Shown here one piece after another: positions 1-64,000 of a stretch of 64,000 bases of DNA. The notes beneath the pieces were generated by a model. That model was not told where the DNA came from. It did no database searches and saw only the letters and a program-made list of their open reading frames with translations. Numbering within the stretch: position 1 is the first letter of the stretch; every line of letters starts with the position of its first letter. The DNA is taken from positions 144,934 to 208,933 of the IMG/VR virus record IMGVR_UViG_3300027573_000779. One strand, 5' to 3'. The translations under genes were made by a program, and so were the position numbers.

Positions 1-515
1 TGACCGAACCGCGTAAGAATAGTAACTATTTCATTGTGTCCAGAATTTTGACACTCATCGTAGATAAAGCATTTGGCGTTCCAACTCATTCCTCTAGCAT
101 AATTAGGAGGATAAGAAAAAACCCTTTTCTCTTTTTCTAATGCTTTGACTTGATGTTTAGGCAGAAGTTCTTCAAGTTTGTCCGTAAAAGGAAGGTTATA
201 AAAATAAAATTTATCTGAAACCTCTCCGGGTAAAAAACCGATTTTAAAACTAGAACTTTCAACAGCAGAGCGAATATAAATAAGTTCCGAAACTCGTTTT
301 TGGTCAAGAAGTTTTAATCCGCAATAAACCGCCAAAAGCGTCTTACTTGTCCCTGCTGGACCCGACACAAATATAACTTTAGTGTTTTTATCTAACGCAA
401 TATCTATAAACTCTTTTTGCTTTTTAGTCCATTTAAATTCGCGTATATCAAGGTTTTCCTTAAGCTTGTCCCTTTGATAAACATAGAGAGACTCATCCGT
501 TTTCTTTTCTTTCAT
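1..515 (-). CDS. phoH: PhoH-like ATPase (partial, runs off window start; not in ORF track)
   Basis: Manual translation from ATG at 515: MKEKKTDES...VIFVSGPAGTSKTLLA...IYIRSAVES...IGFLPGE...ARGMSW...IYDECQN. Shows Walker A, GFLPG, RG and DEcQN motifs of PhoH. Confidence 0.9.
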   Translation of the reverse strand, partial: MKEKKTDESLYVYQRDKLKENLDIREFKWTKKQKEFIDIALDKNTKVIFVSGPAGTSKTLLAVYCGLKLLDQKRVSELIYIRSAVESSSFKIGFLPGEVSDKFYFYNLPFTDKLEELLPKHQVKALEKEKRVFSYPPNYARGMSWNAKCFIYDECQNSGHNEIVTILTRFG

Positions 516-542
516 ATTAAAGAACTACACTATGTATTACAC

Positions 543-1691
543 CTACCTAAACAGCATAGTTCCTTTATTCTCCTCGTGAAAAGTTTCAAAGTCCAAATTA
601 TAAATATCGGCAATAGACATTCCCTCCCGGTCAATATGGTTAACATTCTTGCCTAGTTTTTGCGCCAATGTTACTGATTTATCATAAGACAGCTTTTTAA
701 ACTCATATTCAACCTTCAAGCGCCCCTTCCGAAGCAGCGCTCTATCAATTGATTCTTTTTTGGCATTAAAAGTAACTATAATAGAAGTGTTTAAAATTGA
801 ACCCACAATGCCATCAGTTAAATTTAAAACGGTGCTGATGAGAGAATTGTTGCTTCCATCACGTTCCAAAACCGCTTTTTCGGCATCCTCTAAAATCAAA
901 ACAACATTGTTATTATCAGTTAATAATCTAATAAAATCAGGCTCAATTAAAGCATTAACCATATTGGTTGGCACGAATATAAATTTTCGTTGAACACACT
1001 TGGTAAGATGTTTAAGATAGCTGGTTTTTCCTGTGCCGGGGTCGCCGTGAAAAATATACAAACCAGACCGACTGGTGTTTAGGCGCTCAACAATTGAATT
1101 ATGAACATCAATAAATCCTTCTGGATAATTTAATTCTAAGTTAGTGTTTAGGTCGTCAAGAGGAAAATTACTTACTGCTAAGTTTCCAGAATGTCCCTTA
1201 ATTAAAAGACTAACTTCGGAGCGGTTTTTAGGAACAATTGGAAAACGTTCATTTAGTTTATTAAAAATATCAAAAAAATAAACGTCATCAACGCAAATAT
1301 CCAAACTATATTCACTCGCTTTCCCATGATTATTAACATTGAGTTTTAACAAACAATTCCCCTTTTTGTACTTACAAAAAAACACTTCATAAAAAGAACG
1401 GTTTTCGTCATCAGTAAAAATAGCCTGCGTTAAATTATCTGATTTGTTTGTATCACAATTAGATATAGTTTTTTCGCTTCGACTGTTCTTTACAATACTC
1501 CATATTTCAAAATCCTCCCCATCTAATATATGTTTAAAAAGCTCTTCGCTTATATCATTAAAAAAGTAGGTACTTGGTAAAGTTTTATAAAAACATTCAA
1601 ATAAATAGGGCAAACTAATATCACCTAAACTGGCATTATAATAATCAAAAAACTGAAAACTCTTATCCAAAGTTACTTTTTTAATTTCCAT
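543..1691 (-). CDS. AAA+ ATPase
   Basis: Walker A GDPGTGKT, Walker B LILEDAE, LNLTDG, and IDRALLRKGRL second region of homology. Confidence 0.9.
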   Translation of the reverse strand: MEIKKVTLDKSFQFFDYYNASLGDISLPYLFECFYKTLPSTYFFNDISEELFKHILDGEDFEIWSIVKNSRSEKTISNCDTNKSDNLTQAIFTDDENRSFYEVFFCKYKKGNCLLKLNVNNHGKASEYSLDICVDDVYFFDIFNKLNERFPIVPKNRSEVSLLIKGHSGNLAVSNFPLDDLNTNLELNYPEGFIDVHNSIVERLNTSRSGLYIFHGDPGTGKTSYLKHLTKCVQRKFIFVPTNMVNALIEPDFIRLLTDNNNVVLILEDAEKAVLERDGSNNSLISTVLNLTDGIVGSILNTSIIVTFNAKKESIDRALLRKGRLKVEYEFKKLSYDKSVTLAQKLGKNVNHIDREGMSIADIYNLDFETFHEENKGTMLFR

Positions 1692-2197
1692 TGTTAATAA
1701 TCTACTAAAATCTTTAATTTTTTGTCAATTGACAAATGCACCAAACCCTTCATAAAATTAAGAACATGGGTAAATGCGCTAAATGTGATAAAAGAGTTGG
1801 TTTAAACGAAAGTTTTTTAATTGAGTTCACGGCTGAAACTTCGGTCTGGTATCTCAACAAAAAACACTCAAACCGTTTTACGTTTTCAAACATGCTTTGT
1901 GCGGTTTGCGCCCAAAGAGAACTGAACAATGAAACTGCTAACCCTAACGGATGCAACGTTTTACGTAAAAGGGTTACCTGTAATTGTTGCAACGAAGAAA
2001 TTATGACCACCAACCACAAATGTCCCCAAATCCCGCTTTTTACATGATTGACAACCCAAAAAAACATAGTATCATAGCTAGAAAGGTGCAAACCTTTAAT
2101 CATATCACTAATCGTTGGGTAACATTCATATACTTGGATAAACGTGAAAAGTTCGACCCAAAGAACTATTTGGAACAAAATTTCAAATGGCGCATTA

Positions 2198-2410
2198 TTA
2201 AAGAGGTTGTGGAACAGCCTTGGAAAGCTGGCGCTTGACCAGCACTTTTTTAATTAATCGTTCCTTATGCTTTTGATAAAAAGCTTTTTGTTTTACCTTC
2301 ATACAACCAATACAGTGATACTGAAGACCATCTTTGGTCCCGGCCTGTTTGCGGAACTCGGTAAGAGGTTTCTCCCTCCAACATTTTGTGCAAGTTTTAA
2401 AGATTTCCAC
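2198..2410 (-). CDS. Small Zn-finger protein (HNH-associated N-terminal type)
   Basis: KTCTKC..KPLTEF....GLQYHCIGC; GTGTAA lies 8 nt upstream of the GTG start. Confidence 0.55.
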   Translation of the reverse strand: MEIFKTCTKCWREKPLTEFRKQAGTKDGLQYHCIGCMKVKQKAFYQKHKERLIKKVLVKRQLSKAVPQPL

Positions 2411-2609
2411 ACTACTCTTTACACATGATTGCGATTTTTGGCATTTATTGCTTGATTGGCCTGTTATATTCGGTTGTCTCTATTATCTGCCAAAGAAAGA
2501 AGCTGTTGATGTATGAAACATCTAAAGTTTTTCTTGTCCTTTCAATAGTTGTTTTTGGAACGTTTTTGTGGCCAATTGTGGTCTACTGGAAATTTAAAAA
2601 TTTACAACG

Positions 2610-4739
2610 TTGATGAAAACAAGAAAGCTTGTAGAACTTGATAATCAAATTAAAGCTTCTATCTTACAACAAGCTATGTCACAACAAGCCAATGAAAACT
2701 TAGTAAATAAGATTCATACAATTTATAATAATATTTCCCATGACATTTGGACAAATTTAGGCTCTCAAATATTTTTGTGTGCTTCCTCAACTTTTAAAGA
2801 GGACCAGTTAATCAAACAAACAAATGACTATTGAATCCTACTACTTAATCAAGGAAGAAGCGCTTTCTGCGCTCCAAAACGAAGTAAACAAGTATATTAA
2901 AGCGGGTTTTGAGCCGCATGGGTCGCTTGCGATTCGAGTTTTGGGCGCTAACAGTTACTTTTACATCCAACCAATGATAAAATATAATTCTTTTTGTAAA
3001 CAAAAAAAGAGCCATGAATTTAGTTAAAATTTATAAAACTATAGTAATAGGTCAAATTTACAAAACGGCTAATTTACTCAACTGTCAGATTTTTGAACAA
3101 ACAAAACTAACACTACCTCCTACATTCCCCCCCCTTCCCTTTGAGATTAAACGAGAAATTCGTAATCAACTTCATGACCAGTTTAAAAAAGAAATTTTTA
3201 GATAATTTTTTAGTTGTAATGACTTCAGAAATTAAAATACATAGAGTTGTTCGTGAACAACTTGATGGCAAATTAGATTGGAAAATAACTCCCATCTTTT
3301 CTATGTTTTCGAACAATCGTGAAATAATACAAAAGCAAATAGAAGAGGTGTTGGATGAAGTATTTTAATTTAGTATATAGCGAAATGAGAAAAATAGATG
3401 ACTCGTTTAACGATTCTATTTCAACTCAAAGTTTGCACTATCCACAGTCATGGATTATTTATATAAAGCTTGACCGCGAAATAATAGCACGTGTCGGAAT
3501 GCCAATTAAACTATTAATGGAGGAGGCTCTAGATGGACTCTTTACAAGATAAAATAAATAACATAAAACAACCAATACTCAACTCTATTGTGCTTCAAGG
3601 ATATAGATATCCTAAAACCAATTCAGGGACGTATTTATCGCTTTGCGATGAGACAATAAATAATTATCGAATCCAAATTGAAGAGCAAATGTTAATTGAA
3701 ACACAAATGTTTAAATGAACCGTTTAAAAAACCTTAATTTAAAAAACCTTAATATAGTATTTAATAAGATGACTGAAATAGATGCGTTGCTTGCTAAATC
3801 TATTAATTTTACATATTCAACTCGCCCCTCAGAAATTTATCTTGAAATTGACAACGAAACAGCAAGTATCAAATTTCCAGTTTGTCAAAATTGTGTTTTT
3901 GAAAATGTTTTTATAAATGAATAATCAGTTTACATTAGTTTTCAGCGCCCAAGAGAAGGAGGAGCTTCTTGAAATCTTTAAAAACCATCCTAAATGGCAA
4001 GAAAAAATTAAAAATTCAAGTAATTCTTTCGTGTGGGAAAACATTATAACTTATCAAGGTTGCGCCGATAGGGGGTTTTGTTTTAAATGTAATATCTTTC
4101 TAGCTGATACATTGTGTTTTTGCGGAGGGGGTTTTTGCCCCAAGTGTGGCGGCTATGTAGCTATGTAGTCCCGCGCTCTTCTCCTGAGAAACTTGATGGT
4201 ATTTTTGAAGTCCATTATACCAACAGTAACATAAAACCCATTAAACAAAGGTTTGAAAATGGTCAGTGGAAGGAAACAATTACTTGATATGAAAAAACGC
4301 GATTATGTGGCTATTCATTATGTGACTGCCCACCTTCTTTCTAAAATTACATCGTTTACCGGTTTAATAGAAAATAAATGTACCTATAATCCCAAAATAG
4401 AAGCTCTTTACTATAAAATAGGAGAAGCCTCAAATCGAGGCGCAGTTTCCAATTTTTGTATGAAGTTTTTTAGAAATGCTAACATTTTCAATAGAAACAA
4501 AAAAACACAGTTGTAAATATGGAGACCGTATGATGGATATTATTAATCCAGACGAAATAGAAGAGCGGGTTTTTGGAAATATTTTTGGTAAAATATTCAG
4601 TCGCATTGAAATGCCAATAATGGAATCAATTGAAAAACAAATTTTATTACCCGTTGAAAACATAAGAAAGGATATTGAAACGGCAACACTTGAATTTATT
4701 GTTAATAATGTGGTTGATAATAGCCCTTTTATAAACTAA
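2610..4739 (+). CDS. Cluster of short (55-90 aa) Q/I/N-rich helical hypothetical ORFs; several resemble highly diverged members of the QVWD mini-protein family
   Basis: Overlapping ATGA-coupled ORFs with segments such as IWTNLGSQIF, QIFEQ..IRNQLHDQ, IQKQIEEV and IMESIEKQI. Confidence 0.45.
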
Positions 4740-4746
4740 AAAAACA

Positions 4747-4752
4747 GTGTAA
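4747..4752 (+). promoter_or_regulatory. GTGTAA promoter-like element (class II), 8 nt before subtilase ATG
   Basis: The same hexamer lies at the same 8-nt spacing before several other genes (2410, 51974, 57304, 62832). Confidence 0.65.
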
Positions 4753-4760
4753 TAGCTTTT

Positions 4761-6857
4761 ATGAGTAAGCTATTACTAGTTTTGTGTTTTTTAACTTTCT
4801 TTGGTTTTAATGTAAACGCTCAACAAGCTTGGATAGGCAAGTTTAAAGAGAATGGCGGCAATGGTTTAGCGGGAGAAATTGTTAATTCGCGTCACTTAAA
4901 GCACCTTGATTTGCATAGGTTTGAATTTAAAAACACCGAAGTAGCAGAAAAACTCCTTTCTAGTGGCCGATTTGAGTTTTTGGAGCCAGATGAAGAAATC
5001 TCTATAAGCGCTATACCAAATGACACTTTTATATCTTCTCAGTGGGCAATTACCAACATAGAAGCTGACTTAGGATGGGACATTTCAACGGGTTCTGATG
5101 AGATTGTTGTAGCTGTTGTAGATACGGGCATTTGGACCCAACACAGCGATTTAACCAATAATCTTTGGAAAGACCCTCTCTCGGGCGCAAGCGGTTGGAC
5201 TGCAAGAGGAGGGGTATTAACTGAAGGGGTCACAGATGACCATGGACATGGTACGCATGTCGCGGGAATTATTGGCGCAACAGGTAATAACAATAAAGGT
5301 GTTGCTGGTTTAAACTGGAAAGTGAAACTTGCGGGGTTTAAGTTTATAGGTTCAAGTGGAACGGGCAGCAGAGGAGACGCTTTTTTGTGTCTTGATAAGA
5401 TAATTGAATTAAAGAAACGAGGTATTAACATTAGAGTTGTAAACAACTCATGGGGGAGCACGAGTAAAGATTATACCTTATCTTTGGCAGCAGCTTTTAA
5501 AAAGCTAGAAGAAAACAACATCCTTGCAGTAAATGCCGCAGGTAATGAAAGTCAAAATGGTGACATTAACAGTTTTATGCCAGCTAACCTTACCAATAAT
5601 AATGTCATTTCAGTTATGGCTAGCACCCCCTTTAATAAGAAAGCATCTTTCTCCAACTTCGGGTATACCAGCGTTGATATTGCTGCTCCGGGTTCTAGTA
5701 TCTTAAGCACTGTGCCACAAATAAAAGCCGCTTTAGGAACTTCTACAGGTTATAAAATGGCTAGCGGAACGTCTATGGCCGCTCCTCATGTAGCTGGACT
5801 TGCTGCTTTAGTTTTATCTTTAAATCCTTATTTAACAGTTGACCAAGTTAAAGAAGTTATTTTAAATAATGCTAGTTATGATTTAATGGATAGTCCCACC
5901 AAAAGTCAAACAGGCGGCAAAATCAACGTTAAAAAAACTTTATCGAACCCTCTTGTTTATCGACCAGAGAAGAACCATAGTCCTGTTTTATTTGTTAAAT
6001 ATCCTACCAATGTTGTAGGGGGGCAAAGAATTACAATTTACGCATCTGCGATTGACCCGGACGGCGACCCTGTTAAAATTATTATCTCACCACTTGATAC
6101 ACTTTTTCGAGAAAAAACAAGCACAAACGCTGCCGGAACCAATGTTTCGTTTCTTTCACCTAAATATGTGATTGATTATGTTTGTAAAGCGCGAATTATA
6201 GCATTAGATAATAACGGTTCGTCCGCTGAACAATATATAAATATCAATATCCTTAAAAATGGTATTTATGCGCCAACATTTGGTTTAGAAACTGTTGTTA
6301 TAAATAATCCTACTAATTCTCTGCATCCTATTGCTCGCGCCTGCTTAACCGAAGGAAGTATTATACCTCAGAAGTTAACATATGGTTATCTTTTTGGATT
6401 AAACGGTGGAGTTCAGGCTAATACTAGTTTTTTTGGAACTTTAACCAATTGTGCCAGCAAAACCGCCACATATGCCAACGGCATTTCAAATAAATCAATA
6501 GTTGTTTATACTATAGCAGAGACTCCTAAAAAAGAGTTAGTTTATTCTCCTTATACTTATTTTAGAGTCGGCACAGAAACTAGCTCTACTACTCAAGCGC
6601 CCATTATAGACCTTAAACTGAGCGCCCAATCTGGTTACGGCCCTTTGAACATAGCCTTTGATTTTAGTGGATGTAAAGACCTTTATGGACCTGTAACTTT
6701 TATAATCGACAAAGAATCCAATGGCCAGCGCGTTTATATTCCCGAAAAAGGAACGTTGACCTATCCTAATGTGGGCACTTTCAAGTCAAGATTGACAGTG
6801 CAGGGAAAATATTTTAGTGTGTCGGCATGGTTTTACGTAACTGTGTTAACACAATAA
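4761..6857 (+). CDS. Secreted S8 (subtilisin-like) serine peptidase with C-terminal Ig/PKD-like extension
   Basis: N-terminal signal peptide; catalytic motifs VVDTG, HGTHVAG, AAGN, GTSMAAPHV. Confidence 0.93.
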   Translation: MSKLLLVLCFLTFFGFNVNAQQAWIGKFKENGGNGLAGEIVNSRHLKHLDLHRFEFKNTEVAEKLLSSGRFEFLEPDEEISISAIPNDTFISSQWAITNIEADLGWDISTGSDEIVVAVVDTGIWTQHSDLTNNLWKDPLSGASGWTARGGVLTEGVTDDHGHGTHVAGIIGATGNNNKGVAGLNWKVKLAGFKFIGSSGTGSRGDAFLCLDKIIELKKRGINIRVVNNSWGSTSKDYTLSLAAAFKKLEENNILAVNAAGNESQNGDINSFMPANLTNNNVISVMASTPFNKKASFSNFGYTSVDIAAPGSSILSTVPQIKAALGTSTGYKMASGTSMAAPHVAGLAALVLSLNPYLTVDQVKEVILNNASYDLMDSPTKSQTGGKINVKKTLSNPLVYRPEKNHSPVLFVKYPTNVVGGQRITIYASAIDPDGDPVKIIISPLDTLFREKTSTNAAGTNVSFLSPKYVIDYVCKARIIALDNNGSSAEQYININILKNGIYAPTFGLETVVINNPTNSLHPIARACLTEGSIIPQKLTYGYLFGLNGGVQANTSFFGTLTNCASKTATYANGISNKSIVVYTIAETPKKELVYSPYTYFRVGTETSSTTQAPIIDLKLSAQSGYGPLNIAFDFSGCKDLYGPVTFIIDKESNGQRVYIPEKGTLTYPNVGTFKSRLTVQGKYFSVSAWFYVTVLTQ

Positions 6858-7072
6858 AAAACATATGAACGTTCACGAAGCTCTTGTGAAATTAAAAGCA
6901 GGTGGATATGTAAAATGCCCCAAGGAATATGTTGGACTTTTTAGGTGGTATGCTGGAAAAATAACTTTTACTTGTCCTGACAATTGCTGTGAATGGGATT
7001 ACACAGAAGAAGAGTTTTTGGAACGAGAAAAAAATTCAGAGTTCGAGGAGCTTTAAAGAGTAAACTCCCGCC

Positions 7073-7100
7073 TTGACAAAACAAAAAAACCTGTTATCCT
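7073..7100 (+). promoter_or_regulatory. Sigma70-like promoter TTGACA-N16-TATCCT, ATG 6 nt downstream (leaderless type)
   Basis: Read directly from the sequence; ATG at 7107. Confidence 0.75.
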
Positions 7101-7106
7101 GTCTTT

Positions 7107-7460
7107 ATGAATAGACGCGGTTTTTTTACGGATTTAGCCTCAGGGTTGATTGTGTCGGCTGCACCGACAATTTTCGCGCCTCAACTCATTAAGCCAATCT
7201 GGAAGCCTTTCAGGTATATCCGCGCAGGGGAGTATATTCGGGTCAACAGACAAAATGTAATTGAAATGGGAGAAATGTTTCATGACCGATTAGCCAATAA
7301 ACTTATACGTAACCCTCTACCTAACTTGTTTGAAATAAATCAAGTGGCGGGTATGACGTGGTATAAACCACGCTTCTATAGTAACACTCCTGTTCTGACT
7401 GAATTAGACATTGTCAATTCTATTATATCTGAATATACAATGGTCGAACTACGTGATTAA
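7107..7460 (+). CDS. Hypothetical protein with twin-arginine (Tat-like) N-terminus
   Basis: MNRRGFFTDLASGLIVSAAP. Confidence 0.5.
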   Translation: MNRRGFFTDLASGLIVSAAPTIFAPQLIKPIWKPFRYIRAGEYIRVNRQNVIEMGEMFHDRLANKLIRNPLPNLFEINQVAGMTWYKPRFYSNTPVLTELDIVNSIISEYTMVELRD

Positions 7461-7797
7461 CATGACTAAAACTTACCGGCTAAAGTTGGACGACAAATAT
7501 TTTGACTATTGTTATAGGGGTCAGATGTTTTGTTGCTGTGATTTTATAGAACGAATTTTTGGGTCTTTGCCCCCTAAGATAACACTCGCCGCTTCAACAA
7601 CAAAAAAACAGGGCACTAGAATTTATGTCAAAAAACAGATATGCGAAGAGGAGACGTTTTGGTGGTGGCGGCACGACTGGGAAAGTAAAACAACAATATA
7701 TACTCTGTCTGGTTGTGTTGAGGAAAAGTTAACCAAGCTGTTTCCGAATGTTAAAGTAGGGGAGCAGATTGCTGTTTGGGTGAACGTTACAAAATAA
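7411..7797 (+). CDS. Hypothetical, CxxFV-P paralog family member 1
   Basis: Aligns by eye with 8042..8404, 29051..29383 and 59823..60239. Confidence 0.6.
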   Translation: MSILLYLNIQWSNYVINMTKTYRLKLDDKYFDYCYRGQMFCCCDFIERIFGSLPPKITLAASTTKKQGTRIYVKKQICEEETFWWWRHDWESKTTIYTLSGCVEEKLTKLFPNVKVGEQIAVWVNVTK

Positions 7798-8041
7798 TTT
7801 ATAATGAAAAGCCAACTCGTTTTTAACATCTTAAAAAGGCCATTTCCTAAATTAATGCAAATGAAAAGAAAGAATTATATTGTTCTTTTTGAAAAAGATA
7901 GTTGCGGCACTGTAATACATGCCCCTTTAACCCCTCCAGACTGCCAATCTTATAGTTTAGGATATTATGCCGATAATTGGGCTATGGAAGGCTTTGAAGA
8001 AATGCCGGAAGGAACTCAGGTTGTAATTTCAATATAAGGAG

Positions 8042-8404
8042 ATGAAAATTTTTGAACTTGCTCTTTCGGAGTCTAATTATTGGGTATACGCAGAAAGAAA
8101 TGGAGAAAAAAAGTTACTGCGAGCATTATGCGCAAATTTTGTCTGGCAATTAATTGAAGGAAAACCTGAAAAGATAAGGGTCACTGTCGATACCCAACCG
8201 ATTGAAGGGGCAAAAAAGCTTAAAGTTTGGCCAAACTTTTATGGTTGGTGTTGGTCAAATCCCGAGATGAATTTTACGATGCAAACTGATACTGCGCCAG
8301 TATATACATATGCCTCAGAGGTACTGAATAATATCTTTGGACAACATGTTGGAAAACATAGTGACAACAGCTTTGATATTTGGCTCTTGATTGAACCATC
8401 ATAA
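8042..8404 (+). CDS. Hypothetical, CxxFV-P paralog family member 2
   Basis: ALCANFVWQLIEGKPEKIRVTV motif shared with paralogs. Confidence 0.6.
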   Translation: MKIFELALSESNYWVYAERNGEKKLLRALCANFVWQLIEGKPEKIRVTVDTQPIEGAKKLKVWPNFYGWCWSNPEMNFTMQTDTAPVYTYASEVLNNIFGQHVGKHSDNSFDIWLLIEPS

Positions 8405-9385
8405 ATAATGACCCTAGAACAAAAAACTAGAAGTTTATTAAGGCGAGTGCTGCGGCTTGACTGTTTATCTTCTGAGATTGATTATGAAGTGCAACTTTAC
8501 AAGCTCCAAAAAGAAGTTAGAAAACATTTAAAAGAATTGCCAAAGTTACGAAAATGTTTAGGTTGTGGTTTTGTGCATAACGGCGACTGCGCGACTATAT
8601 GAAAAACATAAAACTTATAAACATTGTTCAGGCTCTAGATAATGAAGTCGGTATTACTGATAAAGACATGGTTGAAACTATTAAGTTTTTAACTAACGTC
8701 CTTGATTCCAAAGATAGTGTTAAAAAGGTCTGGAAGCATGTTAAAGATGCATATGAATATGAGTTTTGTAAACCATCATGAAACAAACCGCTTTAGATAT
8801 CTTACTTACAGACCCTGAATTTTTGGCCGCTTTCGGCGCTTTTATTACTGGTATGATAATATATGTTGCTGTTATGTGGTATAGAGATTGGAGAAGAGAA
8901 AGATAAAACTTGTGAAAATTCAAATCGAAAAATCAGAAGGCCATTATAGGGCAGATTGTCTGGATTTGCCCGGAACTCCTCCTGTAGGATTAGGGGAAAC
9001 GCCAGAAATGGCCGTCGCCTGCTTATTTTATAGGATGATGTTTGAAAGTCCCGGTGGCCCAAACAGTTATCAAAGGTATCGTTGGTTTGATTCAATTGAA
9101 AAAGGCGAGCCTATTATTGTTAATGACAAGATGTGGAGCTATCCCCCTTCTTATTTAAAAGATTTGAGATAAAATTATGAGTAAATTGTATCAAATTTAT
9201 GAACATGATTTGGCTATTCTTGAAAGCGAGCTACCAAGGTTGTTAGAAAGGCCAAACTGCGATGATGTAATTGTGCGCAAAAGGTGGGAAGCCATAAAAA
9301 AGATTATTTGTGACATAAGATGGGATTATGGTCCACCGTTAGAGAGTTTTATTATAGAGGAATAATAATTGGTTTGTCCTCATGT

Positions 9386-9525
9386 TTTGAAAACACCTTT
9401 TAAAAAAGAGCGTCTGGCCGAAATTTTAACTTAGTAAATGGTTTGAAAACTCCACTTTTTAAAATGATGGGTGGGCTTTTATATACAAGAAAGAAAGACA
9501 ATATTTGAAAAGTCACCTTTTAAAA
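9386..9525. repeat. Three imperfect direct repeats TTTGAAAA-(c/g-rich)-TTTTAAAA in the convergent intergenic gap
   Basis: Copies at 9386-9405, 9442-9464 and 9504-9525, about 56-62 bp apart. Confidence 0.6.
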
Positions 9526-9638
9526 TAGGTAGTGGAACGAATTTAACCCCCCCGCGCCCAATTCCGCCATAAGCCTCCCTTACTTTTTCATTAACACCCC
9601 CCCGGTCGAACTTATACTGCCTTTTCGCGTCAAGGCAC

Positions 9639-9666
9639 AAAAAAAGCGAGCTTATTAGGCTCGCTT
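9639..9666 (-). terminator. Intrinsic terminator closing the - strand early block
   Basis: AAGCGAGC-N7-GCTCGCTT hairpin next to an A-run (U-tail on - strand). Confidence 0.7.
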
Positions 9667-10213
9667 GTAGTGTTTTTAAGCTAAATTAGTTTACTTTTCT
9701 GTGGGTGTTTGCTTCCTCATCCCAAACAAACAGGCTCTTGCCAAGTATCGTAATTGACCCATTGACGCATTAGGAGCTTGTGTGTGTCTTTGCTAATGGT
9801 TCCACCGTCAAGTAGGAATTTAATAAACTCTGCAATGGTCATTAAAGGATAATCTACTGGCATGTTGACTGCATTGTTATAAGTGGCAACGTAAACGCCT
9901 ACAATGGCGCTTGCCCTATCGAGGTCAAGATATTGATTATTCATGGTCTAATCCTTTCAGATTAATGGGTTTACTTGGCTTCTGGAAAGGTCATCCAGAG
10001 CTTATGCAAAGCAGTCATAGTATTAGAGAAACCTTGACACACATCGTCAACCAAATAGAACTGTAGCTTGCCAAGGTCTGTATCTATTTCCATTCCTTCA
10101 CTGCTAGGTATTTGAGAACAAACCCTAGCGCCAACCGTATTGAATTTCTCCATGAGGGTTTTGACTTCTCCCCTAAGAGCTTTGATATCGTCTTTTATAG
10201 AATTCATGCCACA

Positions 10214-10241
10214 ATCCTACTCTACACCTGCCTAAATGCAA
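10214..10241 (-). promoter_or_regulatory. Leaderless-type promoter TTGCAT-N16-TAGGAT-N6-ATG
   Basis: ATG at 10207. Confidence 0.65.
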
Positions 10242-10243
10242 AC

Positions 10244-10270
10244 AAAAAAGGGAGGATTTTTTCTCCTCCC
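10244..10270 (-). terminator. Intrinsic terminator
   Basis: GGGAGGA/TCCTCCC stem next to an A-run, downstream of 10293..11483. Confidence 0.65.
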
Positions 10271-10292
10271 TATATTGCTCTCCTACAATGAC

Positions 10293-11483
10293 TTAGGAAT
10301 TAATCACTAGTCTACTTACCTTGGTTTGTTTGTTCCCCTTCCATTCTTCATGAGCCTTAACTGTAAAAGTAGCATTGACCATGGTACCCATAGGCACATT
10401 GACGTTTGTTCCACTCTTCCAGATAAGCCTAGAGCCATCATTAGCGCTAAAGGAGTGTATATAGGTGTAACCGTAAGCAGAATCAAACCCAGTAGACTTT
10501 AGGTAGGTTATTGGCTCATTCTTAACCCGTTTACCGACTAGTCCAAAGTAGTTTTGAGTAGCTGCAATCCTAGCTCTTTCAATTGAACGCGCATAGAACT
10601 CAGGGACAAAGGCCAGAATACCCGTATTTTTCCATTCTACAGCCTCACACTTGCAAACTACTAACAGACTATGCTCAAAATCTGTAATGGCCTCAGAGTC
10701 TTTGTTTTCTAGGGTCTCAATAACATACTCCTTTGCCTTACTAGCTAGAATAATATCGCAATCCTCTGGTCTATGGTAGTCAACGCCCAATCTCCAATCT
10801 TTTGCAGGGTGCATCCAGTCAGACGCCCTATCCTTAGTAGCAATACCTAGGGTTTCTTGTGCTTTCTTGCTCCCTATAAACCCAAAAAACCTTATAACGC
10901 ACGCTGCATAGGCCAGAAAACTCTCTACGTGACACAGTGAACGCCCGCAACCATACCCACCTAAGCCTTCTGATATTTCGCAAGCTTCTCTAAGTGAGAA
11001 GGCTAATTCTGCCATAGCTGCCAATCTTTCGGGACTATTGTGTCCCAAAAAATCACGTAAGCAATTGCGCCCTACCATCTTACGTGAACCGTCATCATGC
11101 AAAACAATAAAGGTTTCTATCCTATATCTAGCTTGCTTGCAATGGTCACAGTGTTGCGCACCCGTTCTAAACTCTCCTAATTCCGCCTCAATTCCGGGTG
11201 CTTTCCTTAGGATGTTTCCTTCCTCTGTATGCTCTACTACAGCCGCAAGCGTCCAACCATTAAACTTAGGCGCTTCCCCAGAGACTTCTACAAAATGATA
11301 TCTATCTACTCTGACAACTAGGCCAGAAATATCGTCCTTAATCTGTATGTCCTCCGTTCTGCCCGTCTCATTAAAGACAATTAAAGGGCAACCCAGTTTG
11401 ATAGCTTTCTTGTTAAGCTTGGCAATTTGCTCCCTAAGAGAGTAAAGGTTGCCCGAATAGACTCTATAAACGTTAGAATTCAT
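10293..11483 (-). CDS. Conserved phage hypothetical with Zn-binding CxxC...VGxxC motif and C-terminal OB-like domain
   Basis: CDHC...VGRNCLRDFLG; C-terminal TVKAHEEWKGNKQTKVSR. Confidence 0.6.
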   Translation of the reverse strand: MNSNVYRVYSGNLYSLREQIAKLNKKAIKLGCPLIVFNETGRTEDIQIKDDISGLVVRVDRYHFVEVSGEAPKFNGWTLAAVVEHTEEGNILRKAPGIEAELGEFRTGAQHCDHCKQARYRIETFIVLHDDGSRKMVGRNCLRDFLGHNSPERLAAMAELAFSLREACEISEGLGGYGCGRSLCHVESFLAYAACVIRFFGFIGSKKAQETLGIATKDRASDWMHPAKDWRLGVDYHRPEDCDIILASKAKEYVIETLENKDSEAITDFEHSLLVVCKCEAVEWKNTGILAFVPEFYARSIERARIAATQNYFGLVGKRVKNEPITYLKSTGFDSAYGYTYIHSFSANDGSRLIWKSGTNVNVPMGTMVNATFTVKAHEEWKGNKQTKVSRLVINS

Positions 11484-11742
11484 GTTTAAATCCTACTCTA
11501 GTCGCCCATGACACACAATATCTTTTTTATCCTTATGTCAAACTACTTCTTCCTGTTGTTCTTCCTGTTGTTCTTCCATCTCTTTCTCACCTAGGCAATC
11601 ATGACACAACCCGTCAACGTCATTAATGTCAAGTAAGATGTGTATATGAAACACTTGTCCACATTTGGGACATGTAAAGATATTAGACAAAGAATACATG
11701 AGAAGTTAGGGTTTAGTCACCTCACCCCTTTTTGATTTTAGG

Positions 11743-12201
11743 CTATTCGCAGGTTATAGCGTGACTTCGCTCTGTAGCCCATTCTGGCAAATCTCCCTGT
11801 TTTTCTGCCATCCTAAAGTAGGAGTAGGCTTGTGCAAGGGGTTTAATGAAGTAAACGCATTCCATGGCATTCCAGTCCGCCGTTGCTAGTTCTTGTGCCA
11901 CGATTGGCAGTCCGCCACCCTTGACCCCTTTAAACTTCATTAGCTCCTGTTTGTGTGTGCCGTCGACACACATGCGTAACTCTTGACGTATCCTTAGACC
12001 ATAAAGAAACTGTTTAGGTGTAGCAGTAACATAGGCTAACCCATTGTTAAGGAATTCAAGCTCGCCGTCAAAACAGTGAACCGCGTAAAGAGTATTAAAG
12101 GCATTAAGTATGCTTTCCTCTGTACCACTGAATAGCACATAGACGCTAGTACCATTCAATTGCTTTTGAACCTCACAACCACAGATAGTTAATTTATTCA
12201 T
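11743..12201 (-). CDS. Hypothetical, paralog of 19508..19957 (start moved to MNKLT)
   Basis: GELEFL..GLAY and KFKGVKGG...AQELA match GELHWL..TLAY and KYKGRKNG...ACELA. Confidence 0.55.
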   Translation of the reverse strand: MNKLTICGCEVQKQLNGTSVYVLFSGTEESILNAFNTLYAVHCFDGELEFLNNGLAYVTATPKQFLYGLRIRQELRMCVDGTHKQELMKFKGVKGGGLPIVAQELATADWNAMECVYFIKPLAQAYSYFRMAEKQGDLPEWATERSHAITCE

Positions 12202-12266
12202 GCTTAAAGAATAATCCCCACAAGACAAGGATGCAAGTTTTTTTTTAATATTTTTTAATATTTTTT

Positions 12267-13139
12267 TCATGCTGCAACCGCCTCAACATCAAGCTCTTCT
12301 GTAGGCTCTTCTGCCTTTGGATTAAGTTTTTCCATGACCCATTCAAACCTTTTTTGCGCTTGTCCACTAGCGCCAACAATCAGTTTGCAGTCATCACGCA
12401 ATTGACTAATCCAGTTATTAAGATAGGCTCCGCTATTTTTGATTGTCTTACTAATGTCTATTCCGCAGTAGCTAGCAAAAAAGTTTGCACCTATTTCCGC
12501 AGTAAGTTCCTCTTTGCTATAAGATTCGTTCCCAAAATTACAGTCAAGAGTGACGCCTACTTCCTTACTAAGCCAGTGAGTTAATTCATGGAACAATGTG
12601 CAGTAATACTCTTCTACGCTGCCAAATTTCTCCTTTAAGGGCATGTATACAGTATGCTCTGAGGGTCTGTAGCAAGCCCTATCGCCACTATGGATGACAT
12701 TAACGCCCGTAGCCAGTACTAGCTTTTCAGCCTCTTCTATTGGCATAAAGTCAAGTCTGTTTTGCGCTGGCAGCTTGACCTTTACGTTCTCAGTATCTTC
12801 CAAGGCAAACACTGTATAATACCTTAAAAGAGGGATTGTCTTTTCCTCTTTGTTACCCGTAGGGCCGACTTTTTGCTCTTTAAGCATTTTCCAGAATACT
12901 ACAGGAATTCCCTTAGCTCCCTTTTTAATACTTCCGCCCGCTGCCCTTGCTTGATTGAAAGTCAAGAACCATTCTCCCTTGTCAGCTATAGCGCACATAA
13001 GAACATTAACTCCCCTATACGCCTTTTTGCTAATACAGTTACCATACCTAAAGCTACTCCAAGGTTTGTGCCATGGAACACTCTTATTCTCTTCCATCGC
13101 CTTAACTATTCTGTCAGTGATAATTTCATATGTATTCAT
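12267..13139 (-). CDS. ardC: ArdC-like antirestriction / ssDNA-binding protein with zincin domain (start moved to MNTYE)
   Basis: PWHKPW, YRGVN, TFNQ, KKGAKG, YYTVF, YYCTLFHELTHW, YSKEELTAEIGA motifs. Confidence 0.9.
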   Translation of the reverse strand: MNTYEIITDRIVKAMEENKSVPWHKPWSSFRYGNCISKKAYRGVNVLMCAIADKGEWFLTFNQARAAGGSIKKGAKGIPVVFWKMLKEQKVGPTGNKEEKTIPLLRYYTVFALEDTENVKVKLPAQNRLDFMPIEEAEKLVLATGVNVIHSGDRACYRPSEHTVYMPLKEKFGSVEEYYCTLFHELTHWLSKEVGVTLDCNFGNESYSKEELTAEIGANFFASYCGIDISKTIKNSGAYLNNWISQLRDDCKLIVGASGQAQKRFEWVMEKLNPKAEEPTEELDVEAVAA

Positions 13140-13145
13140 AGGCTC

Positions 13146-13173
13146 AATATACATAATCTTTTTTGCGCCGCAA
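13146..13173 (-). promoter_or_regulatory. Leaderless-type promoter TTGCGG-N16-TATATT-N6-ATG
   Basis: Places ATG at 13139. Confidence 0.7.
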
Positions 13174-13191
13174 GCATTATTTTAAAATAAA

Positions 13192-13228
13192 TAAAAAAAA
13201 CCCCTAAAGCATTGAGCTTCAGGGGTTT
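13192..13228 (-). terminator. Intrinsic terminator
   Basis: AAACCCCT-aAAGC/GCTTc-AGGGGTTT stem with A-run. Confidence 0.65.
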
Positions 13229-13457
13229 ATGGTGGGAGGGGGGAAGGAAACTTAGTAGGTTTTTAAACTCCTATTGTTTTCTCTTTTGCTTCTTTTACCG
13301 CTTTTGCATAATTTCTAAGACAAGCGATTTTGCAAAAAGTTTTTCCTTTTAGATGTTCAAACCATCTTGTCTTGTTTTGAGCTTTAACTAAAGCGTTTGG
13401 ATTTCCACACCAATCACATTCATTCATCACCCCATAATACAAAACCTTTTTGCGTTG

Positions 13458-14006
13458 TCAACTCTTTAGCTTTAAATAAATTGTATCTCCTTGCAAAGTA
13501 ACGCTTTGCATGTATTCTGGTAGGATAATAAACTCCCTAAACCTACCTATAGGTAGTTCACTTCGCAAAGCTCTTTTAGCAATTGTCAAAGGTCTACTAT
13601 TTACAATCGGGCGTTCGCCCTCTTCTATGACTGTTTTCCTATGCTGTAAACCTGTTACGTTAATTGTTCTGTTACTGATACAGAATTTTAGGCCGGGAAC
13701 GATATCAACGTAAGAATCAGGTTTTCTATAGTCAGGATGAAAACGACCTAAAGAATGACTTTTTAAGCTTTCCTCAAAACTCTCTTTAAGTTGTTGAGCT
13801 GCAAGTATTAAGATAGGATGGTTTAGTGCTGGCCTGATTGCGTCAAGAGCTTCTAAAGACTTCCGAAGTTGATTGTCGTAAGATGCACCATAAATTACAG
13901 TATGGCGAGCTAGTTCGCCAGCTTGTTTGCATCTGTATAGAAATGAGACAAACTGAGCTTTACTGGCAAGCTCCTTTAGGGTGTCGATGACTAATTTTTC
14001 GTTCAT
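13458..14006 (-). CDS. Hypothetical phage protein
   Basis: 182-aa ORF with its own promoter-like upstream region. Confidence 0.6.
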   Translation of the reverse strand: MNEKLVIDTLKELASKAQFVSFLYRCKQAGELARHTVIYGASYDNQLRKSLEALDAIRPALNHPILILAAQQLKESFEESLKSHSLGRFHPDYRKPDSYVDIVPGLKFCISNRTINVTGLQHRKTVIEEGERPIVNSRPLTIAKRALRSELPIGRFREFIILPEYMQSVTLQGDTIYLKLKS

Positions 14007-14338
14007 CTCCCAATAATAAAGAGTTTTTTTATCTTGTCAAGCTTTTCTCAAAATGCCTTTGCAATAAGCCACAACGTTTTGAATCAAAAAAGACTATTAA
14101 AGCTATAAAGCTCTCAATTAGCCATCGGGGATAGCGCAATTTTAGCCAAAGAAATTTCCAAATCGGCGCTAATAAGCTTTTCTTATTTTTAATATACTTC
14201 GTTGCTGCCCAACGATTTAAAACCGCAATAGGCTTGTATCCCATGGGGTAAAGCCAGATAAAACGTAATACTTCTGTCATTATTCCCCATTGTATCAGAA
14301 ATTTTTACGTTGGCAAGAGGGGGGACCTCCCCAATGGG

Positions 14339-14497
14339 CTAAACGTAGATTGGATATGGATAATTTTCTTTTTGCTCTTGAGTTAGAAAGATTTGCATCC
14401 AAAGACTGCCAGCTTCAGAGACTTTTATATCTTGTGGAAGCTGCCCTTTGCCTAGCGCCACGAAAAAGTCTTGTCTTCTAATGAGATAAAGCTTCAT
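14339..14497 (-). CDS. 52-aa ORF not in track (MKLYLIRRQD...)
   Basis: ATG directly follows a perfect junction element (14498-14519). Confidence 0.55.
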   Translation of the reverse strand: MKLYLIRRQDFFVALGKGQLPQDIKVSEAGSLWMQIFLTQEQKENYPYPIYV

Positions 14498-14519
14498 ATG
14501 CTCAAGCGCCGCAGGGCTT
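14498..14519 (-). repeat. Junction element AAGCCCTGCGGCGCTTGAGCAT (consensus copy)
   Basis: Identical to copies at 33295-33316, 33521-33542 and 39861-39882. Confidence 0.9.
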
Positions 14520-16520
14520 TATGAATTATAATCCCTTTCACAAGACCGACTACAAAACACCTTTTCTTGCATCTCGTTCTTGTTTTTATCGTCCCTGTTA
14601 ATACCATACCTGAATTTAGCAGGTTGGCCGCACCACGCGCACTCACCCTCTGCTTTTTGGCGCACAACGTTAAAACGTCCAAAAGGGTCTCTTGAGATTG
14701 ATACTGTATTCATGTTCTCAATAATAGAGAGTCTTTTTATGTTTGCAAGACTAAATTTGAGAGTGCCCACATTTTGGACATTTGAGCACGTCAACCATTG
14801 TAACCTTAGAAGGAAGGAAACTAAGCGTATCTCCGTCTCTTGCGGGTTTACCATCAAGGCGACCTGTACCATTGACAAGAGCTTTTACCCTTTTTAAGGG
14901 GAACTTTACATCGCCAGCAAATTTTTGTGCCTTGTTTGGTCTTCATGCTTTATGTTACTTTCCGTCAAATTATACAATATTTATGTGTCAACCGCAAATA
15001 TCTTGTGGTCTATGAGTTACCTGTTCGCCATTTTTCGCCACAAGAACCACTGTTACCTGATATTCTTTGCGAGCTTTAAGCTGTTGCGCCGCTTTCTTTT
15101 GCGCCGAATAGGAGGTTTCAGCTTCGACTTCAATTTCCTTGCCACGATAAAAAGCTTTATATATATTCATAAAAGAGATTATACATAGTCTTTTTTATGC
15201 TACAAGCCAAACTTTATACTGCTAGGGCTGTATTCGTCTCAATAGGTGGCATACACTGATTAATCACTTCTAGCAATTCTGACAATTTATTGTCATCTAT
15301 GCCAAGAAATTCCCCTATAATACTTCTCATATCCTTATCTGTTAAAGCCACTTGTGCAATTTTAAGGGTTTCGAGTGCCTCTTCTCTTGTAAATTCTTTT
15401 GTGTTCATTGATTATAAAAATAGCGTATAAGGAGAAGAGCCGCAAGTAAAATTAATATGCTCATTTATTTATTCCTGTTCCTCTTCTGTGTCTTTTTCTT
15501 CCAGTTCATCTTCCAGACGTTCAACAACCTCTGCGAGTGTATCACAACTAGACACAACCCACTCTTGACTTGTCGAAATTGCTGGTTCGCAATGCCCTAA
15601 AGTCCTATACTTGAATTGCTGGTACTCCTGTTGAGACATTGACCGCCGACAAATTTCCTTAAACTCGTTTAATCCTTCCTCTAGTTCAGTGGCGAGTTCT
15701 GCGAGACGTTCCCAATTAGCTTTTGTAATTTTATTCATTGAGTTTCACTGATTTAATTTTAAATTTTTCGTCTGTTCCCTCGTACTTTTTGACTAGTTCT
15801 GCTAGTTTGGTTTGCGCTGGCGCTAGGTCAAGCCATACACCAAACTCCATACAATGGAGCCAGTCACCATCGCCCACGTTATCCACGTTATCATTATAAC
15901 TAGGACACCACTGCACTATGTAATAAACGCTCTTCATGGTTAAAAGATACAATATCTTTTTTAACTGTCAATAGCGGTTATTGTCAATCTTTCTAATCGC
16001 ATTAATCGCTGGTATAATACTTTCTGCACCAAGTTCATATGTAATTGATTCTTCAACAACACACAAAAGAGTCTTGGCTAGTCTAACAGGATGTTCCCCG
16101 TTAGAGGAAAACTTTAGTCTTTCGTCATATGTCAACTTTTTATAAAGCTGTAAAGCTCTCTCTTTTAAAATTTCGCCTGCTTTAACAGACATTTCTTTAA
16201 TAGCAGATTCAAATTCAGCACTACTACGGGCAACTTCTTTAGTATTCATAAAGTATAAAAGATACAATATCTTTTTTAAAAGTCAACACTCAAGCGCCGT
16301 TTACAGTTAATCTGCTAATTTGACTTCGCGCCATACCGTCAAGGCATTCAAAAGCTTTTCCTTGTCTTTCTATTCTAGTTTTTGCGCCATTGATGATATT
16401 AGCTACCTTTTGCGCATTTTCGCGCCCGCCGCAATCCTGAATCAGGTTAAAGTTCCCGTTAGAGAACACCCACTTGCGAAAGCTCCGATTGAAGTTAAAT
16501 AGTGTTTTATTCATATTCTG

Positions 16521-16548
16521 AGAATATAGAATCTTTTTAAAACGTCAA
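16521..16548 (-). promoter_or_regulatory. Leaderless-type promoter TTGACG-N16-TATTCT-N6-ATG
   Basis: ATG at 16514. Confidence 0.75.
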
Positions 16549-16937
16549 TACCTTTTAATTTTTTAGAGTATAACCCGCACCTTTTAAAGCTGTTTCGTGG
16601 TCATAACCTCCCCTATAAGACCCTTCAAGCTCGCTCCAATTCAAAATTTTTCCTTCAGAATCAGCAGCAAAGATGTAAGTTTCAGGACCAGTAAACATTG
16701 CATCAGCCGCAGAAACTACTACATATTCATGCTCTTTAACTTCCATCCCCCCAATGTCTTCAGCATAATCTTTTACTTTAATTGGCGGGTCAAGTTTATA
16801 CAAAACTTTACCCTTAGAGAGAGGTTTAATTAGGGTTGCGTAATTCATATGCTCAGTCGCCGCAAGGGCTTTTTGATTGTTTTTTAAATTGTTTAACTTT
16901 TAAGATTATACAATATCTTTTTAAACCTGCAAGACTT

Positions 16938-17255
16938 TTAAGCACCCGCTAAACTAGCTTTTTCCAGCCAATTAACTTCTGGTTTGTCCTGAAAATGATA
17001 GTCCCGTTCTATATAAAGACCAAACTTTAACTTGATAGACTGTAATTCTTTAAGGCTTATAGTGCCGAATTCGACACAACCCATTCCTAAGTCCGCATAA
17101 CCCCAAGCAACATCGTCATCAGGTTCTAGGTAACAAATAAGCCAAGTCGCCGCTCCCATTGGGTTAAAAAACTTAACAATCGGGCGCATATTATCAGGAC
17201 TAGCTTCCCTAAGTTTTCTGTGAAGTTCTTTAGTTAAGAATTTTTGTCGTGCCAT
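16938..17255 (-). CDS. DUF2958-like protein
   Basis: PIVKFFNPMGAATW...GYADLGMGCVEFGTISLKEL...IERDYHF. Confidence 0.85.
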   Translation of the reverse strand: MARQKFLTKELHRKLREASPDNMRPIVKFFNPMGAATWLICYLEPDDDVAWGYADLGMGCVEFGTISLKELQSIKLKFGLYIERDYHFQDKPEVNWLEKASLAGA

Positions 17256-17261
17256 AGTTTA

Positions 17262-17289
17262 ATTATACAATATCTTTTTTGCGCTGCAA
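17262..17289 (-). promoter_or_regulatory. Leaderless-type promoter TTGCAG-N16-TATAAT-N6-ATG
   Basis: ATG at 17255. Confidence 0.8.
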
Positions 17290-17930
17290 GTTAAATCTCA
17301 GTATAAGCTACTGAAATTGCAGTATTAAGATTTTTGATTGCATCTTCTCTACTAGTGGTGGGATTTACCCTCATATAAAACTGAATTCTGTCTTCTGTAG
17401 GAGGATATTTCTTTTGTGCTTTCTTTTCCGCCGCGTTATGGCTTCCAGCCTGAATTATGCCTATTTCTTCTCCCTTACAATAAACAATATAATTTTTCAT
17501 AGTTAAATTATACGATATCTTTTTTATCTTACAACCGTAAATTCATCCCACCAAAAGAACTTTTTATAGGGAAATCCATCAATATCAAAAGTCGCGCCGT
17601 TAAAGTGTGGTCCTGATAGTTCAGAAGGAGTATGAACAGTTAGAATTTCTCCCTTTTTAAAGGTTCTGCCAGTCGCGCAAACATCCTTTAACATCTCGAT
17701 TTTATAAGTTTTTAAGTTCATCTCTCAAGCACCAAGGGGTTGAACTAACTCCTCATCGTCAAAAAACCAGCAAACATAAAGAGAATTTCTGGCATTAGTG
17801 CAAAAATCGCGCATTTGGACAAACTCAGTTCTTAATAAACTCTGAGTTCTGCCACTGAAACCGCTCGCCAATTGCTAAATCCTTAAACCTCATAAGAAAG
17901 ATTATATATAGTCTTTTTAAAAAGACAAAG

Positions 17931-17956
17931 AAAAAAGCCCCCAAAAGGGGGGCTTT
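17931..17956 (-). terminator. Intrinsic terminator
   Basis: AAAGCCCCC/GGGGGCTTT stem with A-run. Confidence 0.65.
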
Positions 17957-18124
17957 AGCCAATTTATTTGATAGACCTATATAACCCTTCAAAAGGGCCG
18001 GTTGGCGGCACTATCTTTTTAACGACTTTTAGCTACGCCGTATGAATTAGCCAACCCTATCACTTGAAAAGCTTAACAGATTTTTTCCAAAAAGCAACAA
18101 TAAAGCCCTTCGGCGTCTGAGAAT

Positions 18125-18520
18125 TTAAGCTGCAACGGGTTCTGCCACTTCAGTTACAGGAATATTTTCTGTAACGTGCTCAGTCGCAGGCTGTTCGGGA
18201 GCATTGCTCACTCCTGACTTTTCAGCCGCTCGCGCCACCTTTTTGGCCAGTTTTTCAGCCTCTTTAGCCGCCTCTTCCTTGTGTTTATTTTCCCAATAAG
18301 CCTTTTTCGAAGCTGAGATTTTGTCCCTTCCAGCTTGGCTCATCTTACTTCCCTTGGGTCGCCCCTTTCGAGTTTGAGAAGGAGAAGGAAGAAGGCTAGG
18401 AAGAGTTGAGGGAATATTAATTCCACTCATCAACTGATTGTATTCAGACTGCTTTACCGCAATCTCTTCCAGCAACTTTGCCGCTCGCAAGTGAGTTTCG
18501 GGCGTTAACACTATGTTCAT
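18125..18520 (-). CDS. Basic putative DNA-binding / nucleoid-like protein
   Basis: N-terminal coiled coil, AT-hook-like KGRPKGS, and a NUMOD3-like MSQAGRDKISASKKAYW helix. Confidence 0.5.
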   Translation of the reverse strand: MNIVLTPETHLRAAKLLEEIAVKQSEYNQLMSGINIPSTLPSLLPSPSQTRKGRPKGSKMSQAGRDKISASKKAYWENKHKEEAAKEAEKLAKKVARAAEKSGVSNAPEQPATEHVTENIPVTEVAEPVAA

Positions 18521-18649
18521 TTTGTTCTTTCTTTCTTTTTAATTGTTTTTAAAATTTTGTCTTTAACTGACAACACCCATACGTTAACACTACTTTTTAA
18601 ACGTGCAAGACTATTTTTTTTCAATAATCAGTCTTAAGCTAATAACTAA

Positions 18650-19417
18650 TTAAGCTTCAACTAGTTGCGCACTAACTTTTTTCTTATCATAGTGGGCGAA
18701 ATAGTCCGTTTTATACCCGCCTCTTCCCTTCCTTCTAATTAGCTCCCAAGCTTTAGCCGCTTGAGTGCCAGAGGGTTGCACGCCATGAAGCAAGACTGCA
18801 TAATTTTTGTTAGCTTTCCGTGCTAGAGAGTCATCATGGTCAATCTTTAGTCCTAAATCTTTTGCCTCTTTCTCAGAAAAGACAACTTTAACCGATACAA
18901 GCCCATGTTTTTCAATGAGATAGTCAAATTTTCCACCCCTTGAAGCAGTAAGCTTTAGATTATGGGGTATAGACCCTAATCTATTGACCCAAAATGGTAG
19001 AGCTTTGGTGTAGGCATAAAACAGCTTATTGGGGTAGCGCCGAACTACTTCCACCCACGCGTCAAAATAGTCCTGACTGAAAAAGTCGCCTGAACCATGT
19101 ATGCGAATTATGGCATATTTCTTAGAAAAACGTGCAATTTCATTGTCAAGCAACGCGACTATTTGGTTGATTGACTTTCCTTTTACCAAGTCAAAATTGT
19201 TCCATCTGCTATCCCTTGTATTCTGAAAAAGGCTTTCGCCTGAAGCCGCATAACACCTAAATTGAGCGTCGGGTCCTGTTATAATTGGACCGCCAAATCT
19301 AGGAACTTTCGCTAGGCAATCCTTTGCAAAGGGGCAGGACCAACCAGCAGGGAGACTGAATATCTTTGTTTTATCAATCTTGGCGTTACCGTTAGCAAAA
19401 AAGAGTCTGTTATTCAT
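18650..19417 (-). CDS. Gp88-like phage protein (radical-SAM-like fold)
   Basis: FSLPAGWSCP, CYA, RIHGSGDFFS, YAYTK, TASRGG, DHDD motifs. Confidence 0.8.
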   Translation of the reverse strand: MNNRLFFANGNAKIDKTKIFSLPAGWSCPFAKDCLAKVPRFGGPIITGPDAQFRCYAASGESLFQNTRDSRWNNFDLVKGKSINQIVALLDNEIARFSKKYAIIRIHGSGDFFSQDYFDAWVEVVRRYPNKLFYAYTKALPFWVNRLGSIPHNLKLTASRGGKFDYLIEKHGLVSVKVVFSEKEAKDLGLKIDHDDSLARKANKNYAVLLHGVQPSGTQAAKAWELIRRKGRGGYKTDYFAHYDKKKVSAQLVEA

Positions 19418-21924
19418 AAATTGGATTATAAATAATCTTTTTAAAAAAGCAAGCCCCCATTTTTTAGGTGGGGGCCGGGGGGGCAGGGCTACTTATGGGA
19501 GAAGTATTTACATACCAACAGGACTATCAACAGGCACACACTCTCCATAATAATTTAAATTGGGCGTTTGAAACTCAAGGTATCCAACCTTGTAGCGGTA
19601 ATGTTCTTTAGGCTGTTCAAGAGGAACGAATTCTAGGTAAGTAATTTCCTCATATCGTTTTGAGGCCAACTCACAAGCTTGGCACATCAAACCATTTTTG
19701 CGCCCTTTATATTTCTTTGTATCTTGCTCGGAATTAAGTATTTGGAACAAAGACGAATATATTAAAGCGTGTTCAAACTTTTCTTGCGTACTCCAAAAGT
19801 AAGCAAGTGTAGGAGTCAACCAATGCAATTCGCCATTGGTGCCTTCGTGGTTGTAGAAAGAGAAGTATCTTTCTTGAAGTTCGATAGGATTGCTGTCTTC
19901 GATTGCTATTGCAACGTGTAAACCAAAGTTTTGACGATACAACTTTTGCATACGCACTCAAGCGCCGTGGGGCTTATAAAAAAGAAACAGTTTTCCTGAA
20001 CTGTAAATTTTAAAAACTCTGGTGCTTGATTTATATACTCATACTATCAAGGATTTTTCCTAAGTCAACAGGAATAATGGGGGAACAACCTTATTTTTTT
20101 GGACTTTTTTAAGATTTTTTGCTCAATTTTGAGACATTTTAGGGTTTTTTCCTACTCTCAAGCGTCGATGAGCTATTTTATAATTTCAGCTAGAGGCCAA
20201 GTGGTTTCGTCCATTTCATAATTTTTATCTCCTTTTGAGAACCAGAATGTCCCTACTGAGCTACTGCAATTAGTAAAGCCGTGTGCGCGACAAGCATCAA
20301 AGACCGCCTGAACATCCTTGTCTTTATCCCATTTAAGTTCTGTACGTATTGCTGTGTATATTAATTCCCATTCTCCAGCACAAGCAACGACTTTAGAATC
20401 AATTCGAAACTGATTCATTTTGTGGATTTGATAGGCCGCGACTGCAATAACAATACTATCGGGCATTTCAACTAGTTCCATAAAGAAAGTTTACAATCTG
20501 AGGGGCTTTTAGTTTGATAGAATGATTACTTTTGTGTACCTATCTTTGCACAAGTCATTCGCTTCTTCACTTGTAAGACTTTCATCAATCTCTTTTCCTT
20601 TTACACTGACTGCATTGACAAGTTGAACTATCCTATAACGCTTATCCAACAAGTTTTTTTGCAGCGTAACAGTGGTTTGTTTGTTATTCATAAACACAAG
20701 AATACAATATCTTTTTTAACTCTCAAGAACTTTTTGCGCCGCCTCAGAGCATTATTTTAGCTTTTTCTTCCATAGTTAAAACCGCCGCGTGAATACTTTT
20801 AATGTCTTCAAAGTCAAGGAACACATCTGTTTGATTACCTATAATTGTTACTCTATCTGGCCGCACTACAGCAATATTTCCAACATTAATAGGTTCAAAA
20901 ATAGTATTATCCGCCTCTATCAGTTCATCAAGGGTGACGCTTTGAACTACTTGGCCACAAGAGCACAGTTCTACAACTTTTGTTTTTCGTCTAACTAGAA
21001 TAAATTTTGAGGTTCCCACATCTCCTAATACGCGATTGTAACCTATTGAGGACAAACAATTTAGGAGCGCCGTTAAATGTGATTTACTTTTAATTGTAAG
21101 TTGGACCGCATCGTTCATATAGGAGGATTATACAACATCTTTCTATTAAATCAAGGTTTTATGGAGAAATGTTTCGAACTACTATGCATTGCCAAGTAGC
21201 ATGTATGTATTTACATTGTATTTACTTTGTATTTACATCCTTTAACTCTATATTATATTATACCATTGTCAGTTAACGCCTCAATATACGCCTTGGCATA
21301 CACTCTATGCCTTAACCTCAACTCTTTAGTGTCTTCATTGGCAAGCTTTATCCTCAGAGAATTAAGCTTCTGCAAAGAACTTCTAACGCTATCGGTGATA
21401 GTAGAATCGTCAATATCGGGCATGACCTTGTGAGAGTGCTGGCTTAAGCTGTCAATAACTTCAGTCAGCGCCGCAATTATCTCTAAGTTGCTCATAATCA
21501 AAGTCTTATCCTTGGAACAGTCCGTCACTATAAGGTTGATAATCCTTTTTGGCCATTATCTCCTTAACCCTTTCCTCTGTCACTTCGCGCCAACCAACGG
21601 GCAAACATTGATACCATTGACCTTTGAACTTCACAAAGTCGCCAGACGACATAGAACGGACATGTAATTTGCAGAAAAGTGTTGATTCACAACCACTTCC
21701 AGCGTTGAAAGCCGCAAAAATGTCCTCTAAGCCCAAATTGTCATCCCACACACTGGAAAACTCTACAGTTTGCGCCGCACCAAAGGAACGGGGATATTTA
21801 ATTTCAATCATGCACCCATTCTAGCAAGACTTTTTAAAGTTGCAACCCTAAAAGTTTGCCTAAAATGTAGACACCCAAGAAAAAGAATCAATTAAAGTCA
21901 ATAAGAACAGCAATTAAGAGCCAC

Positions 21925-22131
21925 TTAAGACCCATTATCAAGGTAACTTATCAAAACATCATTCTGTGCTTGGTCCTTTACTTGGTCCCAAATTGAGTCA
22001 TGAATTGGCCAAATTACGTTCCGAACTTGGTTCTCAACTTGGTCTGGAGTCTGGCCTTTAATTTGGCTTCTCATATGCCACATTTGGCTTCTGACGTGCT
22101 GTTGCCAAATTTGAACCTTTAAAGCATCCAT
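21925..22131 (-). CDS. QVWD-repeat mini-protein
   Basis: DQVENQVRN...IWDQVKDQ; DNA contains acttggtcccaaa. Confidence 0.75.
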   Translation of the reverse strand: MDALKVQIWQQHVRSQMWHMRSQIKGQTPDQVENQVRNVIWPIHDSIWDQVKDQAQNDVLISYLDNGS

Positions 22132-22287
22132 TCCCTTTAATTAATACTATCAATTAGCTTACCAAGAACAGAATTTTTATATCCACTCTCCGTTGCATCC
22201 ATTACGAGACAGACCAACGGAAAAATTGTAATTGTACACACAATCAGCAAAAAAAGGATAATTATTGCTCTGGCAAAAACTCTCATA

Positions 22288-22503
22288 TTAATCTTTTGTG
22301 TTTATGTTTTCTTCTAAACCCTTAACTATACATTCTGCCCATCGTGCGCCGAACCTCTTGTCATCAAGCTCCTTATCAATTTCCTTTAGAAAGGACTGAA
22401 TGTCTCTGCCTAAACCATCAGGGTAGCCGTCGCCATGCCTATAGACAATGGCTCCAGTTGAATCGTCGCTGTAACAGAAATGAATTGTAGCTCTAGTTGA
22501 CAT
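22288..22503 (-). CDS. MSTR...Y-x-H-x-DGYP family phage protein, possibly truncated
   Basis: MSTRATI...VYRHGDGYP. Confidence 0.5.
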   Translation of the reverse strand: MSTRATIHFCYSDDSTGAIVYRHGDGYPDGLGRDIQSFLKEIDKELDDKRFGARWAECIVKGLEENINTKD

Positions 22504-22509
22504 ATTTGG

Positions 22510-22537
22510 ATTATACGATATCTTTTTAAAACGTCAA
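22510..22537 (-). promoter_or_regulatory. Leaderless-type promoter TTGACG-N16-TATAAT-N6-ATG
   Basis: ATG at 22503; the -35 box overlaps a GGCGCTTGA junction core. Confidence 0.8.
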
Positions 22538-22740
22538 GCGCCCGTTAATGGTTCAAACGTCCTATCTTTAGGCCAACGGGCTAACCTATGGTCGTTAGCG
22601 TATTTTAGCCAAGCTTCTGCTTTTTCTTTATCCTTCCAAATATTCAAGGCAATCTGGCGCATTTCTAGGGCAGTTTGTTCCTCTTGATAATGCCACATAT
22701 CCCTATCATCTGAGGACTTAATGTCACGCCAAGAAATCAT

Positions 22741-22762
22741 ATGCTCAAACGCCGCAGGGCTT
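22741..22762 (-). repeat. Junction element (1 mismatch)
   Basis: Fills the whole gap between the stop at 22762 and the ATG at 22740. Confidence 0.85.
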
Positions 22763-24273
22763 TAGCTTTTCGTTTTTATAGGTTTCGCGCTTAGCCAGAG
22801 AGTTTGAACTTTCTTTGATTTGGGAAACAACTTATCTAAAATATTTTCTGCTTCTTTAATGTGATGTTCAAGCGCCGCCTTTGATTGTTCTTTATACTGG
22901 TCACTGGACTGAACGAAACTTTTATATAGCTGGACAATCATATCCAATCTACAGTTAGCGTTCTCAGTTTCGCGAATAAAATCTAAAGCGTTTGTCTTCA
23001 TACTCTCAAGTGTCGCAGGGTTTTAATTCCAAAATGCAATTCCGTGGCTAAATTCTTCTAAATGAAGAGGGTTCATTTCAAGGTCATTTAAACCATGTAT
23101 ATCAATGTAGGCGATAGGCAAATCATCTTTAGCGCCGTTTTTCTCCAGCAATTCTTTAAGTTCTTTCCACGTCATAAACAAGAGAATACGATATTTTTTT
23201 TATTCCGCAAGCTTTAACTTGGGTTAATAAAAGGATTAAACTTAGACTGAGAGTCAAGATTTCTATCTAAGATGCTCTGTTGCAACATCTTAATAGCTTC
23301 AACGCAATCAGCATCTTTAGGTCCGCGCCCTTTGTTCTTTTTAATGTGATTCCAGATTTTATCTGTAGCACAACACCAAGGAAGATTTGTATTCCAATCA
23401 TTGTCTTCTTTTTGGAAGCCAATACCAACTGTGCCAAACTTGGGAAAACATACAATTGCCTGATTCTTACTAACTTTAACCCGCATCAACCAAAAATCTT
23501 CATCCAATGGAGGAGTTATTAAAAGTGTGTTGCCAAAAGGTTTTGGGTCTTGAATTTTGTTTGAATTAAGTTCAATTGTAAGTTTCATATTCAGATGATA
23601 CAAAATCTTTTTTAAGAATCAAGCTCTTTTTTAGCTCTTATGTCTATCCCAAATCGACAATAGCCCGCCCAAGCTGGAATGTTTGAGGCTGAACAGACCT
23701 GTAAATTATGCCACTTATGGAATTCTTTGGGCCAATACTTAGGGTCTGCAAGCACTCCTAGCCTAAAGTGTTCCCGCGCCTCATTAGGAGAATCTGCTAG
23801 AATAAAACGCCGCTGGTTCTGATAGCAACCCCACTCGCCTGTAGTCAACAAGTGTTCACTGGTAAAAGTAACCATCCATCGCTTGTCAGGGGGATACAGC
23901 TTGATATCAATTGGGTTTTCATTCATATCCCAATCATATAATATCTTTTTTAACTGTCAACCTTGAAAATCTTCTCTAGGGGTTACCTTTATCTCAAGAG
24001 GAACAACCCAAAAAACCAACAAAAGGTCGCCATTGGGAACCTCTTCGAACCGTCCCACAGTCCAATTAAAAGATTTGTAATCTGCTAGCTTTTGCATCAA
24101 ATGAGCGCCGCCATCTAGCGCCCCTTGCGGACTTTTACAGTTTAAGCCATACACATAAAAAGCCCCTACTGATAAACCTCTGAAGTATACTGCCGTATAT
24201 TCTCTGCTTGGAGTAATAATTGTTTTCATTGTTTTTGTATTCTACAACATCTTTTTTAACCCGCAAGCTTTTC

Positions 24274-25065
24274 TCATAACATGTTTATAGGTTTCAGCGC
24301 CCACCCGAATTGTTGGTTAACTTTAGAATAAAGCTCTCTAATCTCTTGTTCTGCTTTCTCAAGTCGTTCAAAATCAAGTGGATGTGCGTTTTTAACGTGG
24401 TCTCTAGCTTGATGATGCCCCGAATATTTACCCTTTAATAAGATTTGAGTATTACAAAATGAACATTTAAAGTATGTTTTCATCCTTGGCCCTAAAATCT
24501 TTTCTATTGACTGCCACCTTGTAAAAGCTTTCCCTATTAGTTTCTTCAGTCTATTGCGCCAATTGGTTATACGATACCTAGATTGATAGGGTCCGCTCAT
24601 AAAAGTGCTGCCTTTTAAGAAAGTAAAAGTATCTAAAACCGCGCCGCTACAGAAGCTAATCTCATCTTTAAACTTAATTTTGTCACCCTTTTTAACCTTT
24701 ACTGTTGACCGCTTCTTAATGTTCTCCCAACACCTATCGCGCCACTGTTGCGCCCATTCATAAGTTGTTGGTGTTAAAAGCTTTAGGATTCTTTCAGGAC
24801 ACTCAGATTCACAAGGTCCCATTTCCTCACTCATATCCTTGTAGCCAAAATTATAGTAATCGTGTGGTTTATAACCCAACAAGCACACAATACCAATAAC
24901 GCTCTTTCTTGTGCCATCTTCGTTCAGACACTCATAAGCTAGGTAGGCTGTGCGATAACCCTTTACCGCGCAATCAATCACACACCCCTGTTTGCCATTG
25001 AATTCCTTCTCAAAGAATTCTCGAACTGAAACGCCTTGATTTTTGTTTGTAAATGTCCAACCCAT
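24274..25065 (-). CDS. DUF6927-like protein with in-frame C-terminal C2H2-like module
   Basis: MGW...FGYKDMSEEMGP...CPERILKLLTP...A..WRDRC; tail MKTYFKCSFC...HVKNAH. Confidence 0.65.
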   Translation of the reverse strand: MGWTFTNKNQGVSVREFFEKEFNGKQGCVIDCAVKGYRTAYLAYECLNEDGTRKSVIGIVCLLGYKPHDYYNFGYKDMSEEMGPCESECPERILKLLTPTTYEWAQQWRDRCWENIKKRSTVKVKKGDKIKFKDEISFCSGAVLDTFTFLKGSTFMSGPYQSRYRITNWRNRLKKLIGKAFTRWQSIEKILGPRMKTYFKCSFCNTQILLKGKYSGHHQARDHVKNAHPLDFERLEKAEQEIRELYSKVNQQFGWALKPINML

Positions 25066-25620
25066 ATGCGCTCAAAAGCCGCGAGGCTTAGTAATTTTTT
25101 GGTTAACGCCGCAGGGCTTAATTGCCCTTAAAGCTATAGACAAGATACACTATCTTTTTAAACTGTCAACGCTCTATGAAAGGCTATGCTGTATATGAGC
25201 TAAGTATGAGGCTCTTTTAATCTTCTTCTCTGCTAGGTAAGCTGCCTTTCTCTCCCTTTTGTTTGGGAACAAAGAAAGCATAACGTCTTCGTGATTTGTG
25301 GAATTACCTAATGCGTAAAGAAGATTTTCGGTTTCAAATTGGGTTAATTGAAATGTAACTTTCATATTGAATGCAAACCTGTTTTCTCAAGCTCTTCAGG
25401 ACCAAAAGCAACATTTAACATATCAACCGTAACAGAATAGCAACCGTTTTCGGGTATTAGTCTATTTACAACCCCACATTGACCTTTCCATGCGCCAGTG
25501 AGGATTCTAACCCTGTCGCCAATATTAAAGGATTGCTGTTCTTCTTTTGAGTCTTTATTCATCTGTGGGGATTATACAAAATCTTTTTAAAATGTCAATG
25601 CTCCAAAGCCGCAGGGCTTT

Positions 25621-25783
25621 TTAATATGAATTGAATATCTGTTGTAATTTGGTCCGCAATTGGGTCCCCAATTTTAACCAACTGTTCGGTCCCAAATGTG
25701 ATTTTCAACTTGTTCTTGAACTTGGTCCCTAATTTCGTACCTAACTTGGTCTTCAAGTGTATCCCAAACTTTCTTCCCTATTT
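25621..25783 (-). pseudogene. Decayed QVWD-repeat gene bracketed by two junction elements
   Basis: No ATG; reads KVWDTLEDQVRYEIRDQVQEQVENHIWD, then a stop/frameshift, then IGDPIADQI. Confidence 0.6.
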
Positions 25784-26923
25784 ATGCTCAGACGCCGCAA
25801 GGCTTAAAGTTTATTGGTATCACCATTACTTCAATTGGTTTAGAATGTTCGCTTGTCCCATAACCCATCTTTAGCGCCGCCGCCCTAGATTTAAATAACT
25901 GGTGCGTGTTAGGCAAAAGCCATCTCTTTCTAAGTATATGTTGTGCTTTTTTATGGTGATAACTCTCACACCAAGAACACCAAGGAATTTTCATATAGCC
26001 AGATTATACAAAATCTTTTTTAAGTGTCAATAATTTCCCGCCTATTGATAATCTTTATTCCCGAATGATGACAGTGTGGACACTTTTCCTCTGCAACTTC
26101 CCCCGTTACTTTAAACTGTGTTCCACAATCACAAGTAAAAGGAGCATGTCTGTTAATATCAGAGAAAACATCTACGGGCGCGTCCTGAAGGGTATAAATT
26201 CTTAAAAGACAGTCGCCTCCTTTCGATTGAGCTTCTTGTTCTAAGCCGCAACCGGGACAATGAATGATAACTGTATCGAAACAACCCATATTAAGAGTAT
26301 ACTAAATCTTTTAAATTGTCAATCGTATTTGTTGAGCATTACGCTCAGGGCACATTTCTTTCTTACACTTCATATATACGTCGAGTTCCACACTTAGGAC
26401 ACCAACCGCTTTCGTCAAGGTGACGCGCCTTACAAGTAGGACATATTTCTGTGGGATTTTCAAGCTTTTGGACAAGACCGCCCACCGAAACAATGCTCTT
26501 GTCTTCAATTTCTGCCTTCTTACGCAACCATTCAATTTCCGCGCTCTCCGCACTTTTAGCTGTCAATTCCCTTACAATTTGCATAAGTGTTTGAAACGCA
26601 ATGTTTTTGGTTGTACAAAGTCCATAAGACCTATTAACAAATTGTACTCCGTTGCGTTCAAAAGCTTCTTTAATTTCTTGTTCGGTCATCACGATTCCTT
26701 TGTAACATAAGGCCAGTAGATAATATACTCTAATCCCATATTGTCTTGGCAGTATTGTTTTAGTTTCCTGTGTTTCTTGGCTAAATCAATCACCAACTGA
26801 GGATTGCCTGTTACAATTCCCATACATTGGCGACCAAACATTCCGCGCCCCGAATAATCATAGCGCACTTCGCCGCCAACTTCTTCTGAGATTTCTTCAA
26901 TGATTTTTTTGTTGGTTGTCATA

Positions 26924-27217
26924 CTAAGTGTTAAAGTTTTTATCGTCTTCGGCTTCTTTCTGAGACTGGTTCCGAATTTGACTCCCGATTTGTTCCCAAA
27001 TTTGTTCTCCAATCTGATTCTTGAAGTGTTTCCAAGTATATAGCCAAATATGATTCCCGGTTTGTTCCAATACTTGGTTATTAATGCTATCAGATACTTG
27101 CGATATCTGCTCCCAAACCGGCTCTTTTTTAAAGACAATAATATCCATAAACACATCTGCTGCCATTTCGGGTGCAATCATGATTGTCATAAACAACCCC
27201 GTCAATAACAGCAACAA
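26924..27217 (-). CDS. QVWD-repeat mini-protein
   Basis: VWEQI...NQIGEQIWEQIGSQIRNQ. Confidence 0.7.
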   Translation of the reverse strand: MLLLLTGLFMTIMIAPEMAADVFMDIIVFKKEPVWEQISQVSDSINNQVLEQTGNHIWLYTWKHFKNQIGEQIWEQIGSQIRNQSQKEAEDDKNFNT

Positions 27218-27518
27218 AATGTTTACTAACTTGACAAATTAGCTTACCTTTGGGTAGTTCATTAGCTCTCAAGTGAACTTTACAGCCTTGACCAATAAAC
27301 ATAGTTGGCACCCAAGTCCAACCCAAACTCTTTAAATAGGCTCTCAATACTGACCTTTTTACCCCTCCCTGATAGCCCTTTTTTGGCCGCAAAGCGTCAT
27401 AAATCTCCTGATAAGGTTTACCAGTGACAATCGAAACAGCCCTAACAGAACAGTCACCCGTTTTGCCTTTGTAACCAGCATCAACTCTTCCTCCGTCTGT
27501 CAAAACAACATTGTTCAT
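27129..27518 (-). CDS. Conserved phage hypothetical (papain-like C...H..D dyad; start moved to MNNVV)
   Basis: DGGR..AGYKG.TGDCSVRA...HFVAVIDGVVYD.HDC.R....CVYGYY. Confidence 0.6.
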   Translation of the reverse strand: MNNVVLTDGGRVDAGYKGKTGDCSVRAVSIVTGKPYQEIYDALRPKKGYQGGVKRSVLRAYLKSLGWTWVPTMFIGQGCKVHLRANELPKGKLICQVSKHFVAVIDGVVYDNHDCTRNGSRCVYGYYCL

Positions 27519-27819
27519 GCTGCAATAATACAAAGTCTTTTTTAAAAATCAACCTAAAAATTCATTACCGCAAGAGCATTTGTAAGTAACTTTAGAACCA
27601 TTCTGAACAGTTATATAAGTGGTCCCCGGTGGAGGCCAAGGTCCATCATAATCAAGACTAAAATCCTTTGGCAAAACCTCTTCGTCATAAGTGATAGGTT
27701 CAGATTTAACTATTGCCTCAGGGCCAATTTCCTCTTGGCACTTTGGGCAAACCCTGATACCGTCATCAACCTCAGGGGGGTCATTCCAATAATCATTCAT
27801 ACTCTCAAGCGCCGAGGGG

Positions 27820-27870
27820 TTAAAAAAATTTAATATTCCGAACTTGGTCCCCAACTTGACCTTCGTTCAT
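27820..27870 (-). CDS. Minimal 16-aa QVWD-family remnant MNEGQVGDQVRNIKFF
   Basis: Two 12-bp units; its stop runs into the junction element at 27801-27821. Confidence 0.45.
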   Translation of the reverse strand: MNEGQVGDQVRNIKFF

Positions 27871-29050
27871 AATATCGTTCAAAGTTTAATGTCTGGCCCA
27901 CCAATACCCTTGATAATTCCGTTTTCAGCATAGGTAACATACAAAACATGTCTCTCTTCCTCTGAAATGAGACCCGCATCGCCCAAGGCATCAACGTAAC
28001 CCGCCAAATAAGGATTTGGAACTTGGTCCGACTCCTCATACATTTGGACCATAGCTTTTTCAATGAGGGTTATTGCGTGTTCTATGTTCATACTGCAAAG
28101 ATACAGTATCTTTTTAAACCTGCAAGCCTTTTATTCATCGTTCCAACATTGGCACCTAGGATTGTTAGACGACCCACAATACTTGCAGTAACTTTCCCAC
28201 AACCCCAATCTCTCTTCATCCGTTAAACCGGATATAAGAGTTTTGAGATTAGTAAAATTTGGTGGTTGAATGCTCAGCCAGTGCCCCCAATAGATAGGCA
28301 CACAGTTCTTTTGCCATTTACTACACCAGCCAATTCTAGGATGGTCTCTATCTGTCCTAAGAATATCAATAGCCTTTAAAGCCTCATCTTTATAGTTCCG
28401 CCAATAACTTTTGGCATAATCCTCTAAAAGTTCAGTCAAATCTTGTTCGTCCTTTGGTGCACAACCAGTTTGAATAAACAAAACTTCCTTAATATCTACC
28501 CTACCCTCGCAAATATCTCTAATACAACAGGATAGAGAGAAACCTATTAAATGGCGTTCCAGTTCCATAATTAAAAAAATTTTAAATAATTCGTTTGATT
28601 AATTTTAATGAGGGACACAAAGCAATCTTTGACCCGTTTAAAAGCTTAGGTTTGAAAAGCGTCTTTCGCTCGGTTCCTAACGCTTCCCAATTATTCCATA
28701 CGTTCAAACAATCATCAACTGTTTTGGGTGCCCAATTTAAATCAGCCTTATGCTCAACTGATAATGTAAATACTTGTAACGAATCGACTTCCCAAAGCTG
28801 CGTATTAGAAGTAATCGTTAAATTGTTGTATCTTTCTTGACCATCCTCTAGGTTATGATAAGCAAATAATGGAGTGTTGCGGACCTTAGGAAAAGTTTCT
28901 ATATTAGGAATATATTCGACCACTCTAAAGTTCATCCCTTCTGTCTTTAAATGTGGAGTCCATGAATAAAGCTTTCCTTCAAATTCTTGAACAAGTTTGT
29001 AAACTACCATAAAAAAGGCATGATACAATATATTTTTTAAACCGCAAGCA

Positions 29051-29383
29051 TTATTTGTCTACAGAGATTGAAAGATAGACAGGATAGTTGATACCAGCTT
29101 CGCTATCAGGAAAAAGGTCGCGTAATATTCTCTCTGCGTAAACATATGTCTCTCCACCCTCACCATCCTTCTTATCGAACCAATTCCAACCTCTAGAATG
29201 AGGGGTCACCCAAAGTTTATGGCCTTTTATTCTTTTGGTTGAGACCGTTATTTTGATGTGGCGAGGCTCTTTACCTAGTAACCTATACACAAAACCCGCA
29301 CATATCGCCATGTGGTCGTTATGCCAGTAAGCGCCGTCATCTAAGGTAAGAAAAAAAGTCAGTTTACTAATCAATTTTCTCAT
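29051..29383 (-). CDS. Hypothetical, CxxFV-P paralog family member 3
   Basis: AICAGFVYRLLGKEPRHIKITVST. Confidence 0.6.
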   Translation of the reverse strand: MRKLISKLTFFLTLDDGAYWHNDHMAICAGFVYRLLGKEPRHIKITVSTKRIKGHKLWVTPHSRGWNWFDKKDGEGGETYVYAERILRDLFPDSEAGINYPVYLSISVDK

Positions 29384-30297
29384 GGGGCTTATTTTATTCC
29401 TGCTTTTCTGTTTTCTTTCATTAATTCAATACTATTAACTTGTTGACTAAAAGAGGAAAAAGGACTCCAATTAGTAACTAAATAAAAATCTCGAAGAAAA
29501 ACCAAACCCTCACTCAAAACATTTAGTTATTCGTCCGACAAACATTCGCCCCTTTCCCAAGAGTTAAACAGTGTGGCTACATCTTTTCCGTTCATAAAAC
29601 AAATTAAGGCTTAATTTTTTTGATTCTGGAGCTATCCATAGTTGAAAACTCATAACCATGTTTATGCAATATTGTTGATAGCTTGTCGCAACACCCTTCT
29701 ATAGTTTCTTTGTCTTCTTTGTTGTTGTCTACGTTCCATAACGCCTTGTGAAGGTTTACAATTGCTCTTGCCACCCTGCTACAAAGTCTCTTTTTCATGA
29801 TGTTACCATTTTAAAATATTTTTTTAAAATGTCAACCCTTTCTTTTTTGGTCTAACCTTTAAATATCGTAGTTAGGATATTCAGGCTGTTTCTTAAAACC
29901 ATCCATCACTCTATGCAAGTACTCATATGCCCATTTTTCATCTATAGCCTTAGTGTGGTCATGGTCCCATCCAAATACTTCTTTATAAGTCATTCTGATA
30001 GTATGAGATTCCCATTTATCCGCTTCGTTATCCTCTTCTCCCGCACCAAAACCCCAAACATTTTTCTCTCTTTTGTAACCAAAAATTACCCCATCCCACA
30101 TCAGATGATAGTGAGAGTCATGTAGCGTGACGCCCACTAACTCTGGATGCAGTCTCCCTACAGCGCACCGAACAGTCCAATCCACAGACTTAGAATATCT
30201 CTCCGCTTCTTGATTTAGCTTAAAAGCTACCTCAGTCAGAACATGCATCTTGAGAAAATCTTCGTGTGTCATTTAAGCGCATGATACGATATCTTTT

Positions 30298-30660
30298 TTA
30301 AAAGTCCAGTTCTATTTTAGCGTAAAGAACATCGGGAGGAACTTTAAAGAACAAGGTCAGGGCGTTACAAAGCCAAAAAATCATCCCCTCAGTTTCCCAT
30401 TCGTAAAGCGTCCCCGATTCAGGTTGAACTTCTTTGGGACATTTAGTAGCTTTAGCTGTATAGTTAGGGAAAAACTCGTCCGAGAAAATCAGATTAAAGC
30501 CTTTTTTCATGGTAATTTTACCCTTGAGTTTTAACATTCTATCAATTGCTTGTGTTGCTCCTCCTACGAAAGCCTCTGCGACCAAACCTAAGGTAGGTTC
30601 GTCAAAAACCCAAATTTTGCCTAGCTTATATGGGCGAATTATAAATATTTTATTTTCCAT
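30298..30660 (-). CDS. DUF6717-like protein
   Basis: IRPYK...WVFDE...LVAEAFVGGA...IDRM...F.LIFS...FP...WLC.AL..FF...P..LY. Confidence 0.75.
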   Translation of the reverse strand: MENKIFIIRPYKLGKIWVFDEPTLGLVAEAFVGGATQAIDRMLKLKGKITMKKGFNLIFSDEFFPNYTAKATKCPKEVQPESGTLYEWETEGMIFWLCNALTLFFKVPPDVLYAKIELDF

Positions 30661-31157
30661 TAAGCTAGTTGATTGATTACGATAAGCATGTCTGTGTCTT
30701 TAAATACTTCTTCAATCATTACCCTGACAATCCTCCAGTTCCCTCCCGCCAAACCGCACCCCATTTTAAAAGGAATTCCAATAGATTTAATTCCTTTGGC
30801 TACAGCGTCGTTTTTCATTTTGTCGAGGGCTTTATAAAGGGCTTCATAATTTAACGCCCGAAGACCCCCAATTTCAAATTGACCATACAAATTGTAAATA
30901 TGTTTAATGTAATCGCCTGAAACCTGAGAGACTGAAAAGGTTCCGAGTTTTGTTCTTTTCCCGTAAGAAGTATTCTTGTCTGTTTCTAACACTTCTGGCC
31001 ACTGGCGAGCGATAGCAAGAGCTACACCCGCTCCCATGGTGTGAAAACAGTTTGCAACGTGAGCTATAGCATCTGTTTTGGAAAAAACAATAGAACGGTT
31101 TTGAGTAACGCTATTCATAAAAACGCATTCTACAACATCTTTTTCAAACGTCAACAA
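30660..31157 (-). CDS. Macrodomain (ADP-ribose binding/hydrolase) protein
   Basis: HVANCFHTMGAGVA, NLYGQ, GIPFKMGCGLAGGNW. Confidence 0.9.
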   Translation of the reverse strand: MLTFEKDVVECVFMNSVTQNRSIVFSKTDAIAHVANCFHTMGAGVALAIARQWPEVLETDKNTSYGKRTKLGTFSVSQVSGDYIKHIYNLYGQFEIGGLRALNYEALYKALDKMKNDAVAKGIKSIGIPFKMGCGLAGGNWRIVRVMIEEVFKDTDMLIVINQLA

Positions 31158-32502
31158 TAATCCAAAACCTCTGTAAAGTCTTGTATTTGCTTGGTGCCGC
31201 CCTCTGATTCTTTTATTAGTTTAATATAAGTTTCCTTATTAATAGTCCTTGAAGGCATACTGGCTAGTTCTAATGTAAAAATGTCGGGAGTTGATTGCGC
31301 ATAACTTGAATGCCTAAACAAACAACCAGTTAGTAAATTAGTAAACTTGTAATAGCCCTCAATATAGACCTTTGCGGTTAGATAGTAATTGTGGGGAGAC
31401 AACATCTTAAATTGTTCCTTGAAGGTCAAAATAAGTTTTCATCATGCCTTTCTCTGTATCGTTCGCTTCTTGAATTAGTTTTTTGCGTCTAGCACGCCAA
31501 ACACTCATTGAAGTTTCAAGTTGTGCGTTATAAGGGACGTATCCACTAGAATAAAACCCACACTCGTATCTTTCGAGTCCAATTTTATAACCAATTTTTC
31601 GTGCGTCTGGAATCCCTGCCTTGGTAAGCTGGTCTTTAGTCCAAAATCTTTTGCGCTCTTTGTCTATATAAGCCGCTTCCAGTATTTCGCCTGTTTTAGG
31701 ATAAACAAATTTATTCATAAATGCTCCAAAACACCAGAATACAGCATCTTTTTAAAATGTCAATGCTCAAGCACCGCAGGGCTTCAGTTCTAATCTAATC
31801 CCTTCAATTTTGTTTTTTTCAGTTAAATACCACCCCTCTATTATTAAATCAATATCAATGGTGGTCTTGGGACCAAAGATAGTCCATTTTTTGTTTTCAG
31901 CCTTATCAAACACAAGTAATGTATTACCATAGTTCATAACGTTAGCTTTGTCCCCTTCAATAAAAGGAGCGTTTTCTATAGTCTGACCTAAATCGTCTTG
32001 GATTGTTTTAATTAAGAAAAACATATCAGCCACCACCCACCCTTCGCCCAAATGATTATTTTTTGGGTCCTTTGGTTTTTGACCTATAGACCAAACAACA
32101 ATCTTAGAGATGCTTTTTGATTTCATCTGGACAAACTTCTAAAAGATAAATTTTTGTTAGTTTATAAATACCTTCAATTAATTGTTCTCTCTGAGCTACA
32201 ACTTTGTCCACTTCCTGTTTTACTCTTTTGCCTTCTTTTAATGGCAAAGAAGCAAAATATCTAAAATGACCGTCATAAGAACGTATATAGGCATAACCTT
32301 CTCTCCCTAAAAATTTTGGAACTGCAAACCCAACCCCACAAAGAAAACCCGGAAATTGGTCATATTCCCAAAAAAACATCCTTTTTTCGTGTTTTTTGCC
32401 GTCGCCATTACATTCTATACAACGGTTTTTTTCAATAGTCCCTGTTCCTTTACACTCTTTACACTCTCTCTTATTACTTAAATTCCTCATATCATAACTC
32501 CC

Positions 32503-32963
32503 TCAAAATGAGTTTTTGGTAGTTACAAAAACTTGTTCCATAATTTGGAGTCGAACCTGTTCTTGGGTTTGTTCCCAACCTCTTTCTAATTGGTCCCAAA
32601 CTTGGTTTCCAACTTGGTTTCCAATTTGATTGCTAAAGTGATACCTAATTTGATTTAGAATTGTTAAATATTTTTTATCCATTTCACAAACAGGTCTAAG
32701 ACAAAAACCATACCGAATGCTAAAACTAATATTAATATAATGTACATTCATTCAACTAAACTGTTGATTTGGTGCTCAATTTGGTAGCCAATTTCTGCCC
32801 ACATTTGGTTTTGAGTTTGGTCCCAAACTTTGTTTTCTATGGTTTGATGCCCAATTTGCTTAGAAATTTGAAGTCTTATTAAGTCCAAAGTATCTGTTAA
32901 GACTTGGCACTGAAACCGGTACTGGTCCCTAATTTGGTCTTTTGTTTTAAATCTCTTCAACAC
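32503..32963 (-). CDS. Two tandem QVWD-repeat mini-proteins (32748..32963, 32503..32751)
   Basis: NQIGNQVGNQVWDQ; KVWDQTQNQMWAE. Confidence 0.7.
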
Positions 32964-33290
32964 TTAGATTGGTTCTTTGATAAGTTTCGTATACATCAAT
33001 AGGGTCGCTGGCTGTCCAAGGCATTAAAATAAAATTAATTCCAAATGGGTGATACATTTCCATTTTTTCTTTGTCTGTTGCCTCGTCTAAATAGCCAGCC
33101 ACATACCAATCCAGCCCTTCAAATGGGTAGGCCCAGTTTTTTCCTTTCTTATCCGGCCTGTGTCCTACGACATAAATTCTATCTCTGTCGTTTCGTTTAT
33201 AACGCGCCCCTTCCCATTGGTCCGAACCAATCTTTACTTTAACTGGTTGCACGTCAAAACACCCACATTGTTCTAACCATTCTTTTAAAG

Positions 33291-33547
33291 TCATATGCTC
33301 AAGCGCCGCAGGGCTTAGTTTATTCTAATTCCCACCATTCGGGGTCCACTTCTGCCAAAGCTTTACCTAAGTCACTAGGAAAAACAACGGCAATATCATA
33401 AACGGGATTTTCTTTACCTTCACTATCTGATTCTGTCAAACTCAAACCCCTATGATTCAGAGTTAGGTTAGAGACTTTCTTAAAAAATGTTTCTAATTTG
33501 GCTTTATCGTGTTCTTTCATATGCTCAAGCGCCGCAGGGCTTAGTTT
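33291..33547 (-). repeat. Perfect ~31-bp direct repeats (33291-33321, 33517-33547) containing the junction element and bracketing gene 33320..33520
   Basis: tcatatgctcaagcgccgcagggcttagttt occurs twice. Confidence 0.9.
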
Positions 33548-33833
33548 TATTTATAATAAGTCTGAATATAGGCATCTGCCACCTGTTTGAAATAGCTAAA
33601 AATTCGCTCTTTTGTTTGTTCTGTTCCGTCGCCGCTCATATTAACAGTTACGCCTCCAATCTTGAGAGGCTTTACTTTACCATCCCTAAAAAGCCTCAAA
33701 AAACGCGAAACTGTCATCAGTTCAACCCACCTACGTTCAGGGGTCTTGATTTCGACCTTGAACTTCTTCACCTTTGGAAGGAAGTTGGCTACCAACGTAA
33801 TTGATATCATGAAACGATGATAGCGGGTCTTTT

Positions 33834-34259
33834 TTAAAAATCAAGTCGATTGCTCAAGCCGCTCCTAAAAATTTCACTTACAATTTGGTCCCAAATTTGC
33901 CCCTTAACTTGGTTCCAAGTTTGTCCTCCAATTTGGCTCCCAACTTGTTTCCAAACTTGCTCCCAGACTTGGTCCCCAACTTGGCTCCAAACTTGGTCTA
34001 TAATCCTTTCTTTAATTATTTGGGTCATAAAGGCTTAAATTTGGTCCCAAATTGCGTCCTCAAGTTGTTTCCGAAGGTTGTCCCAAAGTTGTTCCCTAAG
34101 TGGATTCCAAACTTGTATAACCTGCATCCAAATTGGGTCCCAAACCTGTTCATCAAGCTGACTTTTAACTTGGTCCCCAACTTGGTCCCAAATAATCTTA
34201 CGAATCTCAATATCGGTTTGGTACCAATCCTCCGATAATTTGTCTAGCATCATTTTCAT
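33834..34259 (-). CDS. Two tandem QVWD-repeat mini-proteins (34035..34259, 33834..34028)
   Basis: DQVWSQVGDQVWEQVWKQVGSQ; IWDQVGDQVKSQLDEQVWD. Confidence 0.8.
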
Positions 34260-34581
34260 TTATTAAAACTTTTTTAAAAATCAATCACAAAAAGAAACTA
34301 AGGAATTCTTGGTGGCAGTGGTAAAACAATTCCTAATTTAGTAAGGGCTTGTTCATCTGTATTGTTCAACCCGTTATAAATCACTTTTGTAGCTATATAA
34401 AGACACTCGGCTTGTGTCCAATCTGGAAACCTTTTCTCTAAAGAATCACAAAATCTATCCCTTAATTCTTCAACAGGTATGGGATTAGATTTAGAAACAA
34501 ATGTAAAAGCAATTTTGAAAACCACGTCTGCTAAAATTTCAGAATTATCACTTAAATCTTTTAAAATTTTTGGTGAAATTT

Positions 34582-34797
34582 TCATAACCATATTTGCTCA
34601 AGAACTTGGTTCCGAACTTCCATGAAAACGTCATTCCTTATTTGTTCCCTAGATGGGTTTCCAACATGCTTCATAACTTGGCTCCCAATCTCAGTTCGGT
34701 CCCCAACTTGGTCCATAACGTGGTCCCAAACTTGGTCCATAACGCGGTCCCAAACTTGGTCCACAACTTGATACTGAATTTTGGTGACTAAGCTCAA
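34582..34797 (-). CDS. QVWD-repeat mini-protein
   Basis: QVVDQVWDRVMDQVWDHVMDQVGD. Confidence 0.8.
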   Translation of the reverse strand: MSLVTKIQYQVVDQVWDRVMDQVWDHVMDQVGDRTEIGSQVMKHVGNPSREQIRNDVFMEVRNQVLEQIWL

Positions 34798-35132
34798 TCA
34801 ATCCGCTTTTGTTTCAACTTCTTCAATAGAATATTCAGGTAAAGCTTTATTAATCCGCAGTTTAACGCGCTCTATAATTGGTTTTACCACATCGGGCGCT
34901 CTGGCTACGGTTTTGAGTTTATTAGCTCTACCTATAGCTACCCGTAAACCAAAGTCTCTGTTAAACGAGTCTCCAGCATCAATATTGGTATAGCTCCAGC
35001 CAATATGAACCGTTTTGCGGTCATGGTCTTCTACTCCCGCCACAATGCCGCGCCTTTGATTTGTTTTGGGGTCTCTGACAAATTGAATAAACATATCTGT
35101 ATTTTAAATATTTTTTTTAAAAAAGCAAGCAA

Positions 35133-36128
35133 TTAATAGTCCTGATTTAAAATCTTGACCGACAGTGATTTACCAAGAATTGGGGAATATTTGGGCGTTA
35201 TTGGTCGCAAAACAATCCCCTCTGCCTTGCGCTCTTGTCCTGTAGATGTGAGATAAATAGCCTTGTTAGCTTCTTCCTGAAGCCGCGCCATGGTCCAAGT
35301 ATCATCAAATGTAAAAGGTTCACTAACAGGAATAACCACAGGAATTTGCAATTGGTTGCATAACTCATTTATTTCCTGCCAGTTATACCATTTGCCAGTA
35401 TCAAATTCTTTAACATTAAAGACAAACATCTGAAAACTGTTCAGGCCCAATGGGTTACCTTGAATTTTGCCCCCGCAAGCCTCTGCTTGAATAGCAATGT
35501 TTTTACCCAACTCTTTAAGCTTAGAAGTTAGATTATATTGGTCTGCAATCTTCCAAAAGCCGGTCCCTTCTTTTTGCTCCAGCCGCCGACTGCAAACGCG
35601 AACTTCACCGTTTTCATAAATCACAGTCATTGAAGAACCGTCAGCTTTGATAGTTAAATAACAAAGTTCATTCCTAAACTCTTCTAAAATCTCTGGATAG
35701 TTTTGAATGTTTTCTTCGTCTGTAATTGAGATTAAATGAGTAGGAAAAGAACCCTTGGCGTCTCCATTAACAGAAGAATCAATAGGTTTGTCGTATTTTA
35801 AAATACCTAAAGCTTCCGAAACGTCCGAACCTTCTTCAACCTGATAGTTATAGCTTGGAATGATAGTTAAAGGGCAAACTAAACCCTGAGAAGGAGAGCC
35901 GCGAAACTTGGCGTTCCAGACACGATATTTTTGCCTTTCTAAAAAACTAAAATAAGAATTCGCGCTAGGAACAATAGAGTCAATACGAATAAACACCACT
36001 AAATCGCCGTTTTTATATTCTCCCTTCTTAACCACAACAGGCCATTCTTTAATTTTGGCGACTTCAAGAGAGTCGGCGTTGAAATGTGGTTGGACGCTAT
36101 GAATTCGTTCAATTGTGGCTAATTTCAT
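35133..36128 (-). CDS. ATP-dependent RNA ligase (Rnl2/DRB0094-like)
   Basis: N-terminal LATIERI...HFNADSLE; TDEENIQN; motif I KADGSS; CSRR; QAE..G..IQGN; EGIV; KILN. Confidence 0.92.
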   Translation of the reverse strand: MKLATIERIHSVQPHFNADSLEVAKIKEWPVVVKKGEYKNGDLVVFIRIDSIVPSANSYFSFLERQKYRVWNAKFRGSPSQGLVCPLTIIPSYNYQVEEGSDVSEALGILKYDKPIDSSVNGDAKGSFPTHLISITDEENIQNYPEILEEFRNELCYLTIKADGSSMTVIYENGEVRVCSRRLEQKEGTGFWKIADQYNLTSKLKELGKNIAIQAEACGGKIQGNPLGLNSFQMFVFNVKEFDTGKWYNWQEINELCNQLQIPVVIPVSEPFTFDDTWTMARLQEEANKAIYLTSTGQERKAEGIVLRPITPKYSPILGKSLSVKILNQDY

Positions 36129-36138
36129 TTTAAAAGGT

Positions 36139-36174
36139 ACCCACTAGCGAACTGGCTAGTGGGTGGTTTTTTTT
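36139..36174. terminator. Strong hairpin / terminator
   Basis: ACCCACTAGC-N6-GCTAGTGGGT followed by a T-run on +. Confidence 0.55.
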
Positions 36175-37018
36175 ACCTTTACTTAACAAGCCTGCAAACC
36201 AACAAACAGGTTAATTTGCAGCGTCTTCCCCGAAGACATTTTAATGATATCAAGCCTTTCTAAAAAGTCAATCTCTCAAGTGCCGAGGGGCTAAGTTTTC
36301 GCTAAGTGCGCCGCAAGGCTAATCTTTTTGGTGAACTTTAAATGCTAGTATCTTAGTGGGGTTTGGACAACGCCAACCGTCAGTAATACACTCATATCCA
36401 AGAGTCCTCAGAACTGTTCTAAAAGTATTTGTTTCACTTAATGATAGTTCTACCGCATCGCCCACATTCATTGTGTTCGCTAAAGTAATGAGATTCTTTA
36501 AGGTTTGTTCTCTTGAACCCCTTCCTTTAGGAATGGGTAAATTTTTATGTATCGTAAAACTTTTAACCATTCGTTTTATGGTAAAGGTAACATTTTACTT
36601 GGGATTAGCCTAAATCTATCTTTTTTGTTTTTGCTTTGAATATATCTTTTAATATCATCGTGTCTTCCATAAATACCCCTTTCAGAGTATTGATAAGGCT
36701 CCCATGCACCGTATCCATCCCAATCGGTACAAAACTCAATTACTATCTGAAAAACGGGCGCTTTTAAGTGAACCCATTTTCCTAGCTTAGAATCATAAAC
36801 ATGTACTCCAGCATTATCATAATATTTTTTGCGCTCTATTTCTTTATAGGTTGTGCCGCCTTTATTGCCACATTTCGGACAATATTCCCAAGGGTCTTCA
36901 ATATTTAAAGTAAACTGTTTATGGCAGCTTAAGCATTTAAAACGAGCATAATGGCCATCTCCATGGTCTTCTTGCCATTTGGGACTAATTTGTAATAAAG
37001 TTCTCATACAGGGCTATT

Positions 37019-37243
37019 TTATTTTTGGTCCCAAACTTGGTCCTCAACTTGGTCCCAAACTTGGCCCTGAACTTGGTCCCAAACTTGGTCCCGAACTTGG
37101 TCCCGAACTTGGTCCCGAACTTGGTCCCGAACTTGGTCCCGAACTTGGTCCCAAACTTGGTCCCAAACTTGGTCCCAAACTTGGTCCCGAACTTGGTCCC
37201 GAACTTGGTCCCAAACTTGGTCCTCAACTTGACCCTCAATCAT
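37019..37243 (-). CDS. Archetypal QVWD-repeat protein, 17 x (Q-V-[WRE]-D)
   Basis: MIEG(QVxD)17QK; same frame and strand as all diverged paralogs. Confidence 0.8.
37025..37233. repeat. 12-bp tandem array, 17 copies (+ strand AACTTGGTCCC[A/G])
   Basis: Direct reading. Confidence 0.97.
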
Positions 37244-37256
37244 AAAGATTTAGTTT

Positions 37257-37382
37257 TTAATTCCTCAACTTGCCAATAAACTTGGTCTTTAATTTGTTAC
37301 CATTAACTTGGTTCCAAACTTGGTCCCCAACTTGGTTCCGAACTTGGCCCCAAACTTGGCCCCAAACTTGGTCCGCGTTCAT
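37257..37382 (-). pseudogene. Frameshifted QVWD-repeat gene (not in track)
   Basis: MNADQVWGQVWGQVRNQVGDQVWNQV, then a frame change; QIKDQVYWQVEE continues in another frame. Confidence 0.6.
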
Positions 37383-37389
37383 AAAAGAA

Positions 37390-37411
37390 GGGTAGCCCCG
37401 CAAGGCTACCC
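37390..37411 (-). terminator. Hairpin/terminator after DUF932 gene
   Basis: GGGTAGCC-N6-GGCTACCC. Confidence 0.6.
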
Positions 37412-37420
37412 CAAATTAAC

Positions 37421-38425
37421 CTAATTTTTTGGCAAGGTTAAGTCCTGTAGGAGTAAATCAGTAGCCCTCTGTTTGAGATTAGCTCCAGTACCAAGTAGCG
37501 CCGATTCAAACTTTGCTTCCTGTCTATTAGCTCCTTCTTCTGCTCTGGTGCTTCTTTTTTGGTCAACAAATTCAGTTATACTGTTTAGGTAATCATACCT
37601 TGTCTCGCCTACATTCCCTGTGCCACGCTGAAAAAGTTCTGTTACCTGCTCTCGAATATTCTCAGTTCTTGAGCTACATTCATAAAGTCCAGTTTCCTTA
37701 TTCAATTTCCCCGGAAACAAGGTTTCATTGTACCTAACTACCTCTTCTTCATTGCATTTCTGGTCTTTGAGCATTTTCAAGACTAGCTCCAGCCGCCCAA
37801 AATAACCATAAGCAATTCCGAGCGCCCTTTGAACTTCCTCTTTGTGACTCTTAAAACTTTTGGTATGGCGCATCTTAACCTGATTCTTTGCGCCTTTTAG
37901 GGCTGCATTAAGGGTGTTTTGACAGACTACCCGCACCGCTACATTCTGCATCCATACTGAGTGCGTACCATCGTGGCTTGAAATCATCAAAATCCACTTG
38001 TCCATCTTATCGCTAGGGTCAATATACATGGTTTCTGGCAGCTTGGCCATAATCCAGATTTTGCGCCCCTCTCTTAAAGACCCCGCAGTCTCATAAACTG
38101 CCTGACCTTCAGAAATAACCGAATCAAAAAATTCAAAAGCTTCCTCGTTTTGGACTGGCGTATATCGATTACCTACCACTCCCAGTTTAACCCCATTGTC
38201 CTCCCTTACAACAGCTTTATAATCTTCAAATTCAGAAAGACCACTCTCTGTCTGAATAAAAATTGGCTCTTTGCGAACCCTCCAATCCAAATGCGCCAAT
38301 TGGATTGCTTCTTTGGCTGTAACTGTTCCTTTGACAACGCTTCCCAATGAATGCCAAGGAACTATATTATTACCGCTAAAAGTTTCCGCAGTGCCGTCTT
38401 CTCTAATTGTTATTTCGTGTGACAT
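37421..38425 (-). CDS. DUF932 family phage/plasmid protein
   Basis: PWHSLG, LDW.V, Y.PVQN.EAF.FF, ETAGSL..G..IW, SHDG, RVVCQNTL, RHT. Confidence 0.9.
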   Translation of the reverse strand: MSHEITIREDGTAETFSGNNIVPWHSLGSVVKGTVTAKEAIQLAHLDWRVRKEPIFIQTESGLSEFEDYKAVVREDNGVKLGVVGNRYTPVQNEEAFEFFDSVISEGQAVYETAGSLREGRKIWIMAKLPETMYIDPSDKMDKWILMISSHDGTHSVWMQNVAVRVVCQNTLNAALKGAKNQVKMRHTKSFKSHKEEVQRALGIAYGYFGRLELVLKMLKDQKCNEEEVVRYNETLFPGKLNKETGLYECSSRTENIREQVTELFQRGTGNVGETRYDYLNSITEFVDQKRSTRAEEGANRQEAKFESALLGTGANLKQRATDLLLQDLTLPKN

Positions 38426-38913
38426 ATTGTTTTACAAGTTTGTTTATCTGTCTACAGCATAACAAATCTTTTTAAACCGTCAACAGGTTTCTTTTGAAAG
38501 TCTCCCCACTGCTTTTTCAAGTGCAACCATCTTAACCTCAAGTGGTTGCCCAGTCAAAAAAGCAACCAAAAGAGATTGAGACAAATCTTCTATTATCACA
38601 TCAGCCTCTTTTGGAGGAGTAGTACGAGTTTGTGTCCTAATTTTAGACAGGCAGTTCTTCATTGTTTCTTTATAAAAATTACGCTCTCTTCAAGCCCGAA
38701 AGCCCAAAGAAAATTATTCCAACCTCTGTGTCCTAGTCCGCGCATTTTCCAGACTATTCTTTTAGTATCATGAGCATTTTTGATTAACCAGTCTTGTTTT
38801 TGTTCTCTAGACCAGTTAACGTTGTATATTTCATCCACAGGAAAGAATCTTGTGTTGTCAGCTAAAAAATCTTCAATTTCTGGTAAATTTGGCATTGCTC
38901 AAGCGCCGCAAGG

Positions 38914-39102
38914 CTAGTTTATTTTTAGGTCTCTAACTTGGTCCCAAATTTGTCCCACAACTTGGCTTCTAAATTGGTCCTGTATTTGGCTTTGGCCCCA
39001 AATTTGTTTCTTGGTTTCATGCCCAACTTGGTCCCAAATTTCGCTCCAAATTTGGTCCCAAACTTGGTCCCGAACTTGTCTTTTTATTAAATTACTATTC
39101 AT
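38914..39102 (-). CDS. QVWD-repeat mini-protein
   Basis: [20 protein letters not shown]. Confidence 0.8.
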   Translation of the reverse strand: MNSNLIKRQVRDQVWDQIWSEIWDQVGHETKKQIWGQSQIQDQFRSQVVGQIWDQVRDLKIN

Positions 39103-39395
39103 TCAAATAATCATCGGGATTAACTTCTTCGCCAACATCGTCTTCTTCAGTTAAAGGAGAACCACAAATAGCACAAATTTCTTCTAAAAGCGAATAGCTG
39201 CTATGCGCTCCGCCATCTCCCTCTTGAACCAATACTTCAACCAGTTTATAGACGCGCCAATTGACTAACTCTGCTAATACTGGCAAGTCTTCCTTGGTAG
39301 GAGGCCAACAAGAGGCGCAAAGGTCTAAATGTTGGTCGTTAAGTCTTATTCTAGGCATCTCTCAAGCGCCGAGGGGCTAAGTTTTCGCCGCAGGG

Positions 39396-40764
39396 CTAGT
39401 TTATTTTTATGTTCCAAATGTGTTCCACAACTTGGCCTTCTACTTCTTCCCCAACTTCTTCCCAAACTTGGCCCCAAACTTGTTCAAAAACCTGTTCCCA
39501 AACTTGACCTTCTACTTGGTCCCAAATTTGTTCCCCAATATGGTTATGAACTTGGCTCCTAATTTGGTCATCAATTTGCTTCCTAATGTTATCTTTCGTC
39601 ATTAACGCGCCGATTTAAATTCTGGTATTTCCATCCAATGCGCCCGAACTGAAGGTAAAGCTATTGTACTCGTATAAGTTAAATCATTGTCCGTCATAAC
39701 AATAATTTTTGTGCCTTGCTGCTCCCATCTTCCAGTAATTTGCTGCCATCCCTCTTTCCGTTTAAGAGACCAAAGAACGGTGGTTTTTTGTGGAGGTTTC
39801 TCTTTCTCGAAATTCTTCCAAATCATAAAAACGATGATAATAAAAGTTTTTAAAATGTCAATGCTCAAGCGCCGCAGGGCTTAAGCCCTTTTTTTAAAAC
39901 GCCGAGGGGCTAAGCGCCATAGGGGGTTCTGTGTTCCAAGCTTGGTGCCAAATTTGGTTTTCTACTTGGCTCCCAATCTGTTCCCAAACTTGGTCCCAAA
40001 TCTGTTCCCAAACTTGGCCCCAAACTTGGCCTTCTATTTGGTTCCAAATTTGGTCCCCAATATGGTGGTCCCCAATATGGTCCCTAACTTGGTCCATAAC
40101 TTGGTTCTGAATGTTGTCTCTTGTCATGTTCTTAAGGAGGGCTAGGTTTCACTAAAACATTTATTTGAAATTTGTATCATAACTTCATGCCGTAATTGGT
40201 TCCAGTGTTCCTGACCTTGGTAAACTTGGTCCCCAACTTGGTTCCAAACTGCTTGGTTCCCAACTAGGTTTTGAATACTCTTAAAAGTTTGCCCCAAAAC
40301 GCCATTATATAACTGATGATGTAACTGATTCTCAATCTTATTTCTAGTCATGTGTCTCTAAAACTTGGTCCCCAACTTGGGTCCTAACTTGGTTCCGAAT
40401 TTCTTCTAAAGATGGATGTAAAAAACGTCGCCCCCAAAGTAACGGGTGCGAAGTCGGGTCTTGGATTTGATTATAAATTTGCTTCAAAATTTGGTCCCAA
40501 GTTTGGCCCCAAACTTTTGCGAACACCTGACTCTTAATCTCATCTTTGGTCATGTTTTTAGTAAATTTTGCTGCACCGAAAAACTTGGTACAAAATTTCA
40601 TTTTTAATTTCATACCTTATTTGTGGGTCCCAATAATCCTGAATTTGGTTATGAACCTGCTTGCTAATTTGGTTGCCAGCTTGGTTGAACAACGGTCTTA
40701 CAACAAGTTCCGAAGTTTGACCCCGAACAAAAGCATCCTGATTCTCAATCTTATCTTGGGTCAT
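39396..40764 (-). CDS. Cluster of five QVWD-repeat paralogs (40558..40764, 40344..~40553, 40142..40351, 39894..40127, 39396..39602) interrupted by one unrelated ORF
   Basis: Shared N-termini MTQDKIENQ, MTKDEIKSQ, MTRNKIENQ, MTRDNIQNQ, MTKDNIRKQ. Confidence 0.8.
39861..39918 (-). repeat. Stacked junction elements fused to a promoter -35 box; block duplicated at 44097-44167
   Basis: taaaatgtcaatgctc..gccgcagggcttaa..cttttttt..aaacgccg.aggggcta at both sites. Confidence 0.8.
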
Positions 40765-41488
40765 ATTTTATTAAAAAAGGTAAATACAATTTAATACAAA
40801 TCTCAGTAGCCACTTTTTCATCAAAACAATATGTAATCGTTCGTTTTTCAAAAGCTTTGTCTAATTCTTTTTCAGCTTCATCTACTTGTTTGTTTAAATC
40901 TTCTTTTTTGTAATTAGCTGGATTAGTTTTAATATCTATTAACCGCGCCGCAAAATCAGGGTTATATTTTTTGACATTAACGGGAAAAATCCCGTCAGTA
41001 AAAAAATACTTACCAGCCCAAGCAAGCCTAAATAATTGCACCGCATTCTTAAAAGAATAGCCAAACTCTTCTACCGCCTTGTGCCGCTTTGAACCTAAAA
41101 GCCCAGTCCGCTCGCCGTTCATCAATCTTCTTTCCCCAAACATGTAGCCTTTTAAAGATTTATATAAATGTTTACTATCAAGCAAAGAAAATTTATGAGT
41201 AAGGATTAACGCCCATTCTGGAGAGGGTTTAAAATTCGGCGCTTCATCTGTAAAAAGCAATTCTAAAGCCTGAGTGTTAGTCTTTCTTAAGCTGGATAAA
41301 AAATGTCGAAGCTCAAAAAGAAAAGTATCATCATTTTCTTTTTTAATATCCTGATGGTCGAACCTTTGGAGACCAATAATCTTTTCGGGTTCTTCGTTTA
41401 AAAAACAACCCCTAGCGTCCAAGTCGGACGCTGGAGTATTTAAACCGTAAGCATGACTTCCACCAAGAGTTGAGTAAATAATCTTCAT
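40751..41488 (-). CDS. DNA-pol-beta superfamily nucleotidyltransferase (RlaP/YcgL-like)
   Basis: GGSHAYGLNTPASDLDARG, NTQALELLF. Confidence 0.88.
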   Translation of the reverse strand: MKIIYSTLGGSHAYGLNTPASDLDARGCFLNEEPEKIIGLQRFDHQDIKKENDDTFLFELRHFLSSLRKTNTQALELLFTDEAPNFKPSPEWALILTHKFSLLDSKHLYKSLKGYMFGERRLMNGERTGLLGSKRHKAVEEFGYSFKNAVQLFRLAWAGKYFFTDGIFPVNVKKYNPDFAARLIDIKTNPANYKKEDLNKQVDEAEKELDKAFEKRTITYCFDEKVATEICIKLYLPFLIKYDPR

Positions 41489-41769
41489 TTTGCTTCAATC
41501 TCACAGCACCAAGTTTCAAGAGCATCAAGGTTTTCTCCCTTGTAAATTTCTTCCAGTTTATCGAATTCGTTCCTCAACGCCGAATGTAAAATGTCCCCAA
41601 GTTGACCCCAACCTATATCGTCACAGTCTAAAGAGTGTTTGGCATAAGCGCAAAGACAAGCGTGAAGCAACCTGTCGTTTCGCCCATTATGTTCATTTAG
41701 TTTATGGTAATCGGGCTTTATAAGAGCTTGAATTCCCGTCAATAAATCTTTGTTAATTGGTTCCATAAA

Positions 41770-42738
41770 TTATTTAGACAACAGCCTAGGATAGGTTTCT
41801 TTAATTCTATCTAAAATCAGCCGCCCGTTTTCTGTAATTATACGCCCATTTGCCTTCTCAATTTTCATCAAATCGTTCTTTAAGAGATAAATTTCAGCGT
41901 CTCTTTGGACCGCTGTCATGGTCTGTCCCGTCTTAGCCGCCAAAGTGGTTAAAGAAACTCCTGTGCCAGCCTCTAAAATACCCAAAATCTTAACCTCAGA
42001 AGGAAGAAGCCCCAAAGGAAGAATAAACAGTTGCGTCTTAATCTCGTTCCATTCCTTCAAAGATAGAATCCTTCTGTCGTGACTATCCATATAAAGCTTG
42101 ATAGACATAGCTATCTGGAAAGACTGCCGCGCATTACCACGAAAACAATCAGAAATATCTTCTAATGCCTCATCGTGAATTTGATTGGGCGTTATATACT
42201 TGAGAAGTATTTTACCAAGTTGCTCCCGAGTATAGCCTTCTAAATCAACTCGTTCCAGCCTGTTAAGGAAAGCCGCAAAAAGCTTTTGAGGTTCAGATGT
42301 GGCAAATATCCATGTAATCTTCCTCAAGTCAAAAACGTAGTCTTTCCCATTAAACAACAACCTATTTTTATGTTCCTTATTGGGGTTAAGAATAGTCAAC
42401 AACTCTTCCCTCATCATGTCTTTTGGGAGTTCTGCTGCTTCGTCAAAAAATAAGGTGACTTCGTTTTCTATTTTTGGCTGCAAAATTTGAGTCATTAACT
42501 GAAAGAAACTTTTAACACCCCCACAATTAATTATCGTTAGAGGTTTAATTTTGGTAGGGTTACTGGGTGTAATCAATTTACTGCTGAAACTTTCCGACAA
42601 GACTGTCTTGCCATCGCCCTTTGGACCAGTAAATAGAAGAGGGGGAATTATACCACTTCTATAATAGTTTTTTAAAAAGAAGCCAAGTTTTAGCTTGGCT
42701 CCTTCCTGTCCTATAATGTTATCAAACGAAACACTCAT
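41770..42738 (-). CDS. ruvB: RuvB-like AAA+ ATPase
   Basis: FDNIIGQE, GPKGDGKT, FFDEA, ATS, RGNAR, and C-terminal wHTH LTTLAA...EIYLL...GRIIT. Confidence 0.8.
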   Translation of the reverse strand: MSVSFDNIIGQEGAKLKLGFFLKNYYRSGIIPPLLFTGPKGDGKTVLSESFSSKLITPSNPTKIKPLTIINCGGVKSFFQLMTQILQPKIENEVTLFFDEAAELPKDMMREELLTILNPNKEHKNRLLFNGKDYVFDLRKITWIFATSEPQKLFAAFLNRLERVDLEGYTREQLGKILLKYITPNQIHDEALEDISDCFRGNARQSFQIAMSIKLYMDSHDRRILSLKEWNEIKTQLFILPLGLLPSEVKILGILEAGTGVSLTTLAAKTGQTMTAVQRDAEIYLLKNDLMKIEKANGRIITENGRLILDRIKETYPRLLSK

Positions 42739-43176
42739 TCTTTCTTCTCATTCTTTCTCGAAATGAATCTCTGTAGTTTCCAATGGAATATGCGTTATTA
42801 ATGTTTCAAGCTTGGCTGTTATTGGGGTGCCTTTAAGTTTGTTCTGGTCTGCCCATTTGCGCCACACCGGAATTGGATAGTCGGGCTTAAACAGTTTGTT
42901 CAATTCAGACAAAGGCACTTCACAGCAACTCACCGCTCCTGTTTTGCGTCCACTGCCTTCTTTTCTAGGTTTTTTTTCTATCATACATTAATAAAAACAA
43001 TTTCTAAAAGCGTTTCTTTCACAATCCCGCTACGCAAATCAGATTGCGGCCAAAACATTGCATCCATTTGACTTCTAAAACGGTTGTTAACTTGCGCACT
43101 AATTTTGTCAAGAATAAACCATTCAGTTTTTTGAATTTCTACTCCGACGCTGTTGTGAACGCTGTTTTCTACTTTA

Positions 43177-44082
43177 TTAAGCCGCACTGACAAATCGTCC
43201 ATTTTCATCGCGCTTATTGTAATAAGTCACCTTAACCTTACCAAGCTTGTTTTTTTCGCTTGCAAACCTGCCAAAGGAGTCGCGCTTAGGGTTGAAAGCT
43301 TTAAGCCTGTTCCCTGTCACTTTACCAGAATACAGCCTTTCTGTCAAGATGTTGCCATTTTCCCATTTTCCAACCACCGAAACAGGAAGATATCTCCAAG
43401 CTCTGCCTTTGGACTTATTTAAATCTTGCGGGATTGCAACAACATCCATTGGATTAACTTTGACAACAACAACTTTAGTTTTGTTGTTTATAATACCCCC
43501 ATAATAAGGCAAATAGGAATAAGAACAAAAATGTAGCCCATTTGAACAAAGCCTGATTCTGCTTGGGTCTACTTCATTGGGGTCCATTTTGACAATCTTG
43601 CCAATAGCATGTTTCAAATGAGTGCCATCAGGAGACTTGTTATAGGAAGTCATGTCTTCTCTCAGCATCTTATAAGCAAGAAAACACCCGTCATCAGTAA
43701 TAGGCATCTCTCCATTTTCAAGAAAATCGTACAGTTCGTTTCGTGCATCTTCTGAAGGATTTTTATAGAGATTAGCCAAAAACCTCACATAAGGTTCATA
43801 AGGGAAACCTCCTTGGACAAACTGTAAAATGCGCTTAACCAAGGTCCCATGAATTTCCTGTCCGTCATAATAAATCGCGCCGCTGTGGACTTTCACTTTG
43901 CCGTAGCTATGCTTTAGGATAGCGCCGGGAAGGTCCATTGCTTCAATCAGCTTCTTGTAATTCTTCTGTCTGTAAAACTCAAGAGCCTTTTGCCAATTTG
44001 GGTGGGTTGAATTGATGGAGTGCCGTTTACCATCTACCACCACAACCAGCACGTTGCCGTTAAAAATTGCTGAAACGTTCAT
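43177..44082 (-). CDS. rIIB: rIIB-like protein
   Basis: FLANL..NPS...ELYDFL...PITDDGCFLAYK...CSNGLHFCS..Y...VKVNP.DVV.IP.D...K.R. Confidence 0.9.
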   Translation of the reverse strand: MNVSAIFNGNVLVVVVDGKRHSINSTHPNWQKALEFYRQKNYKKLIEAMDLPGAILKHSYGKVKVHSGAIYYDGQEIHGTLVKRILQFVQGGFPYEPYVRFLANLYKNPSEDARNELYDFLENGEMPITDDGCFLAYKMLREDMTSYNKSPDGTHLKHAIGKIVKMDPNEVDPSRIRLCSNGLHFCSYSYLPYYGGIINNKTKVVVVKVNPMDVVAIPQDLNKSKGRAWRYLPVSVVGKWENGNILTERLYSGKVTGNRLKAFNPKRDSFGRFASEKNKLGKVKVTYYNKRDENGRFVSAA

Positions 44083-44164
44083 ATTTTTAATTGTATTAAA
44101 AATTTTTAAAATGTCAATGCTCCAAAGCCGCAGGGCTTAACCTTTTTTTAAAACGCCGGAGGGG

Positions 44165-44564
44165 CTAAAAAATGTCAAAAGTTTGGTCCCAAATACGGTC
44201 CAAAACTTGGTCTGCAACTTCATCTCTAAATTCACTAATGTCCCAAATTATAAGCGCAATCTGGCCCTTCACACTCCCCTCAACTTGGTCCGCTATTTGT
44301 CTTACGAGTGTGTCTTTAATTTTTTGGACCTTGTTATTTACTCTCATAAAAAATCTGGTTCCAATGGTTTAGAAGGTATTCCCAAATTGGGTCTGCAACA
44401 TCCTCAATCGTAAGTGCAATACTGTCTCTTTGGTCCCAAATCAGGTCTCTTACTGACTGCCCAACGTGGCTTACAATTTGGTCAACAAGGTGGTCGTCAG
44501 ATTCATGAATTCGATTTCTAATTTGATAAAGAGTTTCGCTCTCAATTTTGGTTAAATATATCAT
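44165..44564 (-). CDS. Two QVWD-family mini-proteins inserted between rIIA and rIIB
   Basis: QIADQVEG...ADQVLDRIWDQ; VDQIVSHVGQSVRDLIWDQ. Confidence 0.7.
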
Positions 44565-46666
44565 TTTTCCCTTATATAAGCCAAAAGGTCTTTTTGAATG
44601 TCTTCTTCCTCTTTCTCAAAACCGTAACTTTCCATTGCGTGTTTGATATAAGAATACAAAGGATAGTGTTTTAAAACATCGCTCTTAAGGCTCGCAAAAT
44701 CAACACTGGGCGTTTTAGTGCTTTCAGTCGCAAGCATGAAACCTTTCTTTGCCGAATTAATTACATTAATAATAGCAAGTTTTTGGCGTGCCTTTTTGGA
44801 AGCAACCTCTAGCTTAATATAGGCTCTCAAAAGCTCCGCAAAGGGAGAATCTTTTTTCACGCCAGACCATTTATACTCGCCCAAATAACTTTCCTCTATG
44901 CTGTCAAAAGCCTCTTTGTCTGCAATAAGCTGAGAAAGGTCTTCTTTGGCTATAGTCGCCTCAACCGCTTGAATTAAGTAATCCTTAAGAGTAACCCATT
45001 CGCTCAAATCTTCTTTAGCCACCAAAGCTTTCTTAAAACCATAGACTACAGGAACAGGATAATTAAGAGAACGTAAGGTGTCTAAAACCGACTGAATAAA
45101 TTTTGACCGTTTTTTGTCGTTTTCTTCCCAACAAACTTCATACCTGTCAATTTCAACATAGACCCCGCCCTCTTCAAGGTCTACTTCTGCAATATCCCAA
45201 AAATCACTTTTAGCCCTGCCATCAGGATTAAATACAAAGACCTTTTTGGAATTCTTCTCATTATTACCATTATAGGTATTGGGGGGCACAGGAAGCTCTT
45301 TAACCGACTTAAGTTGGGGAACCAAGTCTTCAAGCCCCATCTCTTTAAGTAGTAGCTCCCGATATTCGGGCTTAGTTGCCACAATCATCCAAACATATTC
45401 ACAATAAGTTTCTTTAAAATGATAGGAAACCCTGCTCTTACACCTTGTTGCGTCTTTAATGTAGACTTGCAAGTCTTTCTTAAAAGGCAATCTGTCTACA
45501 ATCTCTAAAGATACCTTTTTGCGCCCGTTCCTATACCAACGCTCAATGAAAACATCATTGGGCTGTAGATTATTACGCTTATAAAAGTCTTCAGGAACCA
45601 TAAAGTTAGTCCCCTTGACAGACTGACCGCCAAACTGAAGGTCTAAACCCTCAATAATATAGCGCAAGTTGCTGCTATAAGCTCCATCTAGAAACAAATC
45701 AGCCCAAATTTCTCTGGCGTTCCAAAGAGTTCTGGCACTGGCAAATTTAGCCTTTACCGTCTCTTCAAATCCACCAATAATTTCTCGACATAAAAGCAAA
45801 ATAGCATTCTTGGTCTTATCTGTATATTGTAAACCTTCCCGATTAACCGCAATATCAAGGTCGCCAATATTAAAATGAAACACTAAACCAGACTGAAGAA
45901 GACGTTCTAGTTTAGCATCAAGACTGGTAAAAACACTGGCGCGAATGGGATATGCAACCTGCCCCATTACCGCATAAGAAGTGGTTTGATTCTTATACAT
46001 CACCCAATTCTTACCACTAAAAGCCTCTTCCAGTGGAATTTGGTTATAGTAACGATTCCCTATAATTTTTGGCGCAACCTTCCAAAACCTAAAAACATCC
46101 TGTGCTTTTAGTCGAAATTCTTCAAAATCAAATTCATTAACAGGGACAATAATTTCAATCCCATCTGGCTCTTCAGTGGGGCTTTTATCCATTTGGGCAA
46201 TACGCCCTTCCTGTGAAGGGTCAATGAAAGCAGTGTAAGTAGTCTTAACGCCTTCCTGATAACTTACAATAGAAAAACTGTCCCCGTAAGCAAAACCCGA
46301 CTTGGAACCAATCCCCAACATCCCAATAGTCGCATTGGAATTTCTTTTCGTTGATTTGCAATACTTTACATAGGTATTGGTTACATCTTCATCGCTGAGG
46401 CCAGTCCCAAAATCGCGCACTCGAAACTCTGGTTCCAAAACATTAGGCAAGTGAACTTGGATAGGAAGGTCCCCTTTTCCAGCCTCTACATTAGCGTCAT
46501 AAGCATTACAGCTATATTCCCTGATAACAGCCTTGGTCTTATCCTCATAAAGACTGTTCCGTAGAATATGAAAAAGCATTGAAAAGTCTTGGGCATCAAT
46601 CCCAAAACTATTCACTTTCAAATCACCTTCTGTTTCAAGAATCCGGCTCTGTTGTGTTAAAATCAT
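44561..46666 (-). CDS. rIIA: rIIA-like protein (GHKL ATPase)
   Basis: LY.DK..AVIREYSCNAYDA, RDFGTGLS, STKRNSN..IG.LGIGSKS.FAY. Confidence 0.92.
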   Translation of the reverse strand: MILTQQSRILETEGDLKVNSFGIDAQDFSMLFHILRNSLYEDKTKAVIREYSCNAYDANVEAGKGDLPIQVHLPNVLEPEFRVRDFGTGLSDEDVTNTYVKYCKSTKRNSNATIGMLGIGSKSGFAYGDSFSIVSYQEGVKTTYTAFIDPSQEGRIAQMDKSPTEEPDGIEIIVPVNEFDFEEFRLKAQDVFRFWKVAPKIIGNRYYNQIPLEEAFSGKNWVMYKNQTTSYAVMGQVAYPIRASVFTSLDAKLERLLQSGLVFHFNIGDLDIAVNREGLQYTDKTKNAILLLCREIIGGFEETVKAKFASARTLWNAREIWADLFLDGAYSSNLRYIIEGLDLQFGGQSVKGTNFMVPEDFYKRNNLQPNDVFIERWYRNGRKKVSLEIVDRLPFKKDLQVYIKDATRCKSRVSYHFKETYCEYVWMIVATKPEYRELLLKEMGLEDLVPQLKSVKELPVPPNTYNGNNEKNSKKVFVFNPDGRAKSDFWDIAEVDLEEGGVYVEIDRYEVCWEENDKKRSKFIQSVLDTLRSLNYPVPVVYGFKKALVAKEDLSEWVTLKDYLIQAVEATIAKEDLSQLIADKEAFDSIEESYLGEYKWSGVKKDSPFAELLRAYIKLEVASKKARQKLAIINVINSAKKGFMLATESTKTPSVDFASLKSDVLKHYPLYSYIKHAMESYGFEKEEEDIQKDLLAYIREK

Positions 46667-47466
46667 GACTTCAGAATACCAAATCTTTTTTGTGACGCAA
46701 GAATTTTTTAAAAAATTTTTAAAATTTATCGGGAACTAATTCGAAAAACATTGGGAGACCGCTTAGACTGCTTGGAAATAGCTTGAATGTGTTCTTGCGC
46801 AAGGCTCTTCCCCTCGGAAGTATTGGGAAAAGCGCCTTGAATTGTGTTATCTTGTTTATCTAGAACAAGTAACATCTTTTTTTTACTCTTTTTCATTACA
46901 AAGTCTACTAAACCACTCGATAATCTCAAAACCAATTTTATCAAGCTCGCGCTGTTCCATCTGGCACTTTCCTATCAGAGTTTCAAGTTGTTTGGCTTTC
47001 TTTTTAGCCTCTCGCGGACTTATATTATCTTCTTCGGGTTTGATTTTATTAATTTCCCGTTCAAGAAAATCAATACTCTTGTTTAGTTCATCAAGTTTCT
47101 TTAATATTTGTTTGGCTTCTAAGACCTTTTTCATCAATACCTTTTTTTTGTTACAAGGTATTATAATTATCTTAGATTTAGTTTTCTATCTTTTCTTGAA
47201 AACAAGTATTAATTTTATCGCCTATAAGAATCTGGCTCTCCTGTCTCATTAAAAACATTGCTTCCTCTCCATCAGTTGTTGTTCCGTTCATTAAGCTAAT
47301 ATTTAAATCTTTAGACATGTCTACCTGTTGGCGAATTGATGTAGCTATGTCTACGAAAACCCTTTCTGATAAGCTTCCTTGAACATAAGTTATGTGAAAC
47401 ATAAAATAAGAAAAACAAGCACAAATTTCTTTATGCTTGTTTTTTTGCTCTTAATTTTAATTTGAT

Positions 47467-47778
47467 TCAGTCCGCCACTTTCCGAACCATTTCTTGGAAG
47501 TAATCGTACTCCCGAACCCTGCCCACTTCCCACAACCCCTTATCAAGAGTGATAGGGGCGTGCTCTTCATGGACAACGGTCGCTGACTTTTCCAGAGAGA
47601 GAAGAATTCTCTCGCCTTCCTGAATCAGTTCAAACTCGTCCTCTGCTTCGAGAATGTGACTGTGACCAGACTCGCCATGTGCTACCACATAATGTCTTAG
47701 TTTTGTGACCTTGGCTTCCTTGGAAGGAGGTTGGGTCACCCTTTTGAACAGAACGTCGCCTTGTTGTGCGGTTTTCAT
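47467..47778 (-). CDS. Conserved His-rich partner of DUF6745
   Basis: QQGDV...AHGESGHSH...HEEH..I.L..G......REY. Confidence 0.75.
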   Translation of the reverse strand: MKTAQQGDVLFKRVTQPPSKEAKVTKLRHYVVAHGESGHSHILEAEDEFELIQEGERILLSLEKSATVVHEEHAPITLDKGLWEVGRVREYDYFQEMVRKVAD

Positions 47779-47821
47779 ATATTGTTTCTCTATTATATTA
47801 CAGCTTTTTAAAAAGTCAAGC

Positions 47822-48841
47822 CTAGGTTAATTTCTCTGCATTCGTAAACCAATTACTGTTGCGCCATTTAAGGGCCGCTTCAATCGTGCTACATTCAGGG
47901 GCTACGCCCTCCAAATGCCACACTCCAACTGAAGGATTAAGCATCTTAAGATATTTGGCGTTTGGAACAACGTCTGATAAATTGACACTAAGAAGCTCAT
48001 AGTTGCCAAGCTTTTCCAAAACCTTATGACTTAAGCTTACCAACATGCGCTCAATTCCAATTTTGCGAATTAGCTCTCTCCGCTTGTCCACATTGGTTTC
48101 TTTTAAAACTTCTTTGGGATTGAGTTTTTCCGCAGGAGTTAAAACCTGTTTTGGGGACATAGCTATTCCATTCAGGAAATAAAGCTTCCAACCATCAGAA
48201 TATTCAACCGCTGGAGCTTCATCTTTGTGAAGTCGCCCTTCGCTATTGCGCCAAATTTGGGTTGGCTTGCTGGTAACAATGAGGCAGCTATCAGTAGGGT
48301 AAAAAAGGCCCAAATCCGCGCAAGCTTCAAGCTTATCGTAGTTTTTCATAACTTCAGCGTCAAATTTAACTCCAATCATCTTGTAGGCGCTTACCCACCC
48401 AAAATAATTGGAATAAAAATGACCATCAAAGTAGGGCCAGACAAAAAGCTTAATGGTATTTTTGAGCTTTGTAATAAGGTCCTCTTCTGAAAGAGGATTT
48501 TTGGACTTGAAAGTTATTTGGCTATTAATCTGTTCCCAAGTTGTTTCAAACAAGCCCCGCAAATTCTTATTTATCTCACTAAAACTGGGGCGCTTTGGAT
48601 TCCAGTTTTCATAGCCCCCCTCACTCAAAAGGCAAAAGGCAATCCAACCGCCAAAAGGACTAGAAACATGAATGACGGGGTTTTTCTTGCCCAAAATTTG
48701 CTCGCTCCATTCGCCTCCTAGCCTTTGTGCTTCGCTGGTTGGAACTTGGCGACAGTCAAGCGCCCTGTCCCGCCAGTAATTCTTGATTTCCTCAAGTTTT
48801 TTGACTTGTTCGTCAGTTAGTTTTTCGATTTTATCTGCCAT
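47822..48841 (-). CDS. DUF6745-like protein
   Basis: KIEKLT.EQ, P......GRLH....PAVEYSDGW..Y..NG, N...RR....IG.E, LKM.NPS.....E.V...C.T...AL.W. Confidence 0.8.
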   Translation of the reverse strand: MADKIEKLTDEQVKKLEEIKNYWRDRALDCRQVPTSEAQRLGGEWSEQILGKKNPVIHVSSPFGGWIAFCLLSEGGYENWNPKRPSFSEINKNLRGLFETTWEQINSQITFKSKNPLSEEDLITKLKNTIKLFVWPYFDGHFYSNYFGWVSAYKMIGVKFDAEVMKNYDKLEACADLGLFYPTDSCLIVTSKPTQIWRNSEGRLHKDEAPAVEYSDGWKLYFLNGIAMSPKQVLTPAEKLNPKEVLKETNVDKRRELIRKIGIERMLVSLSHKVLEKLGNYELLSVNLSDVVPNAKYLKMLNPSVGVWHLEGVAPECSTIEAALKWRNSNWFTNAEKLT

Positions 48842-48897
48842 ATTTTTTTAAGTTGTTCTCTAAATCTGTAGCTATGGTAACAAAACTTTTTGAAATG

Positions 48898-49499
48898 TCA
48901 ACAGTTTAGAAATTTTGAGCTTTCGTCCCAAATTTGTTCTGAAATTTGTTCCCAAGCGTCTTCAAGTCGAAAAAACTTCTCGTTCGCTATAATTTGGCTC
49001 CGAATTTGGAGATGAACTTGGTTATAAATTTCTCCTCCAATCAAACTCCGAAGTTCTATAATTTTAGTCGTCATCTGGTTCAAACGGTTCATATATTCAA
49101 GCGCCGAGAGACTATGTTGTTTTTGTGTTCATAACCGCAACTTGTTCCAAAATTGGGTTCCAAATTTGGTCCCTAAATTGGTCCCGCATTGGAGTCCAAA
49201 CTTGGTACCTAAATTGGTTCTTAATTTGGTCCCCAACTTGGTTATTAATTTTATCCCAAATTTGGTCCCCCATAATCTGAATTTTAGTATTAGCCATAAC
49301 TCTGGTTTCTTTACTAAGGGCTTAGTGTCTCCCTAAAAACTTGGTTCCAAAGCTGGTCCTCAATTTGGTGCTTGATTCGGTTTTCTATTGTGTCAATAAC
49401 TTTCCCAACTTGGTCCCAAACTTGGCTCCTAGCTTGATTCCAAAAAGCATGAGATATAATCATAGTTCTGGTTTCTTTACTAAAGTCATGCGCCGCCAT
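48898..49499 (-). CDS. Three tandem QVWD-family mini-proteins upstream of DUF6745
   Basis: GDQIWDKINNQVGDQ; WNQARSQVWDQVG; WEQISEQIWDE. Confidence 0.75.
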
Positions 49500-50467
49500 A
49501 TTAATTTGCGCAGTTTTCCTTCAGGACCATGGGGTTGATGGACGAGGCTTTTTCTTCGCCAATGCATCCGTGGAGAAGCGTGATGTCCCCCTAGACTTGG
49601 TGACTCGTGTTCAATCTTATAACCATATCCAACAATATTAGGAGACCAAAGCGCTTCTTTTTTAATTTCTCCCGTCTTAGCCTTTTTCTCGGGTCTTTCT
49701 AAAGATGCTGGCTTAATAAGTTTTGGACTGGTCCCCCAAACCATTAAAGTAAGGATTGTGGCTTGAACGGCCTTAATTAGGATTTTCTGTTCTTCTTCAG
49801 ATGAAGGAGATGGGGATTTGTCGTTTTTAATTTTTTCATATAGTTTTGGTTGGTAGAGTTCATACATTAATTCTTGAACCTTTGTCACATCTTCCCACCT
49901 ACCTTCTTTTTCAGTTAGACCAACAGTACTAATTGGCATATTAGTTGGATACCACGCGGCATAATTAACAAAACGCCCGCTATCCATTAAAAAAGGTAAA
50001 TGAAAACACAAAGTTCCCACATTTACTTCTTGTCCCAAAACAAAATCTCCTTTATCTACAAGTGAAACGCCAATAAAGGGAAATCGCCAGCCTAAATAAG
50101 ATTCAACAAATTGTGTTGGAAACACTAATATAAAATGTTTTAAAGGCAGATAAACTTCGCTAAAACTAAAATCTTGAGGAGGGACAGTCGCCACACATTC
50201 CAACAGAAATTCATGGTCAATAAAATAAGTCGGAACCTGAGTGTCTATCAAATTGTTGGTAACCGTTTTAATTACTTGGTCTGTGTCTCCTTGCAAAGAA
50301 TAAAACCATGAATTAATAATGCCTAAAACAAGACTGTAATATTTTGGGTCATAATACCCATTAGGGCAGACAATTCGTTTCGGGTAAAACAAACTAATTC
50401 TTTCTTGCGCCTTTTCGCAAAGTTCTTTGAAATGGTCCCACTCGTTTTCAAAAATTTCAATCTTCAT
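49460..50467 (-). CDS. Hypothetical phage protein with C-terminal SPRxHWRR motif
   Basis: GGHHASPRMHWRRKSLVHQPHGP...RKLIW. Confidence 0.6.
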   Translation of the reverse strand: MKIEIFENEWDHFKELCEKAQERISLFYPKRIVCPNGYYDPKYYSLVLGIINSWFYSLQGDTDQVIKTVTNNLIDTQVPTYFIDHEFLLECVATVPPQDFSFSEVYLPLKHFILVFPTQFVESYLGWRFPFIGVSLVDKGDFVLGQEVNVGTLCFHLPFLMDSGRFVNYAAWYPTNMPISTVGLTEKEGRWEDVTKVQELMYELYQPKLYEKIKNDKSPSPSSEEEQKILIKAVQATILTLMVWGTSPKLIKPASLERPEKKAKTGEIKKEALWSPNIVGYGYKIEHESPSLGGHHASPRMHWRRKSLVHQPHGPEGKLRKLIWRRMTLVKKPEL

Positions 50468-50504
50468 CCCAACATTTTAAATAAAATTTTTAAAAATGCA
50501 AGTA

Positions 50505-51143
50505 TTATTTTTGCTTCAAAATGAAGCTTAACCACTCTACCCTTGGGACAGTTGAAATTTCGCTTGCCGCAGTCCTAGGTAAAGGTTTTTTAGGCTCATA
50601 AAGAAGTCTGTGTCTGAAATTTTCGATAGGCATATTCCCTCTTTCACTGTTTAAGTCCCTATGGGCCAAAACAATATTGGTCCACTCGTCCTTTCCACCA
50701 TGGGATTTGGGTTTAACGTGTTCTAAAGAAGCTTCAGCTAAAGTTAAGATTTTACCACTATAAGCACATTTCTTGCCATAATGACGATAAGCGTTACGTT
50801 TGTTTAGTTTTAACTCCCTGAGGGCTAGACCGTTATAGTTTTTTGCCCTCATCACAATCGGCGCTCTAATAGTTCTTTTAGAGGTATGAATTGGAATGTC
50901 CCATGAACGAACCGGTAAATTCATCCAAGCTTCTAAATTAACTGGTTCCCAATAGCTAACTTTATCGAAATTCGGTCTGCCATCATCATCTAATTCAAAT
51001 TCAATATCAATCCCTTGAGAGGCCATATTGCCATCTTCTGAAGTAGAAAAAAGATTGGTAAGAGCCTTCTTTATTGTCGCGGTGCCTACAACAATATAAA
51101 GACTATTAAGAACAAGAACAAGCTGTTCATTTAAAAGGTTCAC
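50505..51143 (-). CDS. HNH endonuclease
   Basis: VLVLN, CAYSG, SLEHVKPKSHGG...WTNIV.....N..RGN. Confidence 0.88.
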   Translation of the reverse strand: MNLLNEQLVLVLNSLYIVVGTATIKKALTNLFSTSEDGNMASQGIDIEFELDDDGRPNFDKVSYWEPVNLEAWMNLPVRSWDIPIHTSKRTIRAPIVMRAKNYNGLALRELKLNKRNAYRHYGKKCAYSGKILTLAEASLEHVKPKSHGGKDEWTNIVLAHRDLNSERGNMPIENFRHRLLYEPKKPLPRTAASEISTVPRVEWLSFILKQK

Positions 51144-51805
51144 TAAAAAGAATTGTGTCGTTAACTGACCAAAGTAAAGGACTTATATCATTACCGAAAC
51201 CAACTTTTCTTACAATATCACCCCAATCAGAAACTAAAAATGACTGATAAATCTGCGTATCAATTTTTCTTCTTACTACTTTTATCTGGCTATACGGATG
51301 ATTCCAAACTCGGTCGCGAAATATGTTTCTATTCATCGTAAATTTATTCAAAAAATTCATTCAAATAAATTGCATCGTTAAGCCTCCAACTTAAAAGAGT
51401 TAAATTGTGCCCAAGATAGGTTCTTATTTCAATGTCGTGCCAAACAGAAGTTGATAATGACTTTAAAATTTGTGTATGAATTTCTTCTCTGATTCTTTGT
51501 ATCTGTATATTCGGATGAACCAAAGTTTGGTTTAAAACCGTGTCTATGTTGTTCATTGTCTATTCAAAAACTTTACTAAATACAATTCCCTCCTCAATAG
51601 CCCAAACTAGACGATGATAAGAAAAAGGAATGGTCTTTTTGATTTCTAAACATAAATTTGAGTGAATCTCTGAGTTTTGTTGCACAAGAATTTTGTTTGT
51701 TGCCAGTTTTTCTATCTGGCTATTCGGATGAGTCCAAACTTGGTTCCAAATTATGTTTGTTTCCATTATCGTAATCAACTTTATCTTTGATAACCTTGGT
51801 GCCAA
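51127..51805 (-). CDS. Tandem triplet of HPxxQI mini-proteins (diverged QVW-family branch)
   Basis: RVWNHPYSQI / QTLVHPNIQI / QVWTHPNSQI with matching C-termini. Confidence 0.7.
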
Positions 51806-51974
51806 AAAGCGCCCCTAAGAAAACACTTAAATTTGTAGGAATTTCAGCTAATTCTCCATTTTTAAGTGAAACAATACCCCAAACAACAAAAAAAAGAAGA
51901 AAAGCAACCGTATTTGCTGTGTTAATAACACAAAACGCTCCGTCTTGCTGTTCACATAACTCCGCTATTCTCAC
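51720..51974 (-). CDS. Small two-TM membrane protein (holin-like candidate)
   Basis: Two hydrophobic segments and a charged C-tail; GTGTAA-N8-GTG upstream. Confidence 0.45.
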   Translation of the reverse strand: MRIAELCEQQDGAFCVINTANTVAFLLFFVVWGIVSLKNGELAEIPTNLSVFLGALFGTKVIKDKVDYDNGNKHNLEPSLDSSE

Positions 51975-52145
51975 ATATTACATTACACAAATTTTCAGGT
52001 TCTGGCCTTTTAAACTTGCTACAACTTGACCTATGTCTTTCTGGCTGGCTTAAATGCCAGTAATCGCCGCACTCGTTACACCTAGCCGCCCAATTAGCGC
52101 CGTCTACGATTGCACTTGGGAGTAGTGTATATTCAAGAATTGTGT

Positions 52146-52328
52146 TCATCGTTCTTCTAAAGCAACCACCCTATCAATTATAAAACTGCGCACTCCATGT
52201 CCAAAAGCGTAAGTAGTAAATTTTTCATCATTTTGTTCAATTGGATTACTAATACGATAACTGTGAATCTGACCGTTGGTTTTGCGATATTTAAGATAAA
52301 ACGTTTTTGCTTCAGGTAAGTTTCTCAT
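52146..52328 (-). CDS. Small WYL-like domain protein
   Basis: Y.K..G....Y.I...RSF..DRV. Confidence 0.45.
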   Translation of the reverse strand: MRNLPEAKTFYLKYRKTNGQIHSYRISNPIEQNDEKFTTYAFGHGVRSFIIDRVVALEER

Positions 52329-52655
52329 TTTTTCATGTTACCTGAATCTTATTTCTTGTCAATATATGATTTTGCGCTTTGAGTAAATTCCTGTATTTTT
52401 GGCAATTCGATAAAAAACTCCTTAAAATTAGTCTTAAAAAAGTCAAACGCCTGCCTTTCATTGATAGGCCCTTGGGTTTTAACATTAGCTTTAAAAAGGT
52501 TGCTGTCTGGAGTCCTAATTGTAATTTCGTAAATCACGCTTCCCCAATTTGTGCCTAAAATTCTGAGGGAAGATTCAAAGCCTTCGATTTGCATTCGCAA
52601 GTTTTAACCAAGTAATAAACCAGTCACTATTATACCAATTCTCCATCCATAATAT

Positions 52656-53078
52656 TTACACCCAAACACTTTCTACGGGAACGGTACTATCAGAAATCCC
52701 TTCCTGTTTTAAATATTCTCTAATATTCTTCGAGCCTTCCGGGTTGTGACTGTGAACGTAAATTTCTGGAAGTGGCACTTTTGTCTTTCTACAATAACGA
52801 ACCAACCATCTGGCGCAATCAAACCCCGTTAACTCAGTAATCTTGGTATAGTCTATAGGTTTCTTGTGTATTTGCGCAATTTCCCATTCCATAATTGCAG
52901 ACCAATCTAAATCATGGTCTAAACTTACTACTTTAGGAATGCCATTTCTAAGTATAAAATCAATAAAATCCTTACCATTTCGCAAAACGACCCAAGGAAC
53001 AGTTTTTAAATGTTCGGGATATGCAATCCAATAAACCGCCTCAATACCAGAACGTTCATCGTCTAAAAACAAATACAT
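52656..53078 (-). CDS. Cyclic-phosphate-processing receiver-domain protein
   Basis: LFLDDER, VSLDHDL, TGFDCARWL, VHSHNPEG..NI. Confidence 0.88.
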   Translation of the reverse strand: MYLFLDDERSGIEAVYWIAYPEHLKTVPWVVLRNGKDFIDFILRNGIPKVVSLDHDLDWSAIMEWEIAQIHKKPIDYTKITELTGFDCARWLVRYCRKTKVPLPEIYVHSHNPEGSKNIREYLKQEGISDSTVPVESVWV

Positions 53079-53696
53079 ATTTCAATCAAAAACTCTACTC
53101 GTTTGTTTGTAAATCTCCTCAGAAAGTTGATATTTTATATTCCATAAACGGGAAACAGAAGGTCTCTGCATTTCAAAAGATATTACGCTAAAATTAAGTG
53201 AATCTGATATACTATTGATTGCATCCCTAACCTGTTTCGCTATTCGGTCCCGCAAAGCTATTTGCTGGCTCGTGTCTGTTGCCATACCTCATATTGATTC
53301 CGCATTTCATATTGAACTGCTTCTTGGATAGCTGTTTCTGCCAGCCCAGTATCATTTGTTATGCCCAATGGATAATAACGAAAACCAAGCCAATCCAATG
53401 CCTGTTTTGGAATAGTAATCGTAATACTAACTGGGTCTAGAATTTGTGTTTGTATCATCTATTTCGCAATATAAAGGTGAATTAAAAAATGGATACCATT
53501 CGGCCCAAACCGGCGTTCCTTCCTGTTCTTTTGGGTCATAAATGTAAGCGCCTAAATTAGTGCAACCCACAGCTATGCCATCAAACAGTTTAAGTTTTCG
53601 GCCAGAGTCAACTTTATAAACTCTGGCCTTTCTGCAAACCTCTGCGTTTATATACATACCACAGTATCTTACACTATGGTATGTTTGTTTTCAAGT

Positions 53697-54707
53697 TTAG
53701 TTCAGCACAATCAAAGTAGTGCCGGGAACTAAATTCCTATTAAGACTCTTAGATTGCACAAAAATGTTAAAAGAAGTATGTTTTACTGGGTCAACCTTAA
53801 CTTCATAATCTGGCAGCTTCAAAAAGTCTCTAGCACTGTCGCCAGTATAAACTTTCCCGTTCTTTTTGTCTTCAACACAAATTTGTTTTGTCGCCTGTAT
53901 TGTTTCAGGCTTAGTCAGCATGTAATAAGCACTTCCGATTCTATATGGTTTTTTTGTCCAACCTTCAACAAATTCCTTAATTGCTTTCTTTTGGTGAACA
54001 GAAAGAACCTGATATTCCTTGGGATTAAGTTCAATTAGGTGTTTTTTGACCGCTTTACTGTTAAGATTGGTAGTGTCCACAGTAAACAGCTTCTTCATGC
54101 TTCTAGTTCCAGCGCTACGAGCCGTCATAAAACTTTGGGTGCTCACAGTCATTATATCACCCATTTCTTTAACTCCATCTTTTGAAGCCTCCCAAGTTTG
54201 GATGTTGTCTTTTGGAAAACCAAATCTCAACAGTTCTTTTATTCCGTTTTGATTGGGAACAAAAGCTGCGAAAGTGTAATTCTCCTCCAGTTTTTTAATT
54301 TCCTCAACTAGATAAGCCCCACTTCCTCTACTGTTGTTTTCAAAACCGTCAGTAACACAATAAACAAGGAAAGCATGGTCGCCATAAAGCGTAGCTGTTT
54401 TCCTTAAATCATTGATTGCTCTCAAATTTGCATCGATTAAAGCTGTGTTACCGTATGGTTTGTAATGGCCCTTTATTGAGGGAACCCGCATCACGTCCAT
54501 ATCATATAAAAGACAATTTATGCTAAAATTGTCTGAAAACAAATAAATTGATAGTCTGGTCTCCTGATTCATGTCAACGGATTGTTTGGCAAAGGTTTTA
54601 ATTTGCCCGTCAACGACATTAATAACAGTGTCAGTAAGTCCAGCGCTTTCAATTGAAGAGCTTGCATCAACAACAAGCGCAATGTGGTTAACAAGATTTT
54701 GTATCAT
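53697..54707 (-). CDS. vWA-domain protein
   Basis: VVDASSSI (MIDAS), GNTALIDA, VTDGFENNS. Confidence 0.85.
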   Translation of the reverse strand: MIQNLVNHIALVVDASSSIESAGLTDTVINVVDGQIKTFAKQSVDMNQETRLSIYLFSDNFSINCLLYDMDVMRVPSIKGHYKPYGNTALIDANLRAINDLRKTATLYGDHAFLVYCVTDGFENNSRGSGAYLVEEIKKLEENYTFAAFVPNQNGIKELLRFGFPKDNIQTWEASKDGVKEMGDIMTVSTQSFMTARSAGTRSMKKLFTVDTTNLNSKAVKKHLIELNPKEYQVLSVHQKKAIKEFVEGWTKKPYRIGSAYYMLTKPETIQATKQICVEDKKNGKVYTGDSARDFLKLPDYEVKVDPVKHTSFNIFVQSKSLNRNLVPGTTLIVLN

Positions 54708-55206
54708 TTTCCCATTGTATTAAAACTTTTTAAAAAAACAAGCAAAAAAATTTAGCCAAAATAGCCGTTTTTGCAGATGAATTCATACATTTTTTCATCA
54801 GCGCCGCACTCCAGTTCAAAACAAAAAAAGAAGGTCCTCGCAAGCCTTTTGTGATAGGCATCAATCCAAGTCAGATTTGCCTTTTCCCAAGCTTTCCCTC
54901 GAAAATCAAACTCTGGATGCTTTTGAACGGTTTCTCGTGAAACATGAATATTCACTTAAATTCTGTCCACATTCAAATAAATTGCGATTGATGTTTGTTT
55001 TAGGACATCGCTTAAACTGTCAGACGCAAACTGCTCTCTTAGTTCGGGCGGAATAAAACCTATTTCACTTTCTATAGGCCAAATTGTTCTCCCAACTTTA
55101 GTAAGAATTTCTTGCGATATAGTTATATGTAATTTATTAGCAATTGGGAGCCGAATGTTTTCGCGTATTAAATTATAAACCTGTTGATTGAGTTCAGACA
55201 TTAAAT

Positions 55207-55461
55207 TCATTTAGCAATCTTTCTATAATTTTGCTGCCAAATAGCTTTTGTTATATAAGAGGAGGCTTTTCTTACTTGTCCTTCTTCCATTTCTGGAAAG
55301 CAAGCATGAAGAAGTTCATGAATAAGGGTATTTAAGTAATTTTTAGACAACTGGCGAGGGTCAATTTCAATAAGTTTGTTATCGGGCCAAAACTGACCCC
55401 AAGCTCTTTCGCGTCCAAGCTTTCTCTCTACTATAGGGACTCTTTTTCTGCGCCGCTTCAC
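55207..55461 (-). CDS. Minimal HExxH metallopeptidase-like protein
   Basis: TLIHELLHA...E..V. Confidence 0.6.
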   Translation of the reverse strand: MKRRRKRVPIVERKLGRERAWGQFWPDNKLIEIDPRQLSKNYLNTLIHELLHACFPEMEEGQVRKASSYITKAIWQQNYRKIAK

Positions 55462-56017
55462 ACATAGTTTTACACCTATTTAGATACCTGTCAACTGTTT
55501 GTAACCTTACCGAATCTGAAGTAATTATACCAACCATTGGAAGGCCAGTAAACGAGCCGGTATTTAAACAAACTATACTATTTATCTTTTCTAACGTAGC
55601 CTGATGATTGTGTCCAACTATAACTACTTGATAATCATTATCTTGCGCAAATTTAACAGCGTTCCTCTTAAGTCCAACCTTAGAGAACCAAGAACAAAAT
55701 TGATGACCATGAATAACACACACATTAAAACCATTATTATTCCAGTGATAACTTGGTAATAAATAGTCTTTTAAATAATCTTCGACTCCAGAAAACGCCT
55801 CATGATTGCCAGAAATCAAAATAGCTTTTCCTTTTTGTGCTAAAAATTTTATCTTTTCTAAAAGAGATTTATCATAAGAGGTCATGCGCCCTTTATAATC
55901 TACAATATCTCCATTGACAATTAATTTATCAAAAGAGGAATTTAAAACGCCGCTTATTGCAGACCTGTCACACCATCGATTCCCAAGATGTAAATCAGAT
56001 ATTATTAGCGTTTTCAA
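55379..56017 (-). CDS. Calcineurin-like metallophosphoesterase
   Basis: SDLHLG, NGDIVD, GNHE, HGH, GHNH, NTGS. Confidence 0.88.
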   Translation of the reverse strand: MKTLIISDLHLGNRWCDRSAISGVLNSSFDKLIVNGDIVDYKGRMTSYDKSLLEKIKFLAQKGKAILISGNHEAFSGVEDYLKDYLLPSYHWNNNGFNVCVIHGHQFCSWFSKVGLKRNAVKFAQDNDYQVVIVGHNHQATLEKINSIVCLNTGSFTGLPMVGIITSDSVRLQTVDRYLNRCKTMCEAAQKKSPYSREKAWTRKSLGSVLAR

Positions 56018-56419
56018 ACTTCTTCCAAGTCTCTTCCATTAATAGCCAACTCATGTAGCACAATTTCTTTCATACCTTTTCAACTAATTTTCTTTCCTGT
56101 CTTTGAATTTTTCGCCGGTTCCTTAAAAGCGCTTTCTTCTCTTTCTTGTTTCTGGCCTTTTCCAGAAATTCGGCCTGCGCCTTCCTTCTAATAGCCATCC
56201 TGAACACATCGAAAACTGATATATGATATCTTTGTTGAGTATGCAAAGGTCTAAACTCTATCAAGTCACCCGATTTTAGGCTAACCACTAGAGGTTTATC
56301 TTTGTCTTTGCCAAAAGTGCCGTCCAAAACACCTTTTGTAACCAAAGAAACAACCTTTTCTTTGTGACTAACAATATTATTATCTTTATCCTTAATAGGA
56401 ACTAGATAGCCAAAACGCC

Positions 56420-56632
56420 TCATAAAATACTAGTCTCAATTTGGGCTTCAACTTGGGTCCGAATTTGGCTCAAAAGCCGGTTTCCAGAATACTGAGTTCC
56501 CCAAACTTCTCCTCGAACTTGTCCCTGAACTTGGTTGAAAACTTGACTCACAATCTCATTCTTAACCTTGCCAAGAATTCGCTCAAAAGTGCTGTCCCAA
56601 ATTTGGTTTGGAGATTTTAGGTCATCGGACAT
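56420..56632 (-). CDS. QVWD-family mini-protein
   Basis: NQIWD...SQVFNQVQGQVRGEVWG...SQIRTQVEAQI. Confidence 0.75.
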   Translation of the reverse strand: MSDDLKSPNQIWDSTFERILGKVKNEIVSQVFNQVQGQVRGEVWGTQYSGNRLLSQIRTQVEAQIETSIL

Positions 56633-56719
56633 TTTTAAAGATTTTAAACGAAATTTTTAAAAACACAATAAAAATTTTTGCTATTGACGTTTTAAAAAGA
56701 ATTGATACACTTTTAAAAT

Positions 56720-57046
56720 ATGAAACATTCAAACATTCCAGAGCCTATACCTGATTTGGGACTAAAGGTCCGTTGTCCAATTTGCGAACAGGAAAAAGGC
56801 AAATCAAAACGATTTAAAAACAGCCTAGGCTATGAATTTCATTTCCATAAAATGCACGAAGATGGATACAGCTTGACTCAGGCTCCTCCCGAAACAATGC
56901 ATGTGAAAACTGAAATTAAGATTTTTTCCTATTTCTGTCCTGTTTGCGCTTACCCTCAAGCAACAATTAAAAAGCAATCCAATTGTGAGAAGTGCGGGAC
57001 ACATCAAGTCGCGATTTTAAAAGGTCTACAGGAAAGTCTTCAATAG
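56720..57046 (+). CDS. Zn-finger protein on the opposite strand with its own promoter
   Basis: CPIC...H...H, CPVC...CEKC; TTGACG-N16-TACACT upstream; convergent hairpin at 57064-57094. Confidence 0.6.
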   Translation: MKHSNIPEPIPDLGLKVRCPICEQEKGKSKRFKNSLGYEFHFHKMHEDGYSLTQAPPETMHVKTEIKIFSYFCPVCAYPQATIKKQSNCEKCGTHQVAILKGLQESLQ

Positions 57047-57312
57047 CGTTCAAACGAAGGAGAGGGAAGGGGTCGGTTCCGGCCCCTTTCCCTTTTATAG
57101 TAATAAGATAGGGTTTACAATCCCACTTTGTAGGAAAACGCCCTTTTTTCTTCTAAGCTCGAAATCCCATGCGCCTGAAATTTGATAAGGAATGCTAGTA
57201 AGATAGTTTTTCCCTTCAATTACAAAAAGATTAATGTCTGAAACGCCAGTCGGCAACTGGTGAATTCTAGACTGATAGTTGGTTATATCTCCTGTTACAT
57301 ACATAATATTAT

Positions 57313-58695
57313 TTACACTCCACTAGGTTCTAAAGATACCATTCCAGTGAAATAACTCAATGGTTGAGTATGGGTAGGCCAAAACCCAGTATAATAGTTA
57401 AAGTGTTGGACGTAACCTGTAGCAGTAAAGTATTGAGTTCTATAGGTCACTCCCGTAGCGCCGCCAAAACCAGTAATTACCACCACGTTCATCTTATAAT
57501 TACGATTTGGAACTACCCCTATACAATGAATGTGTATAGTGCCCGTTACATATTGTATTCCGCTAGTAGTGTTTTTTGGCCTACCATATCTAAAAGGAAT
57601 AACATTGTCATCTTCAGTTAGTTGAGTGGGGGCAGTAAAACCGGGATTATTCCACATTAAATTATTACCAATCAAATCAAAATCAATAGCATCAAAAGGA
57701 GATATCCAAGTTATTGCTGAATTAACACCACTGGTTTCTGAAGTTATTTCATTAAAAAAGGCGTTTTCAGCTAAAGGATTACCTATAGTAACAGCAAATT
57801 GTCTATTGTAATAATCATAGGTTAACAAAGGATACAAACTCCTTATCATTTGAAGACATTTACCTGTTTTTTGGGTAGCCGAACCATCAAGACGAATATT
57901 TAACGCTGTTTCAAAATAATAATCGCCGCTTCCGGGCAAGTCTTGGACAAGTACAAAGGTGCTTGGGCTACCATGACTGCTTGTGTCATAAAATGAAACA
58001 CCTATAGTATCGCCAGTATTAGGCACCCAGTTATCATTAAATTGAACCCATTTAGGACCGTTCACTGTCACTTCTCCAACTTGACCCGATTGAGGGCCAT
58101 TTAAAGCATAAACAAGCCAATCGGTCTGGTTAGACCATCCTGACAATTGACGCCCCCAAACAAAGTTTCCTGAAAGGTGTAGTTTGGTTTGAGCGCCAGT
58201 TTCTATCCCTGTAACTATCCCGCTTTGCCAAAGAGTAAAAATATCACCACCAAAGCCGCCGAAACCCCATCCTGTGCAAAAGAAAGCTTGGCCGCTGTTC
58301 CTGTTAAACTTGGTTATTACGCTCTTGGTTTTTCTAGTAGCGCTATCCCCATTCCATTGAGAGCCAAACATAGAAGGGGGAGCGCCCGAATCAAAAGGAT
58401 AAACAAAATCCCCAGTTAAAGCCTCTTCCCAACCAAAACTAGTTAAATCATGAAAATAATCATAAAAAGCCCCAGTGCCGGTAACAGTATAACCGCTAAA
58501 AACTGGGTAAATCCTTGATATTACGCTACTTACAAGTTGCCTATTTAATGTAATTCCGGTTCCTCCCGTAATTGCACTATAATACCCCGAGGCATAACCT
58601 GAAGCAAAAGGAAAGAAGGTATTATAAGGCTGGCCTGTATAATACCCATGAAGAGTGGCCTCAAAGTGTTGCTGCGTCCCGCTTGCGTATGACAT
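57313..58695 (-). CDS. Gly/Thr/aromatic-rich beta protein, probable virion/structural
   Basis: Many SG/TG motifs; GTGTAA element upstream (58706-58711); the next gene 57095..57304 also has GTGTAA-N8. Confidence 0.5.
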   Translation of the reverse strand: MSYASGTQQHFEATLHGYYTGQPYNTFFPFASGYASGYYSAITGGTGITLNRQLVSSVISRIYPVFSGYTVTGTGAFYDYFHDLTSFGWEEALTGDFVYPFDSGAPPSMFGSQWNGDSATRKTKSVITKFNRNSGQAFFCTGWGFGGFGGDIFTLWQSGIVTGIETGAQTKLHLSGNFVWGRQLSGWSNQTDWLVYALNGPQSGQVGEVTVNGPKWVQFNDNWVPNTGDTIGVSFYDTSSHGSPSTFVLVQDLPGSGDYYFETALNIRLDGSATQKTGKCLQMIRSLYPLLTYDYYNRQFAVTIGNPLAENAFFNEITSETSGVNSAITWISPFDAIDFDLIGNNLMWNNPGFTAPTQLTEDDNVIPFRYGRPKNTTSGIQYVTGTIHIHCIGVVPNRNYKMNVVVITGFGGATGVTYRTQYFTATGYVQHFNYYTGFWPTHTQPLSYFTGMVSLEPSGV

Positions 58696-59822
58696 TCATC
58701 ATACATTACACTTTTTTAACTAGTTCTTGGGGGATGTCGAAGGTTTTTACGAAATCTATTATTTCGTGTGAAATTTCAAGAGTATGGCAAATTGGGATAT
58801 AATATTCAGTTTTGTGGGATATCACAGCATCCACCCAAAAAGAAGCAGGAACCATTTTACAATCACTCTGTTCCCTATACTCATCACTTAGTTTTTGAAA
58901 ACGATAGTGCGCGACTTCTATAAACCACTTTTTAACCCTTTTAACTTTGCCTTCAGAATTAGCAAAAGCTAAAGTAGTTTCTTTTTGGCATTTATGTTCC
59001 TCAATAACACCTTGAAGGTAGGATATCTTTTTTTCAATAGTGTCAAAAAAGTCCTCTTTTAAGTGACCTTGTAAGTAAATTTTTCTATTGGTTTTTTTGT
59101 CTGCGTCTTCTACTGTGTCGTAACTAAAACCCCCAAAACTCCAACTGAATAATTCTAAAAAAACCGGAGGCTCGGTCATTACATCCCAAAGCGGACTGTC
59201 GTAAAACCCCTTAGCAAACGCCGCTGCTTTATAGATATTAATTTCCACTGTATTTAGTCTGACAATGACAGTTGTTTTTCTGCGCCAACCAAACTTAAAG
59301 CCATTAAACCATTGTCTTTGTTATTATCCACTAGACTCCGAATTTGCCCCGCAATATCGCCAATCCTTCTTTGTTGTTCGGCAGGTAAGGACGCTATTAT
59401 ACCCTTAATCATGAAAACAGTTTCTTCCTCTTCAGATATAAATTTATTCATTTTTGTTTATCTTCCTCTTGCTGTTTTGTTCACAAACTCCATTAAACAA
59501 ACTCTCGGAGCCACTTTGACCTTAACTGCTTTTGCAATATTAACTATAGAAAAAATAAAAAATATCGTCCCAAGAAATAACATTATAGCCCCCGTTACCA
59601 TCATATCACTCTCATTATAAGATTTTTGCGCCTTCCATTTGAAAAACATCCGCGCCAAAATAAAAGCAACAATAGCAAATAATCCTAGAACTGCCGCTAA
59701 AGAGCTATACTTAATAAGTTCCCAATTTAAAAACTCCTGAACCACCAAGGGGGCTTGTTCTTTGACAAAAACGGTCCCTTCTTGAAGGGTGCTGATAATT
59801 ATTTGATTTAAATTAGTGTCAT

Positions 59823-60197
59823 TCATATACTTTTTGCGACAACCCAAACAGTTTTAATCTCATTTGGTTTGGTTCTAGGAAAAATCTTTTGAACCACTTT
59901 CTGTGCGACAGTAGTTAGACAATGACTAATGTCATGAACAAACCTTGTTTCATTAGTGCTATAAAACCAACATTTATAACCACGACCACAATAACCACGA
60001 CCAGTTACTTGTTTCAATAAGTGTATTTTTTTACCTTTTTTAATTGGTGTTGTTAAAACGGTTACTTTTATTCTTTCAGGTAAATTCTCTTCGGGTTTAG
60101 AAAGTAAAAACCCTACAAACTCGTTACAAAGAGCCTCGCTCCCATGTGAATCCACATAAAAAGCCCCGCTCCAATCCAACTCAAATGTTCTTTGCAT
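59823..60197 (-). CDS. Hypothetical, CxxFV-P paralog family member 4 (start moved to MQRTF)
   Basis: ALCNEFVGFLL...PERIKVTV; promoter lies inside the track's N-terminal extension. Confidence 0.6.
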   Translation of the reverse strand: MQRTFELDWSGAFYVDSHGSEALCNEFVGFLLSKPEENLPERIKVTVLTTPIKKGKKIHLLKQVTGRGYCGRGYKCWFYSTNETRFVHDISHCLTTVAQKVVQKIFPRTKPNEIKTVWVVAKSI

Positions 60198-61719
60198 TTT
60201 TAAAAGGATAACAAAGTTTTTTGAAATGTCAACTCTCAAACGCCGAGGGGTTAATTTTTTGCCGCCTTTATAAAAGAATTAAAAATGCATACCAAAACAC
60301 TATCATGAACTTGGATTTTTGTAGGATTATCTAAAGTTGTGAAATCATCGCAGTATCCATAATAAATTTTACTCCAATCAATTTTCCCCCAAACCTTTTC
60401 GTATATTTTATATTTGATAAAATATTGTTGGTATGTTTGAATTTTATAAAAATCCATTTTACTCAATTATTGTCGCCGTTACTGTTCTTACTATTCTACT
60501 CGGAAGTCTAACAATTCCGGTTGTTTGATTAGTAATGGCATTTTTAAAGCTTGTCCTGTGAATAGGTCCTAGCCCAATAGTATGTTCAGAGCCTTCTATA
60601 CTATTTGACACCGTAATGCTAACAAGAGTCATTTTTTCTACTACAAATGATGCATTGGTTGTTAGAACGTTTGTTATAATAGAGCCAAAAAAAATATTTG
60701 GGTCATAATGCCTGATATTAAAAGAAATCCCATTAGTTGGACCTGAATAATTCCAAGTCATTTCGGTAGGAACATCTTGAGCAGTCGCAGTAAAAACCAT
60801 CAACAATCCAAAAAACTTCTTCATTTAAAAGAAGGATATCAAGCTCTTCTTTAGTCGTCAACAAAATTAGCAATAGTTTTAAAACCTTCATAGTTTATTC
60901 AAAATAAGGCAAAAGCATGAAAATTGTTTGGTACTTTCCAAAAACCTTACCGTGAAAGTAATAACAATCTCCACCTATAGCCGCAAACAGTGCATCTATG
61001 TAATTTGGTTCCTTATCTTCATCAAAAACCAACCAAGTGTCATATTTACACCCCTCCTGAATCCGCCCACCCTGCTCTAAAAGGATTGGTAGGAGAGCTT
61101 CTTTCTTCTTTTTTCCTTCAGGAGTAAGCACCCATTCGCCGGAAACTATTATGCCATATGTCATTTGTTTTTATAAAATTCATCTATTTCAACCCATTCA
61201 GGCACATTGCCTTTCCACCACCATTCGCCAACCCTCTGATGTCTTTCCATTGGCTCAGTAACTAATACTTTCTTAATTGCTGATAAATAATAAGCCGCTT
61301 CGTCATCTAAATAGGTGTCGCCTTCCATCTCTGGATGTGTTGCAGCACAAAAAATCCTCCCATTTTTTCTAATTCTAACAGCCATAACATTTATATTTAA
61401 TTATTTTTTTATGACCATAAATATCTTTGCTACCAATAAATACTTTTGGAAGTTTTATAATCCTGCTATCAGACTGAAACTGGTCAAGCGTGGGGTCAAT
61501 TATAGTTCCATCTTCCATTTCTAGCCAACAATGATGCGCTCTCATCAATTCTCCCTCCACAAGCGAGGTTTTAACGCCTATTGCTGATAAATAGCCCTGA
61601 AGTGGAAAACACATCATAAAACAGAAATTATCCGAAGACCTTCCGTTAAGCATACCCTTTCTGAAAGATGTGACCAACGAACGTAATTTAAATTTGCTTA
61701 TCACAAGCTTTCTTCTCAT

Positions 61720-61899
61720 TTAGTAAATAACCCTGTTTCTTCCGCCGCCGCCGAATGTCACTACGTATTCTACAAAATTTTTCCCATAGATTCCCCTAAT
61801 TTCGTGTCGTATTTTTGGCTTTTGTTTTTTAAATTGCATTTTTAAATTTGGAAACAATAAAAACGCCGTTAATCCAGTAAAGAAATTACGCCTGTTCAT
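61720..61899 (-). CDS. 59-aa ORF with twin-arginine N-terminus (not in track)
   Basis: MNRRNFFTGLTAFLLFP...; fills the gap between neighbours exactly. Confidence 0.55.
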   Translation of the reverse strand: MNRRNFFTGLTAFLLFPNLKMQFKKQKPKIRHEIRGIYGKNFVEYVVTFGGGGRNRVIY

Positions 61900-62831
61900 G
61901 TTATTTGCCTATATAATAAATGTGCTTGGACCCTTCCCAACTAAAACCTCTGCGTCCATTTTTATAATTAACAATAAAAGCTTCTTTGCCTAAAAGGATT
62001 GGCTCTTGCACACAAATAGAAATAATTGCTTTTTCAGCATGAACCTCCGTCCACATTTTCCCCATGTATACAATTCCCATTCCTTTAGCTGAGATAATTG
62101 TACCTACGCTTTCTTTAGAAGCGACTTCAAGATTACGTTCGCAACCAACCAAAACCAAACAAGCAATTAGGATTGTTATTAGTTTCATAAAACAATTTAA
62201 ATCATATTAGCCGCCGCTACCTCATCCTTTATAAAGTAACCGTTGTCATTGTGACCGAAAATCTCTGGCGCGACCTCATCAAAGAGTCCAATGTGCTCTT
62301 TGGGTATATAGAAAGAGTTAATAAAGCTACCAAAAAACCCTCCAAGCATTGGTCCTGCTAGAGTTATCTTCTTACCAACCAAGGCGTTGATTCTATCTTC
62401 AAGAGTTTTGGGATACATTGGACTAGGGTTGCTCATGCGGACGGAACCGTCTTCCATGGTATAAAACTTGTAGTATGTTGTTTCCATAAGTTTAAAGTTA
62501 ATGGTGTTGAAAAGAATAACCTTCTTTAAAAAAAGTATCCATATCAAGCGATAACTCTACCCTGTGTCGAGCACAAAACTCCTTGAATTCTTTAACAAAA
62601 TCATCCAGTTGGAGTTTCTCGTAGAAAAACTTTCGATGCTCCTCATAAAGCGCGTGCATTAAAGCAACATAATATGGATAATTGGTCTGCGCTTCATTTT
62701 TGAGGTTGTCTCGTATGTATTGGTCGAGAACATACGAAGATGGCACCCTTAACGACTCATTAGACTGGAAGATTTGTTTGGCATCTTCTTTAGCTGCTTC
62801 AGGAGTTTTCATAATATGTGTAATAATTAAT

Positions 62832-63167
62832 ATGAACTTAATCGTTCAAGCATCACTTACTGAACCGCCGACAGACTTTCTTTCTCTTCGCATTATTACG
62901 CAAGTCGCCGTGCAAAGCTTACATCTTGATTGCTTAATCGAAAGCGAGCAAGACATGAAAGATTTATACTTCCATTATCTAGTCAAAAAGGGATTGATGG
63001 ATTTTATTAGCGACATTATCACTCCAGATGACCATATTGAAGGTCTTCGGCTCGCTAACGAACCTGTAGACGCGCCCGTTATCAAAGTGAAAGCAGTCTA
63101 TCCGAATAATTCATTGTATGTCTTAGGTCAGGTGCAAAAAATAATATTGATGAAGTCATATTTTTAA
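62832..63167 (+). CDS. Hypothetical (start moved to MNLIVQ)
   Basis: GTGTAA (62818-62823)-N8-ATG. Confidence 0.6.
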   Translation: MNLIVQASLTEPPTDFLSLRIITQVAVQSLHLDCLIESEQDMKDLYFHYLVKKGLMDFISDIITPDDHIEGLRLANEPVDAPVIKVKAVYPNNSLYVLGQVQKIILMKSYF

Positions 63168-63845
63168 TTTTGCATTCTTCGGTTATTCATAATATGAAAA
63201 TTTAAGGTTCGTAAATAAAGCCATCTGGTGACGATAGCCATTTTGAGGTATCGCACTCAACCCAACGCTTATGGTCTTCATCAAGACTACCTTTATGAGC
63301 TTCCAAGAAAGAAGCTATCTCTCTACAGGTTGGTCCGTCAATAACCTTCCCATATTGCATATTAATCAATACTGCGAGTTTCTCGGGTGAAAACCCCCAC
63401 TCCTCCAAATAATTAATCAGCCAATTAAATCCTGCTGCGTTGTATCGAAGATGATACCCTGTTTTAGATACCGGAGCAAAGTCAAAACCCATAAAACCTT
63501 ATGACAATCTTTCTTCTTCGGCTCCACACTCAACTAGAATAAATTGGAAACTCAGGAACCGGGACATGAACGAGACAAAATCTCTAAGTGTTTTGCTTCA
63601 CTATCTATAACTTCTCCACCTATCAATGCGGCCAGCACACACTCCAACTCTGGGTCAACCGACGCGAGGATTTTCTTCTCGTGTTGCGGCCAGCGAAGCT
63701 TACCCACAAAACCTACGTCATCATGATAGACACAAATACAAGTATGTTCGCCACTAATTTCGTCTGGATGGTCGCACAATTCGAGTTTGGGTTGCTTGCT
63801 GATTTCGACAACGGCTTTTAGGAAAGTCATATTTATTTTTATAAA

Positions 63846-63922
63846 TGGTTGCGGGAGAAGGATTTGAACCTCCGTCCTCTTGGTTATGAGCCAAGCGAGC
63901 TACCAGACTGCTCCATCCCGCG
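63846..63922 (-). tRNA. Initiator tRNA-fMet (CAT), CCA encoded
   Basis: CGCGGGATGGAGCAGTCTGGTAGCTCGCTTGGCTCATAACCAAGAGGACGGAGGTTCAAATCCTTCTCCCGCAACCA; C1:A72 mismatch, A11-U24, TTCAAAT loop. Confidence 0.96.
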
Positions 63923-64000
63923 ATAAAATCTTTTTCACTTTCTAAATGTATCAACATTTTTTCTTTTGTCAACGTTTTAAAAAAAAAAAAAAAGACGGTC

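What the first reader, a model, noticed from the sequence alone, without database searches (positions are those of the whole stretch)
515..62834. Second promoter class: GTGTAA exactly 8 nt before the start codon
Seen: GTGTAA-N8-start at 4747 (subtilase, +), 62818 (+), 2419-2424 (-), 51983-51988 (-, holin-like) and 57313-57318 (-). Variants with N9-11 occur before phoH (GTGTAG), 58695 and 53657. In two cases it doubles as the upstream gene's Val-stop codons. These genes lack the class I promoter, and some are oriented against the local flow. Inference: a -10-only late promoter for a phage-encoded sigma (analogous to T4 gp55 TATAAATA), also near-leaderless.
Basis: partly seen in the sequence, partly recalled or inferred. 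Interest (0 to 1): 0.62.

Follow-up and report, generated by a model that had tools for sequence, protein, structure and literature searches.

The report
Phage late promoter GTGTAA, leaderless genes
A six-base word, GTGTAA, placed at least 8 bases before gene starts is very probably the promoter that this large uncultured phage and hundreds of its relatives use, through a sigma factor of their own, to switch on tail, packaging and other late genes, often as messages with no leader at all.

Summary
The window is the last 64 kb of a 208,933-bp uncultured siphovirus-like phage. GTGTAA is not frequent overall. However, 25 of its 79 genomic copies lie in sense within 45 nt upstream of called starts (about 10x expectation, P about 4e-19).

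- **Not a stop-codon artefact.** Among NNNTAA words ending 8-24 nt before starts, GTG-TAA is 16x enriched; the next best is 2.2x.
- **Conserved in relatives.** It is the top upstream hexamer in 79 related loci (20x) and two 140-kb relatives. It also appears in a 58% G+C relative whose sigma is 35% identical.
- **Geometry.** No -35 element is present. A conserved T then purine sits 8/9 nt after the word. No start lies closer than 8 nt, so I predict transcription starts at the 9th base and N8 genes are leaderless.
- **Gene class.** 17 of 48 genes in the structural region carry it, against 6 of 156 in the early region. The early region instead uses TTGACA-N17-TATAAT promoters, also leaderless.
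- **Sigma factor.** The phage encodes one sigma, just outside the window: ECF-like, two domains, with an invariant four-cysteine insert. It is not gp55-like.

Timing and the sigma-motif link remain inferred, because no RNA data were available.

The parts
4747..4752 (+). GTGTAA promoter element. Predicted start of transcription is 4761, the A of the ATG of the 698-aa subtilase (4761-6857), so the message is leaderless. It sits in a 10-bp hairpin (4749-4776) with the ATG in the loop.
62818..62823 (+). GTGTAA element, N8 to ATG 62832 (111-aa ORF 62832-63167). This is a lone plus-strand gene among minus-strand genes, only 19 nt from the divergent start at 62812. T/A at +8/+9.
2419..2424 (-). GTGTAA element, N8 to GTG 2410 (70-aa Zn-finger/endonuclease VII-like ORF 2198-2410). 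The gene runs against the local plus-strand flow. The word abuts the divergent ATG at 2425.
537..542 (-). GTGTAA element, N21 to the phoH ATG at 515.
51983..51988 (-). GTGTAA element, N8 to GTG 51974 (84-aa ORF 51720-51974 with one or two hydrophobic segments). 'Holin-like' is plausible but unproven.
53669..53674 (-). GTGTAA element, N11 to ATG 53657 (76 aa). Predicted start is 53660, giving a 3-nt leader. It lies in a 14-bp hairpin that also holds the ATG. It is the only site overlapped by a weak sigma-70-like match (TTGAAA-17-TAAGAT).
55470..55475 (-). N8 to GTG 55461 (84-aa ORF 55207-55461 with an HExxH motif). It lies inside the end of the upstream phosphoesterase ORF.
57313..57318 (-). 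GTGTAA element that also forms the Val-stop codons of the 460-aa ORF. N8 to ATG 57304 (69 aa). The unit ends at the strong hairpin 57064-57091.
58706..58711 (-). GTGTAA element that also forms the Val-stop codons of the 180-aa ORF. N10 to ATG 58695 (460 aa). Predicted start is 58697, giving a 2-nt leader.

Best explanation
GTGTAA, often written AGTGTAAT with A/T-rich flanks, is the single recognition element of a phage-specific promoter class. It has no -35 element. It lies at about -14 to -9, and transcription is predicted to start at the 9th base after it, usually a purine preceded by T.

Where the start codon sits exactly there (N8), the message is leaderless. With N9-12 the leader is 1-4 nt. 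With longer spacers an SD-like purine box appears.

The element is most likely read by host core RNA polymerase carrying the phage's own sigma factor. That gene is at genome 142461-143162, minus strand, 1.8 kb before the window. It is an ECF-like sigma-2 plus sigma-4 protein with an invariant four-cysteine insert.

The class drives the structural and packaging genes and a few scattered genes in the early region. These include genes that point against the local flow.

Shown here: the motif, its position, orientation and conservation, and the existence of the sigma.
For: Enrichment:
- The motif is about 10x enriched in sense before starts (P 4e-19). The reverse complement is only 3x, mostly from divergent promoter pairs.
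- Among NNNTAA words before starts, GTG-TAA is 16x (P 2e-21) and the next best 2.2x, so stop-codon context does not explain it.
- Single-base variants reach at most 3x.

Conservation:
- It is the top upstream hexamer in 79 related loci totalling 952 kb: 218 of 477 copies, 20x.
- It is among the two most enriched upstream hexamers in the whole relatives G002 (21x, beside the overlapping AGTGTA) and G001 (15x, the top one).
- Orthologous genes keep the word while spacing (12-24 nt) and flanks vary.
- It persists in distant sigma clades. These include a 58% G+C contig, where 4 of 7 copies lie before 13 starts (P 7e-7). One clade uses GTGTAT instead (P 2e-4).

Start-site geometry:
- Across relatives, T is 65% at +8 and purine 83-88% at +9, also at sites with N>=13.
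- In the own genome 26 of 26 upstream sites have a purine at +9, and T-purine occurs in 18 of 26 upstream sites against 7 of 53 others (P 1e-6).
- There is a hard lower bound of 8 nt to the start codon.

Separate from the ribosome-binding signal:
- SD-like 4-mers occur in 2 of 80 spacers of 8-12 nt, but in 16 of 31 spacers of 17 nt or more.

Operon structure:
- Both robust divergent junctions of the structural region carry the motif on both sides. Lone opposite-strand genes have it within 14-19-nt intergenic gaps.
- Segregation by region: 17 of 48 structural-region genes against 6 of 156 early-region genes. The TTGACA/TATAAT class is the reverse, 2 against 25.
- The motif is avoided inside coding sequence relative to synonymous shuffles, mainly antisense: 24 against 38.5 (P 0.007).

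Sigma factor:
- Sigma70_r2 scores 25.4 bits against a cut-off of 24.
- The family profile hits ECF sigma region 2 of SigR, SigW, CnrH, RpoE and SigH.
- The AF2 model has pLDDT 93.9.
- The N-terminal domain matches sigma-2 (SigE, rmsd 2.3 A over 73 residues). The C-terminal domain matches sigma-4 (SigD, Z 8.7, rmsd 1.9 A over 62 residues).
- No multisubunit RNA polymerase was found.
- The sigma gene sits in fixed synteny at the head of the terminase/head module in all relatives, behind a GTGTAA site.
Against: - No transcript data exist. None was listed for this phage, so the start site, the leaderless state and late timing are all inferred.
- The sigma has a well-formed sigma-4 domain, which in ECF sigmas normally reads a -35 box, yet none is seen.
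- The T7-like RNA polymerase search had no positive control. Very divergent phage polymerases or a gp55-like factor could escape detection.
- Relatives were found through the sigma gene, so co-occurrence of sigma and motif is partly built into the sampling.
- Gene starts are my own calls rather than curated ones.
- Early-region sites are few (6-8), and some downstream genes there have no known function.
Confidence: 0.7

Rival explanations
1. The word is a promoter, but it is read by a host holoenzyme rather than by the phage sigma. The reader would be the primary sigma using a TGTA-type extended -10 without a -35, or a host alternative sigma, possibly helped by a phage co-factor.
For: - The early promoters here often read TG-TATAAT, so the TGTA core is shared.
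- If TAAnnn were the -10 hexamer, the start would lie 6 nt after it, which is within the normal range.
- One site (53669) fits TTGAAA-17-TAAGAT.
Against: - The position equivalent to T-7 is not conserved: T 44%, A 38%.
- G1 and G3 of the word are strictly needed, since one-base variants are not enriched.
- There is no -35 in 123 sites.
- The word is kept in a 58% G+C relative that presumably has a different host, and it travels with the sigma family.
Confidence: 0.17
2. The word acts in the RNA. It would be a non-SD translation-initiation signal or a processing site placed just before start codons.
For: About 70% of sites lie within 8-16 nt of the start codon, and these genes lack an SD.
Against: - Spacing runs up to 46 nt, and long spacers have their own SD-like boxes.
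- There is a conserved T/purine pair at a fixed +8/+9 irrespective of the start codon position.
- Lone opposite-strand genes with 14-19-nt gaps need a promoter there, and this word is the only conserved element.
- Avoidance is strongest on the antisense strand of coding sequence, where a translation signal would be irrelevant.
- Back-to-back inverted copies occur at divergent junctions.
Confidence: 0.06
3. The word is the operator of a phage DNA-binding regulator, either an activator or a repressor, and not the polymerase recognition element itself. One candidate is the conserved Zn-ribbon protein encoded just upstream of the sigma.
For: A conserved 107-150-aa Zn-ribbon protein is always encoded next to the sigma. 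Inverted pairs of the word exist.
Against: - Most sites are single and oriented.
- The distance to a start-site-like T/purine pair is fixed.
- No other promoter-like element accompanies the word.
- Thirty or so sites per genome with strict orientation towards genes is the pattern of a promoter element.
Confidence: 0.06
4. It is chance or a compositional artefact of TAA stop codons followed by closely packed starts.
For: GTGTAA is not over-represented overall. Two window sites are Val-stop codons.
Against: - The conditional test on NNNTAA gives P 2e-21.
- 0 of 100 shuffles reach the N8 count.
- The result is independently replicated in relatives.
Confidence: 0.01

Closest known systems
phiEco32 / 7-11 type phage sigma promoters (consensus tAATGTAtA; 7-11: TGATGT plus TATA), as described in PMC4331800
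   Same: A phage-encoded sigma-70-family factor reads a single -10-region element without a -35 box before middle and late genes. The TGTA core is shared with (A)GTGTAA(T).
   Different: - There is no detectable sequence similarity between the sigmas: tblastn against 50,697 phage records found none at E 1e-3.
- The consensus differs, with G at the first position and AA at the end.
- This sigma carries an invariant four-cysteine insert.
- Start codons are placed at or within a few bases of the predicted start site.
- The host and lineage are uncultured.
T4 late transcription (gp55 sigma, gp33, gp45 clamp; promoter TATAAATA), reviewed in PMC2988020
   Same: The promoters are simple and -35-less. 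They are read through a phage sigma-family protein and drive structural genes. The element often overlaps the stop codon of the upstream gene.
   Different: - gp55 resembles sigma only in domain 2 and binds the sliding clamp, while gp33 occupies the flap (PMC2988020). Here sigma-2 and sigma-4 are in one chain.
- The word is different.
- No gp55-like match was found.
- Clamp dependence is unknown.
Bacterial ECF (group IV) sigma factors, such as SigH, SigW, RpoE and SigL
   Same: The architecture is two domains, sigma-2 plus sigma-4. These give the best profile and fold matches. ECF -10 elements are GT-containing, for example CGTA or GTC (from memory, a lead and not a test).
   Different: - ECF promoters depend on a strong -35 box, which is absent here.
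- The cysteine-rich insert lies between the domains.
- The gene is phage-borne and sits at the head of a packaging/head operon.
- No anti-sigma partner was shown (one search gave no answer).
Leaderless mRNAs (lambda cI from PRM; common in Actinobacteria, Deinococcus and Caulobacter; from general knowledge)
   Same: The start codon lies at the predicted 5' end and there is no SD.
   Different: Here it seems to be the prevailing layout for both promoter classes of a phage. 20 of 35 early promoters have the start codon 6-8 nt after the -10 hexamer. N8 is the modal spacing of the GTGTAA class. This is not experimentally shown.

Membership tests
T4 gp55-type late transcription | The recognition protein is a gp55 homologue: sigma domain 2 only, with a C-terminal clamp-binding tail | tested here: not met
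   The phage sigma has both sigma-2 and sigma-4 domains. tblastn against all cultured phages, T4-like ones included, gave no match at E 1e-3.
T4 gp55-type late transcription | Promoter TATAAATA centred at -10, with no -35 | tested here: not met
   The element is GTGTAA. Only the lack of a -35 is shared.
T4 gp55-type late transcription | Activation by the sliding clamp and gp33 | not testable with these tools
   No assay was possible. I did not search for a gp33 homologue, for lack of a family model.
ECF (group IV) sigma factors | Sigma-2 and sigma-4 domains only, with region 2 similarity | tested here: met
   - Pfam Sigma70_r2 scores 25.4 bits against a cut-off of 24, and r4_2 is weak at E 0.17.
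- The profile hits SigR, SigW, CnrH, RpoE and SigH.
- Fold matches are SigL (Z 9.1), SigD sigma-4 (Z 8.7, rmsd 1.9 A) and SigE sigma-2 (rmsd 2.3 A).
- By the tool's own note, Z values of this size are modest for helical proteins.
ECF (group IV) sigma factors | Bipartite promoter with a conserved -35 box | tested here: not met
   No position from -40 to -7 relative to the word carries information in 123 non-redundant sites. K-mer tests found only A/T runs and the inverted word.
ECF (group IV) sigma factors | Co-transcribed anti-sigma partner | tested here: inconclusive
   A conserved Zn-ribbon protein precedes the sigma in all clades. The complex prediction gave no answer.
phiEco32 gp36-type phage sigma system | A single -10-region element with a TGTA core, read by a phage sigma, before middle and late genes | tested here: met
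   The motif logo and gene classes here were compared with the consensus quoted in PMC4331800. That the sigma reads the word is inferred.
phiEco32 gp36-type phage sigma system | Sigma homologous to gp36 | tested here: not met
   No tblastn match to any record of the phage collection at E 1e-3. Remote homology beyond the common sigma fold is not excluded.
Leaderless mRNA | The primary 5' end coincides with the start codon | not testable with these tools
   No RNA runs were listed. It is inferred from the 8-nt lower bound and the T/purine pair at +8/+9. By analogy, early promoters have the ATG 6-8 nt after TATAAT.

The most novel reading that the evidence does not exclude
A very large, globally distributed family of uncultured 140-210-kb siphovirus-like phages has over 1,000 sigma clusters at 90% identity and spans 34-58% G+C. 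Under this reading it runs its late programme through a new branch of ECF-like sigma factors. These carry a zinc-ribbon insert, need no -35 box and read (G)TGTA(A/T) at -14 to -9. The word co-evolves with the sigma clade: GTGTAA, GTGTAT, TGTAAAATA. Both early and late genes are expressed mainly as leaderless messages. At some genes the late promoter is nested inside a hairpin, so that only transcripts started there escape termination or occlusion of the start codon.
Probability: 0.4. Interest if true: 0.7.

Novelty: new variant of a known kind. Interest (0 to 1): 0.58.

Why it matters
- **Annotation.** It gives a ready, testable promoter rule (GTGTAA, start 9 nt downstream) and a candidate sigma for a large, abundant phage lineage with no cultured member. 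This allows operon and timing annotation of hundreds of metagenomic genomes.
- **Sigma biology.** It adds an ECF-like sigma that seems to work without a -35 box. This bears on how sigma-4 and inter-domain inserts are used.
- **Translation.** It suggests phage-wide reliance on leaderless translation, which constrains the unknown host.
- **Tools.** A short, orthogonal sigma/promoter pair could also serve as a genetic part.

Tried and rejected
- **RNA evidence.** The look-up of sequencing runs listed no RNA run for a 6-kb structural stretch.
- **Literature.** Searching for the word with promoter and phage gave nothing relevant. Two further searches gave only the analogues cited.
- **Orthologues of window genes.** The 460-aa protein and the subtilase were not found in other viral contigs, apart from a fragment of the same phage. 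Site-by-site conservation of the early-region sites could therefore not be tested.
- **Distant sigma clades.** Pattern scans with distant sigmas found nothing. Exact look-ups gave mostly short contigs. The records behind L123 and L124 are not held, so the 182-kb high-G+C contig could be read for only 20.7 kb.
- **Host.** One sigma homologue lies on a contig binned with a Flavobacteriales MAG. Another is labelled Caulobacteraceae. I reject both as evidence: bins are unreliable, and the early promoters are canonical TTGACA/TATAAT, not Bacteroidota-type.
- **Sigma and Zn-ribbon neighbour.** Complex prediction returned no answer. This counts neither for nor against binding.
- **Family libraries.** PHROGs and Pfam gave nothing for most motif-driven small genes. 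'Holin-like' rests on hydrophobicity only, and no endolysin was found nearby.
- **One-base variants.** GTGTAG, TTGTAA and GTATAA as further promoters are only 2-3x enriched and not convincing.

Full report
**Where the window lies.** The window is bases 144,934-208,933 of a 208,933-bp virus record that is rated complete. G+C is 37-40%. I called 311 genes with a simple codon-usage caller, covering 93% of the genome.

The genome has four blocks:
- 1-36 kb, minus strand: replication and nucleotide metabolism, with DNA pol III alpha, DnaB, thymidylate synthase and dUTPase.
- 36-77 kb, plus strand: a class II ribonucleotide reductase and a long sugar-biosynthesis operon.
- 77-145 kb: structural and packaging genes. 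These include lambda-J-like and minor tail proteins and a 5,468-aa tape measure protein.
- 145-209 kb, essentially the window: about 156 mostly small genes, nearly all on the minus strand.

The candidate capsid and portal proteins and the sigma have no match in 50,697 cultured-phage records. The lineage is therefore uncultured.

**The observation.**
- In the window GTGTAA is not frequent as such: 23 copies against 30.9 expected.
- GTGTAA-N8-(A/G/T)TG occurs 6 times against 1.3 +/- 1.3, and 0 of 100 shuffles reach 6. All six coincide with the first start of an open frame.
- Genome-wide, 25 of 79 copies lie in sense within 45 nt before a called start. Those windows are 3% of positions, giving P 4e-19.
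- 31 of 79 copies are strictly intergenic, in 7.8% of positions.
- GTGTAA is the most enriched hexamer in the 30 nt before starts: 24 genes against 1.5 expected.

The obvious confound is that TAA is a stop codon and the next gene starts close by. It does not explain the result. Among all NNNTAA words ending 8-24 nt before starts, GTG-TAA is 16-fold enriched (P 2e-21) and the next best 2.2-fold.

The word is sharply defined, because one-base variants reach at most 3-fold.

**Anatomy.**
- The distance from the word to the start codon is 8, 10, 11, 13, 15, 18, 21, 24, 32 or 46 nt in this genome, and never less than 8 at intergenic sites.
- I gathered 123 non-redundant sites from relatives. The flanks are A/T-rich, with A preferred just before the word and T just after.
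- No position further upstream carries information, so there is no -35 box.
- The only enriched upstream word is the reverse complement of the motif, which reflects back-to-back divergent promoters.
- Eight bases after the word T is found in 65% of sites. Nine bases after it a purine is found in 83-88% and C in 2%. This also holds where the start codon is 13 or more bases away.
- In the own genome all 26 upstream sites have a purine at +9. T-purine occurs in 18 of 26 upstream sites against 7 of 53 other copies (P 1e-6). All nine window sites have T then purine.

A pyrimidine/purine pair at a fixed distance from a -10-like element is the usual signature of a start site. This is general knowledge of bacterial promoters. 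I therefore place +1 at the 9th base after the word and the word at -14 to -9.

The hard lower bound of 8 nt then has a simple meaning: a start codon cannot lie upstream of the 5' end. The few exceptions among relatives all have a second in-frame ATG further down.

SD-like 4-mers are found in 2 of 80 spacers of 8-12 nt and in 16 of 31 spacers of 17 nt or more. The word is therefore not a substitute ribosome-binding site. Long leaders carry their own.

**Promoter-like behaviour.**
- The two robust divergent junctions of the structural region (82,049/82,110 and 143,612/143,701) carry the word on both sides.
- In the window, two lone genes point against the flow: 2198-2410(-) and 62832-63167(+). 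They are separated from the divergent start by only 14 and 19 nt, and the word is the only element there.
- By region, 17 of 48 structural-region genes carry the word, against 6 of 156 early-region genes.
- A canonical class, TTGACA-N16-18-TAnnnT with AAAAAGAT in the spacer, shows the reverse: 2 against 25. Only one gene has both.
- In that early class the start codon lies 6-8 nt after the -10 hexamer in 20 of 35 cases. Early messages are therefore leaderless too. This makes the leaderless reading of N8 plausible.
- Inside coding sequence the word is rarer than in synonymous-codon shuffles. Sense is 17 against 23.4. Antisense is 24 against 38.5 (P 0.007). This is expected if stray copies fire.

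**Conservation.**
- The sigma gene (see below) retrieved 238 related viral contigs at 57-64% identity.
- In 79 of these loci (952 kb) GTGTAA is by far the most enriched hexamer before starts: 218 of 477 copies in 2.2% of positions, 20-fold. Spacings again start at 8.
- Two nearly whole relatives of 144 and 142 kb give 21- and 15-fold.
- Orthologous genes keep the word while spacing and flanks drift. One example is the ~650-aa gene after the terminase-like gene, with spacings of 12 to 24.
- In contigs that carry sigmas only 32-39% identical, the word is again before genes:
  - 4 of 7 copies before 13 starts in a 58% G+C contig (P 7e-7).
  - 3 of 6 in another contig, including phoH (P 3e-4).
  - One clade uses GTGTAT: 3 of 8 copies (P 2e-4), all with T/purine at +8/+9.
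  - Another clade perhaps uses TGTAAAATA, but the evidence is weak.

**The sigma.**
- A search of the genome with Pfam Sigma70_r2 found one gene, 142,461-143,162 on the minus strand, 1.8 kb before the window.
- It scores above the curated cut-off and has a weak region-4 match.
- It has over 1,000 relatives (90% clusters) in marine and other metagenomes, on contigs up to about 200 kb. Sources call them sigma-70 or sigma-24 family proteins. There are 430 clusters at 50% identity.
- An alignment of 114 members has four invariant cysteines between the two domains.
- Its profile matches region 2 of the ECF sigmas SigR, SigW, CnrH, RpoE and SigH.
- The AlphaFold model is confident, with pLDDT 93.9.
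- All leading fold matches are sigma factors. The N-terminal domain fits sigma-2 and the C-terminal domain fits sigma-4.
- No multisubunit RNA polymerase was found. The T7-type search lacked a positive control.
- In every clade the gene order is the same: Zn-ribbon protein, sigma, ~360-aa protein, ERCC4 nuclease, terminase-like protein, then head genes. A GTGTAA site stands before the Zn-ribbon gene here and in many relatives. The sigma may therefore amplify its own operon.

**Mechanism proposed.** Early genes are read by host holoenzyme from TTGACA/TATAAT promoters. The phage sigma then binds host core polymerase. Through its sigma-2 domain it recognises GTGTAA at -14 to -9 and opens the DNA, so that RNA starts at the 9th base downstream. 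Many of these messages begin with or within 1-4 nt of the start codon. They must be translated as leaderless mRNAs, with ATG or, in four genes here, GTG.

The role of sigma-4 and of the cysteine insert is open, given that no -35 box exists.

Shown: the motif, its geometry, its gene class, its conservation, and the sigma fold. Inferred: the start site, the timing, and the sigma-motif pairing.

**Comparison with known systems.**
- Functionally this is like T4 late promoters. It is not a member of that system, because gp55 has only domain 2 and works with gp33 and the clamp (PMC2988020).
- The closest analogue is the phiEco32/7-11 group. There a phage sigma reads a single element, tAATGTAtA or TGATGT, which shares the TGTA core (PMC4331800). 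The proteins are not detectably related.
- By fold and profile the sigma is ECF-like, but it fails the ECF hallmark of a -35 box.

I therefore rate it a new variant of a known kind.

**Limits.**
- No RNA data were available.
- Gene starts are my own calls.
- Relatives were sampled through the sigma gene.
- The early-region sites could not be checked in orthologues.
- The host is unknown.

Noticed in passing
whole genome (window 1-64000 included): GATC does not occur once in 208,933 bp, against about 442 expected from trinucleotide counts. GTAC is at 0.39 of expectation. The relatives G001 and G002 and most related loci are not depleted. This looks like strain-specific restriction avoidance rather than a family trait.
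   Followed up: partly
window, minus strand: first hexamers near 11536, 13456, 14035, 15966, 23955, 25593, 26317, 31758, 39856, 44112, 48896, 52357, 60227, 63967; plus strand 1729, 2048, 7073: This is the early (class I) promoter: TTGACA, a 16-18-nt spacer that often holds AAAAAGAT, then a (TG)TATAAT-like hexamer. The start codon follows 6-8 nt later in 20 of 35 cases, so early messages also appear leaderless.
   Followed up: partly
window minus strand, about 14509, 22752, 25109, 25609, 31774, 33306, 33532, 39388, 39872, 44128: A repeated intergenic element, GCCCTGCGG(C)GCTTGAGCA, is often preceded by a short inverted repeat. It is followed either directly by ATG or by the class I -35 box. Its function is unknown.
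   Followed up: no
window 4749-4776 (+); window 53652-53681 (-); genome 43838-43865 (L011:3838-3865): Strong hairpins enclose the GTGTAA word and the start codon (dG -13.9, -18 and -14 kcal/mol; z -3.5, -6.0 and -3.6). Transcripts coming from upstream would hide the start codon. At 4749-4776, where a T-run follows, they might terminate. Transcripts started at +9 would lack the 5' arm.
   Followed up: partly
genome 115243-131649 (L014:15243 to L015:11649), outside the window: The tape measure protein is 5,468 aa (PhageMin_Tail domain near the N-terminus), which implies an exceptionally long tail. Its gene has a GTGTAA site at N21 followed by an SD-like box.
   Followed up: no
window 4761-6857 (+) and genome 179-2848 (-): There are two subtilase (Peptidase_S8) genes at opposite ends of the record. 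Each lies behind a GTGTAA site (N8 and N10). The second also has Ig-like domains.
   Followed up: no
genome 143163-143612 (-), L016:3163-3612, and its orthologues in L023-L126: A Zn-ribbon protein of 107-150 aa (CxxC...CxxC, invariant) always lies immediately upstream of the sigma gene. It could be a partner or regulator of the sigma. The complex prediction gave no answer.
   Followed up: partly
L123 (sigma P0258) and L126/L127 (sigma P0246): In distant sigma clades the upstream word seems to change, to GTGTAT and perhaps to TGTAAAATA. This hints at co-evolution of sigma and promoter, but the samples are small.
   Followed up: partly
window 52656-53078 (-), 55379-56017 (-), 55207-55461 (-), 44561-46666 (-), 63846-63922 (-): The window holds a cREC_REC receiver-like domain protein, a calcineurin-like phosphoesterase, a small HExxH protein, an rIIA-like protein and a tRNA-Met gene.
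   Followed up: no
genome 143701-144708 (+), window 2198-2410 (-), genome 98191-99078 (+), window 50505-51143 (-): There are several homing-endonuclease or HNH-like genes. Two of them (the 335-aa and the 70-aa) have their own GTGTAA promoter and point against their neighbours, as expected of mobile genes that bring or acquire a promoter.
   Followed up: no

What the first reader, a model, noticed from the sequence alone, without database searches (positions are those of the whole stretch)
7073..56720. Dozens of near-identical promoters with a 16-bp spacer place the ATG at +1: a leaderless early transcriptome
Seen: TTG(AC/C)nn-N16-TAnnnT-N6/7-ATG, usually with spacer TTTTAAAAAAGATATTG-like, before 7107, 10207, 13139, 16514, 17255, 17500, 19417, 22503, 35094, 44082, 46666, 50467, 54707 and many more. 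There is no room for a Shine-Dalgarno. Several track ORFs starting 'MY...' (15952, 16267, 23603, 27533, 29028) actually begin at the Met after the -10 box. Established: transcription starts about 6-8 nt after the -10 box, and the canonical sigma70 spacer is 17 bp. Inference: nearly every early gene is an autonomous leaderless unit, which would make single genes portable and might bypass shut-off of leadered host mRNAs.
Basis: partly seen in the sequence, partly recalled or inferred. Interest (0 to 1): 0.72.

Follow-up and report, generated by a model that had tools for sequence, protein, structure and literature searches.

The report
Phage early promoters abutting start codons
A 209-kb uncultivated groundwater phage carries about 50 host-type promoters, and 38 of them sit so close to a gene's ATG that the messenger should begin at the start codon itself; this is a large, evolutionarily conserved case of "leaderless" gene expression, a mode already known from a few phages and bacterial phyla.

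Summary
The window is the last 64 kb of a 208,933-bp IMG/VR phage record. A matrix covering only the -35 to -10 region finds 51 sites here, 48 of them on the minus strand. The consensus is TTGACa, a 16-nt spacer tTTtAAAAAGAtatTG, then TATaaT. At 38 sites an ATG opening a 50-701-aa ORF lies 6-9 nt after the -10 box, most often 6 nt. A reversed-sequence control gives 2 such sites against 37. No Shine-Dalgarno sequence fits.

Four other large phages share homologous early proteins at 36-53% identity. They show the same -10-to-ATG peak at 6 nt with unrelated spacer sequences. Orthologous proteins align from Met1.

The best reading is host sigma-70-type early promoters that start transcription at, or 1-3 nt before, the AUG. 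No transcript data could be found.

- Only about 28% of genes on that strand have such a promoter.
- Terminators are not enriched.
- The 16-bp spacer is specific to some phages; one relative uses 17.
- Selective escape from host shut-off is untested.

The host is unresolved. The kind is known (Thermus phage phiYS40, lambda cI, Deinococcus-Thermus and actinobacterial genes), so this is a new member. Two by-products were found: ORFs abutting tRNA 3' ends in a relative, and an unexplained 20-nt element before ATGs.

The parts
13137..13173 (-). promoter-to-ATG unit of the ArdC-like gene (290 aa), gap 6
   Evidence: PWM 24.6. The Pfam ArdC-N domain starts at this Met. The G001 orthologue has the same layout.
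13425..13461 (-). unit, gap 6, 54-aa ORF
   Evidence: TTGACA-16-TATTAT
14004..14040 (-). unit, gap 6, 182-aa ORF
   Evidence: 11 of 12 consensus matches. The orthologue in G001 is also leaderless-type.
15935..15971 (-). unit, gap 6, 68 aa; the longest-ORF 'MY' start at 15952 lies inside the -10 region
16247..16286 (-). unit, gap 9, 93 aa; motif-2-like GCGCTTGAG directly 5' of the -35 box
   Evidence: PWM 34.9
16512..16548 (-). unit, gap 6, 74 aa
   Evidence: PWM 31.2. The G001 orthologue is leaderless-type.
17253..17289 (-). unit, gap 6, 105 aa, -10 TATAAT
17498..17534 (-). unit, gap 6, 69 aa
19415..19452 (-). unit, gap 7, 255-aa GP88-family protein
   Evidence: PWM 32.4; Pfam GP88; orthologue 56% identical with the same layout
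22501..22537 (-). unit, gap 6, 71 aa; near-perfect consensus
   Evidence: PWM 36.4; 11 of 12 matches
23586..23622 (-). unit, gap 6, 124 aa
   Evidence: PWM 34.2
25560..25598 (-). unit, gap 8, 66 aa; best-scoring promoter, preceded by motif 2
   Evidence: PWM 37.6. This 36-nt repeat breaks the assembly graph in four DNA runs.
27516..27552 (-). unit, gap 6, 129 aa
   Evidence: PWM 32.0
29008..29047 (-). unit, gap 9, 142 aa
   Evidence: PWM 31.4
31116..31154 (-). unit, gap 8, 152-aa Macro-domain protein
   Evidence: PWM 32.3; Pfam Macro
35092..35128 (-). unit, gap 6, 98 aa
   Evidence: PWM 19.8. The G001 orthologue has a weaker version.
44080..44117 (-). unit, gap 7, 301 aa
   Evidence: The orthologue alignment is invariant from M1. 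The G001 copy has gap 6.
46664..46700 (-). unit, gap 6, 701-aa HATPase_c_3 protein
   Evidence: The G001 orthologue is 38% identical and keeps TAAAAT, 6 nt, then ATG.
50465..50501 (-). unit, gap 6, 335 aa
   Evidence: PWM 19.9
54705..54741 (-). unit, gap 6, 336-aa vWA-like protein
   Evidence: M1-L5 are invariant with G001. The gene is leaderless-type in G001 and G002, but SD-led in G004, G005 and Streptomyces phage Satis.
60195..60232 (-). unit, gap 7, 124 aa, preceded by motif 2
   Evidence: PWM 27.4
7073..7109 (+). plus-strand unit, gap 6, 117 aa
   Evidence: PWM 19.7
56684..56722 (+). plus-strand unit, gap 8, 108 aa, divergent from the minus-strand unit at 56632
   Evidence: PWM 26.4
14711..39861 (-). 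15 further units; ATG A at 14713, 15170, 20691, 21118, 21811, 23175, 23926, 24229, 25994, 28091, 29798, 30272, 33810, 34250, 39826
   Evidence: Full table in notebook entry 4.
   Evidence: the PWM score is negative
16846..48901 (-). same promoter type but with a leader; -35 at 16932 (56 nt), 25169 (76 nt), 31763 (17 nt, GGAG), 38483 (30 nt, DUF932 gene), 47819 (13 nt), 48901 (32 nt)
   Evidence: These show that the promoter does not require an abutting ATG.
14501..60249 (-). motif 2, consensus AAGCC-CTGC-GGCGCTTGAG. It lies 2-5 nt before an ATG at 14515, 16866, 19971, 22758, 23019, 25087, 27818, 33312, 33538, 38912, 39375. It lies 1-3 nt before a -35 box at 25615, 31780, 36289, 39878, 44134, 60249.
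   Evidence: function unexplained
63846..63922 (-). tRNA with anticodon CAT and initiator hallmarks (C1xA72, A11:U24)

Best explanation
The repeated motif is a family of strong sigma-70-type promoters read by the host RNA polymerase early in infection. The -10 hexamer sits 6 nt (less often 7-9 nt) before the ATG, so transcription should start on the A of the start codon, or 1-3 nt before it. The mRNA would then have no leader and no Shine-Dalgarno sequence. Such mRNAs are initiated by ribosomes that recognise a 5'-terminal AUG together with initiator tRNA (established for leaderless mRNAs in general; inferred here).

About 38 mutually unrelated accessory genes in the window are expressed this way. 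They include an ArdC-like protein, a Macro-domain protein, and vWA-like, GP88-like and HATPase-like proteins. The remaining genes on that strand follow in operons or have short leaders.

Shown: the motif, its spacing statistics, the absence of SD, the true start codons, and conservation across five phages. Inferred: the transcription start position, the early timing, and the mode of translation.
For: 1. Promoter anatomy. TTGACa, 16 nt, TAnnnT with an A/T tract next to the -35 box and TG before the -10 box. There are 55 minus-strand and 5 plus-strand hits against 1 in the control.

2. The ATG distance peaks at 6 nt although the ATG is not part of the model.

3. Published mapping in 49 bacteria puts the start 7 bp downstream of the -10 element. 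A Y-R-Y triplet centred there fixes the start in 93% of E. coli library variants (PMC12641261). Here the A of ATG is at position 7, with a pyrimidine before it in 28 of 29 gap-6 units in G001 and 14 of 20 in this phage.

4. No SD core occurs in 0 of 38 units. Structural genes show 22% against a 6% background.

5. The start codons are real.

6. The same gap-6 peak appears in G001 (46 strand-specific pattern hits against 0 control), G002, G003 and G006, with different spacer sequence and length. Eight orthologous genes keep the layout at 38-56% protein identity.

7. The proteins are not paralogues, so the promoter similarity is not a by-product of gene duplication.

8. A -10 box adjacent to the ORF has been validated experimentally as the signature of leaderless genes in Deinococcus (PMC12340547).
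Against: - No transcript 5' ends are available: no RNA run was listed and the host is unknown.
- With gaps of 8-9 nt (11 units) a 1-3-nt leader is more likely than none.
- Terminators are scarce. Each ATG is therefore also internal to read-through transcripts, and the share of protein made from the leaderless form is unknown.
- Thirteen promoters of the same type have no abutting ORF, and six of these have 13-76-nt leaders.
- The coding 5' ends of the units show no consistent special composition or lack of structure: p=0.02 in this phage, p=0.87 in G001.
Confidence: 0.72

Rival explanations
1. The promoters are real, but the proteins are made mainly from long read-through transcripts. There, the transcribed promoter sequence (U/A-rich, unstructured) would serve as an SD-less leader for internal initiation. 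The leaderless transcript would be a minor by-product.
For: Intrinsic terminators are not enriched. SD use is low across the whole phage, 10-22%, so SD-independent internal initiation must occur for many genes. Some promoters of the same type have long leaders.
Against: This does not explain why the ATG sits exactly 6 nt after the -10 box in five phages whose spacer sequences differ. It also does not explain why a pyrimidine precedes the ATG in 28 of 29 G001 units. An A/U-rich leader would tolerate variable spacing.
Confidence: 0.15
2. The near-identity of the units reflects their role as recombination cassettes that shuffle single genes, as with the promoter/stem-loop 'PeSL' motifs of T4-type phages. 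The abutting ATG would simply be the cassette boundary.
For: The units head unrelated small accessory genes. A 36-nt composite of motif 2 plus promoter recurs at least 3 times exactly enough to break assemblies. The PeSL precedent is in PMC2839356 and PMC4122927.
Against: This is compatible with, rather than opposed to, leaderless expression. No close relative was available to show actual shuffling: four runs hold the same strain with no variants. Relatives with quite different spacer sequences keep the same spacing.
Confidence: 0.3
3. The motif is not a promoter but an RNA-level or protein-binding repeat, or the true starts lie downstream behind SD sites.
For: None was found beyond the absence of direct transcription data.
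Against: Conservation is concentrated exactly on the bases that define -35 and -10 elements (TTGAC; T, A and final T of the hexamer) at a fixed 16-17 nt spacing. ORFs open at the ATG. Orthologues align from M1. No SD core occurs.
Confidence: 0.03

Closest known systems
Leaderless transcripts of Thermus thermophilus phage phiYS40 (Sevostyanova et al. 2007, known here only through citing papers PMC3594737 and PMC12340547)
   Same: A large phage (about 150 kb) in which many genes are transcribed without a 5' leader and translated by the host ribosome.
   Different: In phiYS40 the leaderless class is described as middle/late, and the host phylum uses leaderless mRNAs routinely. Here the class carries full -35/-10 host-type promoters and heads the accessory (presumed early) block. 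Structural genes have leaders. The host is unknown. The original paper could not be read.
-10 motif adjacent to ORFs in Deinococcus-Thermus (PMC12340547) and the leaderless genes of Actinobacteria
   Same: TANNNT a few bp upstream of the start codon; no RBS; the spacing requirement has been validated experimentally as transcription at the start codon.
   Different: Those are cellular genomes, often without a strong -35 box. Here it is a phage block with near-consensus -35 boxes, a conserved spacer and 16-nt spacing.
Lambda cI mRNA from PRM (classic leaderless phage mRNA; own knowledge, cited in PMC12340547 as Shean & Gottesman 1992)
   Same: A sigma-70 promoter whose transcript starts with AUG.
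   Different: A single regulatory gene, against dozens of units.
PeSL promoter/stem-loop cassettes of T4-type phages (PMC2839356, PMC4122927)
   Same: Repeated early-promoter motifs flanking small variable genes in plastic regions; proposed to make single genes portable.
   Different: T4 early mRNAs have leaders and SD sites. Here stem-loop terminators are not enriched, and shuffling was not demonstrated.
tRNA punctuation of mitochondrial transcripts (own knowledge)
   Same: In relative G001, ORFs start 3-4 nt after tRNA 3' ends, so tRNA processing would leave an mRNA that almost begins with AUG.
   Different: This concerns a by-product seen in G001, not the window's promoters. Processing was not shown.

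Membership tests
sigma-70-type (housekeeping sigma) promoter | -35 hexamer resembling TTGACA | tested here: met
   TTGAC or TTGC in nearly all of 60 PWM hits; 10-12 of 12 consensus matches.
sigma-70-type (housekeeping sigma) promoter | -10 hexamer TAnnnT, 16-18 bp downstream of the -35 box | tested here: met
   Spacer of 16 nt in 30 of 37 units, the rest 15-18.
sigma-70-type (housekeeping sigma) promoter | purine start about 7 bp after the -10 box within a Y-R-Y triplet | tested here: met
   The A of ATG is at position 7 in 20 of 38 units. A pyrimidine precedes it in 14 of 20 (G000) and 28 of 29 (G001). The rule is from PMC12641261.
sigma-70-type (housekeeping sigma) promoter | binding and initiation by RNA polymerase holoenzyme | not testable with these tools
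   No RNA data.
leaderless mRNA gene | -10 box 5-9 nt before the start codon, so that the 5' UTR is 0 to a few nt | tested here: met
leaderless mRNA gene | AUG start codon that is the genuine N-terminus | tested here: met
leaderless mRNA gene | no Shine-Dalgarno sequence | tested here: met
   0 of 38 units.
leaderless mRNA gene | mapped transcript 5' end at the start codon and translation of that transcript | not testable with these tools
   None was listed.
PeSL-type mobile regulatory cassette | composite of early promoter and terminator stem-loop | tested here: inconclusive
   Terminator-like sites are not enriched (14 against 14.2). Six promoters are, however, immediately preceded by the weak-hairpin motif 2.
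PeSL-type mobile regulatory cassette | indel or replacement breakpoints between close relatives fall in the motifs | not tested
   Only identical strains or distant relatives were available.

The most novel reading that the evidence does not exclude
A clade of large environmental phages has organised its accessory genome around 5'-terminal AUG recognition, producing start-codon-first mRNAs in three ways. The first is host-type promoters that fire on the ATG. The second is tRNA genes whose 3' ends abut the next ORF (G001). The third is a 20-nt element that sits 2-5 nt before ATGs (this phage) and might be a processing or second-promoter signal. This phage adds its own initiator tRNA. If so, the phage could keep translating after disabling leader- or SD-dependent initiation of host messages.
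Probability: 0.15. Interest if true: 0.8.

Novelty: new member of a known kind. Interest (0 to 1): 0.55.

Why it matters
Leaderless expression in phages is documented for single genes and for one Thermus phage. This case has dozens of units with near-consensus promoters, conserved in at least five uncultivated phages of 137-251 kb (three of them incomplete records). For the same vWA-like gene, relatives use either the leaderless layout or a classical SD leader, which is a natural experiment on switching initiation modes.

There are practical consequences:
- Longest-ORF gene callers mis-start these genes. The 'MY' starts lie inside the -10 box.
- The units are compact, portable expression cassettes of about 35 bp.
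- The pattern is a cheap sequence signature for finding leaderless regimes in metagenomic viruses.

Tried and rejected
1. Near-identical DNA in cultured phages: none.

2. RNA evidence: no RNA run was listed. Laying four DNA runs showed the same strain without variants, so there was no microdiversity test.

3. N4-like hairpin promoters read by a virion RNA polymerase, as an explanation for motif 2. The 5,468-aa ORF is tape-measure-like, not a polymerase. No T7-type RNAP hit was found, but that search's controls were also silent, so it is uninformative. Motif 2 hairpins are weak and inconsistent, -2 to -13 kcal/mol.

4. Patescibacteria as host with a host-typical leaderless habit. The initiator-like tRNA is closest to Saccharibacteria (70 of 77) but nearly as close to Rhizobium (69 of 77). 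The promoter-ATG pattern looked enriched in a Saccharibacteria genome. However, 7 of 8 sampled hits there are a repeated promoter whose 'ATG' opens only 6-26 codons, and a distance-shifted control removes most of the signal in the other genomes. Lead withdrawn.

5. Actinobacterial host. The vWA-like protein's nearest cultured homologues are in Mycobacterium phages Phabba and Myrna (45-47%) and Streptomyces phages (35-36%). Those phages have no such pattern, and the Satis homologue is SD-led with GTG.

6. Special 5' coding features of leaderless genes: none consistent.

7. Motif 2 in other viral contigs: only single, apparently chance matches.

8. Homologues of the vWA-like protein in bacterial genomes by pattern scan: none.

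Full report
**Context**

The window is bases 144,934-208,933 of a 208,933-bp IMG/VR virus record rated 100% complete. GC content is 38%. The same sequence is held in groundwater and freshwater-sediment DNA runs.

From about 10.2 kb onward almost all genes are on the minus strand. That block continues across the record's end to genome position about 37 kb, roughly 90 kb in all, with about 184 ORFs of at least 50 aa. It holds mostly small genes of unknown function. Identified ones are an ArdC-like antirestriction/metallopeptidase protein, a DUF932 protein, a Macro-domain protein, a GP88-family protein, a vWA-like protein and a 701-aa GHKL-type ATPase.

The plus-strand block at 38-132 kb holds replication and tail genes: RNR, DnaB, a DnaE-type polymerase, a J-like tail fibre and a 5,468-aa tape-measure-like ORF. 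The phage is far from any cultured one.

**Checking the observation**

Every cited coordinate shows the pattern once the minus strand is read.

I built a weight matrix from the -35 box to the last T of the -10 box only and scanned both strands of the whole genome. It gave 60 sites at 14 bits or more: 55 on the minus strand, 5 on the plus strand, and 1 in the reversed-sequence control. The consensus is cTTGACa, tTTtAAAAAGAtatTG (16 nt), then TATaaT.

Although the ATG was not in the model, 39 of the 52 sites that are followed by an ORF of at least 30 aa have that ATG 6-9 nt after the hexamer. In the window this is 38 of 51 sites, with ORFs of 50-701 aa (table in notebook entry 4).

A second model used no spacer sequence (TTGnnn, 15-18 nt, TAnnnT, at least 9 of 12 consensus matches). 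It reproduces the peak: gap 6: 17, gap 7: 9, gap 8: 7, gap 9: 3, with 0-4 in every other bin up to 40. The total at gaps 5-9 is 37 against 2 in the control. The spacer is 16 nt in 30 of the 37. The tool's own consensus scan lists the same sites.

**Are the ATGs the real starts?**

- The longest-ORF starts 'MY' are a TTG-TAT inside the -10 region.
- For the ArdC-like gene, the Pfam N-domain begins at the Met of 13139, not at the upstream ATG.
- The vWA-like and the 301-aa proteins align with their orthologues in a second phage with invariant residues from M1.
- In all 8 reciprocal-best-hit pairs that are leaderless-type in both phages, the alignment begins at residue 1-6 in this phage and 1-12 in G001.

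**Where does transcription start?**

This could not be measured. Only DNA runs hold the sequence, and no RNA run was listed.

The inference rests on the general rule that the start lies 7 bp downstream of the -10 element. A pyrimidine-purine-pyrimidine triplet centred there fixes the start in 93% of variants, and in 79% when centred at position 8 (PMC12641261).

With a 6-nt gap the A of ATG is position 7, and ATG supplies the purine and the following pyrimidine. The preceding base is a pyrimidine in 14 of 20 gap-6 units here and in 28 of 29 in relative G001. For the 11 units with gaps of 8-9 nt, a leader of 1-3 nt is more likely than none.

**Shine-Dalgarno use**

None of the 38 units has a GGAG, GAGG or AGGA core in the 17 nt before the ATG. 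The other minus-strand genes show 13%, equal to background. The structural block shows 22% against a 6% background, typically AAGGA or GGAG 8-14 nt upstream. So the phage does use leaders and some SD sites for late genes, and the leaderless layout is specific to the accessory block.

**Comparative evidence**

The 701-aa protein finds one relative, G001 (IMGVR_UViG_3300044712_000786, 202,704 bp, with terminal repeats), at 38% identity. Its gene is preceded by TTGCAT, 16 nt, TAAAAT, 6 nt, then ATG. G001 has 31 exact matches to TTG-N7-AAAAA-N7-TAnnnT-N6-ATG on one strand, and none on the other strand or in the control.

Profiles of two orthologue pairs led to further viral contigs. Counts for the pattern TTGAC-N17/18-TAnnnT-N5-8-ATG were:

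| Genome | Matches | Control |
|---|---|---|
| G000 | 19 | 5 |
| G001 | 50 | 0 |
| G002 | 20 | 0 |
| G003 | 47 | 2 |
| G006 | 13 | 1 |
| G004 | (looser pattern) no excess | |
| G005 | (looser pattern) no excess | |

ORF-aware histograms on fetched parts of G002, G003 and G006 again peak at a gap of 6 nt (11, 18 and 5 sites respectively). Their spacer sequences are unrelated. The spacer is 17 nt in G002, 16 nt in G003 and mixed in G006.

The vWA-like gene is leaderless-type in G000, G001 and G002. It is preceded by a classical SD leader in G004, in two short contigs, in G005 and in Streptomyces phage Satis. The spacing is thus under selection in a group of phages, and the 16-bp spacer is a lineage habit rather than part of the mechanism.

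- Of 123 minus-strand ORFs of at least 50 aa in genome 155-209 kb, 35 (28%) have such a promoter. Another 36 overlap or follow the previous gene within 10 nt, and the rest have longer gaps. The density is highest at 13-31 kb.
- Terminator-like sites are at the shuffled expectation (14 against 14.2), so the units are not insulated.
- Thirteen promoters of the same type have no abutting ORF. Six of these have leaders of 13-76 nt.
- The 38 proteins are unrelated to one another. This fits independent acquisition or cassette spread, and T4 PeSL motifs are the known analogue. Shuffling itself could not be tested, because the four runs hold an identical strain.
- Nothing bears on selective translation after host shut-off.

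**Host**

The host is unresolved.

The window's tRNA(CAT) has initiator hallmarks (see below). Its anticodon arm matches exactly in Patescibacteria and Rhizobiales genomes, and full-length identity is 70 of 77 against 69 of 77. An apparent enrichment of the promoter-ATG pattern in a Saccharibacteria genome proved to be a repeated promoter not followed by ORFs, so I withdraw that lead.

The vWA-like protein's nearest cultured homologues are in Mycobacterium and Streptomyces phages. Those phages lack the pattern.

**By-products**

- **Motif 2.** A 20-nt element (AAGCC-CTGC-GGCGCTTGAG) occurs about 18 times on the early strand, directly after a stop codon. It lies either 2-5 nt before an ATG (11 copies) or 1-3 nt before a -35 box (6 copies). 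It also sits just before the ATG inside the two longest leaders. Its hairpin is weak, and it is absent from G001 and from other viral contigs except for chance matches. A processing site, a second promoter class or a coupling element are all possible, and none was tested.
- **tRNA-abutting ORFs in G001.** At least 7 of 21 tRNA genes, plus 2 tRNA-like elements, are followed after 3-4 nt (CCA-AUUU-AUG) by an ORF of 58-105 aa. tRNA processing would leave an mRNA with a near-terminal AUG.
- **Candidate late promoter.** GTGTAA lies 8-24 nt before 23 ORF starts, mostly structural genes, about 6-fold over expectation. The phage encodes a sigma-like protein at genome 142,461-143,153.

**Comparison with what is known**

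Leaderless mRNAs from promoters that abut the ORF are established for lambda cI, for Thermus phage phiYS40 and for about a third of Deinococcus genes. They are also common in Actinobacteria. This locus meets every sequence-level criterion of that kind. The transcript-level criteria could not be tested.

It differs from phiYS40 in three ways: the leaderless class belongs to the accessory (presumed early) block, the promoters have full -35 and -10 elements, and a conserved spacer is present. I file it as a new member of a known kind. It is notable for its scale and for its conservation across a group of large uncultivated phages.

Noticed in passing
window 14501-60249, minus strand (copies listed under parts): A conserved 20-nt element, AAGCC-CTGC-GGCGCTTGAG, sits directly after stop codons and either 2-5 nt before an ATG or 1-3 nt before a -35 box. 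It has about 18 copies, all on the early strand. The hairpin is weak and the function is unexplained.
   Followed up: partly
G001 (L018/L019), e.g. genome 132833-132913, 140633-140713, 144756-144836, 149504-149583: In the related phage, at least 7 tRNA genes and 2 tRNA-like elements are followed 3-4 nt after CCA by the ATG of a 58-105-aa ORF ('CAATTTATG' occurs 13 times). This suggests that tRNA processing yields near-leaderless mRNAs.
   Followed up: partly
window 63846-63922 (-): The only tRNA in the window has anticodon CAT with a C1xA72 mismatch and A11:U24, like bacterial initiator tRNA, but only 2 of the 3 G:C pairs in the anticodon stem. G001 has 17 tRNAs but no Met tRNA.
   Followed up: partly
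G000 genome-wide; in the window e.g. upstream of ORF starts 4761 (+), 57304 (-), 58695 (-): GTGTAA lies 8-24 nt before 23 ORF starts, mostly structural genes. It is a candidate late promoter element. Several copies lie only 8-10 nt from the ATG. A sigma-factor-like ORF lies at genome 142461-143153 (-).
   Followed up: partly
window 34028-44347 (-), e.g. ORF 37019-37243: A family of 10 or more tiny proteins (52-89 aa) is built almost entirely of (V/I)(W/R)DQ tetrapeptide repeats. Its DNA repeat GACCAAGTT is the most over-represented 9-mer in the genome, with 45 copies.
   Followed up: partly
G000 genome 115243-131649 (+) = L023: A single 5,468-aa ORF has a phage minor-tail (tape-measure-type) domain at its N-terminus and zinc-metallopeptidase motifs. 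This is extraordinarily long for a tape-measure protein.
   Followed up: no
window 10207 and 11483 (-): Two genes share TAGAGTAGGAT(T), 4-6 nt, then ATGAAT upstream, without the A-rich spacer. This may be a separate promoter subclass with -10 TAGGAT.
   Followed up: no
window 25582-25619: The 36-nt composite of motif 2 plus promoter is repeated exactly enough (also at 44136 and genome 24079) to end contigs in four independent assemblies.
   Followed up: yes
G011 (Saccharibacteria MAG), e.g. L101, L104: A highly repeated promoter-like element, TTGAC-N-TTGACAAAGTGTGcTATAAT-N4-GTATAATGGGGAG, is not followed by ORFs. There are more than 25 copies in 0.6 Mb, perhaps heading non-coding RNAs.
   Followed up: partly

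What the first reader, a model, noticed from the sequence alone, without database searches (positions are those of the whole stretch)
14498..60252. A ~22-bp GC-rich element marks more than 20 gene junctions: cassette-like architecture without an integrase in view
Seen: coding-strand consensus AAGCCCTGCGGCGCTTGAGCAT at about 14498, 16288, 16849, 17722, 19956, 20155, 22741, 23002, 25066, 25106, 25598, 25784, 27801, 31763, 33295, 33521, 36272, 38896, 39359, 39861, 44117, 49093 and 60232. It is always co-oriented with the genes and begins at or overlaps the upstream stop. It is followed either immediately by ATG (14497, 16848, 17721, 22740, 23001, 27800, 33294, 33520, 38895, 39358, 49092) or by the TTGAC -35 box of the next promoter (25598, 31763, 36272, 39861, 44117, 60232). 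It can fold into a small bulged hairpin (AAGC..GCTT) and has no properly spaced Shine-Dalgarno. Inference: either (a) a recombination site delimiting one-gene cassettes that are gained, lost and shuffled, or (b) an RNA signal, such as a processing site releasing leaderless monocistronic mRNAs or a re-initiation element.
Basis: partly seen in the sequence, partly recalled or inferred. Interest (0 to 1): 0.9.

Follow-up and report, generated by a model that had tools for sequence, protein, structure and literature searches.

The report
Repeated junction element in leaderless phage early genes
A 22-base GC-rich sequence really does sit at over 20 gene junctions in the early region of an uncultured 209-kb groundwater phage whose early genes are mostly transcribed without any leader; it is a new variant of the repeated intergenic control elements known from other phages, not an integron-like recombination site, and its molecular reader is still unknown.

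Summary
The window is the last 64 kb of a complete 208,933-bp virus record. A 16-base core of the element, with up to 2 mismatches, occurs 24 times in the genome against 1.4 expected. Of these, 23 lie on the gene strand and 23 in the window. Thirteen copies end 0-5 nt before an ATG, eight end 2-3 nt before a -35 box, and two are followed by neither.

New context: about 50 sigma70-type promoters lie on this strand, and 36 of them put the ATG 4-9 nt after the -10 box. Early genes are therefore leaderless, and Shine-Dalgarno sites are absent.

The hairpin is weak (-5.3 kcal/mol, no better than shuffles) and shows no covariation. What is conserved is primary sequence: RCCYNNCGGC-N4-GAG.

No integrase, Y1 transposase or GIY-YIG gene is present. 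Near-identical strains show no cassette differences. A 203-kb relative has the same leaderless promoters but no element.

My best reading, at confidence 0.35, is that the element is read on the transcript to mark the start of the next unit, by RNA processing or start-site control. I also think its repeats serve as patches for homologous recombination.

The main rivals are a stoperator-like DNA site and a passive PeSL-type remnant. The closest known systems are PeSLs, mycobacteriophage SAS/ESAS and L5 stoperators.

The parts
14498..14519 (-). Element E, exact consensus, overlaps the upstream stop by 1 nt, followed at once by ATG
16288..16309 (-). Degenerate E (3' half with the CGGCGCTTGAG core only), followed 2 nt later by the -35 box of promoter 16286-16259
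16849..16871 (-). E with a 1-nt insertion, followed by ATG; lies at the end of a 5' UTR from promoter 16932-16903
17722..17743 (-). Degenerate E followed by ATG
18103..18124 (+). The only inverted copy; on the - strand it lies directly after the stop of gene 18520-18125 and before a T-rich run
19956..19977 (-). E followed by ATG after 4-5 nt; lies in a 5' UTR from promoter 20068
20155..20176 (-). Degenerate E after the stop of gene 20481-20173; no start or promoter directly after it
22741..22762 (-). E (1 mismatch), stop-E-ATG junction
23002..23023 (-). E, chimeric type (type-A 5' part, type-B 3' part), stop-E-ATG junction
25066..25089 (-). E variant followed by the ATG of a 263-aa DUF6927 gene; lies in a 5' UTR from promoter 25169
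25107..25121 (-). Half copy (5' part only) upstream of E 25066
25598..25619 (-). E subtype A' (GGCTTTGGAG), abuts the -35 box of consensus promoter 25598-25571
25784..25805 (-). E overlapping the last codons and the TGA stop of gene 25994-25788; no ATG or promoter directly after it
27801..27822 (-). E type B (TAACCCCTCGG...GAGAGT) followed by ATG
31763..31784 (-). E (1 mismatch) that supplies the stop of the upstream gene and abuts promoter 31763-31736
33295..33316 (-). E, exact consensus, stop-E-ATG junction
33521..33542 (-). E, exact consensus, stop-E-ATG junction
36272..36293 (-). E type B abutting promoter 36271-36244
36309..36322 (-). Half copy upstream of E 36272
38896..38917 (-). E followed by ATG; the upstream gene is a member of the repeat-protein family
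39359..39380 (-). E type B followed by ATG
39386..39398 (-). Half copy 5 nt upstream of E 39359
39861..39882 (-). E, exact consensus, abutting promoter 39861-39834; part of a roughly 75-nt composite of half copy, T4A7 run, E and promoter
39900..39913 (-). Half copy followed by TTTT (terminator-like) upstream of E 39861
44117..44138 (-). E subtype A' abutting the promoter of rIIB (44117-44090); same composite as at 39861
44154..44168 (-). Half copy followed by TTTT upstream of E 44117
49093..49114 (-). Degenerate E followed by ATG
60232..60253 (-). E type B abutting promoter 60232-60205
13146..60232 (-). Field of about 50 sigma70-type early promoters (TTGAC/TTGCgg, conserved tttAAAAAGatattg spacer, TATAAT); 36 have the ATG 4-9 nt after the -10 box, giving leaderless units

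Best explanation
E is a strand-specific junction module of an early region built from single-gene units that are expressed without a leader.

Shown: 36 early genes have a strong sigma70-type promoter placed so that transcription should start at or next to the A of the ATG. E fills the gap in front of the other units. At 13 sites it ends 0-5 nt before the ATG of a gene with no adjacent promoter. Ten of those follow an upstream gene and three lie at the end of a 35-90 nt 5' UTR. At 8 sites E ends 2-3 nt before a -35 box. What is conserved is a bipartite primary sequence, RCCYNNCGGC-N4-GAG, not a helix.

Inferred: E is read on the read-through transcript by a sequence-specific factor, either an endoribonuclease or an RNA-binding protein, of phage or host origin. 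That factor marks the 5' edge of the next unit. It would cut or remodel the RNA just 3' of the GAG. A promoter-less cistron would then begin at or within a few nt of a 5' end, like its leaderless neighbours, and the upstream message would end just after its stop.

Inferred side effect: the copies offer 22-40 bp of near identity. The phage's RecA-like recombination can use them, which homogenises the copies, makes chimeras and half copies, and can move single-gene units, as proposed for PeSLs.
For: Count, strand bias and junction position.

Tight link to the next start: 13 of 13 are ATG at 0-5 nt, confirmed by independent gene calls. Where a junction has spare bases, they always lie on the upstream side of E.

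Leaderless context: 36 of 50 promoters have the ATG 4-9 nt after the -10 box, with a mode of 6. Early genes have no Shine-Dalgarno site, while late genes do carry AAGGA-type sites. The host can therefore use Shine-Dalgarno sites, yet E offers only GAG at a 2-5 nt spacing.

Sense-strand terminators are no more frequent than in shuffles (20 against 16.4), so long read-through RNAs are expected.

Sequence rather than structure is conserved: invariant C5, G10, G17 and A18, with no covariation. Relics at 16288 and 20155 keep the core and lose the 5' arm.

The same 18-mer followed by 1-2 nt and an ATG lies between two ORFs in three unrelated viral contigs. One of them, L034, also has leaderless promoters and no Shine-Dalgarno sites. 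None of 120 bacterial hits has this layout.

Recombination side: both sequence types occur in both contexts, and chimeras exist. There are half copies. The promoter subtype TTGACATTTTAAAAA is present at 5 of 8 E-linked promoters against 1 of about 42 others. A RecA-like gene is present.
Against: No RNA data exist for this phage, so no end, cut or translational effect has been seen.

No nuclease or RNA-binding protein can be tied to E.

The eight copies that precede promoters are as well conserved as those that precede ATGs, although a start-linked RNA role gives them little to do.

At three of those sites a half copy followed by a T-run precedes E. Transcripts may therefore often stop before reaching it.

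The GAG-to-ATG spacing varies from 2 to 5 nt, so a cut at a fixed distance would not always give a perfect 5' AUG.

The 3' part of E, GCTTGAG, resembles this phage's extended -35 box, GCTTGAC. That hints at a DNA-level origin or reader.

The tight spacing on both sides may simply reflect a compact genome in which E is the whole intergenic region.
Confidence: 0.35

Rival explanations
1. E is a stoperator-like DNA site. A phage-encoded DNA-binding protein binds the asymmetric site. It represses or insulates the 8 promoters that E abuts, and it blocks RNA polymerase running into the 13-15 promoter-less or UTR-linked genes. The result is timed shut-off of a subset of early genes.
For: Layout matches L5 stoperators: more than 20 asymmetric copies, in one orientation relative to transcription, in very short intergenic gaps at stops and starts, with some copies at promoters.

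E contains a -35 look-alike, GCTTGAG.

Primary sequence is conserved without covariation.

Terminator-like half copies placed before E at three promoters make sense if E acts as DNA.

The distant relative has the promoters but not E, as expected for a lineage-specific regulator and site pair.

One HTH_3 gene exists.

Stoperators are cited in PMC3203893; the details given here are from my own knowledge of Brown et al. 1997.
Against: No repressor is identified. None of 104 early proteins hits an HTH family, and the one HTH_3 gene lies about 130 kb away.

There is no integrase or other sign of lysogeny.

E abuts the -35 box rather than overlapping it.

A roadblock needs no fixed distance to the ATG. 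Yet all 13 ATG-linked copies end within 5 nt of the ATG, and all spare bases lie upstream of E.
Confidence: 0.2
2. E is a passive PeSL-type remnant, made of a small stem-loop plus a decayed -35 box. Nothing reads it specifically. It is kept alike by recent spread and gene conversion among the many early promoter cassettes. It matters only as a weak attenuator or 3' hairpin and as a recombination linker.
For: PeSLs in T4-like phages are stem-loops just upstream of near-consensus sigma70 early promoters in ORFan-rich regions. Degraded halves with a stem-loop and a -35 box but no -10 box are described (PMC2839356, PMC4122927).

In this window there are 8 element-plus-promoter composites, a roughly 75-nt composite repeated three times, half copies, chimeras and a -35-like 3' part. 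A RecA-like gene is present.
Against: Homologous exchange between copies keeps existing junctions but cannot create the same exact E|ATG joint 13 times.

The hairpin is weak and no better than shuffles. The simple scan does not call E a sense-strand terminator.

Invariant bases lie outside any helix, including the GAG.

No indel at any E is seen among the available strains.

Similar start-linked copies occur in unrelated phages.
Confidence: 0.2
3. E is a promoter for a non-sigma70 polymerase, with the start near the GAG, giving 5-8 nt leaders. It would stand in tandem with host-type promoters.
For: A roughly 22-bp element is conserved up to a fixed point just before the ATG. It occurs in both orders relative to sigma70 promoters. 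The strongest conservation lies from about -8 to +3 of a putative start.
Against: No phage RNA polymerase gene was found. The T7-type family search found nothing, although its control set also gave no hit. The large unassigned proteins that were checked gave no polymerase hit.

The only phage sigma factor has region 2 alone and sits with the packaging genes. A different motif, TGTGTAA, precedes late genes.

E has no -10 or -35 geometry.
Confidence: 0.05
4. E is the recombination site of an integron-like, site-specific cassette system.
For: One-gene units in one orientation are separated by a conserved imperfect palindrome.
Against: The complete genome has no tyrosine integrase, Y1 transposase or GIY-YIG gene.

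E is 22 nt long and lacks the attC layout.

There is no cassette variation among strains.

Many units carry their own promoter.
Confidence: 0.02

Closest known systems
PeSLs (promoter-early stem-loops) of T4-like phages RB49/phi1, T4/PST and KVP40/nt-1 (PMC2839356, PMC4122927)
   Same: Both involve dozens of near-consensus sigma70 early promoters with a conserved A/T-rich spacer, in an ORFan-rich early region. A small GC-rich stem-loop lies just upstream of the -35 box. Degraded halves and slipped copies occur. The repeats are candidates for homologous recombination that moves single-gene units.
   Different: This phage looks siphovirus-like (J-type tail protein, giant tape measure), not T4-like. 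The units here are leaderless, with no Shine-Dalgarno site. More than half of the copies have no promoter and abut an ATG. The hairpin is weak and not terminator-like. Primary sequence outside the helix is invariant. No indels at the element could be shown.
Start-associated sequences (SAS/ESAS) of Cluster K mycobacteriophages (PMC3203893, PMC12699233)
   Same: Both are short asymmetric repeats, 11-19 or more copies per genome, found only in the non-structural part. They lie a few bp upstream of start codons that are nearly all ATG, sometimes containing the upstream stop. They have one orientation plus a single inverted copy not linked to a start. They have associated imperfect inverted repeats without RNA covariation. 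The function is still unproven.
   Different: The sequence is different. SAS contains a full AGGAG Shine-Dalgarno core at normal spacing, whereas E has only GAG or GGAG at 2-5 nt. A third of E copies precede promoters, not start codons. The host context here is leaderless.
Stoperators of mycobacteriophage L5 and Cluster A (mentioned in PMC3203893; details from my own knowledge)
   Same: Both have more than 20 asymmetric sites in one orientation relative to transcription, in tiny intergenic gaps at stops and starts, with copies at an early promoter. In both, the site sequence includes a -35-like hexamer.
   Different: Stoperators are bound by a known prophage repressor in a temperate phage. Here no repressor, integrase or lysogeny module is seen, and E lies beside the -35 box rather than over it.
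RNase III processing sites between T7 early genes, and tRNA punctuation of mitochondrial transcripts (my own knowledge)
   Same: In both, conserved intercistronic signals cut a polycistronic RNA into single-gene messages. In mitochondria the products are leaderless.
   Different: E is far too short for RNase III and is not tRNA-like. No cleavage has been observed.
Integron attC sites
   Same: Imperfect palindromes lie between co-oriented single-gene units.
   Different: There is no integrase. E is 22 nt against 55-140 nt for attC. It has no R/L box layout, and many units have their own promoter.

Membership tests
PeSL (T4-like promoter-early stem-loop) | Near-consensus sigma70 early promoter as part of the repeat | tested here: inconclusive
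   8 of 24 copies abut such a promoter. 13 have no -10 box at all and abut an ATG.
PeSL (T4-like promoter-early stem-loop) | Stable stem-loop just upstream of the -35 box that acts as a terminator or attenuator | tested here: not met
   Folding gives -5.3 kcal/mol with a z-score of about 0. There is no covariation. E is not called as a sense-strand terminator. Termination itself cannot be tested here.
PeSL (T4-like promoter-early stem-loop) | Located in ORFan-rich hyperplastic early regions | tested here: met
   All copies but one lie in the 46-kb block of small early genes.
PeSL (T4-like promoter-early stem-loop) | Indels or replacements between close relatives with breakpoints at the repeat | tested here: inconclusive
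   Available strains are 99.8-99.995% identical and have no such indel. The only other relative is too distant and lacks E.
SAS of Cluster K mycobacteriophages | Asymmetric repeat 3-7 bp upstream of start codons, ATG-biased, one orientation, non-structural region only | tested here: met
   13 copies end 0-5 nt before an ATG. 23 of 24 copies share one orientation. Copies occur in early regions only. However, 8 copies precede promoters instead.
SAS of Cluster K mycobacteriophages | Consensus GGGATAGGAGCCC with an AGGAG Shine-Dalgarno core | tested here: not met
   The E consensus is unrelated and carries only GAG or GGAG at a 2-5 nt spacing.
L5-type stoperator | Many asymmetric sites in one orientation in short intergenic gaps, plus a copy at the early promoter | tested here: met
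   E abuts the -35 box but does not overlap it.
L5-type stoperator | Cognate repressor that binds the site, in a temperate phage | not testable with these tools
   No HTH family is found among 104 early proteins. One HTH_3 gene lies elsewhere. There is no integrase. Binding cannot be tested.
Integron cassette array | Tyrosine integrase (IntI) with attI next to the array | tested here: not met
   No Phage_integrase match in the complete genome, while the control rang in 14 of 14 genomes.
Integron cassette array | attC sites of 55-140 bp with paired R/L boxes | tested here: not met
   The element is 22 nt with a 7-bp bulged stem at most.
REP/RAYT or IS200/IS605-type hairpin elements | Y1 (HUH) transposase in the genome, or many copies in a host genome | tested here: not met
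   No Y1_Tnp match. 120 bacterial hits are single, and 114 of them lie in coding sequence.

The most novel reading that the evidence does not exclude
E is a punctuation mark. A sequence-specific endoribonuclease, possibly guided by the antisense copy carried in the 3' UTR of gene 18520-18125, cuts read-through early RNA just before the ATG. Promoter-less cistrons thereby become leaderless mRNAs. This would be a phage counterpart of mitochondrial tRNA punctuation. The same mark is used sporadically by unrelated phages that also rely on leaderless early genes.
Probability: 0.2. Interest if true: 0.85.

Novelty: new variant of a known kind. Interest (0 to 1): 0.6.

Why it matters
Repeated, start-linked intergenic motifs in phages (SAS/ESAS, PeSLs, stoperators) are known, but SAS remains unexplained after 15 years.

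This genome offers an unusually clean case. Its early region is almost entirely made of leaderless single-gene units, about 36 in total. One extra element appears exactly where a unit lacks a transcription start at its ATG.

If the element creates or mimics a 5' end, it would show how a phage solves internal initiation in a leaderless expression regime. It would also give a compact 22-nt part for building polycistronic constructs in such hosts.

If it is a DNA roadblock site, it would extend stoperator-type control to a large, apparently lytic phage.

Either way it marks the unit boundaries along which this ORFan-rich region is likely to be reshuffled.

Tried and rejected
- **Close relatives for indel mapping.** There was no megablast match in INPHARED. 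The best rIIA identity there is 36%. IMG/VR gave only one 38%-identity relative. DUF932 and DUF6927 homologues are at most 59% identical and widespread. The exact-protein look-up returned only near-identical assemblies. Metagenome and viral DNA pattern scans returned the phage's own contig plus unrelated, mostly coding, chance hits.
- **Reads.** No RNA run could be listed. Contigs from three DNA runs laid on 34001-40000 gave only cross-mapping between copies of the element and the promoter repeats.
- **RNA structure.** Folding, shuffles and covariation counts gave no support. Rfam gave nothing at the element, either in the window or in look-alike loci.
- **Bacterial repeat family or host clue.** The genome-collection scan gave single, mostly coding hits.
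- **Known readers in the genome.** No integrase, Y1 transposase, GIY-YIG, NusG/RfaH-like or T7-type polymerase was found. The large unassigned proteins that were checked matched no polymerase family, and the three of them searched against PDB sequences gave no match.
- **Ideas considered and dropped on sequence grounds.** These were sigma54, sigma32, sigma28 or ECF promoters (wrong spacing); a MotA-box-type middle promoter (no -10 box); boxA/boxB and RfaH ops (only a loose resemblance); a Shine-Dalgarno site (3-4 nt of pairing at too short a spacing); pairing with conserved 16S segments recalled from memory (nothing convincing, no sequence checked); DNA uptake sequences; a CRISPR-repeat mimic; and a duplicated gene flank. 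On the last point, the flanking genes are unrelated, and only 5 of 22 upstream genes belong to the repeat-protein family.
- **Literature search by sequence.** It found only unrelated primers.

Full report
**What the window is**

The window is bases 144,934-208,933 of a single 208,933-bp virus record with 37% G+C, rated complete. The DNA comes from groundwater and freshwater-sediment metagenomes. The genome encodes:
- rIIA and rIIB, an RNA ligase and a DUF932 protein;
- a lambda-J-like tail protein and a family B-type DNA polymerase;
- a 5,468-aa tape-measure-like protein;
- a terminase;
- a RecA-like protein;
- a sigma factor with region 2 only.

Nothing in the phage record collection is close. 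Megablast found nothing, and the best rIIA identity is 36%.

Yes.
- The 22-mer with up to 3 mismatches occurs 10 times, all on the - strand, against none expected.
- A 16-base core with up to 2 mismatches occurs 24 times in the genome. Of these, 23 are on the - strand and 23 are in the window. Simulated genomes give a mean of 1.4 and a maximum of 4.
The site at 25106 is only the 5' half.

I add four further half copies, one inverted copy at 18103-18124, and one copy outside the window at genome 24060-24081.

The contexts break down as follows:
- 13 copies end 0-5 nt before an ATG. Independent gene calls on near-identical contigs use the same ATGs.
- 8 copies end 2-3 nt before a TTGAC -35 box.
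- 2 copies (20155, 25784) are followed by neither.

About ten copies touch or overlap the upstream stop codon. In two cases the TGA inside the element is itself the stop of the upstream gene.

The - strand of the window holds about 50 matches to one promoter family. The family has TTGAC or TTGCgg as the -35 box, usually preceded by GC. It also has a conserved tttAAAAAGatattg spacer and TATAAT as the -10 box.

In 36 of these promoters an ATG that opens an ORF begins 4-9 nt after the -10 hexamer, and in 18 it begins exactly 6 nt after. A sigma70 start lies about 7 nt after the -10 box; this is established knowledge. These genes should therefore be transcribed from the A of the ATG, which makes them leaderless.

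Early genes have no Shine-Dalgarno site. Late genes do carry AAGGA-type sites behind a different motif, TGTGTAA. The host can therefore use Shine-Dalgarno sites, and the early design is deliberate.

A 202,704-bp relative (rIIA 38% identical) has the same leaderless promoter family, with eight copies in 22 kb. It has no copy of the element beyond the control level. The promoter system is therefore old, and the element is a lineage-specific addition.

**Anatomy of the element**

An alignment of 22 copies was made.
- Invariant positions: C5, G10, G17 and A18.
- Nearly invariant positions: A2, C4, C9, G11, C12 and G19.
- This gives the pattern RCCYNNCGGC-N4-GAG.

The predicted hairpin is a 7-bp stem with one bulge and a 3-nt loop. 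It folds at -5.3 kcal/mol, no better than shuffled sequence.

On the alignment, 79.9% of cells pair, against 80.3% in column shuffles. Only two pairs change on both sides, against 1.8 expected. The variable N4 segment is the 3' strand of the outer stem, and it changes without compensation. The relics at 16288 and 20155 keep the 3' core and lose the 5' arm.

So primary sequence is under constraint, not a helix. The 3' part, GCTTGAG, resembles this phage's extended -35 box, GCTTGAC.

Two sequence types exist: A (AAGCCCTG...GAGCAT) and B (TARCCCCT...GAGAGT). Both occur before ATGs and before promoters, and chimeras exist, for example at 23002.

The copies before promoters go with one promoter subtype. 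TTGACATTTTAAAAA is found at 5 of 8 E-linked promoters and at only 1 of about 42 others. A roughly 75-nt composite occurs three times. It consists of a half copy, a T4A7 run, the element and a promoter.

The simple scan does not call the element a sense-strand terminator. Terminator-like sites in the region are no more frequent than in shuffles, 20 against 16.4.

- The complete genome has no tyrosine integrase, Y1 transposase or GIY-YIG endonuclease. The controls for all three searches rang.
- Three other assemblies of the phage are 99.8-99.995% identical over 7-20 kb. They differ only in the copy number of a 12-nt tandem repeat.
- Contigs of three runs laid on 34001-40000 gave only cross-mapping between repeat copies.
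- Pattern scans of viral and metagenome collections found no second genome rich in the element.

An integron-like system is therefore not supported. Recombination through homology, as proposed for PeSLs (PMC2839356, PMC4122927), remains plausible. It rests on the chimeras, the half copies, the repeated composite and the RecA-like gene.

Exchange between copies preserves existing joints. It cannot by itself make the same element|ATG joint 13 times. Some function must therefore hold the element at unit starts.

**Tests of the second reading (RNA signal)**

No RNA run could be listed. Rfam gives nothing at the element.

The hairpin lacks support, as described above. What does fit is position.
- All 13 linked starts are ATG, at 0-5 nt.
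- When a junction has spare bases, they always lie upstream of the element. The cases are 15, 56 and 67 nt, or a whole 5' UTR behind promoters 16932, 20068 and 25169.
- The spare bases have plausible histories, such as an inserted promoter, a half copy or a gene remnant. I therefore treat this as modest evidence.

The same 18-mer followed by 1-2 nt and an ATG lies between two ORFs in three unrelated viral contigs with 39-61% G+C (L026, L034, L042).
- L034 also has five leaderless-type promoters in 10.7 kb and no Shine-Dalgarno sites.
- The flanking proteins are unrelated to each other and to this phage's proteins.
- Among 120 bacterial hits, 114 lie in coding sequence and none has this layout.
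- A reversed control pattern gave 8 viral loci against 33 for the real pattern.

This suggests a reader that is not private to this phage, but the numbers are small.

**Mechanism**

I commit, at 0.35, to a transcript-level start mark. Terminators are scarce, so read-through RNAs should cross many units. A cistron whose ATG is internal to such an RNA has no Shine-Dalgarno site and no 5' end.

I propose that a sequence-specific factor reads the element and cuts or remodels the RNA just 3' of the GAG. The next cistron would then start at or near a 5' end, and the upstream message would end just after its stop.

What is shown: counts, strand, positions, leaderless promoter geometry, and sequence rather than structure conservation. 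What is inferred: that the element is read as RNA, the cut, and the factor.

Weak points:
- The eight promoter-linked copies are equally well conserved.
- Three of those sit behind terminator-like half copies.
- The element contains a -35 look-alike.

These weak points favour the main rival, a stoperator-like DNA site for a shut-off protein (0.2). That rival has a strong precedent in phage L5, but here there is no repressor, no lysogeny module, and no reason for a fixed distance to the ATG.

The remaining rivals are:
- a passive PeSL-type remnant (0.2);
- a promoter for another polymerase (0.05), for which no polymerase was found;
- an integron-like site (0.02).

**Comparison with known systems**

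In architecture, the eight element-plus-promoter composites are PeSL-like. Membership fails on the terminator-grade stem-loop, and the indel criterion could not be tested.

In position and copy pattern, the 13 ATG-linked copies behave like the SAS of Cluster K mycobacteriophages. They even share the feature of a single inverted copy not tied to a gene start. The sequence is unrelated, however, and there is no real Shine-Dalgarno core (PMC3203893). The function of SAS is itself still unverified (PMC12699233).

As dispersed, oriented sites that contain a -35-like hexamer, the copies also resemble stoperators.

I file the element as a new variant of this general kind of phage intergenic control repeat, in a leaderless setting that none of the three described systems has.

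**Verdict**

I rate the novelty as a new variant of a known kind and the interest at 0.6.

The most novel reading not excluded is RNA punctuation that manufactures leaderless mRNAs, possibly helped by the antisense copy at 18103-18124. That copy can pair with every site at -25 to -32 kcal/mol. I give this reading a probability of 0.2.

Noticed in passing
window 13146-60232, - strand: About 50 copies of one sigma70-type promoter family with a conserved A/T-rich spacer. In 36 of them the ATG starts 4-9 nt (mode 6) after the -10 box, so nearly every small early gene is a leaderless single-gene unit. The same family occurs in the distant 203-kb relative (L126).
   Followed up: yes
window 40613-40344, 40351-40142, 40127-39894, 39602-39396, 39102-38914, 37243-37019, 34259-34035, 34028-33834, 49297-49112, 44347-44165 and others, - strand: A family of about 20 small proteins (60-90 aa) built from repeats of the type (W/I)(D/E/G)Q(V/I). 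At the DNA level this is seen as gggaccaagtt-like repeats. Five members lie directly upstream of an element copy.
   Followed up: partly
window 37025-37171: A 12-nt tandem repeat inside a member of that protein family. Its copy number differs between otherwise 99.8-99.99% identical assemblies.
   Followed up: partly
L026:626-705, L034:1640-1657, L042:8013-8030 (also L024, L028, L037): The 18-mer AGCCCNNCGGCGCTTGAG lies between two ORFs, 1-2 nt before the ATG, in unrelated IMG/VR contigs with 39-61% G+C. L034 also has leaderless-type promoters and no Shine-Dalgarno sites. None of 120 bacterial hits shows this layout. In L037 two inverted copies simply form a long palindrome.
   Followed up: partly
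window 18103-18124 (+): The single inverted copy sits in the 3' UTR of gene 18520-18125. Its transcript would be complementary to all element copies (-25 to -32 kcal/mol). Cluster K mycobacteriophages likewise have a single inverted SAS copy.
   Followed up: partly
genome 115243-131649 (L007:1243-17649), + strand: A 5,468-aa ORF with an N-terminal phage minor-tail (tape-measure) domain, weak zincin HEXXH-type hits and a weak sigma70 region 4-like stretch. Its C-terminal 2,768 aa match no Pfam family and no PDB sequence.
   Followed up: partly
window 35133-36128, 40751-41488, 30660-31157 and neighbours, - strand: An RNA-repair-like gene set in the early region: an RNA ligase with a PHA02142 OB domain, RlaP, a cyclic-phosphate-processing receiver domain and a Macro domain. 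The region also holds an ArdC-like anti-restriction protein and one HNH endonuclease.
   Followed up: no
genome 69522, 82082, 92970, 93349, 97169, 115216 (+) and others: The motif TGTGTAA(A/T)A lies 9-33 nt upstream of late genes, whose short leaders carry AAGGA-type Shine-Dalgarno sites. It is a candidate late promoter for the phage sigma factor with region 2 only (L127:11462-12163, -).
   Followed up: partly
window 43177-46666, - strand: rIIA and rIIB lie in a genome whose tail genes look siphovirus-like (J-type central fibre, tape measure). The best rIIA relatives in named phages are roughly 150-kb roseophage-type siphoviruses, at about 30% identity.
   Followed up: partly
window 4761-6857 (+) and genome 179-2848 (-): Two large subtilisin-family (S8) proteases are encoded by the phage. 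One carries Ig-like domains.
   Followed up: no
window 2000-9400, + strand: A block of about 20 small genes on the opposite strand, diverging from the main early block. It has its own promoters of the same family (for example at 2048 and 7073) and no element copies.
   Followed up: no
L023:3828-3884, 4594-4670, 5707-5771: An unrelated viral contig, fetched by chance, carries two type II hammerhead ribozymes and a twister-P5 ribozyme.
   Followed up: no

What the first reader, a model, noticed from the sequence alone, without database searches (positions are those of the whole stretch)
21925..60466. Massively expanded family of stand-alone tetrapeptide-repeat (Q-V/I-W/R/G-D/N) mini-genes at every stage of birth and decay
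Seen: about 30 ORFs of 60-90 aa share a strict 4-residue period. Q and V/I are fixed, while positions 3-4 are hypervariable. Members: 21925, 26924, 32503, 32748, 33834, 34035, 34582, 37019, 38914, 39396, 39894, 40142, 40344, 40558, 44165, 44334, 48898, 49112, 49314, 56420; more diverged at 42981, 51127-51805, 53082, 54956, 60251 and possibly the 2.6-4.7 kb + strand cluster. The DNA unit CAAGTTTGGGAC remains recognisable across copies. One copy is a near-pure 17-mer array (37019), others are frameshifted (37257) or start-less (25621), and one is collapsed to 2 units (27820). Inference: a repeat-driven, rapidly diversifying library of single amphipathic helices (4-residue period, aromatic stripe, possibly right-handed coiled coil or filament). 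It may act as variable decoys or inhibitors of a host defence or receptor, with the pure array as a young or donor copy. I know no named system with this architecture.
Basis: partly seen in the sequence, partly recalled or inferred. Interest (0 to 1): 0.92.

Follow-up and report, generated by a model that had tools for sequence, protein, structure and literature searches.

The report
Phage tetrapeptide-repeat mini-proteins tied to DUF6745
About two dozen tiny genes in this 209-kb groundwater phage encode helical proteins built from a four-residue Q-V-x-x repeat; they are free-standing copies of a length-variable repeat that related phages carry inside one protein (DUF6745), and so belong to a widespread, unnamed three-part phage module of unknown function.

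Summary
The window has 21 secure minus-strand mini-genes of 57-82 aa with a strict Q-[V/I]-x-x period, plus 3 decayed copies. All lie at 21.9-56.6 kb and nowhere else in the 209-kb genome. About 8 "diverged" candidates are unproven.

The family is not peculiar to this phage. The same repeat occurs in more than 100 viral contigs (GC 25-71%) and in 1,950 protein clusters. It takes two mutually exclusive forms:
- an internal insertion of 24-240 aa in DUF6745 proteins;
- arrays of 2 to about 77 stand-alone mini-genes beside a DUF6745 gene that lacks the perfect repeat.

The split form arose at least 3 times. A third gene, a ~105-aa protein with an invariant E-x-G-H-x-H motif, flanks DUF6745 in 55 of 63 loci. 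The window carries all three parts (47467-49499).

Q and V are kept through different codons. Residues 3-4 vary far more than the synonymous sites do. Alleles with identical flanks differ in repeat number.

No family library or paper names the mini-genes. The closest known analogue is mycobacteriophage Tweety gp54, a non-homologous A-A-x-x repeat protein that acts as a tunable counter-defence.

Function here is inferred, not shown. My best guess is a tunable host-interaction module.

The parts
21925..22131 (-). QVxx mini-gene, 68 aa
   Evidence: HMM E 6e-16; ATG start; fills the gap between neighbouring minus-strand genes
26924..27148 (-). QVxx mini-gene; start uncertain (ATG at 27148 overlaps the upstream gene by 20 nt)
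   Evidence: HMM E 2e-18
32503..32751 (-). QVxx mini-gene, 82 aa or shorter; 4-nt overlap with the next one
   Evidence: HMM E 8e-17
32748..32963 (-). QVxx mini-gene, 71 aa, GTG start
   Evidence: HMM E 4e-18
33834..34028 (-). QVxx mini-gene, 64 aa, 10 units
   Evidence: HMM E 4e-22
34035..34259 (-). QVxx mini-gene, 74 aa
   Evidence: HMM E 5e-18
34582..34797 (-). QVxx mini-gene, 71 aa, TTG start
   Evidence: HMM E 5e-14; 24-nt TRF array with 91% matches
37019..37243 (-). near-pure array gene, 74 aa, 17 units of QV[W/R]D
   Evidence: TRF 17.2 copies, 91% matches; HMM E 1e-21; Logan contigs break inside it
37257..37403 (-). frameshifted copy (frame change after QVNG; repeat continues in another frame)
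   Evidence: three-frame translation
38914..39102 (-). QVxx mini-gene, 62 aa
   Evidence: HMM E 2e-13
39396..39602 (-). QVxx mini-gene, 68 aa, N-terminus MTKDNI
   Evidence: HMM E 3e-22
39894..40127 (-). QVxx mini-gene, 77 aa, N-terminus MTRDNI; the modelled member
   Evidence: HMM E 9e-24; AF2 helices 3-18 and 23-65, pLDDT 73
40142..40351 (-). QVxx mini-gene, 69 aa, degenerate repeat
   Evidence: HMM E 1e-17
40344..40553 (-). QVxx mini-gene, 69 aa from MTKDEI; two helical parts with a proline-rich break
   Evidence: HMM E 3e-16
40558..40764 (-). QVxx mini-gene, 68 aa, degenerate
   Evidence: HMM E 4e-15
44165..44347 (-). diverged member, 60 aa
   Evidence: HMM E 1e-11
44334..44564 (-). diverged member, 76 aa
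   Evidence: HMM E 1e-12
48898..49092 (-). mini-gene directly upstream of the DUF6745 gene
   Evidence: HMM E 8e-11
49112..49297 (-). mini-gene, 61 aa
   Evidence: HMM E 2e-14
49314..49499 (-). mini-gene, 61 aa
   Evidence: HMM E 2e-15
56420..56632 (-). mini-gene, 70 aa, outlying copy
   Evidence: HMM E 7e-15
25674..25781 (-). start-less remnant, 35 in-frame codons of repeat
27820..27870 (-). 16-aa ORF with two units (collapsed copy)
47822..48841 (-). DUF6745 protein, 339 aa. It has no perfect repeat; by my reading of its sequence, residues ~73-133 are a degenerate repeat at the place where relatives carry 24-240 aa of QVxx.
   Evidence: Pfam PF20530 52.9 bits against a cut-off of 27; 159 homologues; AF2 pLDDT 83 with a low-confidence stretch at 76-91; sister to the fused L124 protein
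47467..47778 (-). conserved partner, 103 aa: QGD...E-x-G-H-x-H...H...C-terminal D
   Evidence: adjacent to DUF6745 in 55 of 63 loci; invariant residues; no Pfam or PDB match; fused to DUF6745 in one Atlas cluster

Best explanation
The mini-genes encode free-standing copies of an alpha-helical Q-V-x-x tetrapeptide-repeat module. In most related phages this module is an internal, length-hypervariable insertion between the N-terminal and C-terminal parts of one DUF6745 protein. The module has three parts: a small H-x-H protein, DUF6745, and the repeat, supplied either in cis (fused) or in trans (mini-genes).

Shown:
- The homology of the members.
- The cis/trans exclusivity and its repeated origin.
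- The one DUF6745 : one partner : many mini-genes ratio.
- Conservation of Q and V through different codons.
- Excess change at residues 3-4.
- Repeat-number differences between otherwise identical alleles.

Inferred:
- Arrays grow and shrink by slippage of the 12-nt unit.
- The Q/V stripe is the constant contact or packing face of the helix.
- Residues 3-4 (an NGG codon giving W/R/G, and a D/N/G/S codon) form a variable face under selection for diversity.
- The module is a non-essential host-interaction device, most likely a tunable counter-defence or takeover function. Helix length and surface would set specificity, as in Tweety gp54.
- In this phage about 21 variants would serve one DUF6745/partner pair.
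For: - Family and confinement.
- Spread: more than 120 viral loci at GC 25-71%; 1,950 representative proteins at E <= 1e-3, the top ones being 350-600-aa proteins with long internal repeats, of which the two I read in full (P0001, P0005) end in a DUF6745-like C-terminal part; at least 100 unnamed Atlas clusters of mostly viral proteins, the three listed being 61-79 aa and 100% viral.
- Exclusivity: 36 of 36 repeat-bearing DUF6745 genes have no mini-genes in the locus. 23 of 23 loci with mini-genes and a DUF6745 gene have no perfect repeat inside DUF6745, and nearly all mini-genes lie on the same strand, usually within 0-400 bp of it. Genome-wide, fused G009 has no free mini-genes.
- Repeated fission or fusion: at least 3 changes are forced by well-supported branches. 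The window's DUF6745 is sister (100/97) to a fused protein with about 27 units.
- Stoichiometry: one DUF6745 and one partner in each complete genome checked, G000, G001 and G007 (for G000 the DUF6745 hit is and the partner is the window ORF 47467-47778), with about 21, 9 and 77 mini-gene matches.
- Partner: adjacent in 55 of 63 loci, also in prophages and in Microcystis phage Ma-LMM01 gp175/gp174; fused to DUF6745 in one Atlas cluster.
- Coding constraint: the dominant Val codon differs between lineages (GTC, GTT, GTG, GTA), and likewise GAT/GAC and CAA/CAG. Neighbouring genes overlap by 4 nt, and the mini-genes have conserved N- and C-terminal tails.
- Diversification: within loci the fraction of units differing from the majority base is 0.50, 0.24, 0.27 and 0.31 at positions 7, 8, 10 and 11, against 0.15 and 0.08 at synonymous positions 9 and 12.
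- Length tuning: alleles P0162-P0165 have 100% identical flanks but repeat spans of 24, 63, 75 and 123 aa.
- Helix prediction.
- Genomic setting among replication, recombination and accessory genes, not virion genes.
- Analogue with a shown counter-defence role tuned by repeat number: PMC2884959 and PMC9262239.
Against: - There is no direct evidence of translation or function. No RNA run was listed, and no defence-related family matches (PADLOC).
- In trans the mini-genes cannot act as a spacer between two domains, which is the proposed mode of action of gp54. The analogy therefore covers the fused form better than the form in this window.
- Most mini-genes here are scattered over 35 kb rather than placed next to DUF6745.
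- Some mini-gene loci show no DUF6745 gene, though those records are incomplete.
- The DUF6745 fold matches nothing solved, so no chemistry can be proposed.
- Repeat-length differences between metagenomic alleles could partly be assembly artefacts.
- This phage's mini-genes are identical in the runs that cover them.
Confidence: 0.6

Rival explanations
1. One reading: the mini-proteins are autonomous variable decoys or inhibitors that each bind a host defence or receptor protein on their own, without DUF6745 or the partner.
For: Most copies in this window lie far from DUF6745. Residues 3-4 vary in a way that suggests selection for diversity. Tweety gp54 shows that a tetrapeptide-repeat protein can be a counter-defence.
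Against: The strict cis/trans exclusivity with DUF6745, the repeated fission or fusion, and the 1:1:N ratio all argue for a shared function.
Confidence: 0.15
2. The repeats are substrates. The mini-proteins, and the internal repeats, would be ribosomal precursor peptides modified or cut by the metal-binding-looking partner and/or DUF6745. This would resemble one-enzyme/many-precursor RiPP systems, which also exist in fused and split forms.
For: One DUF6745 and one partner serve many small variable peptides. The partner has an invariant E-x-G-H-x-H...H...D pattern reminiscent of metal sites. Fused and split architectures both occur.
Against: No known RiPP enzyme family matches. There is no leader/core organisation or protease site. 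In fused proteins the repeat lies between two folded parts rather than at an end. No transporter or immunity gene was seen in the neighbourhoods examined.
Confidence: 0.1
3. The repeats are virion decoration or fibre subunits: helical rods that assemble on the particle.
For: They are long predicted helices with an aromatic stripe, and weak sub-threshold PHROG hits to tail proteins appear.
Against: The module sits among replication, recombination, methylase and accessory genes in prophages, in Ma-LMM01 and here. The PHROG hits are at E > 0.03. Copy number ranges from 0 to 77 between relatives.
Confidence: 0.06
4. The feature is purely at the DNA level: a hairpin-prone 12-nt minisatellite that spreads by slippage or recombination, with the ORFs incidental.
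For: All six frames are open in the arrays. Synonymous sites are nearly uniform within a locus, and 71 of 96 loci share CAR-GTC-NGG-NNT whatever their GC content. The preferred units are among the most self-complementary synonymous versions.
Against: Q, V and D are kept through different codons in different lineages. The repeat is in frame inside hundreds of DUF6745 proteins. The mini-genes have start codons, conserved tails, 4-nt overlaps and a single orientation. Neutral DNA would not concentrate change at codon positions 1 and 2.
Confidence: 0.04

Closest known systems
Mycobacteriophage Tweety gp54 (with Che8 gp57 and PMC gp51) tetrapeptide-repeat protein: Pham et al. 2007 (PMC2884959); counter-defence role summarised in Hatfull 2022 (PMC9262239)
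   Same: Both have a 12-bp unit encoding a tetrapeptide, with the first two residues invariant and residues 3-4 variable. Residue 3 toggles between W and G through the first base of an NGG codon. Third codon positions are less variable than first and second positions. Repeat number differs between close relatives. Both are non-structural accessory genes. In fused DUF6745 proteins, as in gp54, the repeat separates an N-terminal from a C-terminal part.
   Different: There is no homology (hhalign probability 0.1%; tblastn finds no Tweety match). The unit is A-A-x-x rather than Q-V-x-x. gp54 has different flanking domains, no DUF6745, no H-x-H partner, and no free-standing mini-gene form. The gp54 function is shown experimentally; nothing is shown here.
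Pfam DUF6745 (PF20530) proteins
   Same: The window's ORF 47822-48841 is a member. The QVxx repeat is an insertion in many members, and the mini-genes are the same repeat.
   Different: The Pfam model covers only the C-terminal domain. The repeat, the mini-genes and the partner are not part of any model, and no function is recorded (0 papers).
Bordetella phage BPP-1 bbp36 variable region 2, as cited in PMC2884959
   Same: A tandem in-frame repeat in a non-essential phage gene whose copy number differs between isolates.
   Different: It has a 24-bp unit in an unrelated protein. I did not examine it here.
One-enzyme/many-precursor RiPP systems (prochlorosins; fused and split borosins); this comparison rests on my own knowledge
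   Same: Many small hypervariable peptides per single partner enzyme, with fused and split forms.
   Different: No RiPP enzyme family, leader peptide or export gene was found. This is a resemblance of layout only.

Membership tests
Unnamed DUF6745-linked QVxx repeat module (defined here) | At least 3 consecutive Q-[V/I]-x-x units in an ORF of about 45-110 aa | tested here: met
Unnamed DUF6745-linked QVxx repeat module (defined here) | A single DUF6745 gene in the same genome, lacking the perfect internal repeat when mini-genes are present | tested here: met
   One PF20530 hit in G000; 0 perfect repeat residues in P0156; general rule 23 of 23
Unnamed DUF6745-linked QVxx repeat module (defined here) | An H-x-H partner gene next to DUF6745 | tested here: met
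   47467-47778 lies directly downstream
Pfam DUF6745 (for ORF 47822-48841) | Score above the gathering threshold | tested here: met
   52.9 bits against 27
Tweety gp54-type tetrapeptide-repeat proteins | 12-bp unit with two invariant residues then two variable ones, and synonymous sites less variable than codon positions 1-2 | tested here: met
   compared with PMC2884959
Tweety gp54-type tetrapeptide-repeat proteins | Homology to gp54 (flanking domains or the A-A-x-x repeat) | tested here: not met
   hhalign probability 0.1%; no Pfam family in common; no tblastn hit in Tweety; profile A1 finds nothing in Tweety
Tweety gp54-type tetrapeptide-repeat proteins | Repeat number varies between near-identical alleles | tested here: inconclusive
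   Met for fused DUF6745 relatives, though assembly artefacts are possible. Not testable for the window's array because contigs break in it.
Tweety gp54-type tetrapeptide-repeat proteins | Neutralises a host or prophage defence system | not testable with these tools
   Needs experiments
Diversity-generating retroelement targets | A reverse transcriptase and template repeat in the genome; changes at adenines | tested here: not met
   No RVT_1 in G000 or G001. The variable positions 7, 8 and 10 are mostly T or G in the unit.
Pfam DUF4816 / NCBIfam GvpQ (weak hits) | Score above the curated cut-off | tested here: not met
   At most 19 bits against 29.4; at most 36 bits against 100
RiPP precursor peptides | A neighbouring enzyme of a known RiPP class, with leader/core organisation | tested here: not met
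   No Pfam family for the partner or neighbours. Post-translational modification itself is not testable here.

The most novel reading that the evidence does not exclude
QVxx mini-proteins, internal DUF6745 repeats and the unrelated Tweety gp54 repeat would be instances of one general phage strategy: slippage-prone tetrapeptide helices whose length and W/R/G 'barcode' face are tuned by selection. In the split form, large phages would carry libraries of 20-77 interchangeable specificity subunits for a single DUF6745/H-x-H machine that disables diverse host defences or otherwise acts on host proteins.
Probability: 0.25. Interest if true: 0.85.

Novelty: new variant of a known kind. Interest (0 to 1): 0.7.

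Why it matters
Phage tetrapeptide-repeat proteins have so far been known from a handful of mycobacteriophages. One of them is a mutationally tunable counter-defence.

This work shows a second, unrelated and much larger family. It is spread across phages of hosts from 25 to 71% GC. It has a clear genetic partnership (DUF6745 plus an H-x-H protein) and a natural cis/trans experiment repeated at least three times.

That gives three uncharacterised families a common, testable context. It explains a class of tiny repetitive ORFs that gene callers and annotators usually ignore. It also offers a tractable system for studying how repeat slippage plus selection generates specificity in phage-host conflicts.

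Tried and rejected
- Word-indexed homologue search with one mini-protein: no candidates.
I replaced it with a degenerate DNA pattern scan.
- blastn of 33.0-40.9 kb against cultured phages: no match.
- Pfam, PHROGs, NCBIfam and PADLOC on mini-proteins: only sub-threshold noise.
- Fold searches of the DUF6745 model against PDB: nothing. Foldseek best E 1.3; VIA wide best Z 4.4.
- Profile searches of DUF6745 and the partner against PDB sequences: 0 hits.
- DNA-mimic idea: rejected. The median net charge of 181 mini-proteins is -1 and only 55% are acidic.
- DGR mutagenesis: rejected, no reverse transcriptase.
- Antisense or dual coding: rejected as a general explanation. The common GAT codon puts TGA stops in the antisense Q-T-W-S frame; this is my own reasoning from the units. 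That frame is open only in the window's GAC version.
- Covariation between Q and V third bases: not supported, since CAA is commonly paired with GTC.
- Read-level copy-number test at 37025-37233: not possible. Only Logan contigs exist, and they break inside the array.
- RNA evidence: no run listed.
- Orthologue dN/dS: only 2 usable pairs (pN/pS 4.7), too few to rely on.
- Membership of 51127-51805 and the other 'diverged' ORFs: not demonstrable.

Full report
**What is there.** The window is the last 64 kb of a 208,933-bp IMG/VR virus record (CheckV 100% complete) from a groundwater metagenome. Between 21.9 and 56.6 kb, almost all genes are on the minus strand. Small ORFs of 57-82 aa with a strict four-residue period Q-[V/I]-x-x fill the gaps between larger genes.

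An iterative HMM over every ORF of at least 30 aa in the genome converges on 21 minus-strand members (E 1e-11 to 9e-24). It also picks up antisense ORFs of the same arrays, which are artefacts of a quasi-palindromic unit. A frame-independent regex finds the period only at window 22018-56545 in the whole genome. The DNA core occurs 27 times against 0.64 expected.

The "more diverged" candidates reach only marginal scores. The 51127-51805 trio is a paralogue family of its own.

**It is not private to this phage.** Translating them shows two architectures:
- Tandem arrays of stand-alone 45-110-aa genes. They have lineage-specific N-terminal leaders and C-terminal tails and often overlap by 4 nt. 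I counted up to about 13 per fetched locus.
- Proteins of 350-550 aa in which a long QVxx repeat sits between an N-terminal domain and a C-terminal Pfam DUF6745 domain.

A profile of the window's members finds 1,950 representative proteins at E <= 1e-3 among 1.84 billion. The best hits are 350-600-aa proteins with long internal repeats; the two I read in full end in a DUF6745-like C-terminal part. All that carry a name are "hypothetical". The ESM Atlas holds at least 100 unnamed clusters resembling the mini-protein, mostly viral; the three listed are 61-79 aa and 100% viral.

**The link to DUF6745.** The window's own ORF 47822-48841 is a DUF6745 protein (52.9 bits against a cut-off of 27). Three mini-genes lie immediately upstream of it.

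Across the fetched loci the two architectures exclude each other. All 36 DUF6745 genes with an internal repeat (36-240 repeat residues) have no mini-genes nearby. All 23 loci with both mini-genes and a DUF6745 gene have no perfect repeat inside DUF6745. In a complete 56-kb genome of the fused type, the only profile matches lie inside the DUF6745 ORF.

A maximum-likelihood tree of the DUF6745 domain needs at least 3 changes of state on well-supported branches. The window's protein is sister (100/97) to a fused protein with about 27 units. Reading the window's protein myself, residues ~73-133 still show a decayed period-4 pattern. In the AF2 model this is the low-confidence stretch between two well-packed parts (pLDDT 83 overall). 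In fused relatives, then, the repeat must leave and re-enter a compact body; that last step is my inference.

**A third component.** A protein of 100-125 aa flanks DUF6745 in 55 of 63 loci. Here it is 47467-47778. It carries an invariant G (in a near-universal N-terminal QGD), E-x-G-H-x-H, a later H, and a C-terminal D as its last residue. The same pair occurs in prophages of bacterial chromosomes, in other large phages and in the cultured Microcystis phage Ma-LMM01 as gp175/gp174. It has no Pfam or PDB relative. One Atlas cluster has it fused to DUF6745.

Each complete genome checked has one DUF6745 and one partner, with very different mini-gene counts:

| Genome | Size | Mini-gene matches |
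|---|---|---|
| G001 | 190 kb | about 9 |
| G000 (this phage) | 209 kb | about 21 |
| G007 | 369 kb | about 77, in one ~20-kb block with DUF6745 inside it and the partner at its end |

Ma-LMM01 has the gene pair but no QVxx repeat at all. The repeat is therefore an optional third part of the module.

**Is it protein or only DNA?** All six frames are open in the arrays, so an open frame proves nothing by itself. The evidence for a protein-level constraint is as follows:
- Q, V and D are retained while the dominant codons differ between lineages: GTC, GTT, GTG or GTA; GAT or GAC; CAA shifting to CAG with rising GC.
- The repeat lies in frame inside hundreds of two-domain proteins.
- The mini-genes have start codons, conserved tails, a single orientation and short overlaps with their neighbours.

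Within loci, change is concentrated at the first and second positions of codons 3 and 4 (0.50, 0.24, 0.27, 0.31). The synonymous third positions change much less (0.15, 0.08). This is the reverse of neutral decay. It is the same pattern that Pham et al. reported for Tweety gp54. Residue 3 is essentially an NGG codon, giving TGG = W, CGG or AGG = R, and GGG = G. No reverse transcriptase is present, so a DGR is excluded.

Four alleles of one fused DUF6745 protein have 100% identical flanks but repeat spans of 24, 63, 75 and 123 aa. Another pair has 28 against 36 aa. Short-read assemblies can misjudge repeat length, so this needs long reads.

In this phage itself, contigs from two public runs (groundwater, which may be the source sample, and one freshwater sediment) are letter-identical over long stretches of the mini-gene region; a third, low-coverage sediment run gives only short identical pieces. 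All break inside the pure array, so its copy number could not be tested. No RNA run was listed.

**Structure and function.** AF2 predicts the modelled mini-protein as helices 3-18 and 23-65 with no tertiary fold (pLDDT 73, pTM 0.36). By my reading of the translations, many window members show two helical stretches separated by a short P/G-containing break, which would fit a hairpin.

The mini-proteins are not markedly acidic, with a median net charge of -1. That argues against DNA mimicry.

The DUF6745 fold matches nothing solved. AlphaFold DB and the Atlas show only DUF6745 proteins, including cyanobacterial fusions to leucine-rich repeats.

The module sits among replication, recombination, methylase and accessory genes. 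In this window the neighbours are an RNA ligase, RlaP, DUF932, an HNH endonuclease, a GHKL-type ATPase and a RuvB-like AAA protein. It is not among virion genes.

**Comparison with what is known.** Searches for DUF6745 and for the repeat strings found no paper on them. The closest described case is mycobacteriophage Tweety gp54:
- It has 48 A-A-[G/W/Q]-[S/Y] units of 12 bp, with third codon positions invariant.
- Its repeat number differs from that of Che8 (26 units) and PMC (15 units) (PMC2884959).
- Defence-escape mutants that overcome the Phrann gp29/gp30 system map to gene 54 and change the repeat number. This suggests the spacing of its N- and C-terminal parts tunes a counter-defence (PMC9262239).
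- gp54 is not homologous to DUF6745 or to the mini-proteins.

So this is an analogue, not a relative. The fused DUF6745 proteins "work like" gp54 in layout. The free mini-genes have no described counterpart.

**Verdict.** It misses that these are the in-trans form of a DUF6745 insertion and part of a three-gene module common in uncultured phages. Function is unknown. A tunable host-interaction or counter-defence role is my best inference. A substrate (RiPP-like) role is the main mechanistic alternative.

Noticed in passing
window 47467-47778 (-); L125:3111-3482 (Ma-LMM01 gp175): A widespread unnamed ~105-aa phage protein with an invariant G (in QGD), E-x-G-H-x-H, a later H, and a C-terminal D as its last residue. 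It almost always sits next to DUF6745 and is sometimes fused to it. It looks like a small metal-binding beta protein.
   Followed up: partly
78 related loci (those with at least 20 repeat units); window arrays: Synonymous-site anomaly. 71 of 96 loci use CAR-GTC-NGG-NNT whatever their GC content, very unlike the codon use of the flanking genes. The preferred units are among the most self-complementary synonymous versions. The window uses the rarer CAA-GTT-NGG-GAC.
   Followed up: partly
most related loci (not the window): Because Asp is GAT and is followed by CAR, the arrays carry a GATC site every 12 nt. The same T is also kept after Asn, Ala and Gly codons, so GATC is probably not the cause.
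   Followed up: no
window 33850-34038, 37025-37279, 39931-40110 (+) and others: Antisense ORFs of the arrays read S-Q-T-W, L-V-P-N or G-P-K-L repeats and even match the family HMM. These are by-products of the quasi-palindromic unit, open here only because this phage uses GAC.
   Followed up: yes
G007:C1:337000-358100 (369-kb phage behind L090): About 77 profile matches in one ~20-kb block, with the single DUF6745 gene inside the block and the partner gene at its end. This expansion is far larger than the window's.
   Followed up: partly
window 51127-51805 (-): Three tandem paralogues of 70-81 aa (39% identity, E 7e-14) with a shared C-terminal motif. This is a separate small family, not demonstrably QVxx.
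   Followed up: partly
window 2610-4739 (+): A cluster of small plus-strand ORFs with faint period-4 helical patterns (E 1e-3 to 0.02 to the family HMM). Similar faint small genes surround the repeat-less DUF6745 of the jumbo phage locus L123.
   Followed up: no
window 63846-63922 (-): A tRNA-Met (CAT) gene near the end of the record.
   Followed up: no
L012:4081-5461 and similar loci: In tandem arrays, the +1 frame of one mini-gene (R-S-G-I repeats) runs open into the next gene's start. ORF finders therefore report long chimeric N-terminal extensions.
   Followed up: no
AlphaFold DB / Atlas hits: Cyanobacterial cellular proteins fuse a full DUF6745 fold to leucine-rich repeats. Mycobacterial DUF6745 relatives are labelled '17 kDa surface antigen family protein'; I suspect this label is spurious, but I did not check it.
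   Followed up: no
window 35133-46666 (-): The mini-genes are interspersed with RNA ligase (35133-36128), DUF932 (37421-38425), RlaP nucleotidyltransferase (40751-41488), a RuvB-like AAA protein (41770-42738), a GHKL-type ATPase (44561-46666) and an HNH endonuclease (50505-51143). This is an accessory arm of the genome.
   Followed up: partly
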